The translations under genes were made by a program, and so were the position numbers. This document shows, piece by piece, positions 1-64,000 of a DNA stretch of 64,000 bases. A model generated the notes under the pieces. It saw only the letters and a list, made by a program, of their open reading frames with translations, ran no database searches and was not told the origin of the DNA. Each line of letters opens with the position of its first letter. Position 1 is the stretch's first letter. The stretch comes from Nemertoderma westbladi (Eukaryota > Animalia > Xenacoelomorpha). The stretch covers positions 26,735 through 90,734 of the forward strand of contig JAUCBJ010008895.1 in NCBI GenBank assembly GCA_032718475.1, written 5' to 3'.

Positions 1-786
1 ATAAAAGGCTCCTTCCAGAAGTACCTAGAAAGTGATGTCTGTGGGGCGATCCCTGGTTTTGATAGGCTAGATCACATTGAGAGTGAAATTCTTCTATACC
101 TAATGGATAGACCATCTTTAGGCAGCGATTTGGGTCTCCAATTCTACTCTTACATGAGAAGTTCGGCGTGGCGATTTTTCCGTATTATGAAAATGAATTT
201 GACTGTTCAGGAATTGATATACGTGAACTTGGATGAGTCATCTTGTGTTCCCGCGGATTCAGTATTCTTTGAATATGAAACTCAATTAATGAATTATTTT
301 GGTGGGGATAACGGATTCAGCGATTTGGTTACAATGCGGGGATACATTGTTCGGGAATTAGCGAGTGTTGTTGATAAAACCTCGTCTGATAACAAATCAA
401 TAACATTATCCGAAGCAACAATATCTACGTTAATTCGAGTCAACAGTTACTGTGAATGTCATCTAGTATATCTAATGGATGCTTCAGAAGAAGCCTTCCA
501 ATTGGTTAAATCATTTAGGAATCAGATTCTAGAACGCGGGGACAACTTGCCCCGTCCGGTCACCCCGACCTGGAGGTTTTCTCGCAGTGGTAGAAAACCA
601 CCCAAAGGAAAAGGTAAAAAGATTTCTACGTTTCTATATAAACATGGCAATGAAGATCAGAAGATCATGGATCACGATTACTTGTTTGTTAATGTTAATC
701 AAGCCATGGAGAAGTCAACAGCCCCTAAAGTAATGTTGCATGATAATGTTCTTATGCAGTATTGCATCGATACACACATTGATCAG
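1..786 (+). CDS. Gene A (uncharacterised, >=775 aa) exon a, 5'-truncated by the window edge
   Basis: Frame 1 is open from base 1 (IKGSFQKYLESDV...) through ...THIDQ, then CAG|GTTTGT donor at 786/787 (phase 0), followed by AT-rich intron-like sequence. Confidence 0.75.
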
Positions 787-1345
787 GTTTGTTGACCCTT
801 TTTATCTCTTCATTTTTTTCTCTTCTCTTCACCGAATGAGCTACCAAAGATAAATCACAGCAACAACAAGCAGCAACAACACAGCAACTTTCTAAGTTCT
901 CCACTCTAACCATATTCTGACAGCTGTAGACGCAAATGGTGTACCCGTGTTGACACAAATAGTCAACAAAAATCATTAAATCATATTGTAAGCGTATCGT
1001 TAAAGTGTATCGTAAACAATAGCAAAAAAATAATTTTTAATTATAATTGTCGCCTAATTAGTATTTTCCTTCGTATCGGGAGCTTGATGAATCCACAACT
1101 CTCCTCTGGGGAGTATAACTTTGGGGTACCTTGTATCAGACTATAGATATATTATATCTATAAGAAACAAAAATATACAATAATATTTTACTACTGTACG
1201 AAATATCCAACTACAGAACATTTAGCAAGGAAATAAAATAAACCTGAAAATTATTGTTATTTTATATACAATATATCTTATATTGTGTCAATTTTACATA
1301 TTATTCATATTTATGACGATGGCTATTGATTTATACTCATTTAAG

Positions 1346-1606
1346 GTTTGGTCCCAATATGTGCTCAACCTAACCCTCATGGCTGTGCTGCCACCCAACC
1401 CCTTCCCACAACTGGTAACCTCTTTCCGTCAGGCCTCTAGTTTCATGGATCTCTGGGGAGAATCAGACGAAGCTGTGGTCGAGGCTGTTCTACACAAGTC
1501 CGTGAGAGAAGCCGACCCTGATAACTTTATCTCGACCATCCCGGGCAGCAATGTCTACGGCCTACGAAGCAGTCTTGCCGCATTAGACCACGATTTCTTC
1601 CCCAAG
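1346..1606 (+). CDS. Gene A exon b
   Basis: TTTAAG acceptor, VWSQYVLNLTLMAVLPPNPFPQLV...DFFPK, AAG|GTTTGA donor. Phase 0/0; more GC-rich than the flanks. Confidence 0.75.
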
Positions 1607-1955
1607 GTTTGAGATTAAATAAATTATAGTAATAAATTAAAGTAATAAATTATATCTAAACGGATTACAATTTTCACGAGGGTTGTTATCTGTTGACTCC
1701 AGGTGATAACTTATACTGTACTACTATTTAGCACTACGATACTTTATCTATTGGGAAATTAGTAAATCCCACAGGGATTTAAAGATCAATCTTTAAATCC
1801 TTATAATTTATTTTAGGTGGTTAGGATGAATGAGTGGCTTCATATTATTATAACTTTTTGTTGGGCACAGCTTTGCAAAGTCGGCAATGACGTCCAGGTG
1901 GGATCGAACTGGTGACATCAAGTTAAATTCCTATTATGTTTCCTATTAATTATAG

Positions 1956-2548
1956 GTTCTAGAAATAGGCCGGCAATTCGAGTATAACGACTACAGCGCC
2001 AAATCGGGCCAATATAAGTTCGCGCTGACCACCGCAATAAGCGGCAACTCCACCTACTACGGTAAAACTTCGCCTTATATAAACCGTATTGAGGTATCCG
2101 AACACTGCTTCGTAAGGGGACCCCGTGGCTGCGCCCACGCTGCTGTACAGCTGTACGGAAACCTAATCCGGGAACAACTGCTAACCTACTCCTCCGCCAA
2201 TCACATTGTATCCGGGCTCTACCTCGGCCGAAATCGGTCCCATTGGTCGCTACTTGAAGTTAACACTCGTCCAAACGCCTTGGAGCTCGAGTTCACCCGA
2301 TTGGTTGTCGCTAAGCAACCAGTCGCGGCGCTTATCTACACGAAATCAGATTGGCGTTACGTACCGGTAGTGAAACGGTTTCTCTTTCATTACGTCGATG
2401 AGGACGAGACAGATTACGAGACATTCTACCCGGAATGTCCCGAACTTTTTTACAATTCGGTTTTCTGGGACGTTAAGAAGGCCGCCTTCCATTTCCAGCA
2501 AGGATCCACACCGGACAGACACGATCCGTTCTCCGGACCAAATCTCAG
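1956..2548 (+). CDS. Gene A exon c
   Basis: TTATAG acceptor, open frame VLEIGRQFEY...DPFSGPNL(R), in frame with track ORF 2280-2588. CAG|GTACAC donor, phase 0/2. Confidence 0.75.
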
Positions 2549-3260
2549 GTACACTGCCATTACAATTTTGAAACGCGTTATAAAATAATAAAAATACCTG
2601 ATAACACAACCATTTTATTTCGTCAATATAATATAGTTTTACTACTTACAGTACATATATGTTTTAATTTGCGCTTCAATTTTATCATCCCCCTCGCTCA
2701 TACAACACCAAATGTTTTGTAATAACGTTTAATATTCATTCAATAATAAAAATAGAGTTTAAGTAAAAAGTAAAGTATCTTTTAATAATGGATAAATTCT
2801 AAAGTAATATATTGTAAATTTTTTGCCTGAGAATGACAGGGGGGGGGGGGGGGGGGGGGGCTTTCGACGCAATAAAAATTAATCCCTCTCCAGCGGAAAT
2901 TTGATGCAAGTAACAGCTGATTACTCTCAAAAATAAAACTGTTACCTGTTCTATTGTGTTTAGTTTATTGTTGGTTAAAATAACGTGCCACTTGCCACTG
3001 TAACCTGCTCCTTTCCCTAAATTGAGAATTTAGCATTGATAGTTAAATTATTTATTTATTAAATAATTTAGCAGCGGGATATTAATTCGCCAAGATGGGA
3101 TTTGCGTCTTTTTTTACCCAGGGAAATAGTAACCCGAAATATCAGTGAGTTTTAATATTTTACTTAGAGGAAAAAAATTTAAATAATGAAACAAATTATT
3201 ATATTTATTATGATTATTTTATATTTATTATTATTTATTATTTATTTATATCCCATTCAG

Positions 3261-3412
3261 ATTCGCATTGAACTCAATTGATAAGAAGTTAATAAAACTG
3301 AAAGCAGAAGCGAATTATTTGTCAATTTATCGTCTTTTATTCTTAAAATCTCTAATGAACGATCATACAAGTCATATAGCAGACTGCTGGAGAATGTTTC
3401 ATTCTATAGTCG
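3261..3412 (+). CDS. Gene A exon d (source of the satellite unit)
   Basis: CCCATTCAG acceptor (phase 2, matches exon c), (R)FALNSIDKKLIKLKAEANYLSIYRLLFLKSLMNDHTSHIADCWRMFHSIV(G), perfect G|GTAAGT donor at 3412/3413 (phase 1). Confidence 0.8.
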
Positions 3413-6400
3413 GTAAGTATAGCAGACTGGCTGGAGAATGTTTCATTCTATAGTCGGTAAGTATAGCAGACTGCTGGAGAATGTTTCATTCTATCGTCGG
3501 TAAGTACAGCAGACTGCTGGAGAATGTTTCATTCTATAGTCGGTAAGTATAGCAGACTGCTGGAGAATGTTTCATTCTATAGTTGATAAGTACAGCAGAC
3601 TGCTGGATAATGTTTCATTCTATAGTCGGTAAGTATAGCAGACTGCTGGAGAATGTTTCATTCTATAGTCGGTAAGTACAGCAGACTGCTGGAGAATGTT
3701 TCATTCTATAGTCGGTAAGTATAGCAGACTGCTGGAGAATGTTTCATTCTATAGTTGATAAGTACAGCAGACTGCTGGATAATGTTTCATTCTATAGTTG
3801 ATAAGTACAGCAGACTGGCTGGAGAATGTTTCATTCTATAGTCGGTAAGTATAGCAGACTGCTGGAGAATGTTTCATTCTATAGTCGGTAAGTATAGCAG
3901 ACTGCTGGAGAATGTTTCATTCTATAGTCGGTAAGTACAGCAGACTGCTGGAGAATGTTTCATTCTATAGTCGGTAAGTATAGCAGACTGCTGGATAATG
4001 TTTCATTCTATATTTAATAAGTACAGCAGACTGCTGGAGAATGTTTCATTCTATAGTCGGTAAGTATAGCAGACTGCTGGAGAATGTTTCATTCTATATT
4101 TAATAAGTACAGCAGACTGCTAGAGAATATTTTATTCTATAGTTGATAAGTGCAGCAGACTGCTGGAGAATGTGTCATTCTATAGTTGATAAGTACAGCA
4201 GACTGGTTGGATAATGTTTCATTCTATAGTCGGTAAGTATAGCAGACTGCTGGAGAATGTTTCATTCTATAGTCGGTAAGTATAGCAGACTGGCTGGAGA
4301 ATGTTTCATTCTATAGTCGGTAAGTATAGCAGACTGCTGGAGAATGTTTCATTCTATAGTCGGTAAGTATAGCAGACTGGCTGGAGAATGTTTCATTCTA
4401 TAGTCGGTAAGTATAGCAGACTGCTGGAGAATGTTTCATTCTATAGTCGGTAAGTACAGCAGACTGCTGGAGAATGTTTCATTCTATAGTCGGTAAGTAT
4501 AGCAGACTGCTGGAGAATGTTTCATTCTATAGTTGATAAGTACAGCAGACTGCTGGATAATGTTTCATTCTATAGTTGATAAGTACAGCAGACTGGCTGG
4601 AGAATGTTTCATTCTATAGTCGGTAAGTATAGCAGACTGCTGGAGAATGTTTCATTCTATAGTCGGTAAGTATAGCAGACTGCTGGAGAATGTTTCATTC
4701 TATAGTCGGTAAGTACAGCAGACTGCTGGAGAATGTTTCATTCTATAGTCGGTAAGTATAGCAGACTGCTGGAGAATGTTTCATTCTATATTTAATAAGT
4801 ACAGCAGACTGCTGGAGAATGTGTCATTCTATAGTTGATAAGTACAGCAGACTGGTTGGATAATGTTTCATTCTATAGTTGATAAGTACATCAGACTGCT
4901 GGAGAATGTTTCATTATATAGTCGGTAAGTATAGCAGACTGCTGGAGAATGTTTCATTCTATATTTAATAAGTACAGCAGACTGCTAGAGAATATTTTAT
5001 TCTATAGTTGATAAGTGCAGCAGACTGCTGGAGAATTTTTCATTCTATAGTCGGTAAGTATAGCAGACTGCTGGAGAATGTTTCATTATATAGTCGGTAA
5101 GTATAGCAGACTGCTGGAGAATGTTTCATTCTATATTTAATAAGTACAGCAGACTGCTAGAGAATATTTTATTCTATAGTTGATAAGTATAGCAGACTGC
5201 TGGAGAATGTGTCATTCTATAGTTGATAAGTACAGCAGACTGGTTGGATAATGTTTCATTCTATAGTTGATAAGTACAGCAGACTGCTGGAGAATGTTTC
5301 ATTATATAGTCGGTAAGTATAGCAGACTGCTGGAGAATGTTTCATTCTATATTTAATAAGTACAGCAGACTGCTAGAGAATATTTTATTCTATAGTTGAT
5401 AAGTATAGCAGACTGCTGGAGAATGTGTCATTCTATAGTTGATAAGTACAGCAGACTGGCTGGATAATGTTTCATTCTATAGTTGTTAAGTACAGCAGAC
5501 TGCTGGAGAATGTTTCATTCTATAGTTGATAAGTACAGCAGACAGCTGGAGAATGTTTCATTATATAGTCGGTAAGTATAGCAGACTGCTGGAGAATGTT
5601 TCATTCTATATTTAATAAGTACAGCAGACTGCTAGAGAATATTTTATTCTATAGTTGATAAGTATAGCAGACTGCTGGAGAATGTGTCATTCTATAGTTG
5701 ATAAGTACAGCAGACTGGTTGGATAATGTTTCATTCTATAGTTGATAAGTACAGCAGACTGCTGGAGAATGTTTCATTCTATAGTCGGTAAGTACAGCAG
5801 ACTGCTGGAGAATGTTTCATTCTATAGTTGATAAGTACAGCAGACTGGTTGGATAATGTTTCATTCTATAGTTGATAAGTACATCAGACTGCTGGATAAT
5901 GTTTCATTCTATAGTCGGTAAGTATAGCAGACTGCTGGAGAATGTTTCATTATATAGTCGGTAAGTATAGCAGACTGCTGGAGAAGGTTTCATTCTATAT
6001 TTAATAAGTACAGCAGACTGCTAGAGAATATTTTATTCTATAGTTGATAAGTGCAGCAGACTGCTGGAGAATGTGTCATTCTATAGTTGATAAGTACAGC
6101 AGACTGGTTGGATAATGTTTCATTCTATAGTTGATAAGTACATCAGACTGCTGGATAATGTTTCATTCTATAGTCGGTAAGTATAGCAGACTGCTGGAGA
6201 ATGTTTCATTATATAGTCGGTAAGTATAGCAGACTGCTGGAGAAGGTTTCATTCTATAGTCGGTAAGTACAGCAGACTGCTGGAGAATGTTTCATTCTAT
6301 AGTCGGTAAGTATAGCAGACTGCTGGATAATGTTTTATTCTATAGTCGGTAAGTATAGCAGACTGGCTGGATAATGTTTTTTTCTATAGTCGGTAAGTAG

Positions 6401-9400
6401 AGCAGACTGCTGGATAATGTTTCATTCTATAGTTGATAAGTACAGCAGACTGGTTGGATAATGTTTCATTCTATAGTTGATAAGTACATCAGACTGCTGG
6501 AGAATGTTTCATTCTATAGTCGGTAAGTATAGCAGACTGCTGGATAATGTTTTATTCTATAGTCGGTAAGTATAGCAGACTGCTGGAGAATGTTTCATTC
6601 TATAGTTGATAAGTACAGCAGACTGGCTGGAGAATGTTACATTCTATAGTCGGTAAGTATAGCAGACTGCTGGATAATATTTTATTCTATAGTCGGTAAG
6701 TATAGCAGACTGGCTGGATAATGTTTTATTCTATAGTCGGTAAGTAGAGCAGACTGCTGGATAATGTTTTATTATATAGTCGGTAAGTATAGCAGACTGG
6801 CTGGATAATGTTTTATTCTATAGTCGGTAAGTAGAGCAGACTGCTGGATAATGTTTTATTCTATAGTCGGTAAGTATAGCAGACTGGCTGGTTAATGTTT
6901 TATTCTATAGTCGGTAAGTAGAGCAGACTGCTGGAGAATGTTTCATTCTATAGTCGGTAAGTATAGCAGACTGCTGGAGAATGTTTCATTCTATAGTTGA
7001 TAAGTGCAGCAGATTGGCTGGAGAATGTGTCATTCTATAGTTGAAAAGTACAGCAGACTGGTTGGATAATGTTTCATTCTATAGTTGATAAGTACATCAG
7101 ACTGCTGGAGAATGTTTCATTCTATAGTCGGTAAGTATAGCAGACTGCTGGAGAAGGTTTCATTCTATAGTTGATAAGTGCAGCAGACTGCTGGAGAATG
7201 TTTCATTCTATAGTCGGTAAGTATAGCAGACTGCTGGATAATGTTTTATTCTATAGTCGGTAAGTATAGCAGACTGCTGGATAATGTTTTATTCTATAGT
7301 CGGTAAGTAGAGCAGACTGCTGGAGAATGTTTCATTCTATAGTCGGTAAGTATAGCAGACTGCTGGAGAATGTGTCATTCTATAGTTGATAAGTACAGCA
7401 GACTGGCTGGATAATGTTTCATTCTATAGTCGGTAATTATAGCAGACTGCTGGATAATGTTTCATTCTATAGTTGATAAGTGCAGCAGACTGCTGGAGAA
7501 TGTTTCATTCTATAGTTGATAAGTACAGCAGACTGGCTGGATAATGTTTCATTCTATAGTCGGTAAGTATAGCAGACTGCTGGATAATGTTTCATTCTAT
7601 AGTTGATAAGTACAGCAGACTGGCTGGATAATGTTTCATTCTATAGTCGGTAAGTATAGCAGACTGCTGGATAATGTTTCATTATATAGTCGGTAAGTAT
7701 AGCAGACTGCTGGAGAATGTTTCATTCTATATTTAATAAGTACAGCAGACTGCTAGAGAATATTTTATTCTATAGTTGATAAGTATAGCAGACTGCTGGA
7801 GAATGTGTCATTCTATAGTTGATAAGTACAGCAGACTGGTTGGATAATGTTTCATTCTATAGTTGATAAGTACAGCAGACTGCTGGAGAATGTTTCATTC
7901 TATAGTCGGTAAGTACAGCAGACTGCTGGAGAATGTTTCATTCTATAGTTGATAAGTACAGCAGACTGGTTGGATAATGTTTCATTCTATAGTTGATAAG
8001 TACATCAGACTGCTGGATAATGTTTCATTCTATAGTCGGTAAGTATAGCAGACTGCTGGAGAATGTTTCATTATATAGTCGGTAAGTATAGCAGACTGCT
8101 GGAGAAGGTTTCATTCTATATTTAATAAGTACAGCAGACTGCTAGAGAATATTTTATTCTATAGTTGATAAGTGCAGCAGACTGCTGGAGAATGTGTCAT
8201 TCTATAGTTGATAAGTACAGCAGACTGGTTGGATAATGTTTCATTCTATAGTTGATAAGTACATCAGACTGCTGGATAATGTTTCATTCTATAGTCGGTA
8301 AGTATAGCAGACTGCTGGAGAATGTTTCATTATATAGTCGGTAAGTATAGCAGACTGCTGGAGAAGGTTTCATTCTATAGTCGGTAAGTACAGCAGACTG
8401 CTGGAGAATGTTTCATTCTATAGTCGGTAAGTATAGCAGACTGCTGGATAATGTTTTATTCTATAGTCGGTAAGTATAGCAGACTGGCTGGATAATGTTT
8501 TTTTCTATAGTCGGTAAGTAGAGCAGACTGCTGGATAATGTTTCATTCTATAGTTGATAAGTACAGCAGACTGGTTGGATAATGTTTCATTCTATAGTTG
8601 ATAAGTACATCAGACTGCTGGAGAATGTTTCATTCTATAGTCGGTAAGTATAGCAGACTGCTGGATAATGTTTTATTCTATAGTCGGTAAGTATAGCAGA
8701 CTGCTGGAGAATGTTTCATTCTATAGTTGATAAGTACAGCAGACTGGCTGGAGAATGTTTCATTCTATAGTCGGTAAGTATAGCAGACTGCTGGATAATG
8801 TTTTATTCTATAGTCGGTAAGTATAGCAGACTGGCTGGATAATGTTTTATTCTATAGTCGGTAAGTAGAGCAGACTGCTGGATAATGTTTTATTCTATAG
8901 TCGGTAAGTATAGCAGACTGGCTGGATAATGTTTTATTCTATAGTCGGTAAGTAGAGCAGACTGCTGGATAATGTTTTATTCTATAGTCGGTAAGTATAG
9001 CAGACTGGCTGGTTAATGTTTTATTCTATAGTCGGTAAGTAGAGCAGACTGCTGGAGAATGTTTCATTCTATAGTCGGTAAGTATAGCAGACTGCTGGAG
9101 AATGTTTCATTCTATAGTTGATAAGTGCAGCAGATTGGCTGGAGAATGTGTCATTCTATAGTTGAAAAGTACAGCAGACTGGTTGGATAATGTTTCATTC
9201 TATAGTTGATAAGTACATCAGACTGCTGGAGAATGTTTCATTCTATAGTCGGTAAGTATAGCAGACTGCTGGAGAAGGTTTCATTCTATAGTTGATAAGT
9301 GCAGCAGACTGCTGGAGAATGTTTCATTCTATAGTCGGTAAGTATAGCAGACTGCTGGATAATGTTTTATTCTATAGTCGGTAAGTATAGCAGACTGCTG

Positions 9401-12400
9401 GATAATGTTTTATTCTATAGTCGGTAAGTAGAGCAGACTGCTGGAGAATGTTTCATTCTATAGTCGGTAAGTATAGCAGACTGCTGGAGAATGTGTCATT
9501 CTATAGTTGATAAGTACAGCAGACTGGCTGGATAATGTTTCATTCTATAGTCGGTAATTATAGCAGACTGCTGGATAATGTTTCATTCTATAGTTGATAA
9601 GTGCAGCAGACTGCTGGAGAATGTTTCATTCTATAGTTGATAAGTACAGCAGACTGGCTGGATAATGTTTCATTCTATAGTCGGTAAGTATAGCAGACTG
9701 CTGGATAATGTTTCATTCTATAGTTGATAAGTACAGCAGACTGGCTGGATAATGTTTCATTCTATAGTCGGTAAGTATAGCAGACTGCTGGATAATGTTT
9801 CATTCTATAGTTGATAAGTGCAGCAGACTGCTGGAGAATGTTTCATTCTATAGTTGATAAGTACAGCAGACTGGCTGGATAATGTTTCATTCTATAGTTG
9901 TTAAGTACAGCAGACTGCTGGAGAATGTTTCATTCTATAGTTGATAAGTACAGCAGACTGCTGGAGAATGTTTCATTATATAGTCGGTAAGTATAGCAGA
10001 CTGCTGGAGAATGTTTCATTCTATATTTAATAAGTACAGCAGACTGCTAGAGAATATTTTATTCTATAGTTGATAAGTATAGCAGACTGCTGGAGAATGT
10101 GTCATTCTATAGTTGATAAGTACAGCAGACTGGTTGGATAATGTTTCATTCTATAGTTGATAAGTACAGCAGACTGCTGGAGAATGTTTCATTCTATAGT
10201 CGGTAAGTACAGCAGACTGCTGGAGAATGTTTCATTCTATAGTTGATAAGTACAGCAGACTGGTTGGATAATGTTTCATTCTATAGTTGATAAGTACATC
10301 AGACTGCTGGATAATGTTTCATTCTATAGTCGGTAAGTATAGCAGACTGCTGGAGAATGTTTCATTATATAGTCGGTAAGTATAGCAGACTGCTGGAGAA
10401 GGTTTCATTCTATATTTAATAAGTACAGCAGACTGCTAGAGAATTTTTTATTCTATAGTTGATAAGTGCAGCAGACTGCTGGAGAATGTGTCATTCTATA
10501 GTTGATAAGTACAGCAGACTGGTTGGATAATGTTTCATTCTATAGTTGATAAGTACATCAGACTGCTGGATAATGTTTCATTCTATAGTCGGTAAGTATA
10601 GCAGACTGCTGGAGAATGTTTCATTATATAGTCGGTAAGTATAGCAGACTGCTGGAGAAGGTTTCATTCTATAGTCGGTAAGTACAGCAGACTGCTGGAT
10701 AATGTTTTATTCTATAGTCGGTAAGTATAGCAGACTGGCTGGATAATGTTTTTTTCTATAGTCGGTAAGTAGAGCAGACTGCTGGATAATGTTTCATTCT
10801 ATAGTTGATAAGTACAGCAGACTGGTTGGATAATGTTTCATTCTATAGTTGATAAGTACATCAGACTGCTGGAGAATGTTTCATTCTATAGTCGGTAAGT
10901 ATAGCAGACTGCTGGATAATGTTTTATTCTATAGTCGGTAAGTATAGCAGACTGCTGGAGAATGTTTCATTCTATAGTTGATAAGTACAGCGGACTGGCT
11001 GGAGAATGTTTCATTCTATAGTCGGTAAGTATAGCAGACTGCTGGATAATGTTTTATTCTATAGTCGGTAAGTATAGCAGACTGGCTGGATAATGTTTTA
11101 TTCTATAGTCGGTAAGTAGAGCAGACTGCTGGATAATGTTTTATTCTATAGTCGGTAAGTATAACAGACTGGCTGGATAATGTTTTATTCTATAGTCGGT
11201 AAGTAGAGCAGACTGCTGGATAATGTTTTATTCTATAGTCGGTAAGTATAGCAGACTGGCTGGTTAATGTTTTATTCTATAGTCGGTAAGTAGAGCAGAC
11301 TGCTGGAGAATGTTTCATTCTATAGTCGGTAAGTATAGCAGACTGCTGGAGAATGTTTCATTCTATAGTTGATAAGTGCAGCAGATTGGCTGGAGAATGT
11401 GTCATTCTATAGTTGAAAAGTACAGCAGACTGGTTGGATAATGTTTCATTCTATAGTTGATAAGTACATCAGACTGCTGGAGAATGTTTCATTCTATAGT
11501 CGGTAAGTATAGCAGACTGCTGGAGAAGGTTTCATTCTATAGTTGATAAGTGCAGCAGACTGCTGGAGAATGTTTCATTCTATAGTCGGTAAGTATAGCA
11601 GACTGCTGGATAATGTTTTATTCTATAGTCGGTAAGTATAGCAGACTGCTGGATAATGTTTTATTCTATAGTCGGTAAGTAGAGCAGACTGCTGGAGAAT
11701 GTTTCATTCTATAGTCGGTAAGTATAGCAGACTGCTGGAGAATGTGTCATTCTATAGTTGATAAGTACAGCAGACTGGCTGGATAATGTTTCATTCTATA
11801 GTCGGTAATTATAGCAGACTGCTGGATAATGTTTCATTCTATAGTTGATAAGTGCAGCAGACTGCTGGAGAATGTTTCATTCTATAGTTGATAAGTACAG
11901 CAGACTGGCTGGATAATGTTTCATTCTATAGTCGGTAAGTATAGCAGACTGCTGGATAATGTTTCATTCTATAGTTGATAAGTACAGCAGACTGGCTGGA
12001 TAATGTTTCATTCTATAGTCGGTAAGTATAGCAGACTGCTGGATAATGTTTCATTCTATAGTTGATAAGTGCAGCAGACTGCTGGAGAATGTTTCATTCT
12101 ATAGTTGATAAGTACAGCAGACTGGCTGGATAATGTTTCATTCTATAGTCGGTAAGTATAGCAGACTGCTGGATAATGTTTCATTCTATAGTCGGTAAGT
12201 ATAGCAGACTGCTGGATAATGTTTCATTCTATAGTCGGTAAGTATAGCAGACTGGCTGGTTAATGTTTTATTCTATAGTCGGTAAGTAGAGCAGACTGCT
12301 GGAGAATGTTTCATTCTATAGTCGGTAAGTATAGCATACTGCTGGAGAATGTTTCATTCTATAGTTGATAAGTGCAGCAGATTGGCTGGAGAATGTGTCA

Positions 12401-15400
12401 TTCTATAGTTGAAAAGTACAGCAGACTGGTTGGATAATGTTTCATTCTATAGTCGGTAAGTATAGCAGACTGCTGGATAATGTTTCATTCTATAGTTGAT
12501 AAGTGCAGCAGACTGCTGGAGAATGTTTCATTCTATAGTCGGTAAGTATAGCAGACTGCTGGATAATGTTTTATTCTATAGTCGGTAAGTATAGCAGACT
12601 GCTGGATAATGTTTTATTCTATAGTCGGTAAGTAGAGCAGACTGCTGGAGAATGTTTCATTCTATAGTCGGTAAGTATAGCAGACTGCTGGAGAATGTGT
12701 CATTCTATAGTTGATAAGTACAGCAGACTGGCTGGATAATGTTTCATTCTATAGTCGGTAATTATAGCAGACTGCTGGATAATGTTTCATTCTATAGTTG
12801 ATAAGTGCAGCAGACTGCTGGAGAATGTTTCATTCTATAGTTGATAAGTACAGCAGACTGGCTGGATAATGTTTCATTCTATAGTCGGTAAGTATAGCAG
12901 ACTGCTGGAGAATGTTTCATTCTATAGTTGATAAGTACAGCAGACTGGCTGGATAATGTTTCATTCTATAGTCGGTAAGTATAGCAGACTGCTGGATAAT
13001 GTTTCATTCTATAGTTGATAAGTACAGCAGACTGGCTGGATAATGTTTCATTCTATAGTCGGTAAGTATAGCAGACTGCTGGATAATGTTTCATTCTATA
13101 GTCGGTAAGTATAGCAGACTGCTGGATAATGTTTTATTCTATAGTCGGTAAGTATAGCAGACTGCTGGAGAATGTTTCATTCTATAGTTGATAAGTACAG
13201 CAGACTGGCTGGAGAATGTTTCATTCTATAGTCGGTAAGTATAGCAGACTGCTGGATAATGTTTTATTCTATAGTCGGTAAGTATAGCAGACTGGCTGGA
13301 TAATGTTTTATTCTATAGTCGGTAAGTAGAGCAGACTGCTGGATAATGTTTTATTCTATAGTCGGTAAGTATAGCAGACTGGCTGGATAATGTTTTATTC
13401 TATAGTCGGTAAGTAGAGCAGACTGCTGGATAATGTTTTATTCTATAGTCGGTAAGTATAGCAGACTGGCTGGTTAATGTTTTATTCTATAGTCGGTAAG
13501 TAGAGCAGACTGCTGGAGAATGTTTCATTCTATAGTCGGTAAGTATAGCAGACTGCTGGAGAATGTTTCATTCTATAGTTGATAAGTGCAGCAGATTGGC
13601 TGGAGAATGTGTCATTCTATAGTTGAAAAGTACAGCAGACTGGTTGGATAATGTTTCATTCTATAGTTGATAAGTACATCAGACTGCTGGAGAATGTTTC
13701 ATTCTATAGTCGGTAAGTATAGCAGACTGCTGGAGAAGGTTTCATTCTATAGTTGATAAGTGCAGCAGACTGCTGGAGAATGTTTCATTCTATAGTCGGT
13801 AAGTATAGCAGACTGCTGGATAATGTTTTATTCTATAGTCGGTAAGTATAGCAGACTGCTGGATAATGTTTTATTCTATAGTCGGTAAGTAGAGCAGACT
13901 GCTGGAGAATGTTTCATTCTATAGTCGGTAAGTATAGCAGACTGCTGGAGAATGTGTCATTCTATAGTTGATAAGTACAGCAGACTGGCTGGATAATGTT
14001 TCATTCTATAGTCGGTAATTATAGCAGACTGCTGGATAATGTTTCATTCTATAGTTGATAAGTGCAGCAGACTGCTGGAGAATGTTTCATTCTATAGTTG
14101 ATAAGTACAGCAGACTGGCTGGATAATGTTTCATTCTATAGTCGGTAAGTATAGCAGACTGCTGGATAATGTTTCATTCTATAGTTGATAAGTACAGCAG
14201 ACTGGCTGGATAATGTTTCATTCTATAGTCGGTAAGTATAGCAGACTGCTGGATAATGTTTCATTCTATAGTTGATAAGTGCAGCAGACTGCTGGAGAAT
14301 GTTTCATTCTATAGTTGATAAGTACAGCAGACTGGCTGGATAATGTTTCATTCTATAGTTGTTAAGTACAGCAGACTGCTGGAGAATGTTTCATTCTATA
14401 GTTGATAAGTACAGCAGACTGCTGGAGAATGTTTCATTATATAGTCGGTAAGTATAGCAGACTGCTGGAGAATGTTTCATTCTATATTTAATAAGTACAG
14501 CAGACTGCTAGAGAATATTTTATTCTATAGTTGATAAGTATAGCAGACTGCTGGAGAATGTGTCATTCTATAGTTGATAAGTACAGCAGACTGGTTGGAT
14601 AATGTTTCATTCTATAGTTGATAAGTACAGCAGACTGCTGGAGAATGTTTCATTCTATAGTCGGTAAGTACAGCAGACTGCTGGAGAATGTTTCATTCTA
14701 TAGTTGATAAGTACAGCAGACTGGTTGGATAATGTTTCATTCTATAGTTGATAAGTACATCAGACTGCTGGATAATGTTTCATTCTATAGTCGGTAAGTA
14801 TAGCAGACTGCTGGAGAATGTTTCATTATATAGTCGGTAAGTATAGCAGACTGCTGGAGAAGGTTTCATTCTATATTTAATAAGTACAGCAGACTGCTAG
14901 AGAATTTTTTATTCTATAGTTGATAAGTGCAGCAGACTGCTGGAGAATGTGTCATTCTATAGTTGATAAGTACAGCAGACTGGTTGGATAATGTTTCATT
15001 CTATAGTTGATAAGTACATCAGACTGCTGGATAATGTTTCATTCTATAGTCGGTAAGTATAGCAGACTGCTGGAGAATGTTTCATTATATAGTCGGTAAG
15101 TATAGCAGACTGCTGGAGAAGGTTTCATTCTATAGTCGGTAAGTACAGCAGACTGCTGGATAATGTTTTATTCTATAGTCGGTAAGTATAGCAGACTGGC
15201 TGGATAATGTTTTTTTCTATAGTCGGTAAGTAGAGCAGACTGCTGGATAATGTTTCATTCTATAGTTGATAAGTACAGCAGACTGGTTGGATAATGTTTC
15301 ATTCTATAGTTGATAAGTACATCAGACTGCTGGAGAATGTTTCATTCTATAGTCGGTAAGTATAGCAGACTGCTGGATAATGTTTTATTCTATAGTCGGT

Positions 15401-18400
15401 AAGTATAGCAGACTGCTGGAGAATGTTTCATTCTATAGTTGATAAGTACAGCAGACTGGCTGGAGAATGTTTCATTCTATAGTCGGTAAGTATAGCAGAC
15501 TGCTGGATAATGTTTTATTCTATAGTCGGTAAGTATAGCAGACTGGCTGGATAATGTTTTATTCTATAGTCGGTAAGTAGAGCAGACTGCTGGATAATGT
15601 TTTATTCTATAGTCGGTAAGTATAACAGACTGGCTGGATAATGTTTTATTCTATAGTCGGTAAGTAGAGCAGACTGCTGGATAATGTTTTATTCTATAGT
15701 CGGTAAGTATAGCAGACTGGCTGGTTAATGTTTTATTCTATAGTCGGTAAGTAGAGCAGACTGCTGGAGAATGTTTCATTCTATAGTCGGTAAGTATAGC
15801 AGACTGCTGGAGAATGTTTCATTCTATAGTTGATAAGTGCAGCAGATTGGCTGGAGAATGTGTCATTCTATAGTTGAAAAGTACAGCAGACTGGTTGGAT
15901 AATGTTTCATTCTATAGTTGATAAGTACATCAGACTGCTGGAGAATGTTTCATTCTATAGTCGGTAAGTATAGCAGACTGCTGGAGAAGGTTTCATTCTA
16001 TAGTTGATAAGTGCAGCAGACTGCTGGAGAATGTTTCATTCTATAGTCGGTAAGTATAGCAGACTGCTGGATAATGTTTTATTCTATAGTCGGTAAGTAT
16101 AGCAGACTGCTGGATAATGTTTTATTCTATAGTCGGTAAGTAGAGCAGACTGCTGGAGAATGTTTCATTCTATAGTCGGTAAGTATAGCAGACTGCTGGA
16201 GAATGTGTCATTCTATAGTTGATAAGTACAGCAGACTGGCTGGATAATGTTTCATTCTATAGTCGGTAATTATAGCAGACTGCTGGATAATGTTTCATTC
16301 TATAGTTGATAAGTGCAGCAGACTGCTGGAGAATGTTTCATTCTATAGTTGATAAGTACAGCAGACTGGCTGGATAATGTTTCATTCTATAGTCGGTAAG
16401 TATAGCAGACTGCTGGATAATGTTTCATTCTATAGTTGATAAGTACAGCAGACTGGCTGGATAATGTTTCATTCTATAGTCGGTAAGTATAGCAGACTGC
16501 TGGATAATGTTTCATTCTATAGTTGATAAGTGCAGCAGACTGCTGGAGAATGTTTCATTCTATAGTTGATAAGTACAGCAGACTGGCTGGATAATGTTTC
16601 ATTCTATAGTCGGTAAGTATAGCAGACTGCTGGATAATGTTTCATTCTATAGTCGGTAAGTATAGCAGACTGCTGGATAATGTTTCATTCTATAGTCGGT
16701 AAGTATAGCAGACTGGCTGGTTAATGTTTTATTCTATAGTCGGTAAGTAGAGCAGACTGCTGGAGAATGTTTCATTCTATAGTCGGTAAGTATAGCATAC
16801 TGCTGGAGAATGTTTCATTCTATAGTTGATAAGTGCAGCAGATTGGCTGGAGAATGTGTCATTCTATAGTTGAAAAGTACAGCAGACTGGTTGGATAATG
16901 TTTCATTCTATAGTTGATAAGTACATCAGACTGCTGGAGAATGTTTCATTCTATAGTCGGTAAGTATAGCAGACTGCTGGAGAAGGTTTCATTCTATAGT
17001 TGATAAGTGCAGCAGACTGCTGGAGAATGTTTCATTCTATAGTCGGTAAGTATAGCAGACTGCTGGATAATGTTTTATTCTATAGTCGGTAAGTATAGCA
17101 GACTGCTGGATAATGTTTTATTCTATAGTCGGTAAGTAGAGCAGACTGCTGGAGAATGTTTCATTCTATAGTCGGTAAGTATAGCAGACTGTTGGAGAAT
17201 GTGTCATTCTATAGTTGATAAGTACAGCAGACTGGCTGGATAATGTTTCATTCTATAGTCGGTAATTATAGCAGACTGCTGGATAATGTTTCATTCTATA
17301 GTTGATAAGTGCAGCAGACTGCTGGAGAATGTTTCATTCTATAGTTGATAAGTACAGCAGACTGGTTGGATAATGTTTCATTCTATAGTTGATAAGTACA
17401 TCAGACTGCTGGATAATGTTTCATTCTATAGTCGGTATGTATAGCAGACTGCTGGAGAATGTTTCATTATATAGTCGGTAAGTATAGCAGACTGTTGGAG
17501 AAGGTTTCATTCTATAGTCGGTAAGTACAGCAGACTGCTGGAGAATGTTTCATTCTATAGTCGGTAAGTATAGCAGACTGCTGGATAATGTTTTATTCTA
17601 TAGTCAGTAAGTATAGCAGACTGGCTGGATAATGTTTTTTTCTATAGTCGGTAAGTAGAGCAGACTGCTGGATAATGTTTCATTCTATAGTTGATAAGTA
17701 CAGCAGACTGGTTGGATAATATTTCATTCTATAGTTGATAAGTACATCAGACTGCTGGAGAATGTTTCATTCTATAGTCGGTAAGTATAGCAGACTGCTG
17801 GATAATGTTTTATTCTATAGTCGGTAAGTATAGCAGACTGCTGGAGAATGTTTCATTCTATAGTTGATAAGTACAGCAGACTGGCTGGAGAATGTTTCAT
17901 TCTATAGTCGGTAAGTATAGCAGACTGCTGGATAATGTTTTATTCTATAGTCGGTAAGTATAGCAGACTGGCTGGATAATGTTTTATTCTATAGTCGGTA
18001 AGTAGAGCAGACTGCTGGATAATGTTTTATTCTATAGTCGGTAAGTATAGCAGACTGGCTGGATAATGTTTTATTCTATAGTCGGTAAGTAGAGCAGACT
18101 GCTGGATAATGTTTTATTCTATAGTCGGTAAGTATAGCAGACTGGCTGGTTAATGTTTTATTCTATAGTTGGTAAGTAGAGCAGACTGCTGGAGAATGTT
18201 TCATTCTATAGTCGGTAAGTATAGCAGACTGCTGGAGAATGTTTCATTCTATAGTTGATAAGTGCAGCAGATTGGCTGGAGAATGTGTCATTCTATAGTT
18301 GAAAAGTACAGCAGACTGGTTGGATAATGTTTCATTCTATAGTTGATAAGTACATCAGACTGCTGGAGAATGTTTCATTCTATAGTCGGTAAGTATAGCA

Positions 18401-21400
18401 GACTGCTGGAGAAGGTTTCATTCTATAGTTGATAAGTGCAGCAGACTGCTGGAGAATGTTTCATTCTATAGTCGGTAAGTATAGCAGACTGCTGGATAAT
18501 GTTTTATTCTATAGTCGGTAAGTATAGCAGACTGCTGGATAATGTTTTATTCTATAGTCGGTAAGTAGAGCAGACTGCTGGAGAATGTTTCATTCTATAG
18601 TCGGTAAGTATAGCAGACTGCTGGAGAATGTGTCATTCTATAGTTGATAAGTACAGCAGACTGGCTGGATAATGTTTCATTCTATAGTCGGTAATTATAG
18701 CAGACTGCTGGATAATGTTTCATTCTATAGTTGATAAGTGCAGCAGACTGCTGGAGAATGTTTCATTCTATAGTTGATAAGTACAGCAGACTGGCTGGAT
18801 AATGTTTCATTCTATAGTCGGTAAGTATAGCAGACTGCTGGATAATGTTTCATTCTATAGTTGATAAGTACAGCAGACTGGCTGGATAATGTTTCATTCT
18901 ATAGTCGGTAAGTATAGCAGACTGCTGGATAATGTTTCATTCTATAGTTGATAAGTGCAGCAGACTGCTGGAGAATGTTTCATTCTATAGTTGATAAGTA
19001 CAGCAGACTGGCTGGATAATGTTTCATTCTATAGTTGTTAAGTACAGCAGACTGCTGGAGAATGTTTCATTCTATAGTTGATAAGTACAGCAGACTGCTG
19101 GAGAATGTTTCATTATATAGTCGGTAAGTATAGCAGACTGCTGGAGAATGTTTCATTCTATATTTAATAAGTACAGCAGACTGCTAGAGAATATTTTATT
19201 CTATAGTTGATAAGTATAGCAGACTGCTGGAGAATGTGTCATTCTATAGTTGATAAGTACAGCAGACTGGTTGGATAATGTTTCATTCTATAGTTGATAA
19301 GTACAGCAGACTGCTGGAGAATGTTTCATTCTATAGTCGGTAAGTACAGCAGACTGCTGGAGAATGTTTCATTCTATAGTTGATAAGTACAGCAGACTGG
19401 TTGGATAATGTTTCATTCTATAGTTGATAAGTACATCAGACTGCTGGATAATGTTTCATTCTATAGTCGGTAAGTATAGCAGACTGCTGGAGAATGTTTC
19501 ATTATATAGTCGGTAAGTATAGCAGACTGCTGGAGAAGGTTTCATTCTATATTTAATAAGTACAGCAGACTGCTAGAGAATATTTTATTCTATAGTTGAT
19601 AAGTGCAGCAGACTGCTGGAGAATGTGTCATTCTATAGTTGATAAGTACAGCAGACTGGTTGGATAATGTTTCATTCTATAGTTGATAAGTACATCAGAC
19701 TGCTGGATAATGTTTCATTCTATAGTCGGTAAGTATAGCAGACTGCTGGAGAATGTTTCATTATATAGTCGGTAAGTATAGCAGACTGCTGGAGAAGGTT
19801 TCATTCTATAGTCGGTAAGTACAGCAGACTGCTGGATAATGTTTTATTCTATAGTCGGTAAGTATAGCAGACTGGCTGGATAATGTTTTTTTCTATAGTC
19901 GGTAAGTAGAGCAGACTGCTGGATAATGTTTCATTCTATAGTTGATAAGTACAGCAGACTGGTTGGATAATGTTTCATTCTATAGTTGATAAGTACATCA
20001 GACTGCTGGAGAATGTTTCATTCTATAGTAGGTAAGTATAGCAGACTGCTGGATAATGTTTTATTCTATAGTCGGTAAGTATAGCAGACTGCTGGAGAAT
20101 GTTTCATTCTATAGTTGATAAGTACAGCAGACTGGCTGGAGAATGTTTCATTCTATAGTCGGTAAGTATAGCAGACTGCTGGATAATGTTTTATTCTATA
20201 GTCGGTAAGTATAGCAGACTGGCTGGATAATGTTTTATTCTATAGTCGGTAAGTAGAGCAGACTGCTGGATAATGTTTTATTCTATAGTCGGTAAGTATA
20301 GCAGACTGGCTGGATAATGTTTTATTCTATAGTCGGTAAGTAGAGCAGACTGCTGGATAATGTTTTATTCTATAGTCGGTAAGTATAGCAGACTGGCTGG
20401 TTAATGTTTTATTCTATAGTCGGTAAGTAGAGCAGACTGCTGGAGAATGTTTCATTCTATAGTCGGTAAGTATAGCAGACTGCTGGAGAATGTTTCATTC
20501 TATAGTTGATAAGTGCAGCAGATTGGCTGGAGAATGTGTCATTCTATAGTTGAAAAGTACAGCAGACTGGTTGGATAATGTTTCATTCTATAGTTGATAA
20601 GTACATCAGACTGCTGGAGAATGTGTCATTCTATAGTTGATAAGTACAGCAGACTGGTTGGATAATGTTTCATTCTATAGTTGATAAGTACATCAGACTG
20701 CTGGATAATGTTTCATTCTATAGTCGGTAAGTATAGCAGACTGCTGGAGAATGTTTCATTATATAGTCGGTAAGTATAGCAGACTGCTGGAGAAGGTTTC
20801 ATTCTATAGTCGGTAAGTACAGCAGACTGCTGGATAATGTTTTATTCTATAGTCGGTAAGTATAGCAGACTGGCTGGATAATGTTTTTTTCTATAGTCGG
20901 TAAGTAGAGCAGACTGCTGGATAATGTTTCATTCTATAGTTGATAAGTACAGCAGACTGGTTGGATAATGTTTCATTCTATAGTTGATAAGTACATCAGA
21001 CTGCTGGAGAATGTTTCATTCTATAGTAGGTAAGTATAGCAGACTGCTGGATAATGTTTTATTCTATAGTCGGTAAGTATAGCAGACTGCTGGAGAATGT
21101 TTCATTCTATAGTTGATAAGTACAGCAGACTGGCTGGAGAATGTTTCATTCTATAGTCGGTAAGTATAGCAGACTGCTGGATAATGTTTTATTCTATAGT
21201 CGGTAAGTATAGCAGACTGGCTGGATAATGTTTTATTCTATAGTCGGTAAGTAGAGCAGACTGCTGGATAATGTTTTATTCTATAGTCGGTAAGTATAGC
21301 AGACTGGCTGGATAATGTTTTATTCTATAGTCGGTAAGTAGAGCAGACTGCTGGATAATGTTTTATTCTATAGTCGGTAAGTATAGCAGACTGGCTGGTT

Positions 21401-24400
21401 AATGTTTTATTCTATAGTCGGTAAGTAGAGCAGACTGCTGGAGAATGTTTCATTCTATAGTCGGTAAGTATAGCAGACTGCTGGAGAATGTTTCATTCTA
21501 TAGTTGATAAGTGCAGCAGATTGGCTGGAGAATGTGTCATTCTATAGTTGAAAAGTACAGCAGACTGGTTGGATAATGTTTCATTCTATAGTTGATAAGT
21601 ACATCAGACTGCTGGAGAATGTTTCATTCTATAGTCGGTAAGTATAGCAGACTGCTGGAGAAGGTTTCATTCTATAGTTGATAAGTGCAGCAGACTGCTG
21701 GAGAATGTTTCATTCTATAGTCGGTAAGTATAGCAGACTGCTGGATAATGTTTTATTCTATAGTCGGTAAGTATAGCAGACTGCTGGATAATGTTTTATT
21801 CTATAGTCGGTAAGTAGAGCAGACTGCTGGAGAATGTTTCATTCTATAGTCGGTAAGTATAGCAGACTGCTGGAGAATGTGTCATTCTATAGTTGATAAG
21901 TACAGCAGACTGGCTGGATAATGTTTCATTCTATAGTCGGTAACTATAGCAGACTGCTGGATAATGTTTCATTCTATAGTTGATAAGTGCAGCAGACTGC
22001 TGGAGAATGTTTCATTCTATAGTTGATAAGTACAGCAGACTGGCTGGATAATGTTTCATTCTATAGTCGGTAAGTATAGCAGACTGCTGGATAATGTTTC
22101 ATTCTATAGTTGATAAGTACAGCAGACTGGCTGGATAATGTTTCATTCTATAGTCGGTAAGTATAGCAGACTGCTGGATAATGTTTCATTCTATAGTTGA
22201 TAAGTGCAGCAGACTGCTGGAGAATGTTTCATTCTATAGTTGATAAGTACAGCAGACTGGCTGGATAATGTTTCATTCTATAGTCGGTAAGTATAGCAGA
22301 CTGCTGGATAATGTTTCATTCTATAGTCGGTAAGTATAGCAGACTGCTGGATAATGTTTCATTCTATAGTCGGTAAGTATAGCAGACTGGCTGGTTAATG
22401 TTTTATTCTATAGTCGGTAAGTAGAGCAGACTGCTGGAGAATGTTTCATTCTATAGTCGGTAAGTATAGCATACTGCTGGAGAATGTTTCATTCTATAGT
22501 TGATAAGTGCAGCAGATTGGCTGGAGAATGTGTCATTCTATAGTTGAAAAGTACAGCAGACTGGTTGGATAATGTTTCATTCTATAGTTGATAAGTACAT
22601 CAGACTGCTGGAGAATGTTTCATTCTATAGTCGGTAAGTATAGCAGACTGCTGGAGAAGGTTTCATTCTATAGTTGATAAGTGCAGCAGACTGCTGGAGA
22701 ATGTTTCATTCTATAGTCGGTAAGTATAGCAGACTGCTGGATAATGTTTTATTCTATAGTCGGTAAGTATAGCAGACTGCTGGATAATGTTTTATTCTAT
22801 AGTCGGTAAGTAGAGCAGACTGCTGGAGAATGTTTCATTCTATAGTCGGTAAGTATAGCAGACTGTTGGAGAATGTGTCATTCTATAGTTGATAAGTACA
22901 GCAGACTGGCTGGATAATGTTTCATTCTATAGTCGGTAATTATAGCAGACTGCTGGATAATGTTTCATTCTATAGTTGATAAGTGCAGCAGACTGCTGGA
23001 GAATGTTTCATTCTATAGTTGATAAGTACAGCAGACTGGTTGGATAATGTTTCATTCTATAGTTGATAAGTACATCAGACTGCTGGATAATGTTTCATTC
23101 TATAGTCGGTAAGTATAGCAGACTGCTGGAGAATGTTTCATTATATAGTCGGTAAGTATAGCATACTGTTGGAGAAGGTTTCATTCTATAGTCGGTAAGT
23201 ACAGCAGACTGCTGGAGAATGTTTCATTCTATAGTCGGTAAGTATAGCAGACTGCTGGATAATGTTTTATTCTATAGTCAGTAAGTATAGCAGACTGGCT
23301 GGATAATGTTTTTTTCTATAGTCGGTAAGTAGAGCAGACTGCTGGATAATGTTTCATTCTATAGTTGATAAGTACAGCAGACTGGTTGGATAATATTTCA
23401 TTCTATAGTTGATAAGTACATCAGACTGCTGGAGAATGTTTCATTCTATAGTCGGTAAGTATAGCAGACTGCTGGATAATGTTTTATTCTATAGTCGGTA
23501 AGTATAGCAGACTGCTGGAGAATGTTTCATTCTATAGTTGATAAGTACAGCAGACTGGCTGGAGAATGTTTCATTCTATAGTCGGTAAGTATAGCAGACT
23601 GCTGGATAATGTTTTATTCTATAGTCGGTAAGTATAGCAGACTGGCTGGATAATGTTTTATTCTATAGTCGGTAAGTAGAGCAGACTGCTGGATAATGTT
23701 TTATTCTATAGTCGGTAAGTATAGCAGAATGGCTGGATAATGTTTTATTCTATAGTCGGTAAGTAGAGCAGACTGCTGGATAATGTTTTATTCTATAGTC
23801 GGTAAGTATAGCAGACTGGCTGGTTAATGTTTTATTCTATAGTCGGTAAGTAGAGCAGACTGCTGGAGAATGTTTCATTCTATAGTCGGTAAGTATAGCA
23901 GACTGCTGGAGAATGTTTCATTCTATAGTTGATAAGTGCAGCAGATTGGCTGGAGAATGTGTCATTCTATAGTTGAAAAGTACAGCAGACTGGTTGGATA
24001 ATGTTTCATTCTATAGTTGATAAGTACATCAGACTGCTGGAGAATGTTTCATTCTATAGTCGGTAAGTATAGCAGACTGCTGGAGAAGGTTTCATTCTAT
24101 AGTTGATAAGTGCAGCAGACTGCTGGAGAATGTTTCATTCTATAGTCGGTAAGTATAGCAGACTGCTGGATAATGTTTTATTCTATAGTCGGTAAGTATA
24201 GCAGAATGCTGGATAATGTTTTATTCTATAGTCGGTAAGTAGAGCAGACTGCTGGAGAATGTTTCATTCTATAGTCGGTAAGTATAGCAGACTGCTGGAG
24301 AATGTGTCATTCTATAGTTGATAAGTACAGCAGACTGGCTGGATAATGTTTCATTCTATAGTCGGTAATTATAGCAGACTGCTGGATAATGTTTCATTCT

Positions 24401-27400
24401 ATAGTTGATAAGTGCAGCAGACTGCTGGAGAATGTTTCATTCTATAGTTGATAAGTACAGCAGACTGGCTGGATAATGATTCATTCTATAGTCGGTAAGT
24501 ATAGCAGACTGCTGGATAATGTTTCATTCTATAGTTGATAAGTACAGCAGACTGGCTGGATAATGTTTCATTCTATAGTCGGTAAGTATAGCAGACTGCT
24601 GGATAATGTTTCATTCTATAGTTGATAAGTGCAGCAGACTGCTGGAGAATGTTTCATTCTATAGTTGATAAGTACAGCAGACTGGCTGGATAATGTTTCA
24701 TTCTATAGTCGGTAAGTATAGCAGACTGCTGGATAATGTTTCATTCTATAGTCGGTAAGTATAGCAGACTGCTTTATAATGTTTCATTCTATAGTCAGTA
24801 AGTATAGCAGACTGGCTGGTTAATGTTTTATTCTATAGTCGGTAAGTAGAGCAGACTGCTGGAGAATGTTTCATTCTATAGTCGGTAAGTATAGCAGACT
24901 GCTGGAGAATGTTTCATTCTATAGTTGATAAGTGCAGCAGATTGGCTGGAGAATGTGTCATTCTATAGTTGAAAAGTACAGCAGACTGGTTGGATAATGT
25001 TTCATTCTATAGTTGATAAGTACATCAGACTGCTGGAGAATGTTTCATTCTATAGTCGGTAAGTATAGCAGACTGCTGGAGAAGGTTTCATTCTATAGTT
25101 GATAAGTGCAGCAGACTGCTGGAGAATGTTTCATTCTATAGTCGGTAAGTATAGCAGACTGCTGGATAATGTTTTATTCTATAGTCGGTAAGTATAGCAG
25201 ACTGGCTGGTTAATGTTTTATTCTATAGTCGGTAAGTAGAGCAGACTGCTGGAGAATGTTTCATTCTATAGTCGGTAAGTATAGCAGACTGCTGGAGAAT
25301 GTTTCATTCTATAGTTGATAAGTGCAGCAGATTGGCTGGAGAATGTGTCATTCTATAGTTGAAAAGTACAGCAGACTGGTTGGATAATGTTTCATTCTAT
25401 AGTTGATAAGTACATCAGACTGCTGGAGAATGTTTCATTCTATAGTCGGTAAGTATAGCAGACTGCTGGATAATGTTTTATTCTATAGTCGGTAAGTATA
25501 GCAGACTGCTGGATAATGTTTTATTGTATAGTCGGTAAGTAGAGCAGACTGCTGGAGAATGTTTCATTCTATAGTCGGTAAGTATAGCAGACTGCTGGAG
25601 AATGTGTCATTCTATAGTTGATAAGTACAGCAGACTGGCTGGATAATGTTTCATTCTATAGTCGGTAATTATAGCAGACTGCTGGATAATGTTTCATTCT
25701 ATAGTTGATAAGTGCAGCAGACTGCTGGAGAATGTTTCATTCTATAGTTGATAAGTACAGCAGACTGGCTGGATAATGTTTCATTCTATAGTCGGTAAGT
25801 ATAGCAGACTGCGGGATAATGTTTCATTCTATAGTTGATAAGTACAGCAGACTGGCTGGATAATGTTTCATTCTATAGTCGGTAAGTATAGCAGACTGCT
25901 GGATAATGTTTCATTCTAAAGTTGATAAGTGCAGCAGACTGCTGGAGAATGTTTCATTCTATAGTTGATAAGTACAGCAGACTGGCTGGATAATGTTTCA
26001 TTCTATAGTCGGTAAGTATAGCAGACTGCTGGATAATGTTTCATTCTATAGTCGGTAAGTATAGCAGACTGCTGGATAATGTTTCATTCTATAGTCGGGA
26101 AGTATAGCAGACTGGCTGGTTAATGTTTTATTCTATAGTCGGTAAGTAGAGCAGACTGCTGGAGAATGTTTCATTCTATAGTCGGTAAGTATAGCAGACT
26201 GCTGGAGAATGTTTCATTCTATAGTTGATAAGTGCAGCAGATTGGCTGGAGAATGTGTCATTCTATAGTTGAAAAGTACAGCAGACTGGTTGGATAATGT
26301 TTCATTCTATAGTTGATAAGTACATCAGACTGCTGGAGAATGTTTCATTCTATAGTCGGTAAGTATAGCAGACTGCTGCTGAAGGTTTCATTCTATAGTT
26401 GATAAGTGCAGCAGACTGCTGGAGAATGTTTCATTCTATAGTCGGTAAGTATAGCAGACTGCTGGATAATGTTTTATTCTATAGTCGGTAAGTATAGCAG
26501 ACTGCTGGATAATGTTTTATTCTATAGTCGGTAAGTAGAGCAGACTGCTGGAGAATGTTTCATTCTATAGTCGGTAAGTATAGCAGACTGTTGGAGAATG
26601 TGTCATTCTATAGTTGATAAGTACAGCAGACTGGCTGGATAATGATTCATTCTATATTCGGTAAGTATAGCAGACTGCTGGATAATGTTTCATTCTATAG
26701 TTGATAAGTACAGCAGACTGGCTGGATAATGTTTCATTCTATAGTCGGTAAGTATAGCAGACTGCTGGATAATGTTTCATTCTATAGTTGATAAGTGCAG
26801 CAGACTGCTGGAGAATGTTTCATTCTATAGTTGATAAGTACAGCAGACTGGCTGGATAATGTTTCATTCTATAGTCGGTAAGTATAGCAGACTGCTGGAT
26901 AATGTTTCATTCTATAGTCGGTAAGTATAGCAGACTGCTGTATAATGTTTCATTCTATAGTCGGTAAGTATAGCAGACTTGCTGGTTAATGTTTTATTCT
27001 ATAGTCGGTAAGTAGAGCAGACTGCTGGAGAATGTTTCATTCTATAGTCGGTAAGTATAGCAGACTGCTGGAGAATGTTTCATTCTATAGTTGATAAGTG
27101 CAGCAGATTGGCTGGAGAATGTGTCATTCTATAGTTGAAAAGTACAGCAGACTGGTTGGATAATGTTTTATTCTATAGTTGATAAGTACATCAGACTGCT
27201 GGAGAATGCTTCATTCTATAGTCGGTAAGTATAGCAGACTGCTGGAGAAGGTTTCATTCTATAGTTGATAAGTGCAGCAGACTGCTGGAGAATGTTTCAT
27301 TCTATAGTCGGTAAGTATAGCAGACTGCTGGATAATGTTTTATTCTATAGTCGGTAAGTATAGCAGACTGCTGGATAATGTTTTATTCTATAGTCGGTAA

Positions 27401-30400
27401 GTAGAGCAGACTGCTGGAGAATGTTTCATTCTATAGTCGGTAAGTATAGCAGACTGTTGGAGAATGTGTCATTCTATAGTTGATAAGTACAGCAGACTGG
27501 CTGGATAATGTTTCATTCTATAGTCGGTAATTATAGCAGACTGCTGGATAATGTTTCATTCTATAGTTGATAAGTGCAGCAGACTGCTGGAGAATGTTTC
27601 ATTCTATAGTTGATAAGTACAGCAGACTGGCTGGATAATGTTTCATTCTATAGTCGGTAAGTATAGCAGACTGCTGGATAATGTTTCATTCTATAGTCAG
27701 TAAGTATATCAGACTGCTGGATAATGTTTCATTCTATAGTTGATAAGTACAGCAGACTGGCTGGATAATGTTTCATTCTATAGTCGGTAAGTATAGCAGA
27801 CTGCTGGATAATGTTTCATTCTATAGTTGATAAGTGCAGCAGACTGCTGGAGAATGTTCCATTCTATAGTTGATAAGTACAGCAGACTGGCTGGATAATG
27901 TTTCATTCTATAGTCGGTAAGTATAGCAGACTGCTGGATAATGTTTCATTCTATAGTTGATAAGTGCAGCAGACTGCTGGAGAATGTTTCATTCTATAGT
28001 TGATAAGTACAGCAGACTGGCTGGATAATGTTTCATTCTATAGTCGGTAAGTATAGCAGACTGCTGGATAATGTTTCATTCTATAGTTGATAAGTACAGC
28101 AGACTGGCTGGATAATGTTTCATTCTATAGTCGGTAAGTATAGCAGACTGCTGGATAATGTTTCATTCTATAGTTGATAAGTGCAGCAGACTGCTGGAGA
28201 ATGTTTCATTCTATAGTTGATAAGTACAGCAGACTGGCTGGATAATGTTTCATTCTATAGTCAGTAAGTATAGCAGACTGCTGGATAATGTTTTATTCTA
28301 CAGTCGGTAAGTATAGCAGACTGCTGGATAATGTTTTATTCTATAGTCGGTAAGTAGATCAGACTGCTGGAGAATGTTTCATTCTATAGTCGGTAAGTAT
28401 AGCAGACTGCTGGAGAATGTGTCATTCTATAGTTGATAAGTACAGCAGACTGGCTGGATAATGTTTCATTCTATAGTCGGTAATTATAGCAGACTGCTGG
28501 ATAATGTTTCATTCTATAGTTGATAAGTACATCAGACTGCTGGAGAATGTTTCATTCTATAGTCGGTAAGTATAGCAGACTGCTGCTGAAGGTTTCATTC
28601 TATAGTTGATAAGTGCAGCAGACTGCTGGAGAATGTTTCATTCTATAGTCGGGAAGTATAGCAGACTGCTGGATAATGTTTTATTCTATAGTCGGTAAGT
28701 ATAGCAGACTGCTGGATAATGTTTTATTCTATAGTCGGTAAGTAGAGCAGACTGCTGGAGAATGTTTCATTCTATAGTCGGTAAGTATAGCAGACTGTTG
28801 GAGAATGTGTCATTCTATAGTTGATAAGTACAGCAGACTGGCTGGATAATGATTCATTCTATATTCGGTAAGTATAGCAGACTGCTGGATAATGTTTCAT
28901 TCTATAGTTGATAAGTACAGCAGACTGGCTGGATAATGTTTCATTCTATAGTCGGTAAGTATAGCAGACTGCTGGATAATGTTTCATTCTATAGTTGATA
29001 AGTGCAGCAGACTGCTGGAGAATGTTTCATTCTATAGTTGATAAGTACAGCAGACTGGCTGGATAATGTTTCATTCTATAGTCGGTAAGTATAGCAGACT
29101 GCTGGATAATGTTTCATTCTATAGTCGGTAAGTATAGCAGACTGCTGTATAATGTTTCATTCTATAGTCGGTAAGTATAGCAGACTTGCTGGTTAATGTT
29201 TTATTCTATAGTCGGTAAGTAGAGCAGACTGCTGGAGAATGTTTCATTCTATAGTCGGTAAGTATAGCAGACTGCTGGAGAATGTTTCATTCTATAGTTG
29301 ATAAGTGCAGCAGATTGGCTGGAGAATGTGTCATTCTATAGTTGAAAAGTACAGCAGACTGGTTGGATAATGTTTTATTCTATAGTTGATAAGTACATCA
29401 GACTGCTGGAGAATGTTTCATTCTATAGTCGGTAAGTATAGCAGACTGCTGGAGAAGGTTTCATTCTATAGTTGATAAGTGCAGCAGACTGCTGGAGAAT
29501 GTTTCATTCTATAGTCGGTAAGTATAGCAGACTGCTGGATAATGTTTTATTCTATAGTCGGTAAGTATAGCAGACTGCTGGATAATGTTTTATTCTATAG
29601 TCGGTAAGTAGAGCAGACTGCTGGAGAATGTTTCATTCTATAGTCGGTAAGTATAGCAGACTGTTGGAGAATGTGTCATTCTATAGTTGATAAGTACAGC
29701 AGACTGGCTGGATAATGTTTCATTCTATAGTCGGTAATTATAGCAGACTGCTGGATAATGTTTCATTCTATAGTTGATAAGTGCAGCAGACTGCTGGAGA
29801 ATGTTTCATTCTATAGTTGATAAGTACAGCAGACTGGCTGGATAATGTTTCATTCTATAGTCGGTAAGTATAGCAGACTGCTGGATAATGTTTCATTCTA
29901 TAGTCGGTAAGTATATCAGACTGCTGGATAATGTTTCATTCTATAGTTGATAAGTACAGCAGACTGGCTGGATAATGTTTCATTCTATAGTCGGTAAGTA
30001 TAGCAGACTGCTGGATAATGTTTCATTCTATAGTTGATAAGTGCAGCAGACTGCTGGAGAATGTTCCATTCTATAGTTGATAAGTACAGCAGACTGGCTG
30101 GATAATGTTTCATTCTATAGTCGGTAAGTATAGCAGACTGCTGGATAATGTTTCATTCTATAGTTGATAAGTGCAGCAGACTGCTGGAGAATGTTTCATT
30201 CTATAGTTGATAAGTACAGCAGACTGGCTGGATAATGTTTCATTCTATAGTCGGTAAGTATAGCAGACTGCTGGATAATGTTTCATTCTATAGTTGATAA
30301 GTACAGCAGACTGGCTGGATAATGTTTCATTCTATAGTCGGTAAGTATAGCAGACTGCTGGATAATGTTTCATTCTATAGTTGATAAGTGCAGCAGACTG

Positions 30401-33400
30401 CTGGAGAATGTTTCATTCTATAGTTGATAAGTACAGCAGACTGGCTGGATAATGTTTCATTCTATAGTCAGTAAGTATAGCAGACTGCTGGATAATGTTT
30501 TATTCTACAGTCGGTAAGTATAGCAGACTGCTGGATAATGTTTTATTCTATAGTCGGTAAGTAGAGCAGACTGCTGGAGAATGTTTCATTCTATAGTCGG
30601 TAAGTATAGCAGACTGCTGGAGAATGTGTCATTCTATAGTTGATAAGTACAGCAGACTGGCTGGATAATGTTTCATTCTATAGTCGGTAATTATAGCAGA
30701 CTGCTGGATAATGTTTCATTCTATAGTTGATAAGTGCAGCAGACTGCTGGAGAATGTTTCATTCTATAGTTGATAAGTACAGCAGACTGGCTGGATAATG
30801 TTTCATTCTATAGTCGGTAAGTATAGCAGACTGCTGGATAATGTTTCTTTCTATAGTTGATAAGTACAGCAGACTGGCTGGATAATGTTTCATTCTATAG
30901 TCGGTAAGTATAGCAGACTGCTGGATAATGTTTCATTCTATAGTTGATAAGTGCAGCAGACTGCTGGAGAATGTTTCATTCTATAGTTGATAAGTACAGC
31001 AGACTGGCTGGATAATGTTTCATTCTATAGTCGGTAAGTATAGCAGACTGCTGGATAATTTTTCATTCTATAGTCGGTAAGTATAGCAGACTGCTGGATA
31101 ATGTTTCATTCTATAGTTGATAAGTACAGCAGACTGGCTGGATAATGTTTCATTCTATAGTCGGTAAGTATAGCAGACTGCTGGATAATGTTTCATTCTA
31201 TAGTTGATAAGTGCAGCAGACTGCTGGAGAATGTTTCATTCTATAGTTGATAAGTACAGCAGACTGGCTGGATAATGTTTCATTCTATAGTCGGTAAGTA
31301 TAGCAGACTGCTGGATAATGTTTCATTCTATAGTTGATAAGTGCAGCAGACTGCTGGAGTATGTTTCATTCTATAGTTGATAAGTACAGCAGACTGGCTG
31401 GATAATGTTTCATTCTATAGTCGGTAAGTATAGCAGACTGCTGGATAATGTTTCATTCTATAGTTGATAAGTACAGAAGACTGCTGGATAATGTTTCATT
31501 CTATACTTGATAAGTGCAGCAGACTGCTGGAGAATGTTTCATTCTATAGTTGATAAGTACAGCAGACTGGCTGGATAATGTTTCATTCTATAGTCGGTAA
31601 GTATAGCAGACTGCTGGATAATGTTTCATTCTATAGTTGATAAGTGCAGCAGACTGCTGGAGAATGTTTCATTCTATAGTTGATAAGTACAGCAGACTGG
31701 CTGGATAATGTTTCATTCTATAGTCGGTAAGTATAGCAGACTGCTGGATAATGTTTCATTCTATAGTTGATAAGTGCAGCAGACTGCTGGAGAATGTTTC
31801 ATTCTATAGTTGCTAAGTACAGCAGACTGGCTGGATAATGTTTCATTCTATAGTCGGTAAGTATAGCAGACTGCTGGATAATGTTTCATTCTATAGTTGA
31901 TAAGTGCAGCAGACTGCTGGAGAATGTTTCATTCTATAGTTGATAAGTACAGCAGACTGGCTGGATAATGTTTCATTCTATAGTCGGTAAGTATAGCAGA
32001 CTGCTGGATAATGTTTCATTCTATAGTTGATAAGTGCAGCAGACTGCTGGAGAATGTTTCATTCTATAGTCGGTAAGTATAGCAGACTGCTGGATAATGT
32101 TTCATTCTATAGTTGATAAGTACAGAAGACTGCTGGAGAATGTTTCATTCTATAGTTGATAAGTGCAGCAGACTGCTGGAGAATGTTTCATTCTATAGTT
32201 GATAAGTACAGCAGACTGGCTGGATAATGTTTCATTCTATAGTCGGTAAGTATAGCAGACTGCTGGATAATGTTTCATTCTATAGTTGATAAGTGCAGCA
32301 GACTGCTGGAGAATGTTTCATTCTATAGTTGATAAGTACAGCAGACTGGCTGGATAATGTTTCATTCTATAGTCGGTAAGTATAGCAGACTGCTGGATAA
32401 TGTTTCATTCTATAGTTGATAAGTGCAGCAGACTGCTGGAGAATGTTTCATTCTATAGTTGATAAGTACAGCAGACTGGCTGGATAATGTTTCATTCTAT
32501 AGTCGGTAAGTATAGCAGACTGCTGGATAATTTTTCATTCTATAGTTGATAAGTACAGAAGACTGCTGAATAATGTTTCATTCTATACTTGATAAGTGCA
32601 GCAGACTGCTGGAGAATGTTTCATTCTATAGTTGATAAGTACAGCAGACTGGCTGGATAATGTTTCATTCTATAGTCGGTAAGTATAGCAGACTGCTGGA
32701 TAATGTTTCTTTCTATAGTTGATAAGTGCAGCAGACTGCTGGAGAATGTTTCATTCTATAGTTGATAAGTACAGCAGACTGGCTGGATAATGTTTCATTC
32801 TATAGTCGGTAAGTATAGCAGACTGCTGGATAATGTTTCATTCTATAGTTGATAAGTGCAGCAGACTGCTGGAGAATGTTTCATTCTATAGTTGATAAGT
32901 ACAGCAGACTGGCTGGATAATGTTTCATTCTATAGTCGGTAAGTATAGCAGACTGCTGGATAATGTTTCATTCTATAGTTGATAAGTGCAGCAGACTGCT
33001 GGAGAATGTTTCATTCTATAGTTGATAAGTACAGCAGACTGGCTGGATAATGTTTCATTCTATAGTCGGTAAGTATAGCAGACTGCTGGATAATGTTTCA
33101 TTCTATAGTTGATAAGTACAGAAGACTGCTGGAGAATGTTTCATTCTATAGTTGATAAGTACAGCAGATTGCTGGAGAATGTTTCATTCTATAGTTGATA
33201 AGTACAGCAGACTGCTGGAGAATGTTTCATTCTATAGTTGATAAGTACAGCAGACTGCTGGAGAATGTTTCATTCTATAGTTGATAAGTGCAGCAGATTG
33301 CTGGAGAATGTTTCATTCTATAGTTGATAAGTACAGCAGACTGCTGGAGAATGTTTCATTCTATAGTTGATAAGTACAGCAGACTGCTGCAGAATGTTTC

Positions 33401-36400
33401 ATTATATAGTTGATAAGTACTGTACAGCAGACTGCTGGAGAATGTTTCATTCTATAGTTGATAAGTGGCGCAGATTGCTGGAGAATGTTTCATTCTATAG
33501 TTGATAAGTACAGCAGACTGCTGGAGAATGTTTCATTCTATAGTTGATAAGTACAGCAGACTGCTGGAGAATGTTTCATTCTATAGTTGATAAGTGCAGC
33601 AGATTGCTGGAGAATGTTTCATTCTATAGTTGATAAGTACAGCAGACTGCTGGAGAATGTTTCATTCTATAGTTGATAAGTGCAGCAGACTGCTGGAGAA
33701 TGTTTCATTCTATAGTTGATAAGTACAGCAGACTGGCTGGATAATGTTTCATTCTATAGTCGGTAAGTATAGCAGACTGCTGGATAATGTTTCATTCTAT
33801 AGTTGATAAGTACAGCAGACTGGCTGGATAATGTTTCATTCTATAGTCGGTAAGTATAGCAGACTGCTGGATAATGTTTCATTCTATAGTTGATAAGTGC
33901 AGCAGACTGCTGGAGAATGTTTCATTCTATAGTTGATAAGTACAGCAGACTGGCTGGATAATGTTTCATTCTATAGTCGGTAAGTATAGCAGACTGCTGG
34001 ATAATGTTTCATTCTATAGTTGATAAGTGCAGCAGACTGCTGGAGAATGTTTCATTCTATAGTTGATAAGTACATCAGACTGGCTGGATAATGTTTCATT
34101 CTATAGTCGGTAAGTATAGCAGACTGCTGGATAATGTTTCATTCTATAGTTGATAAGTACAGAAGACTGCTGGATAATGTTTCATTCTATACTTGATAAG
34201 TGCAGCAGACTGCTGGAGAATGTTTCATTCTATAGTTGATAAGTACAGCAGACTGGCTGGATAATGTTTCATTCTATAGTCGGTAAGTATAGCAGACTGC
34301 TGGATAATGTTTCATTCTATAGTTGATAAATGCAGCAGACTGCTGGAGAATGTTTCATTCTATAGTTGATAAGTACAGCAGACTGGCTGGATAATGTTTC
34401 ATTCTATAGTCGGTAAGTATAGCAGACTGCTGGATAATGTTTCATTCTATAGTTGATAAGTGCAGCAGACTGCTGGAGAATGTTTCATTCTATAGTTGAT
34501 AAGTACAGCAGACTGGCTGGATAATGTTTCATTCTATAGTCGGTAAGTATAGCAGACTGCTGGATAATGTTTCATTCTATAGTTGATAAGTGCAGCAGAC
34601 TGCTGGAGAATGTTTCATTCTATAGTTGATAAGTACAGCAGACTGGCTGGATAATGTTTCATTCTATAGTCGGTAAGTATAGCAGACTGCTGGATAATGT
34701 TTCATTCTATAGTTGATAAGTGCAGCAGACTGCTGGAGAATGTTTCATTCTATAGTTGATAAGTACAGCAGACTGGCTGGATAATGTATCATTCTATAGT
34801 CGGTAAGTATAGCAGACTGCTGGATAATGTTTCATTCTATAGTTGATAAGTGCAGCAGACTGCTGGAGAATGTTTCATTCTATAGTTGATAAGTACAGCA
34901 GACTGGCTGGATAATGTTTCATTCTATAATCGGTAAGTATAGCAGACTGCTGGATAATGTTTCATTCTATAGTTGATAAGTGCAGCAGACTGCTGGAGAA
35001 TGTTTCATTCTATAGTTGATAAGTACAGCAGACTGGCTGGATAATGTTTCATTCTATAGTCGGTAAGTATAGCAGACTGCTGGATAATGTTTCATTCTAT
35101 AGTTGATAAGTACAGAAGACTGCTGGAGAATGTTTCATTCTATAGTTGATAAGTGCATCAGACTGCTGGAGAATGTTTCATTCTATAGTTGATAAGTACA
35201 GCAGACTGGCTGGATAATGTTTCATTCTATAGTCGGTAAGTATAGCAGACTGCTGGATAATGTTTCATTCTATAGTTGATAAGTGCAGCAGACTGCTGGA
35301 GAATGTTTCATTCTATAGTTGATAAGTACAGCAGACTGGCTGGATAATGTTTCATTCTATAGTCGGTAAGTATAGCAGACTGCTGGATAATGTTTCATTC
35401 TATAGTTGATAAGTGCAGCAGACTGCTGGAGAATGTTTCATTCTATAGTTGATAAGTACAGCAGACTGGCTGGATAATGTTTCATTCTATAGTTGATAAG
35501 TGCAGCAGACTGCTGGAGAATGTTTCATTCTATAGTTGATAAGTACAGCAGACTGGCTGGATAATGTTTCATTCTATAGTCGGTAAGTATAGCAGACTGC
35601 TGGATAATGTTTCATTCTATAGTTGATAAGTGCAGCAGACTGCTGGAGAATGTTTCATTCTATAGTTGATAAGTACAGCAGACTGGCTGGATAATGTTTC
35701 ATTCTATAGTCGGTAAGTATAGCAGACTGCTGGATAATGTTTCATTCTATAGTTGATAAGTACAGAAGACTGCTGGATAATGTTTCATTCTATACTTGAT
35801 AAGTGCAGCAGACTGCTGGAGAATGTTTCATTCTATAGTTGATAAGTACAGCAGACTGGCTGGATAATGTTTCATTCTATAGTCGGTAAGTATAGCAGAC
35901 TGCTGGATAATGTTTCATTCTATAGTTGATAAATGCAGCAGACTGCTGGAGAATGTTTCATTCTATAGTTGATAAGTACAGCAGACTGGCTGGATAATGT
36001 TTCATTCTATAGTCGGTAAGTATAGCAGACTGCTGGATAATGTTTCATTCTATAGTTGATAAGTACAGAAGACTGCTGGAGAATGTTTCATTCTATAGTT
36101 GATAAGTACAGCAGATTGCTGGAGAATGTTTCATTCTATAGTTGATAAGTACAGCAGACTGCTGGAGAATGTTTCATTCTATAGTTGATAAGTACAGCAG
36201 ACTGCTGGAGAATGTTTCATTCTATAGTTGATAAGTGCAGCAGATTGCTGGAGAATGTTTCATTCTATAGTTGATAAGTACAGCAGACTGCTGGAGAATG
36301 TTTCATTCTATAGTTGATAAGTACAGCAGACTGCTGCAGAATGTTTCATTATATAGTTGATAAGTACTGTACAGCAGACTGCTGGAGAATGTTTCATTCT

Positions 36401-38734
36401 ATAGTTGATAAGTGGCGCAGATTGCTGGAGAATGTTTCATTCTATAGTTGATAAGTACAGCAGACTGCTGGAGAATGTTTCATTCTATAGTTGATAAGTA
36501 CAGCAGACTGGCTGGATAACGTTTCATTCTATAGTCGGTAAGTATAGCAGACTGCTGGATAATGTTTCATTCTATAGTTGATAAGTACAGCAGACTGGCT
36601 GGATAATGTTTCATTCTATAGTCGGTAAGTATAGCAGACTGCTGGATAATGTTTCATTCTATAGTTGATAAGTGCAGCAGACTGCTGGAGAATGTTTCAT
36701 TCTATAGTTGATAAGTACAGCAGACTGGCTGGATAATGTTTCATTCTATAGTCGGTAAGTATAGCAGACTGCTGGATAATGTTTCATTCTATAGTTGATA
36801 AATGCAGCAGACTGCTGGAGAATGTTTCATTCTATAGTTGATAAGTACAGCAGACTGGCTGGATAATGTTTCATTCTATAGTCGGTAAGTATAGCAGACT
36901 GCTGGATAATGTTTCATTCTATAGTTGATAAGTGCAGCAGACTGCTGGAGAATGTTTCATTCTATAGTTGATAAGTACAGCAGACTGGCTGGATAATGTT
37001 TCATTCTATAGTCGGTAAGTATAGCAGACTGCTGGATAATGTTTCATTCTATAGTTGATAAGTGCAGCAGACTGCTGGAGAATGTTTCATTCTATAGTTG
37101 ATAAGTACAGCAGACTGGCTGGATAATGTTTCATTCTATAGTCGGTAAGTATAGCAGACTGCTGGATAATGTTTCATTCTATAGTTGATAAGTGCAGCAG
37201 ACTGCTGGAGAATGTTTCATTCTATAGTTGATAAGTACAGCAGACTGGCTGGATAATGTTTCATTCTATAGTCGGTAAGTATAGCAGACTGCTGGATAAT
37301 GTTTCATTCTATAGTTGATAAGTGCAGCAGACTGCTGGAGAATGTTTCATTCTATAGTTGATAAGTACAGCAGACTGGCTGTATAATGTTTCATTCTATA
37401 GTCGGTAAGTATAGCAGACTGCTGGATAATGTTTCATTCTATAGTTGATAAGTACAGAAGACTGCTGGATAATGTTTCATTCTATACTTGATAAGTGCAG
37501 CAGACTGCTGGAGAATGTTTCATTCTATAGTTGATAAGTACAGCAGACTGGCTGGATAATGTTTCATTCTATAGTCGGTAACTATAGCAGACTGCTGGAT
37601 AATGTTTCTTTCTATAGTTGATAAGTGCAGCAGACTGCTGGAGAATGTTTCATTCTATAGTTGATAAGTACAGCAGACTGGCTGGATAATGTTTCATTCT
37701 ATAATCGGTAAGTATAGCAGACTGCTGGAGAATGTTTCATTCTATAGTTGATAAGTGCAGCAGACTGCTGGAGAATGTTTCATTCTATAGTTGATAAGTA
37801 CAGCAGACTGGCAGGATAATGTTTCATTCTATAGTCGGTAAGTATAGCAGACTGCTGGATAATGTTTCATTCTATAGTTGATAAGTACAGCAGACTGCTG
37901 GAGAATGTTTCATTCTATAGTTGATAAGTGCAGCAGATTGCTGGAGAATGTTTCATTCTATAGTTGATAAGTACAGCAGAATGCTGGAGAATGTTTCATT
38001 CTATAATTGATAAGTACAGCAGACTGCTGGAGAATGTTTCATTATATAGTTGATAAGTACTGTACAGCAGACTGCTGGAGAATGTTTCATTCTATAGTTG
38101 ATAAGTGCCGCAGATTGCTGGAGAATATTTCATTCTATAGTTGATAAGTACAGCAGACTGCTGGAGAATGTTTCATTCTATAGTTAATAAGTACAGCAGA
38201 CTGCTGGAGAATGTTTCATTCTATAGTTGATAAGTGCAGCAGATTGCTGGAGAATGTTTCATTCTATAGTTGATAAGTACAGCAGACTGCTGGAGAATGT
38301 TTCATTCTATAGTTGATAAGTGCAGCAGACTGCTGGAGAATGTTTCATTCTATAGTTGATAAGTACAGCAGACTGGCTGGATAATGTTTCATTCTATAGT
38401 CGGTAAGTATAGCAGACTGCTGGATAATGTTTCATTCTATAGTTGATAAGTACAGCAGACTGCTGGAGAATGTTTCATTCTATAGTTGATAAGTACAGCA
38501 GACTGGCTGGATAATGTTTCATTCTATAGTCGGTAAGTATAGCAGACTGCTGGATAATGTTTCATTCTATAGTTGATAAGTACAGCAGACTGCTGGAGAA
38601 TGTTTCATTCTATAGTTGATAAGTACAGCAGACTGGCTGGATAATGTTTCATTCTATAGTCGGTAAGTATAGCAGACTGCTGGATAATGTTTCATTCTAT
38701 AGTTGATAAGTACAGCAGACTGCTGGAGAATGTT
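3376..38734 (+). repeat. 35.4-kb tandem satellite, 43/44-bp unit, ~820 copies, intronic
   Basis: Consensus ATAGCAGACTGCTGGAGAATGTTTCATTCTATAGTCGGTAAGT, with variants TTGATAAGTAC/TGC, GACTGGCTGG (+1 nt) and GGATAAT. Copy number is estimated from length divided by ~43.3. Confidence 0.99.
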
Positions 38735-39100
38735 AAAGAATGTTTAACAACTCAATCGCAAATAGAGCGAAACAAATTATTTGCCACCAGCGAGGATTGA
38801 GCCGTGTCTGCCGATACACAGGCTAAGGCTAAGTTATAGAGTATTTATTGGAAGATTCGGGTTCGATCCCAACATGTGGTGAATTATTTTTTTCGCACCA
38901 GTTGTTGATCATCCAACATTTGTTGAGATGACTTAATAATTAATTTATATAAAGTTATATTTATTATTTTAATATTTCTATCAAACAATAACTCAAATAC
39001 ACTACACAATTAAACATTAAATTTTTATTTTAAAACAATATATTTATTGTTTCATTAACTTATAACGTACACAAACATTACACAACTTTGTGTTTCGCAG

Positions 39101-39289
39101 GTCGTTTGGAATATTTAAACACGTTAAACAGAAGTTTACAAGATCTAGTTGAGTTTCAGTTGACCATGATTGAATATGGGTTAGGTAATGATAGTCCTCT
39201 AGAAGGAATCAGTTTGGGCAAAATGACCACAGCTTATCGCCAGCAATACGATCTCATAATTAATTCATCACCGTGTTTATCACCTACAG
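39101..39289 (+). CDS. Gene A exon e (first exon after the satellite intron)
   Basis: TGTTTCGCAG acceptor, phase 1 matching exon d, (G)RLEYLNTLNRSLQDLVEFQL...SPCLSPT, CAG|GTAATT donor, phase 1. Confidence 0.8.
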
Positions 39290-40169
39290 GTAATTTATTA
39301 ATCATTTATTTGAATTTATTTATATAAAACATGAAAGGCAATAACTTTAGAATCTTATAGTGCAGCCACAGGGTCAGAAACAAATTTGCATTCTTTAATT
39401 CCGCTAAAAATTATTTCAATATTTAGGTTAAATGCAAAAGATGAAGGTATTCGAACTCTCCAACATGTCCAATGAAAAATACAACATTCAGTCATTTTGT
39501 ACCTAAATATGGCGAATAAGGTGTATCCAATCGAATTGTTAAATTACCAAGCTTTTTATGAATATTATACCAGCATAGCACGTAGGTTTACCAAAGATTC
39601 AATGTACATTTCTACAGAAAGTGGGGCCTTCGCGCAGCACATTTGATCCGATTTGTTATGTCAATTTACCCATCGATATCGGCAGACTGGGTAATTAAAC
39701 CCTCATATATGTGCAGAGAGGATTATAAACATTAGTACCAAATGGCAGAAGGTTGTCTAGCAGCTAACTGATGAGCTGCACACGGACCAGTGTCAACTCA
39801 AAGACGCAGACTGCGTTAAAGTACATATTGGTTACAATAATTCACCAGACCAGCTTTCAAACACACAAAGTTAAAACTACAACAAAATACAATAATATAA
39901 TGGTCTAACAACAACAAAATCATTAATTTTAATTTAATGACCCACCCTCATAACACTGCCAGCTTGCAACGTCCTACATTGTAACTCATACTACGTGGCT
40001 CGCCCCACAAATGGTTACATTCACAAGATACACATGCATTCATACACACGCCTCTATCCACATAGAAACTAAAATGTTCCTATTTATAGGTTTTGGTGTA
40101 TTTGCACGTTTGTTAAAATTATCCAAATTGTTCATTATTATAATCATAAATAATATTGTCCCGTTGCAG

Positions 40170-40516
40170 CTTTCTTCGAATGGTTCCGTTTAAAGATGTC
40201 GGAATGCATCGAGCGAGACGAGGCGACGGCGAACCTGTACCTGGTCGTCGACCCGTCGACCGTGACGAACCTCCGGGCCATAGAGACGGCAACCCGTCAG
40301 CTCGCGGGGGCGCTGTCCGCTGATATAGTCGGCTGCAGTCCGGATGTATCATCGGTGCTCGCGAGTCTGGTGGTACCCCGGAGCGAGAGGGTTCGGGTGC
40401 TGTCTGGGGGCGACAGACGCACCGACTCGCGGAGGCCCCCGGAGAAAAAACAACAGAGACGCCGTCTAGCGGTCGCAAATGGAACTACTAAACGGGATCC
40501 CCTAGCAGATATATAA
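40170..40516 (+). CDS. Gene A terminal exon f
   Basis: CCGTTGCAG acceptor, phase 1, (A)FFEWFRLKMSECIERDE...DPLADI*. GC-rich; AATAAA at ~40618. The six exons sum to 2328 nt = 776 codons with no internal stop. Confidence 0.72.
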
Positions 40517-41418
40517 ATTAACTTATAACTTAGTAGGTCCTACTGTAGTTCAAAATATAATGTACAGCTAGCGTCCCCCTTTATTTAATCTGATTGAAAA
40601 CCTGTTGAAATACGGTAAATAAAATTTTATACGTAAATCAAAATGACTTAGTTATTAATTAACATTCTTTGAGATTTCATATATATATGAAAATGATTTA
40701 TACATGTATAAATGAACCATCCATAAAGAGTATCTCCCTTAACCTTAGAAGCAGACACGGTGGGGTGGGGAGATTAATGTCACGTCACAAATATTTAATT
40801 ATCAATTATTTATGTCACAATGGCGCGTTATTCTAATCAAAACAATAAACTAAGGTCAATGGAACATGTTACAATTTTATTTTTGCTAGTTATCAACTGT
40901 TATTTGTGTCGATTTTCGCCAGGAGAGAGGGGCGCATATTGAACACGTAGAAATTCCCCCGTATTTGGAAAGCCTATGTGGTGGTATGGTGTGATGAAAA
41001 TGTTACAGAACAACATCCATCAATTATGTTCAATCTTGCTTATATTTTAAATAGTAGATTTTGAGGCCTAATCGATTTCAATTTATAGCTGAATTATTTT
41101 TCATGATATTTTCTTATTAAACATTAAAGAAGTGAAAACTTCCCGAAGATTAAAAATCATTTATTGTTCCAAATCAATGGGAACAACATCACTATTCGAT
41201 ATGTTCTATCACAATTTCACGGCAGTCTGCACTTTTTACTAGCGGTGTTTTCAATTAATATATTTTCTGGACGGGTGAATGAATAGCCGTCAACCCAAAT
41301 CGTTTTAGGGCGTAGGTACATGGTAGGTGAAGCATAATCTCATGCTGCCACTTATGTTACAATGGCTAAGCATAAGCGCAAACACACAGAAACACCGTAG
41401 CGCTGTGGAAGCTATCCT

Positions 41419-41432
41419 GTTGCTATGACAAC
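41419..41432. promoter_or_regulatory. RFX X-box-like site upstream of the tetraspanin
   Basis: GTTGCT-AT-GACAAC fits the GTHNYY-AT-RRNAAC X-box consensus, ~300 bp before the ATG. Confidence 0.4.
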
Positions 41433-41734
41433 TCAAACGCCACCCTTCTTGCTCCATATCTCTTAATCAATTTGTCGTTCTGAATTTTCCAGTCCATACA
41501 GACAGAAGATATTACATTATTTATAAATGGATTATTTATTTATTTCAATCCCCAGAATCACCATTACTTACTAAATAATAAAAAAGTACTTTATAAGTTA
41601 CTTTTTTCTTCCAGTTTTTCAAGTTTCGCCTAATACCTATATATTTGCTTAGTTAAATTAAAATGATTTAATGGAAAACTTAATTCAATATATAATACAA
41701 GATTCTTCGAGAGTTATGCAAACGTAAATCCGAC

Positions 41735-42679
41735 ATGTCTAACAGTGAAATTGCATTGGGAAAAAGTCCCTCCTTCCAAGATGATACTGCCCAAGAGACT
41801 AACAAAGACAATGAATATACCCCCAATGACCTCGCCTGGACCATAGTACCGGCCAATAGTTCAACAAGAATCTCTGTTGTTCCGGATAGCGCCGACATAA
41901 AAAACCACGGAGAAAACGGGATCGCCACGAACAAACCGCGTCCCAGCAGCGTCAAAGCAATATCATTGACTCGATTCCTCCAACAACATTCGCACGACAA
42001 CAAACACACAATGTCAGAACGTAAATCAACCATAAAAACGATTGTTGGTTCGTTTATATTCGCCTACATGGTTAGCGGCTGCGTTGTTCTTGCTGTTGGA
42101 ATAGTTCCTTTAGTTAAAGGCGACTATCTATGTTATAAATTCAAACAGTGGTTTCATCTAGCGGAGTTATCTTCTGGTAATATATGCGTGGGAGTGTTTA
42201 TAGTGGGTCTATGCGTGGTATGGATTGTTTTTTATAAAATAACTCGTACCGCGTGTAATATACGTTGTATCGTATCTATGGCGACGGCTGTGATACTTGC
42301 AGAGGTTATTCTTTGTGTAACCGCTTTAGTTTTAAACTCTAATCGAATGTTCGAAATGGGAGACTATCTTGAACATTCGATGACACAGTACGGGAAAGAT
42401 GTTGATGTCACTCGTTGCTGGGACAATATCCAATCAGGGGAGGGTTGTTGCGGCATTGTTAGTCGTAAAGATTGGATACAAATTCTGGGCTCAATCCCGG
42501 AAACATGTAGGAGAAGTGCTCCCGGGTGTCGAACGTCATTCATGGATACGATTTATAAGGAGTTATCGCAAATTGCCGCGGTCAACATTATAGTTATATT
42601 GCTGCAAATTTTGGTTCTTTCAACAGGATTTTGCTGCAGTTTGAACGCTTCCGAAAGGAACGTTGTACAAGTAGCATAA
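41735..42679 (+). CDS. Tetraspanin-family protein, intronless CDS, ~100-aa polar N-terminal extension
   Basis: Four hydrophobic segments. The large loop has WDNIQ-x4-CCG, DW, IPETC and GC before TM4; TM4 has polar Q and is followed by juxtamembrane CC. Confidence 0.88.
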   Translation: MSNSEIALGKSPSFQDDTAQETNKDNEYTPNDLAWTIVPANSSTRISVVPDSADIKNHGENGIATNKPRPSSVKAISLTRFLQQHSHDNKHTMSERKSTIKTIVGSFIFAYMVSGCVVLAVGIVPLVKGDYLCYKFKQWFHLAELSSGNICVGVFIVGLCVVWIVFYKITRTACNIRCIVSMATAVILAEVILCVTALVLNSNRMFEMGDYLEHSMTQYGKDVDVTRCWDNIQSGEGCCGIVSRKDWIQILGSIPETCRRSAPGCRTSFMDTIYKELSQIAAVNIIVILLQILVLSTGFCCSLNASERNVVQVA

Positions 42680-43566
42680 TAATTAATTGTGCAAATTGAA
42701 ATTATGTTTTATTTTGATCTTAATGATGTTTCGTTAATTAACACATACACGTACATTGTGTTTCCATCTTTCATTTACAAACTGCTTTTCTAGGATTTTG
42801 GGTAGTTTGCCCTGTGAAGGCATTGGTTGCCGACAGTATGGTGTAAACTCTATGCCGACATGTGAAAGTAGAGAACCAACAGCCGGCAGCTCAGTTTTAT
42901 ATACGTTAAGTTATAATTTCATTTTCCGTTTCATATTCATTTTCTAGTTTCATTTTGTCCATAATAACGGATGTCAGTTGTCTACTGGCGGTGTAGCGTT
43001 CTCACCAGCCGACAGTGTGTGTCTCTGTATTACTGTCTATCTATGCCACTCAGATATTTATTATCCTATGATGTATATATAGAGAGAGAACTGGTATCCT
43101 GTTATACTAGAGGGCTGTCCAACATTTTCTCATCCATGCAATTCGAAGTAGGAAATGCATTAATTATAAATAATAGTAAAACAGTCTAGGCCTACAACTG
43201 TTTTACTGCCATTGTGTATTGTTGTTATTCCTGTCTTGTATAAAAAACATATTAAGAAATAGTGCTATTCCATTTGATCTTCTCAAATATCTGTATATAA
43301 TAAGTTGCTGACATCAAAAATTTATTGGGAAAAAAACCACCAAATCACTTCCACCCTTATCAGTCCATTAGCGTTATCAGTAAATGTGGATGTAAGTATT
43401 GCTACTACTCCCTGGCCTGGCAAACCCACAGCAATGGTGTGTGCCGGTGATAAAATCGATGTTTGCATAACATATGCCTTTATTATAACTATAAAGTATG
43501 AGCTGATTTGTTCGTTATCTTTAGTACAGGAATTGCACGGAGTGGTTTATGTTCGTCGTTAAATCA

Positions 43567-43636
43567 CCATATATGGGCATATTTTGAGATCGTTTGAAAC
43601 CCCGGAAGTTTAGACTCTCACAGAGGTGTATATAAG
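43567..43636 (+). promoter_or_regulatory. Actin promoter: CArG box, ETS site, TATA box
   Basis: CCATATATGG at 43567-43576 (CC(A/T)6GG), CCGGAAGT at 43602-43609, TATATAAG at 43629-43636, and an Inr-like CAGT ~30 nt downstream. Confidence 0.75.
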
Positions 43637-43697
43637 GGAGAGAACGCAAGGTACTTTCAACAGTCGTGTCTAGATACCGATAACTAACTGTTAATAG

Positions 43698-45264
<1,567 letters not shown>

Positions 45265-47173
45265 CTCATTTCATGAATAAACAAAACTTCTGTACTATTT
45301 TATTGCGTAATCATGTTAAGCTAATTATTTATCATTTGCTACATAATAATTATTTAAACATATATGTAGGTATGTTTAATATTTTAATAGAATCGTAATA
45401 ATAAATTACTATAAAAGTCATATTCAGTCTATCTATTCAAAATTTTCAATAAGTCTTTAATAATAGTGGTTCATGTGTTATAAGTTAAATTGGGGAAAAC
45501 ATTTCACAAGAGTTTTCCGCAACGACAAAAACAGCATTATTGAGAAATGTTGCCTTTTTTATTATTGGATAAAAACAATAAAACTAGTTAAAGTTCAGAA
45601 AATAAATAAACTATTATCATTTTTCATTTAGAATTTACCACAGTTCAAAACCACGAACCATTAATAAGACAGAAAATCATGTAAATAAATTATATTATCA
45701 AGTTTGTATTTCCAGAATGGCATCAACAAATCATATATTTCCGAAGCGTCCACAAAGACTCGATATCATTTTATTAAATTTTATCGCAATCGTATTTGTA
45801 TAATCTTTAAATCACCATGAACATGAATCCAATTGGCCAGCTGATAAGGGGTCACGTGGTAAAGGAATTTAGGTATCTGGGTGCCCAGAATATTGGTTCC
45901 ATAAGATTCGTTATCGATGTGGAATTCCATCTAAATAAATAAAAACTACATACAGATAAAATGAAAAATAAGGCAAAATTAAAATCACATCTCGAACCTT
46001 TAACTAACCAAACACCTCTGTTTTAACTTGGGACCCTTTGGACTTAAGGAGGAGATTCATTCATTTTAGCCCTTTCAGCCTGCAATTTGATGTAGAAAGA
46101 CCTTTACTAATAACATAAATAATTTTAAGAGACTCGCTTATGAAAGTGAGCCACTCCCTTACCAATGCAATTTGCCTCGGATTGAAACAACACTTTCGCG
46201 AGAAGCATGTCGGAGGGTCGCAGGTTCTAAAATGGATCGTCGTTAATTTCTCGATTATATTACTATAGAATATATTAATTATGGAACGGTGTAACAGGAT
46301 GATATCCATCATCTATGCCACCTTTATCAAACAAACAGGGACCGTACGCTCATTAAATTTACGTTCTTATATTACCCCTGCGGAAATCAGTGGCAGTACC
46401 GTCAATACTATTTGTAATCATATTATTTATTGTTGGCTCATTAACCTCCTGTCAGATAGAATCACTCGACACCTACTACTATAGGACTTGCTTAGTCTGG
46501 GTAATTATGTCAGTAATGAAACTCGCTTTGATGTTGCAACAATCTCGGGATGACTCACTTGGGCATGCTGGAACACGCAGCTCGTATCGCAATATCTCCT
46601 GCCAGACCTTAAATTATTAACTATCTATGATTATATTAAGGATAGTCTTTGGCCTCGTTTTAAGTCTCAACCATTAACCATTGATTACCATGGTGCAGAA
46701 GGAATGATGCCGAATTTATATGGAGCTGTTATGGACAAAACAACATTCCGTTCACAGAGCGACATGATCGCATTCTAGAATACTATAATATTATGTAACC
46801 TCGAAATACACGAACTCGTCGCCAAACAATATACCGGTATGTTGCATTTTTAATAGTGTTTTCAAATCTATTTTACTGCTGATGCTTTGAAAATAACAAA
46901 AAAATTTAATTCATAATTAGATGCCGGTTGTATCGGATGTTGGCGCCCTTGTGCGATCGATATTACGACAGTCGCCATGAGTTTAGAATTAATTACATAA
47001 GATTACACATCTCTATTATAGAGATCTGCCACGATCTGATTGGAAAATGACTCGTACGCAATCATTACGACGAAAGAACTTACATCGTAGAGAAAAGTAA
47101 TTATTTATACAAACAACAAAAAGTCCAAACAAACTATTTTTATTTACTATAATCATCTGGGCAGCTAATTAAC

Positions 47174-50100
47174 CTGAAATTGTTCTCCTTTTATGAACGG
47201 TAGAATATTTATTGTAGTCGGTTGTGTCCAGATTCCATTACATCGACTTCTTTGTTCCATAACACCCGCTCCAAATTTTACCATGAGTTGGTAAGCGACG
47301 TCACATATATACAACGATTCATCTGTCTGTATATTAAAGTAGCACCTAAAATATGTGATATAGAAAAACAACAAAGTATTTTTATGTGAAATATTTAAGT
47401 ATTTAGCAGCAAAAAATTGAAAGGGTTTTGTTTGAATTAAATTTGTTCCTATTCTGTAACGGATTTCAAGATTTATTCAATAAAACGGCTATCCTATGTA
47501 AGTTGTGTAAGTGTGTAGTGCTGCGGGTGATGTATTGCTGCGGGCGCTGTATTGCTGTAATCAGGCATTAATTAATTTTAAAATGAAATAAGTACAAACT
47601 CTAACTAAACTATTTTCCGCATGATAATTTTATTTGGGTTCTGACCTTACCTACTGTACTAACAGTCCCATGAAGCCAACACTAAATCTGCCTTTACCCT
47701 AAATAAATAAAATTTGGGGCTGTAAGTATAAATTTTGTAAATTCGAAATTATTGTGGTATTGGAGATATTCTTCAAATAATAAATTTCTTATTTTGTTAT
47801 TGACACCACTTGTTAAGTCTTCTAACTTGTGCTGGATTTAATGTAACTATTTCAATGATAAACACACCTCACAGCTTTAGGTTCAATGTATCCATTGATG
47901 AGAATCACCCGTCCTGGTTTCAGTTCCCCAAGTATATTAAAGTCAACAGGCAGGTTTGGGTTCATTAAAGGCTGAACTATTGCCTGGGTTGCCTACAAAA
48001 TAATGAAATAATATATTCATAAAATCTAATTTTCCAGGGGGCAATAATTATTGTCCTCGGGTTAATTAATGGTCTGGTGAGCAATTATAGTCCGGGGGCA
48101 ATTGTCATTGCTCAGTTATTTTCACATCAACCGGTAAGCAAGTGGTAAACTATCCGTTGGCATGGAGGTGGTATACTAACTTTTATATTATCATACCCAC
48201 TGACAGAGACTCATCCTAAATGTAGCGAGAAATAAAAACGGATGCTGATAAAACTAAAAGAAACTGCCACCAGATAAACATGTGACAAACATAAACACCA
48301 AAAAGAGAGAAACGTGATTTCAAATATCTATCTACCGGTACTTCTTGCTAAAAATTTAACTATCAAAAACAACTTACTGGAATTTTCATTATAATCTTGT
48401 AGATTTTAACATCCCCATCAACAAATACTGTGTCGGCATTTTCTATTGATAGTCGATGTTTGTAGTTTATTAGCTGTTGGTTATTTATGGAAGCGGTGTA
48501 GTGAGTATCAGTTACTATAACATAATAATGTAATTTTATTAAATAGTCAATAATATCACATCTCATGGAATATTTTAAAAGATTAATTAAATAATAATAC
48601 TGTAGAATCAGAACTGCACCACCCCGCCCCATTCAACATTTTCGAAATAAGTTCAAAAGTTTTACAAATTTGTTGCCGATACTGGACTCGTTCACCGTGG
48701 GGCCTCCACACATGAATAGGTAATAACTACATATTTACATACTGTACTTGTGTGTAAAGTAGCTGTTACAATTTTGGAATAAAACTACATACAGTACATA
48801 CTAGTTGCAAAGTACTTTACAGTGTTCCGATCCTCGTGGCTTTATTTTCACTCACTCACTAAGTTCGTTCGTGTAACAAAGCCACTCGGATCATCACACT
48901 GTAAAGTACTTTGCAACTAGTATGTACTGTATGTAGTTTTATTCCAAAATTGTAACATTACGAAATGATAGTATATATATTATAAGTGATAGAAACTGTA
49001 CGAATTAAATTAGTTGCTGTATAAATAAATGTAAAAATGTCATAAATTATGTTATAAATAAGTTATTAGTTTATATTTATGGTGGCGTTTGGAGCCATGT
49101 TATAATAATATAGCTAGGCCGAACTGGTTATTAATAGCTATACCCCGCCTACCGGTAGGTAATGCAGTAGGATTATCTGGCTGTCAGGCAATAAATATTA
49201 AATACCACCTATTGTTTACATGGTAACCATGACAGCGAAACTTTACAGCTCGCGGTCCGGACATTACATAACCAATCAATACTAAATGTACAGGCCAATA
49301 ACAATACTGTAATGTCCTCTAGAGTTGTAAGGTGCTAAATGACAACTCGCTATTAATAAACGGCGTTGAGTAATGTTACAATTTTGGAATAAAGTATGTT
49401 TACCAAAAGGGTAACACAATTTATGTAAACTGTTGCCTAGTCACCCTCTAGCGGGATATTGTAGAACTCATGAGTCATCACCTAAAGTATATTTAAACAA
49501 TCCGCTTACCATAGTAAGGTATTTCTAAAATAAAGTTGCAGTATGCATGTGTTGTTGTCAAGTACTCAACTATGTCAAGTTACCGTAATGTAGTTTATAG
49601 TAATGTTTAAAAGCTAACATAATATTATAAGTTTATAAATTATAATGATAATCATAAACTTACATGAAATATATATTTTGAATGGTTCTCCTTTCCTCAA
49701 TGCGTTCATCTTTCTGTCTGTTACTCTTTGCTCCCCACTAACAAAATTACTAATTAAAACATGATCTTTCTCTATTTCGCTATCAATTTGAAAACTAACA
49801 TTAACAACATTACTATTCAACGGCTGGCCTTCCTGAAATCTTATTGATAATCTATAAAATGAAAAATGAGAATGTAGTCTGTATTCTGTAAAAAAAATCT
49901 ATTAAAATAACGATTTATTTTACAAAAATAAAAGTACTATTTTTTTGTGCTCCTTTTTTATCCGTATTTTCGAGGAATAGTAAGAATGTGCACATTTTTT
50001 CCGAGGCGTAGCCGAATCATATATTTTTTTTAATTTTTAAAAGAAAACATATTATTTTTTAGATGAAAGAAAATCCATAGTTATTGGATTTACAGTGAAT

Positions 50101-51723
50101 CTAATAGATATTGTATTATTATTATATTTCTATTTACGACTAGGCCCTCCATGCACATGAAACACAAAGTATTTTAAAACATACGAGCATAGGGGCCATA
50201 TACTAACCGGCTTCCAGAAGCTAAGCCTTCCAGGTATACTATCGTATCGGGCTGCATACACCCTGGCACTACGTGTTTCCAAGGTAGCGAGGGATTAAAT
50301 GCTTTTATTGTTCTAGAATCTGCGGAATGTTGTAGTAACACCCGATATAGAGTTACACTGCCGTCTATATTGATTCGTTTAACTAAAGTTGGAGATATCA
50401 AGTGGTCGTAGGAAGCCATCTGGTGTCCGTTTATGTAAATCTGTGTAATTTACAGATATTATGTAGGCCTTAATCACTTACGCATCAAACTGAAGTAAAA
50501 AATAGATATAAACCTTTCTGAAACTATATACACCATATCCATGGATACAGTGTCTAAATGTCGTAGTATATTCATATGATGATTCACATTTTATGCAATT
50601 TCATTATGATCTCTTAAAAATAATTTTTCAATTAAAATTGAAAGTTTCAAGAACAAAATTTTATAAAATCTTGATACGCTATTAATTTGTCAATAATCAA
50701 TATCTAACCTTGAAAATATTGGATAATATTTCGATCTCCATTGTAAATGCGGTATCTGGAAGGAATGGAAAGAAACCGAGTAGAGATTGTGGGTTAACCC
50801 AGGATCCGTCGATGAAGCTGGTGAATTCAACCCGTTGTGATATAACCTTAACGTGAACCGACATAGCAACAACCAGGTCGCTAGGGTTACCATTGTCAAA
50901 ACCTACCGAGAAACTGAAACAATAACTAATTTTTACATGGAAAATAGATAGTTTTTTTACTGGTGACCCCGATATGTATATAATTAGCGATATTTTACAG
51001 TAGTAGGCGTAACTCTTGGTAATATCACCTAAGATGTATTTGAACTTGATGGTAAAAATTTTCGCAACTTTCGTAAAAAAATTCGCCAATTTTATGTCAA
51101 TAAGTTGTCTTTGTTTCACTTCCAACATAGCATTTAGTCGAATAAAGTTCAAATCATTATTCATGAAACACCGGTTGTAAATCAGTTAAAAACTCACTAT
51201 TTTAGAATATTATGTTAAGACTTTTACTTGTTCGCTTTACAAAGAGGCAACGTACACTACGCTATAATGGCCCGTTTCCTCGCAGCTTTTTCAATGAGCT
51301 GTATTTCAAGCTTTCTTTTGAGCTTTTTTTTTAAGCTTTCTTATTTTTCTTATTCTTTTTTCTTGCTGTTTTTCTAGCTTTTTTTGAGCTTTATTCTATA
51401 TTTTAGGTTTTAGCATTCGAAAATTCTCAGATTCATCTTGAAGCAATTAATTTATAGAAATTGTTTTAACTAAAAAGCTTAAAATAAAGCTCAAAAAAAA
51501 GCAGCGCGGAAACGGGTCTTAATGCCTGTAGTCTAAAATAAACTATAGGGGGGCCTATACACAGGCAATTCGTGAAACAATATAATTTAATTAGGTAAAT
51601 TAATATAGAAATGATTGTATATTCTACTTACGATGACGAGTTTAGTGGGACTACTCCGTCTACGTACAGAGTATGCCCGGGAGTGAGGCCTCCTGTCGGT
51701 GTGGACAGTGAGAAAGGAGCTTC
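47174..51723 (-). CDS. Divergent galectin-like protein with three tandem CRDs (start and final exons not located)
   Basis: Exons 51632-51723, 50709-50913, 50208-50440, 49664-49851, 48378-48514, 47868-47992 and 47174-47345 all have AG/GT ends and compatible phases (1152 nt, 384 aa). Motifs: GGLTPGHTLYVDGVV, FPFLPDTAFTMEI, IYINGHQMASYDH, YKHRL...VDGDVKI, GELKPGRVILINGYI, NGIW, LPFIKGEQF. Confidence 0.8.
48764..48957. repeat. Foldback element with perfect 62-bp arms
   Basis: 48764-48825 is the exact reverse complement of 48896-48957. Imperfect inner arms GATCCTCGTGGCTTT / AAAGCCACTCGGATC. Confidence 0.92.
51268..51519. mobile_element. PIF/Harbinger-like MITE
   Basis: Imperfect TIRs GGCCCGTTTCCTCGCAGCTTTTT / AAAAAGCAGCGCGGAAACGGGTC, TAA target-site duplication (51265-51267 and 51520-51522), internal AGCTTTT subrepeats. 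Confidence 0.7.
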
Positions 51724-52064
51724 CTGAAAAATAAATGTCAATAAACATAACGTTTTATTATACTGTTTGCAATATACCGTAAATCTGTGAGTTAAATACA
51801 AATTATCGCCATAAATTTATTGCATTGAGTGCGTTCGTATACTGTACAGTACAATTATTGTGAACTAGTTTATCTTCAACATTGTAATGTACTTGTTCAA
51901 CCTACTGTAGGAATCTACTATCTATTCATCATCGGCATGATGTATTGCACACGCATTAAGAAAGCAATGCAAACAAAATATCGACAAAATTGCACCGCCA
52001 CAACAACTCCTTATCACCTCATAACTTTTAGCATTCTTGTGTATGTGTCATCTAGAGATTGGGT

Positions 52065-52990
52065 GTCTTTAACAGCCTAGCATGGTCTCCCATATAGAAC
52101 ACTTATGGTTCTACTGATGCTACACATAATCGAATCTTAAGTTGGCGTTGTATTCTATGTGACTACCAAATCCTGGACAGCCCATCCAATGCTGCCCTTA
52201 CCTACCCCTTACGTATTCGAAGTCATCCACATGCTTCAACCATCCTTTGAGTTTATGCTCATACGCTCAGACATTTATTGAGGGCTGTCGAAGTTAACTA
52301 TCAAAATTGTGGTCTCCTCAGAGTTTACAAGAGGACCAACACTAGAAGCAAGCTGCTATGCTCCAATGAGCAGAGGAACCTTTGGGCTCCCTCTAGTGAT
52401 TCTGACAGCACTCAGTCATCAGCAAAGTCTAGATCAGTAAGGTGCTTGCCTGGATTTCCTTGACTTCTATGGCCAGTAGGTGGTGTTACCATCACCCCAT
52501 CTTTAAAGATGGTACTGTAAAACGATATTCGTAGAACATAATCAACCACAATTATGAACAAGAATGATGCAAGTGTGTCACCCTGAAGGACTGACTCCCC
52601 ATAACACTTCGAGTGGATCTGTGTCACCATCAACAGTAGACACAAATGTTGTCGAAGGTCGAACCATCGTATACTGATCTGATTGCTGCATTAATTTCCT
52701 CAGGAATCCCATATAATGAAAGTTTGCTGAACATACGTGATCGAGAGACTGAAACGAAGGCCTTGAAGGAGTCAACAGACTTTTTCAACAAACAAACAGT
52801 AAAGAAACCGAATTTTTATATGTTGAAAACTCTTTAAAATTAGCCTTCTAAGCGCCAGAATAGACTCCATAAAGTGTGGTTGTCTTGTCCTTCTTGGCAC
52901 CAACTTATTTGTTTTCATTTCTTGTGGAACTCTCTTCGTTCTGTACATGTATGTCTGTCGATTAATATAGGGTGAATGAGCTCCAAACAC
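52065..52990 (-). mobile_element. Decayed non-LTR retrotransposon reverse transcriptase fragment (RTE-like)
   Basis: Frameshifted pieces ILALRRLI, VDSFKAF, YGIPEEI, VLQGDTLASFLFIIVVDYVLR, LTDLDFADD, VDDFEY, LKIRL. Confidence 0.85.
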
Positions 52991-53074
52991 TCTGTCTGGT
53001 ATTTGTAGTAAAGCATTATTAGAAGGAATCTACTATGTAGTACAACAACACTAAACATTAAATTTGAGCTGTTC

Positions 53075-53581
53075 CTATAATCTCGAAGTGTCTAAACTAA
53101 AGGTGTGCCCCGTTTCCCCCCAGTGGTTAAATACTGCTGAGTTCCTCGGAGGATTAAACTGTTTTCGCACTAATGACCTGCCTGTGTGTTCACACACGCG
53201 AACCGCCAATTGTCTTTCGGTTTCACCGACATAGGAAGCAGTACAACTTCCACAGGTAAATTTATAAATGACATTGGAACGTATGTGCGATGGAAGGCGG
53301 TCTTTATACGAAAACATGTCTGATATTCTACGTGTAGGTTTAAGTATAACGTTAAGATCTATGTGCGGAAAGGCTGAGCGGAATAGTTTGGAAATTCGAG
53401 ATTTCAGTTGTAGGGCGTGTTTGCCAGTGTAGGGAAGTACAAAAACAATTTCACGTTTCTTAACCGTTGCCATGGTAGACTTAGCACTATGGTAGCGGTC
53501 TAGAACGTGCTTAGTGAATTTGTTTAGAAGCGAGATGGGATAGCCATTCTTAGTTAGGATTGTGGATAGTTTATTTAAATC
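53075..53581 (-). mobile_element. Penelope-like element fragment with GIY-YIG endonuclease
   Basis: ILTKNGYP, VLPYTG, SYKDRLP, NVIYKFTCGSCTASYVGETERQLAVRVCEH and SAVFNH are typical of the PLE C-terminus. Confidence 0.9.
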
Positions 53582-55016
53582 CTAAACATTAAATATATTT
53601 ACGTAAAAGAACCTACCTGTACTACCTAAGAACCTACAGAGTATAAAATACTCTGAATTAGTGTTAGTTGGTTAATCTTTAGGCCCTACTATATAACGTA
53701 TTTGCTACCAACCTCTTTGATAACGGGTAAAATAAACTCGGGGGTTAGTGGTCGATTTGCCATTAAAAATTAACAACATAAAAAATTAAAAAAGTTACCG
53801 GTATAAAAATAAAATGTCAAAGGCCACGCATATTATAAGATAATATTCAAAAGGAAATGAAACATAATTCATGAACTATTTCATGATTATTACAATTTCA
53901 AAATAATTAACAATGTTAGGTCTTATCGAATTCATTTTTCGTGTTGTGATACTATTTGGTTATTTAAATATTTGAACAAAAGCCACTCTACACCCCCCCC
54001 CCCCCCCATCCCCATATTCCCGCCCCAGAGACAAATGCGCTAAAAAGTAGCCCTTAGAGACAGCTAGTGTAAAGCGTTTAGCTCGAAGCCGTTGCCAAAT
54101 TAGCCTTCCGGTGATAGAAGAGACTTACGCCAACTGAACTTACTACTCCTGTGCCAACCAAAATAATCGTACATATCCTACGAAGGGCAAATAATTCATG
54201 TTTGAGTCACTATTGGGCCTAAAAATGCGTAACTAAATGGTTGCTTGGAAACCTCCAATAGAAACAATGCTCTTATTTGTATTTTTGGCACAGAAAAGAA
54301 AGCGTTAAAGATGATATTAATATTGATTTAGATTCATGTTTAGAGTGGATATACAATTTCGGTATAAGGTGCCAAATTATCTATTTTGTAAGTCCTCCAA
54401 ATATAGTCACCCATCAACATTGATATTACATATATATTATCGTATTCATTATAGATAATATATTTATAATAAATTAATTATATTTCGTCATTCTATACTT
54501 TAAAGTAACCTCTTTTTTTTTAATTATACCAATATGATAGTATGAATTAAACTGGAAAAAATAAAATCTGAACAATTTATTAATATAAGTATATTTTATA
54601 ATAATTAGTAAAAATAGCAAATCATATATAAATTTATTAAAATATAAATAATAAAAGACAACATAACAAATATCAATTAGTATTTTAAGGTTATGTAATT
54701 AGTAAAGATAATTAATTTCAATTAGTTTCAAATACAAATTATTAAGGAATTTATTTAAAAATCATTAGAGTTTATAGTAATTATAAATATAAGTGATTTT
54801 AAGGGAAATTAATGTTAAATCTGTTATTTAAGGTCTTTCTGTCTGTCTGTCTAACTATTCATTTTGAATTTGTGTTTATTTAAATTTGTCCAAAAATTTT
54901 ATATTATACACCTGTATATATAATTACAAATTTATTTAAAACTCAACCATATTCAGGGTAAAAATTATTATCAGTATTTAATATCATTGAACAAAATCTC
55001 GAGGAAAGGATCCAGT

Positions 55017-55718
55017 ATGTTATTGTTATTGGGTGTTTGTTTGTTCTCGATATCGTTTCAGGGGGTCGAATCGCAATTTGGGTTCCAAACTTCAACTCTA
55101 TCCAGAGAGGAACTGGATGAGCGAAACAAAGATTACGCTATTAGAAACAACACCGTGCTAATTACGATTGGGAACGTAGCGAGGAAGGAGGATTTCAACG
55201 AGACCGAGCTCTACCTTATAAAGAGCATGGTAGCGTTCTCGTTCCGCCGCTACTGCGATGATTTCCGTTTCAGTGGCAACTGTTTCGGGGGTCAGAATAA
55301 GAACATCACGACTCTGTGCGTTGGGGTTGTCGGGGAGAAGGATACCGGTATTCAGTACCGGAGCCCCAACGTTTATCTACCGGTTTACTTAATGGACCCC
55401 GAGTACAACCGAACCGATGTTCTCGCACAGAAATCCGCCCTGCGAGAGGCGCTTCTTATGAATATCCGCTTCCTCGACAAGGTTTACGAAGGGTGGATCC
55501 GGATGGAGGATATGACGCCGACCTACCGCCCGCGGACCTACGAGGAAGAACTCGAGATCCGAGAAGGATCGCTCGAGAATTGGGTTTACATTTGTATCGG
55601 GGTGATTATCCTTATGCTCATCGTTCTTTTTGTATTGATCATCGTCGCTTTCATGAAGAAAAGAAAACAAGGACAAATTGACTTAGAGAGGAAAAGATTA
55701 GACTCTGAAAACTTGTAG
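55017..55718 (+). CDS. Uncharacterised type I single-pass membrane protein, 233 aa, intronless
   Basis: Signal peptide-like MLLLLGVCLFSISFQGVES, several N-x-S/T sequons, TM WVYICIGVIILMLIVLFVLIIVAFM followed by KKRK. GC-rich ORF in very AT-rich flanks. Confidence 0.75.
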   Translation: MLLLLGVCLFSISFQGVESQFGFQTSTLSREELDERNKDYAIRNNTVLITIGNVARKEDFNETELYLIKSMVAFSFRRYCDDFRFSGNCFGGQNKNITTLCVGVVGEKDTGIQYRSPNVYLPVYLMDPEYNRTDVLAQKSALREALLMNIRFLDKVYEGWIRMEDMTPTYRPRTYEEELEIREGSLENWVYICIGVIILMLIVLFVLIIVAFMKKRKQGQIDLERKRLDSENL

Positions 55719-56097
55719 CTCTCCGTATTTTAAAAACTGAAATATTATGCATTAATTTGAAATATATTTTATTCCAAAATTTATACATGAATTATCTGTT
55801 GACTATAAGCCTAGGCCTAATGACTGCACTTTTGAATATTGCGCGAGTTTTTCAAACTACTGCAGGTAGACCTACAAAATGTTGTATATCGATGCACTCA
55901 ATATGTAATTCAAGCTTTTCTAAAGAGATATTTATTTTAATGTGTTGTTTGTCAATTTCACAAACTTGGAATAAAACCATTGTACTTATTTATATCAGTT
56001 TGAATATGTTAACAAATTGCTATATCAACAAAGAATTCACTCCCAACCAACATAATTATAAAGTATTGTTACGATAAAAAAATATTGAAAATATATT

Positions 56098-56230
56098 TAT
56101 TACATGGGAAAAAAGTAGAACTTTTTTTCACTATTCTCGAGGCATTTTATTTACCGAGCCACATCGAGGTTAATAAAGGGTCGAGGAAATATTGACAAAA
56201 AAATGTTCTACGTTTTTTTCCCATGTAATA
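56098..56230. repeat. Imperfect foldback (hairpin-type interspersed element)
   Basis: TATTACATGGGAAAAAAGTAGAAC ... GTTCTACGTTTTTTTCCCATGTAATA inverted arms with inner TCGA/TTATT inverted motifs. Confidence 0.7.
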
Positions 56231-57040
56231 CGTAATTTTATTCTTAAATTGGTACTTTTTTGTTGCTTAATTTTTTAATAAAACGTACAGACTGACAGAG
56301 ATAGTGGTACAAAATAGATTGAACTATAGTATTATTGTATTGCTTCCATAGTTACTACAATTCAAATTACTGTAGGCCTACTCTTCAACTCCTGATGCTG
56401 ATGCTGCCTTACTCAACGTTAAATAATTTAGTGTTGTTATTTAGTGTTGTTTATTTAGAGAGCCGCTTAACAACATAAACCAATATTGGATATTGAGTTC
56501 CCCTTTGGAGTACGCCGCGCAGACACTAAATTTGCCATAACTTTTGAGTGTGTGCATGGATTCTGCTTAAATTACGTGCAAAACTTTTCTACGTCGATGC
56601 TCTTTCAACACAGTTAATAAAATGTAAGAAATTCGACCAAAAATATTTTATTTTACTTTTTTCGACGGGAAAAAAGTAAAATAAATGCAATGCAATGGAA
56701 AAACGAAAAAGTCAAACTTTTTCTCCCGATTTTGGTCTAAATTCGAGCGAAAAAGAAACAATTTAAGAATAAAAGTACTTTTTATCAGTATTTTCCCTTA
56801 CTCGAAATCCAACTGATATGTCTCAGTGTATTGAACTTTGCAAAAAGTTGGAAGGTTTGGGCTAAAAGCGAGTGTAAAACTCAATACACTCGGACTCGGT
56901 GGTGGAGAACAAGGTCTTTATCATTCCGATACGTTTTCATTGTTAGTGAATATAATTTACTGTTTGCTTGCAACATCTAGGTCACTATTGCTTTTTTCTT
57001 TCTGTACATACCTACCGGCAAGATGTTTTACTTCACTTGT

Positions 57041-58335
57041 TGCAAAGCAAAGCAATCAATCAAACAGTCGGCCGAAGCCGGAGGCGACCCGAAGGCTCCT
57101 CTTTCGATAGCGCTGCTACCCGAGGGTAGGGGTGGGCGCTACTCCTATCTGCTACCCGAGGGTAGGGGTGGGCGCTACTACTATCTGTTACCCAAAGGTA
57201 GGGGTGGACGCTACTCCTATCTGTTACCCAAAGGAAGGGGTGGGCGCTACTCCTATCTGCTATCCGCGGGTAGGGGTGGGTGCTACTCCTATCGTTACCC
57301 AAAGGTAGGGGTTGGCGCTACTCCTATCTGCTACCCGAAGGTAGGGGTGGGCGCTACTCCTATCTGCTACCCGAAGGTAGGGGTGGGCGCTACTCCTATC
57401 TGCTATCCGCGGGTAGGGGTGGGTGCTACTCCTATCGTTACCCAAAGGTAGGGGTTGGCGCTACTCCTATCTGTTACCCAAAGGTAGGGGTGGACGCTAC
57501 TCCTATCTGTTACCCAAAGGAAGGGGTGGGCGCTACTCCTATCTGCTATCCGCGGGTAGGGGTGGGTGCTACTCCTATCGTTACCCAAAGGTAGGGGTTG
57601 GCGCTACTCCTATCTGCTACCCGAAGGTAGGGGTGGGCGCTACTCCTATCTGCTACCCGAAGGTAGGGGTGGGCGCTACTCTTATCTGCTTCCCGAAGGT
57701 AGGGGTGGGCGCTACTCCTATCTGCTACACGAAGGTAGGGGTGGGCGCTTCTCATATCTGCTACCCGAAGGTAGGCGTGGGCGCTACTCCTATCTGCTAC
57801 CCGAAGGTAGGAGGTGGGCGCTAATCCTATCTATTACCCAAAGATAGGGGTGGGCGCTACTCCTATCTACTACCCGAAGGTAGGGGCGGGCGCTACTCCT
57901 ATACGTTACCCAAAGGTAGGGGTGGACTCTACTCCTATCTGTTACCCAAAGGAAGGGGTGGGCGCTACTCCTATCTACTACCCGAAGGTAGGGGTGGGCG
58001 CTACTCCTATCTACTACCAGAAGGTAGGGGCAGGCGCTACTCCTATCTGCTACCCGAGGTTAGGGGTGGGCGCTACTCCTATCTGCTACCCGAGGGTAGG
58101 GATGGGCGCTACTCCTATCTGCTACACGATGGTAGGGGTGGGTGGGCGCTACTCGTATCTGCTACCCGATGGTAGGGGTTGGTCGCAACTTATGTCCCTA
58201 GTTTTGCTCGTACAGTAGTAATTCAACTGGTCCTCGTTTTATAGACACCAGTGGATGATGAGTGACTGTGTGGACTGAGTGGACATTGGCGGGGCTCGAA
58301 CCTGCCCGGCGCTCAACCAACTGAACTACACGGTC
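57041..58335 (-). mobile_element. tRNA-derived SINE inflated by an internal minisatellite
   Basis: On the minus strand: A box TAGTTCAGTTGG (58317-58328), B box GGTTCGAGCC (58293-58302), central TCATCC...GTCTATAAAACGAGGACCAG resembling the Nin/Deu-type SINE core (from memory), a tail resembling RTE-related SINE tails (from memory), and a simple-repeat end (TTGA/TTTGC). Confidence 0.6.
57113..58179. repeat. 36-bp G-rich minisatellite, ~30 copies, with a local 143-bp higher-order unit
   Basis: Unit CTACCCGAAGGTAGGGGTGGGCGCTACTCCTATCTG. A 35-bp variant recurs every 143 bp (track ORF starts 57280, 57423, 57566). Confidence 0.97.
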
Positions 58336-59019
58336 TTTGTTTACTGGTTCTGTAAGCGGATTCAATTCCGCCGCATTACCCTCATAAAATGGGACAGTGG
58401 CATTTTCAACAATATGTTGGAGATACGAGATTAGCAATAACTAATCTCGTATCACAACCAACGCCGGGGACAATACAAACCCCAAAGCCACACAAAGGAA
58501 GGTTAGAGGTCAAACCACCTCGGAAGGGGAGACAGCTAGCAGGGGCCAGCGGCAGGGGGGAAACACTCCCAGAAAGTGGAAAGGCGTGAAGTAGGTTATT
58601 AGCCAATAAGGGCGAAGGAGAGCATCCACTAGGTAAGAGGCCACAGTAATGTAGAAGTGATCACATATATTATCAATGCATATTGGTATATCATTCAGTT
58701 ACTCAGATTGTCAGTTTTAGTGCAGACTGGTGACATTCTTCACCATCACCAATATCAGTACAGCATACCGGTATCCATCAAAACAGTACTTCCGCTTTAT
58801 TGTGCTATCATTATTAACATTTAGAATATCAAGAGACAACATCGAACTCTCATTATTTTACTACATCGGCCTCGGCCTAGCTGCTGGCACTATCCCTAAA
58901 GCAAAACGGTGACGCGTAGTGTATTAATCCGGTCGGGATCCCTTGATCCCGTCACAGTGAAGAATTACCAACTGAACTGAACTGAACTGTGACTGCCAGA
59001 CACCAGAGACAAAAAAAAG

Positions 59020-60430
59020 ATGAGCACAGGAGAACCCCGAATATCAGAGGGAGAGAGGACACTGCCGCGGACCCCGGACGACACCAACCAAACGATCCGC
59101 GAGGCCGCGACGAGACGGTATCAACCTGCGACGCCGGATTTGCCGACAAGGGACGATCCGGTACCCCAAGCGGAGGGCGGCCGTCAACCACGAGAGAGGG
59201 ACGAGTCGACGCACAACGGCGGTAGGAGTACCGAAGTCGCCGGCCAGCCACGGGCCGAGGGCGACGGACGGCCCACCGGAACGGCGACGGTGGGGCCGCC
59301 GGTACGACGCCGAACCAGGAGAAGAGGAGGAGATGTCGGCGAAGAGGACGTCGGGACCAGCGATCGGCTACGACGGGCCTACAACACCATGAAGAAACTA
59401 TTACAGGAGGCCAGAAAGGGAGGAAAGGTAAACCAGGGAAAGTTAAACCAACGGCTAGGTGAGTCGAATAAACACTTTCGGTATCTAGTTCGTTTTGGGC
59501 AGGGAGAACTGGCGAGTGAGAGAGCGAGGGGGGTTGCCACTGAACTATTCGAACTGTGGCGGTCCGGGATTATGGAGCCTGAAATAGTGTACGTAGGGCC
59601 GTATTTAGTGGATGCCAGGGGAATTAAGTTAGTGGGTTGGGCGGATCCGCACGAGGGCAAACCCAAGGTTAACCCCGAGGATTCGGTCTCGTCGGTTAGC
59701 AAGAACCCCAGAAAGCGGGGGAAAGTTAGTAGGACAGAGAGGCGACGGGAGTCCGTCGCGACCGATAAGTCCGCTACATCCTCCGCGAAAGCAAGAAGGG
59801 TGTTGGAGATAGATCTGGCGTGTCAATTAGACATGGTGGCGCTAGACCAGAAAGAATTAGAGAGGCAGTTGGGTGAGGGAACTGCGTTGTTAGAGAAAGA
59901 GAGAGAGTTGGCGAGGGAATGAAGAGAGAGGGCCGAAAGGGTGGCGAAGAACTGTAGAGAGCAAGAAGAGAGAGAGGCAGAGGAATGTAAGGAGCGAGAG
60001 ACGAGAGTAGAGAACGAGCGTAAGGAGCGAGAGACGAGAGTAGAGAACGAGCGTAAAGAGCGAGAGATGAGAGTAGAGAATGAGCGTAAGGAGTGAGAGA
60101 CGAGAGAAATTAACGAACATAAAGAGCGGGAGGCGATAGTAGAGAGCGAGCGTAGAGAGCGGGTGGCGAGAGAAACAGAGTTAGCGAACCAGAGTTTACG
60201 AGAGGATAGAGAAAGAGAGAGAGCGGGAAAGCGCATGCGGGATGACATGAATGCCCGGTTAAGGGAGCTTATGCAATATCAGGCCAAGCAGAAGCGCCGA
60301 CTGGAACTGGCGCAGTTGGGATTATCTGAGAGTGAGGCTGGCTCGGGTAGTATTTACGAGGAGCCAGAGGTAATGGAAACGTTTGTTAATACCCCACTTA
60401 CAGGGACCGGACGACAGACCCAAGTGTACG
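59020..60430 (+). mobile_element. Decayed gag-like ORF, probably the 5' part of a BEL/Pao LTR retrotransposon
   Basis: One frame from 59020 with TGA stops at 59920 and 60094. PEDSVSSVS...SSAKARR is followed by an E/R coiled coil, as in BEL/Pao gag N-termini. A candidate LTR (TGT at ~58651 to ACA at ~58956) is unconfirmed. Confidence 0.5.
59980..60105 (+). repeat. 33-bp coding tandem repeat (ERKERETRVEN)
   Basis: GAGCGTAAGGAGCGAGAGACGAGAGTAGAGAAC, about 3.5 copies. Confidence 0.85.
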
Positions 60431-61680
60431 CGCTTTTGAAGACCTTTAGCAGTTTAACCTGCCAAAATTTATATGTCTTTTGGTTTATAAATAGACTTTA
60501 GAAGTTGACAAATATTTAATACCAATAAACACAACATTAGCAGAAGCCAGCCTAGTGCGCGTCCATTCACCCGCTGGATATACCCGGGAGACTGGATTCT
60601 GAGGGCTTAGATTATTATTGCAGTGTAAGCTTACTGTATTATTCGATTGATCGTTAATAAATAATTTCTGACTAATATTATTCACTTTCGGGAAATATTA
60701 ACAGTTCCTTTAGGACGTGGCGCTCTATCTAGGTAAACAGAGATATGACTTATACTAATCACAACGGTAAGTCGGTAAGGCTTATGATTCACGTATGAGG
60801 CGCATTCTTTAGGAAATGCTTAGTTATCAGTCACAATCAGGCACACTACCGGTAACACACAATACTGCTCACTAATTTGCCGACCGTCAATGAATTTTAT
60901 CATATATAAAGAGAACAGCAACGGACTCATGTAGTGCTTATCAAATAGCATTAAACTCACTACAAACCACGATAATATAAGTCGCAATCGCTATATGTAG
61001 CCTGTCTCTCTAACCTGTAGTGTATCAAGAAAATTGGGAAATTTGGGTTCTTTATAGATGTTCTCCAAATAATAATATTCAACCAAAACACAACAGTAAA
61101 TAGCATTAAACACTGTTTGACTGGACCGATAACAGTTATACGCTCTATAATCTAAAGCCTACTAATGTTTCTTCTAAAGTCTGAAACGAATTGACTCTAG
61201 AGCCGGTGTTCCTGGCCTAGATAGAAACAACACAACAGTAACAAAAACACTCTCTGACTCTAACACCGTTGCAGGTATCTTTTTACACAGAGAGGAATCG
61301 CTCTCATTGGCAGAACACCAGATTCCACAGGTTCCACGAATATCTAAATGCCGAACTATCAGGATTTTTGCAGCCCTTGGCCAACACACAAAATGAGTCA
61401 CTCCGCTCGGTTGCATACTCTGCTGCTATAGCTCTGGTTGGCCGATAGAACGTAGTAAAGAGCCCCTCGTATAACAAATCAGCCAATCAGCCGGTCGCTT
61501 TGCATCATTCGAGTTAGAGAGCTTTTTAGAGTATTCCAGCGCCTGGGGGGGAACTGGATTGCAAAGCAAAAGGGCCAGTTATATCCCACAGAAGCTTTTA
61601 CACCGCTCCCAGAAAATGGGATTTGAGTCTATTAATATACAAAAATCACAGTTTCTAATATACGTAAATACTCTAAACAG

Positions 61681-63129
61681 TTAGTCTTTCTTGCGCGGAC
61701 GGCGTTTACGCAGTTTTTTAAAGCTGACCAGAGTCTTTTTCTCTTTGGGGCGAGCCACTTTACAAGGAGGGCTATAACTCCTGGGTGAAGGGTGCAATAT
61801 GATTGCATCAGAGGGTGTAGGATTATGGTCGGTGTATCCGCCAGTCGAAGTGCCGGGTTGATTGACATCAACGTCGGGGGAGAGGGGTTTAACGGCCTTG
61901 AGAGCGCGTTTTAGGACAGCCGCTCTGACGGGTCCTTTACGAGTGGTCTGAACGAGAGCCGTGGGTGGACCATAGGCAGTCAGAAACCTCCTGGGTTTAA
62001 TGGTTCTTTCCAACTCGCGTTCGCGGGCTCGGTATTCGTAAGGTCGTCGATACACTTCCTGTAACTCGGGGTGTGAGTTAACAAATAAGTCTCCATAGTC
62101 CGGATCCTGACGGATATAATTGATTAAGTTATAGGAATGAAGGTCGCTAGGATTAACACTCCTGAGAAATTTGCGTACGAACTTGGTTGAAATACATTCT
62201 CCGACGCGCTTCAGTAGTTCGTAACTCGATATGCGTGATTTCTGTTCGACAGAAGCAAATAGATAAGGATGGAACGCATAAATTCCTTCGTAAGCGCGTC
62301 CAGGATAATAACGATGGCGCGAATCACAATGTAAATCAGCGTTCGCTTCCCTAGCTCTGATGTAACGTAGTGTGATCATTTCATCTACGCTTTCCAAATC
62401 GTGATTAAAAGGGCAATCGAAACTGGCGTGTCCCTTTAGTTGACAATGGTGACATTGAGTCATAAATTGAGGGCAAACCGCAAAAATGTGCATGTTATTG
62501 AGTCTGCAATACGCACAATAAATTTCCATCACCGGTTGTTCGTGGAAATAGGAACAGCGGACGTTTGTGTCCATGGGCGTAACATGGTCTCTCGATGCGC
62601 ATAACCGACAACGTTGCCGAGAAACATAGTTGGCATGGCGATAATTGTACGCAGTGAGACACTGTGGACCTTGATACCATTCTAGGATGTAATCGTTGTC
62701 GCTGTTCCGGGCGCGATAGGCTGAATCTCCTCAGATTCTAGGCATATTGGTTCGTCTTCCCAGTCTGTTACGAATAGAATTTTCGTGATCTATTCTCGGT
62801 TTATCGTTCCGACTCCGCTGGGTATGATATTTAAATAGAACCATTTCCCTTTCGGTGTCTACATCGTCCGTATCATGTAAATTGATAGGATGGCCGGTAG
62901 TTAGGAAGTCCATATACGTACTATTACGATGCGTATAGCGAGCGGTGAATTTTCGATAGTCCAATTCACGCGTAAGTTGCTCTTGTGACATCGGCGGTTC
63001 GATATAACGACCATCGTCCTCCGTAATGGTTGGATCGGCTTCACCGCGTATCAAGCTATCCACAAATGCTTGCAAAGGTAGAGTATATCACTCCCTGATA
63101 CCAATATCATCTTCTATCAACTCCGTCAT
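61681..63129 (-). pseudogene. Zn-knuckle-rich ORF (~480 codons) interrupted by two in-frame TGA codons
   Basis: Track ORFs 62731-63075 and 61681-62574 share one frame; TGAs at 63088-63090 and 62731-62733. Motifs CRLCASRDH, CAYCRLNNMHIFAVC, CHHCQLKGHASFDC (CX2CX4HX4C) and a basic C-terminus KKLRKRRPRKK. Confidence 0.6.
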
Positions 63130-64000
63130 ATCTATTATCTGAGTTTATTAATATTATAATGAGTTTATGTTTAGGCGAGCGGGCGTCGCTGCCTACCTTT
63201 CTTTGCCCCCGGACAGTGGGATTCTCAGCGCCGATGTACCGTTGTCGCGGTGTTTACGCCAACATGTAGCAACAGCACGACAACGATAACCGGCACAAGT
63301 CACTCCACTGTCCGTCCCAAAGGCTTGAATCCACTTTAGGTTCTTTCTATAGGAGAGTTGGGTTACTTTCACAATTGCGACTAGCTACTGTAAACATACT
63401 TTAGCAGTAACATTCACCTATAAACGCACAAATTCCACACAACTGTCACCAATTGTACACATACAGGCCATTTGTCCGTTAGTCAGTGCCTTCCAGAATG
63501 TCACGTTATTACTGTGTATCCTTGGATACTAACAGTGTGCTATGTATTCTCTATGCTATGCAATGGGACAAGCTTTCTATTGTTCTTTTAACTTGCTTCT
63601 AATTCTAGCGTGGGTGTTGCTATGGTGACATTATGGAAAGCTAGCGGTAGAATTAGAGTAATTCTCATGCATACAGATCTGGAATGCTATTTAATAGTAA
63701 TTCTTTAATTGTCAATATCCTCTTTATACATGATTTTATTAATTTTATCGGCTATTGACTATATGTTGGAGATTCTCGCACTCTAATACACTCAATAGGG
63801 TGAATCTCCGCTCCCATGATCTATTAATTAATGGAATTTTGGGAATGTTATAAATTGCACAAAGTGACAATTTATGAAATTCATTTAAAATATGAATTTA
63901 AATTTATTCCCGTGAATTTTATTATTTGATATTAAAATTGACACAATTTTTATTCCAGAGCATGTCTGGGGACTTAGGATCCTTAATTCTATAAAATTGT

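Follow-up and report, generated by a model that had tools for sequence, protein, structure and literature searches.

In the xenacoelomorph Nemertoderma westbladi, the end of a coding exon and the splice donor that follows it are repeated 816 times within the adjoining intron, and this whole 35.7-kb intron is likely removed in one step, from the first of the repeated donors to the acceptor of the next coding exon. The window, i.e., the whole stretch of DNA that was analysed, comprises 64,000 nucleotides, and all positions are counted from its first letter. The features on which the argument rests are listed in Table 1, in which the exons of the host gene are designated by letters; the array lies between exons d and e.

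Table 1. Positions of the exons, the array and the splice-related motifs in the window
Feature	Position	Strand	Characteristics and evidence
Exon z, coding	1..786	+	Open frame; matches the homologues of exons a-g, e.g. P0003 (454-713); in frame with exon a
Exon a	1346..1606	+	AG at 1344-1345, GT at 1607; in-frame model; homology
Exon b	1817..1897	+	81 nt; splice sites and open frame
Exon c	1956..2548	+	Homologues; 3' end joined to exon d in the X4 contig
Exon d	3261..3412	+	152 nt; homologues with up to 52% identity; spanned in full by the spliced X4 contig
Tandem array	3376..38734	+	816 units of 43/44 nt, with higher-order blocks
Authentic 5' splice site GTAAGT	3413..3418	+	X4 contig leaves the genome here and continues with exon e
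First in-frame stop on read-through	3451..3453	+	TAG, which is also the acceptor-like site of the unit
TAG/GTAAGTAT variant unit	20029..20039	+	Juxtaposed acceptor/donor motif, possible ratchet point
Second TAG/GTAAGTAT copy	21027..21037	+	998 nt from the first, in a 1,016-nt exact duplication
Unique 3' tail of the intron	38735..39100	+	366 nt; authentic acceptor CAG at 39098-39100
Exon e	39101..39289	+	Homology; letters from 39103 form the loose end of the X4 contig
Exon g, last coding, with stop	40170..40516	+	In-frame model; homology to the C-termini of P0001, P0003 and others

The repeat unit and its donors

Tandem Repeats Finder placed the array at 3378-38734, with a period of 43, 816.5 copies and 90% matches. 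Cutting the sequence unit by unit from position 3376 yielded 816 units (580 of 43 nt, 233 of 44 nt and 3 of 48 nt) and a partial last unit. As the array stops in the middle of a unit, the original start of the intron must have been lost. The intron between exons d and e measures 35,688 nt, and the other five introns of the gene in the window range from 58 to 880 nt. A preliminary description of this DNA had estimated that about 820 tandem copies fill a 35-kb intron, which agrees with these figures. The unit-by-unit segmentation also confirmed that the first unit (3376-3418) consists of the last 37 nt of exon d (3376-3412) followed by GTAAGT.

The donor GT is present at the corresponding position in 409 of the 816 units, i.e., in 408 copies beyond the authentic donor, so that the earlier estimate by eye of about half of the units proved correct. 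The sequence around this position falls mostly into two classes (the slash marks the splice boundary), TCG/GTAAGT (382/816 units) and TTG/ATAAGT (363/816 units), the latter being a dead donor. The 11 letters from -3 to +8 are identical at 304 sites, the true donor included, which leaves 303 further copies, while identity over all 43 nt was found in just 9 of the 816 units (the first one counted), all of them within the first 31 units. The two changes that characterise the dead-donor class are almost fully linked (T with A in 400 units, C with G in 408), which indicates that one old variant was amplified, rather than that donors were lost many times separately. Selection against decoy donors is therefore unsupported, since the dead-donor class amounts to one linked double change.

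The host gene and its homologues

Exons z, a, b, c, d, e and g join as one open frame of 802 residues, which runs off the start of the window. Exon b is the weakest exon of this gene model, as it gave no blastp match on its own. Two other candidates were dropped from the model: a 20-nt exon at 39427-39446, which breaks the frame, and an alternative acceptor at 1824. A full HMMER search identified 71 homologues of exon c at E≤0.001, many of them 1,100-1,300 residues long, whereas a word-based search aimed at longer homologues of this exon turned up none, with 282 candidates considered. Twenty homologues were looked up by name, and all of their clusters consisted of uncharacterised invertebrate proteins. 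The homologue clusters span a hemichordate, amphioxus, a tunicate, echinoderms, molluscs, a brachiopod, an annelid, a flatworm and cnidarians, and exons z, a, c, d, e and g match the homologues in order.

Exon d ends in phase 1 and its join to exon e is in frame. Among the 44 homologues of at least 450 residues, 42 had letters in the 18-residue block spanning the junction (2 of the 44 are absent from it), and 37 of these 42 contained exactly 18 residues, as in the model, the other 5 being cut or misaligned. In the clam protein P0012 the block differs at only 2 of the 18 residues. Since these 37 homologues span the junction gap-free, exons d and e adjoin in one gene, and the concern that they might come from different genes, raised in the preliminary description, is removed. 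The in-frame joining across the array that it had proposed is likewise upheld, the frame model, the homologues and the X4 contig described below being in agreement.

The exon part of the unit codes for a motif whose conservation extends from cnidarians to chordates (sea anemone, flatworm, molluscs, echinoderms, hemichordate and amphioxus), with W in 33, R in 29, H in 31 and S in 37 of the 44 long homologues. This indicates that the repeat came from the gene, i.e., that the direction was from exon to array.

The nature of the encoded protein was searched for in several ways. Pfam searches with 6 exon pieces and 10 homologues assigned no family, the leads obtained with a language-model atlas were all under 0.9, and Foldseek gave no match at E≤0.001. 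In the predicted structure of the annelid homologue (pLDDT 81.5), the C-terminal half matches the Megavirus nucleotidyltransferase Mg662 (Z 19.7, rmsd 3.5, 279 residues aligned). A fold that this predicted structure would have in common with Mg662 says nothing on function, and it is not required for the finding on the array.

Internal structure and growth of the array

The units become less similar to the exon with increasing distance from it. Over the first 30 units there are on average 1.8 mismatches to the first unit, a figure that doubles to 3.6 over the last 200, and the donor GT is found in 21 of the first 30 units vs. 58 of the last 200. In the middle of the array, higher-order blocks of about 49-56 and 103-108 units can be recognised, the 3' third shows a 3-unit rhythm, and exact internal duplications of up to 2,368 nt are present.

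A first tandem duplication may have arisen by slippage, and the later growth would have proceeded by unequal exchange, initially of single units and then of blocks of 1-4.5 kb. The copies would drift, while the exon-anchored unit would be held by coding selection; this difference would account for the most exon-like copies being at the 5' end.

A second boundary repeat and the folding of the units

The actin gene located 3 kb downstream contains 4.5 copies of a 79-nt repeat made up of the last part of the first coding exon and its donor; the donors lie at 43872, 43951, 44030 and 44109. The presence of two boundary arrays within 64 kb suggests a habit of this genome, as in amphioxus.

The 43-nt unit can form two small hairpins, and it folds better than shuffled sequences (z of -2.6 and -3.1; 2 and 3 of 200 shuffles were as good). 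The actin unit folds no better than its shuffles (z of +1.0). Hairpins are thus not needed as the cause of boundary repeats, since the actin unit is without them; at most, they may favour expansion. In the predicted RNA fold, pairing from unit to unit is modest (z of -2.5), and we do not claim that it stably hides the later donors.

Splicing from the first donor

Among the six donors of the gene in the window, the first donor of the array agrees best with the U1-pairing consensus (9/11). The left flank of the array is present in four runs from three studies. Over 3256-3420, run X4 yielded one contig (1,103 nt, depth of 25.4), in which exon c runs into exon d, and exon d is spliced at the first donor to exon e without extra letters. 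Over the same interval, runs X1 and X3 gave no contig on the unique part of exon d, run X5 gave no contig, and none with the unit came from X4; as records can be omitted, these gaps do not count as evidence. The 3412^39101 junction, which had been put forward as a check in the preliminary description, is therefore present in this contig, with the first donor used and no extra bases. The 614 letters of the contig past the join would reach 40596 via exons e and g, i.e., just before the AATAAA at 40618; as the first 30 of these letters are visible, the agreement with this AATAAA serves as a consistency check.

Run X4 is listed as 'DNA?', but it is likely RNA, because two introns are exactly removed and because its word share (0.41) is near the exon share (0.51). 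The run search listed no RNA run with this flank, a blank that carries no weight. For X4, the evidence is a single contig of a single study; as rare variants are lost from contigs, a minor use of later donors would go unnoticed. Furthermore, X4 corresponds to sample S3 and the array-bearing runs to samples S1 and S2, so that the X4 molecule is not tied to the 35-kb allele.

Reading through the first donor leads to an early stop (Table 1), as had been described, and splicing from any of the 408 later donors to exon e would include a stop. The observed product could be explained by the following steps. The first donor would be transcribed first, 152 nt from the acceptor that would define exon d, and a choice of donors in the 5'-to-3' direction, as in human F7, would result in the junction found in X4. 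Transcripts made from later donors would carry an early stop and would likely be degraded. By analogy, the mechanism is most likely the already known first-donor rule. The preliminary description had offered two possibilities, use of the first donor or removal of the intron in steps, and this was a fair pair: the observed product fits the first donor, and traceless stepwise removal would give the same product.

Alternative explanations

The unit carries an acceptor-like site in addition to its donor, which makes removal in steps conceivable. The AG of this site is kept in 789 of the 816 units, mostly as a TAG 3 nt before the donor, and 404 units have kept both AG and GT. The share of pyrimidines before the unit AG (0.73) is comparable with that of the true acceptors (0.64-0.73). 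On paper, the array would thus be a chain of 40-nt mini-introns and 3-nt microexons, of which 403 are possible that are in frame and stop-free and would encode one residue each. Two units contain YAG/GTAAG, in the form TAG/GTAAGTAT, while 28 other AGGT are without a pyrimidine run directly ahead. These two units have the juxtaposed form of recursive sites (PMC6110457, in the part available) and are located within 1.3 kb of the midpoint of the intron. Stepwise removal through the sites of the array, either recursively at these two units or in nested pieces of at least 40 nt before exons d and e are joined, would if traceless yield the same final junction as removal in one step. Steps through ordinary units from the 5' end, however, would leave a 3-nt trace each, which is absent from the X4 junction; the copy of this TAG within exon d is passed over in the X4 contig; and the AG-free stretch before the unit AG is 15 nt, vs. 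at least 27 at five true acceptors. As to the two juxtaposed motifs, both lie inside the 1,016-nt duplication, indicating one substitution that was later duplicated, and 55 of the 129 possible single substitutions of the unit are present somewhere in the array, so that no selection is needed to account for them. We consider stepwise removal unlikely. The same low probability applies to its boldest version, namely that an exon-born satellite supplies the sites for its own splicing, every unit serving as a 40-nt mini-intron with an in-frame 3-nt microexon and a single substitution creating a ratchet point, and that the intron is removed stepwise through such sites near its middle; if true, this would reveal a route from a repeated exon boundary to recursive splice sites and new introns.

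Removal in one step from the first donor remains the preferred reading. The repeat could be real and its length or position an artefact of the assembly, a short array having been expanded or satellite units having been pulled in from elsewhere; the exact internal duplications of 1-2.4 kb could indeed be made by assembly. Against this, a single phasing distinguishes 101 types of unit, and the units change steadily from 5' to 3', a combination that would be hard to obtain from a collapse or a loop. The flanks of the array are those of one gene, in the right order. In addition, two DNA runs from two studies, X1 and X3 (samples S1 and S2), contain the tandem unit at summed contig depths of ~13,700 and ~15,300, figures that are not a copy number; depths in the thousands in two studies nevertheless indicate very many copies, although X1 or X3 may be the source of the present assembly. 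One junction variant makes up 0.12 of the summed depth of X3 (1,779/15,254), compared with 121 of the 816 units (0.15) here. Two junction variants of X1 are missing from the array, but their depth is at most 37 of the ~13,700 summed and they may be errors. An artefact of length or place thus appears quite improbable. That a satellite from elsewhere entered the intron and its first unit became the end of the exon is hardly credible at all: nothing beyond the satellite-like structure speaks for it, it is refuted by the conserved motif that the 37 exon letters encode across animals, and a search allowing up to 7 differences found no further copy of the unit in the rest of the 64-kb window.

The array most likely represents tolerated neutral DNA rather than a control device. 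Its selection as a regulator, acting as a U1 sink, as a delay of transcription or as a dial to decay via later donors, seems a little less probable even than an assembly artefact. It would be in keeping with the 303 further copies of the strongest donor of the gene and with the absence of AATAAA and ATTAAA from the sense strand of the array, which would let transcription pass through; this absence is, however, a property of one 43-nt unit and not the outcome of many independent trials. What argues against a regulator is that half of the copies have lost their GT via one linked double change, that the donors thin out toward the 3' end, and that the small array of the same type in the adjacent actin gene points to a mutational habit. 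The label 'neutral' is nonetheless unsafe, since, according to the accessible part of the ABCA7 report, expression of this gene drops with the length of its VNTR, and long alleles raise exon skipping (PMC5954066).

Discussion

The best reading of the array is that it belongs to the boundary-spanning repeats known from human F7 and ABCA7 and from the amphioxus 'mirage' minisatellites, grown to satellite size. As far as the available parts of the cited reports go, boundary-spanning arrays of 5-25 units have been described in human F7, 6-16, CBS, LAMIN B2 and PDGF (PMC1557585). In intron 7 of F7, a 37-bp VNTR has a unit made of 4 exon and 33 intron nt; its identical downstream donors are functional and non-competing, and the choice among them is made from 5' to 3' (PMC1557585). 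The present array follows the same pattern: its first unit straddles the end of the exon and the start of the intron, copies of the donor recur through the intron, and in the X4 contig it is the donor furthest upstream that is spliced. Unlike the F7 type with its 5-25 units, the present array has 816, its unit is mostly exon (37 + 6 nt), half of its donors are dead, and it is organised in higher-order blocks.

A closer parallel in terms of size is ABCA7, whose intron 18 contains a 25-bp VNTR with a unit starting with the donor GT, the largest reported allele being 10,678 bp, or ~427 units (PMC5954066, PMC13747324). Both arrays consist of hundreds of units right behind an exon, with the GT repeated and with an early stop resulting from the use of a later donor. 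At 35.4 kb, the array described here amounts to about double the copy number of that allele and to 3.3 times its length. The two also differ in that the ABCA7 VNTR starts at the donor, whereas conserved coding sequence makes up most of the present unit, which also includes an acceptor-like site. In the available accounts, use of the second-unit donor has been observed in ABCA7, together with lower expression and more exon skipping from long alleles (PMC5954066, PMC13747324); in the one X4 contig there was none.

The amphioxus mirages have been reported in Adh3 and in globin genes, those of the globin genes comprising 2-6 units (PMC3087553, in the part accessible). They resemble the present arrays in being tandem duplications of boundaries, in occurring in several genes of one invertebrate genome and in leaving normal splicing undisturbed. 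In the mirages the edges of the clusters escape homogenisation (PMC3087553); here, it is the 5' edge that is closest to the exon.

Two systems of Drosophila also bear comparison, again with respect to the accessible text of the reports. Recursive splicing of long introns similarly involves a long intron, juxtaposed AG/GT (found in 2 units here) and a product that looks like that of one step, but the AG and the GT are 3 nt apart in most of our units, unlike in recursive sites (PMC6110457). The Y-linked genes kl-3 and kl-5, which are expressed in spermatocytes, have satellite-filled introns of hundreds of kb to Mb (PMC11207136, PMC6508621), and they share with the present case a conserved gene in which an intron is swollen by satellite DNA. 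The intron studied here, with its 35,688 nt, is below hundreds of kb, and donor-built units are not described in the available parts of the kl-3 and kl-5 reports. Intron gain by tandem genomic duplication, i.e., the Rogers model as given in the accessible part of PMC3443670, in which a duplicated exonic AGGT supplies both splice sites, was ruled out, the acceptor being located in the 366-nt unique tail, outside the repeat.

The preliminary description had considered that no satellite-scale array made from a splice donor was known. This overstated the novelty, since boundary arrays have been published (PMC1557585, PMC5954066); the novel elements, with respect to the available parts of these reports, are the size of the present array, its higher-order organisation and the acceptor-like site of its unit. 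The literature search, which covered mainly open-access papers, found no boundary array of comparable size: 816 units and 35.4 kb are outside the published range of 5-25 units, and of up to ~427 in ABCA7, as far as these sources could be consulted.

The array is thus the largest of the boundary-repeat kind that our literature search found; the other introns of its gene in the window do not reach 0.9 kb. It pushes to a natural extreme the first-donor rule, which the accessible part of the human F7 study tested on 5-9 copies (PMC1557585). Positions 3412, 20032 and 21030 are the exact places at which one-step and stepwise removal could be told apart. Finally, as the seed of this satellite is a conserved coding exon and is known letter for letter, the direction of change can be read along the array.

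The exon-boundary arrays

Besides the main array in the host gene, we found a tandem repeat of 4.5 copies in the neighboring actin gene. Its unit of 79 nt consists of 52 exon nucleotides followed by 27 intron nucleotides, and CAG|GTTAGT is present four times as a predicted donor. As judged from its sequence, this repeat is a second exon-boundary array, i.e., one whose first unit spans an exon end and the splice donor, within the 64-kb window. A 36-nt repeat located directly 3' of a short open frame beginning near position 57023 may represent a third such array, or else an unrelated minisatellite.

Features of the window other than the main array
Feature	Position	Strand	Remarks
Actin gene, boundary array	43820-44172	+	ATG at 43749; single intron 43872-44259
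36-nt repeat, 29.6 copies	57113-58179	+	Contains the word G|GTAGGG
Tetraspanin gene, single frame	41735-42679	+	PF00335, E 3e-15
Membrane protein, single frame	54990-55718	+	Weak Collectrin match, under the Pfam cut-off
Open frame, endonuclease-like	53075-53581	-	Presumed resemblance to a Penelope-like retroelement
Charged, repeat-rich frames	58993-60501	+	33-nt repeat at 59970-60179
Frame with weak zinc-knuckle match	61681-63087	-	Pfam search

Other reading frames

The tetraspanin gene product has a long N-terminal extension. The endonuclease-like frame, whose presumed resemblance is to the endonuclease end of the retroelement, had no match in Pfam. A run of about 15 C is found at 53993-54007. 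The charged, repeat-rich frames and the zinc-knuckle frame are likely remnants of retrotransposon gag genes.

The host gene and the end of its array

The product of the host gene (1-40516, + strand; one homologue is P0009) belongs to an unnamed invertebrate family of about 1,200 residues, which had no match in Pfam and shows signs of an internal duplication. In the predicted structure of an annelid homologue, the C-terminal half resembles the Megavirus nucleotidyltransferase Mg662 (Z 19.7), and OAS2, TENT5B, and CdnE were among the weak Foldseek matches. The intron preceding exon d contains a run of about 22 G (2839-2860).

The main array ends within the loop of the second hairpin predicted for its unit (38725-38750). 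Just past this end, 9 nt of the unit sequence reappear, a remnant of the rearrangement by which the old start of the intron was lost.
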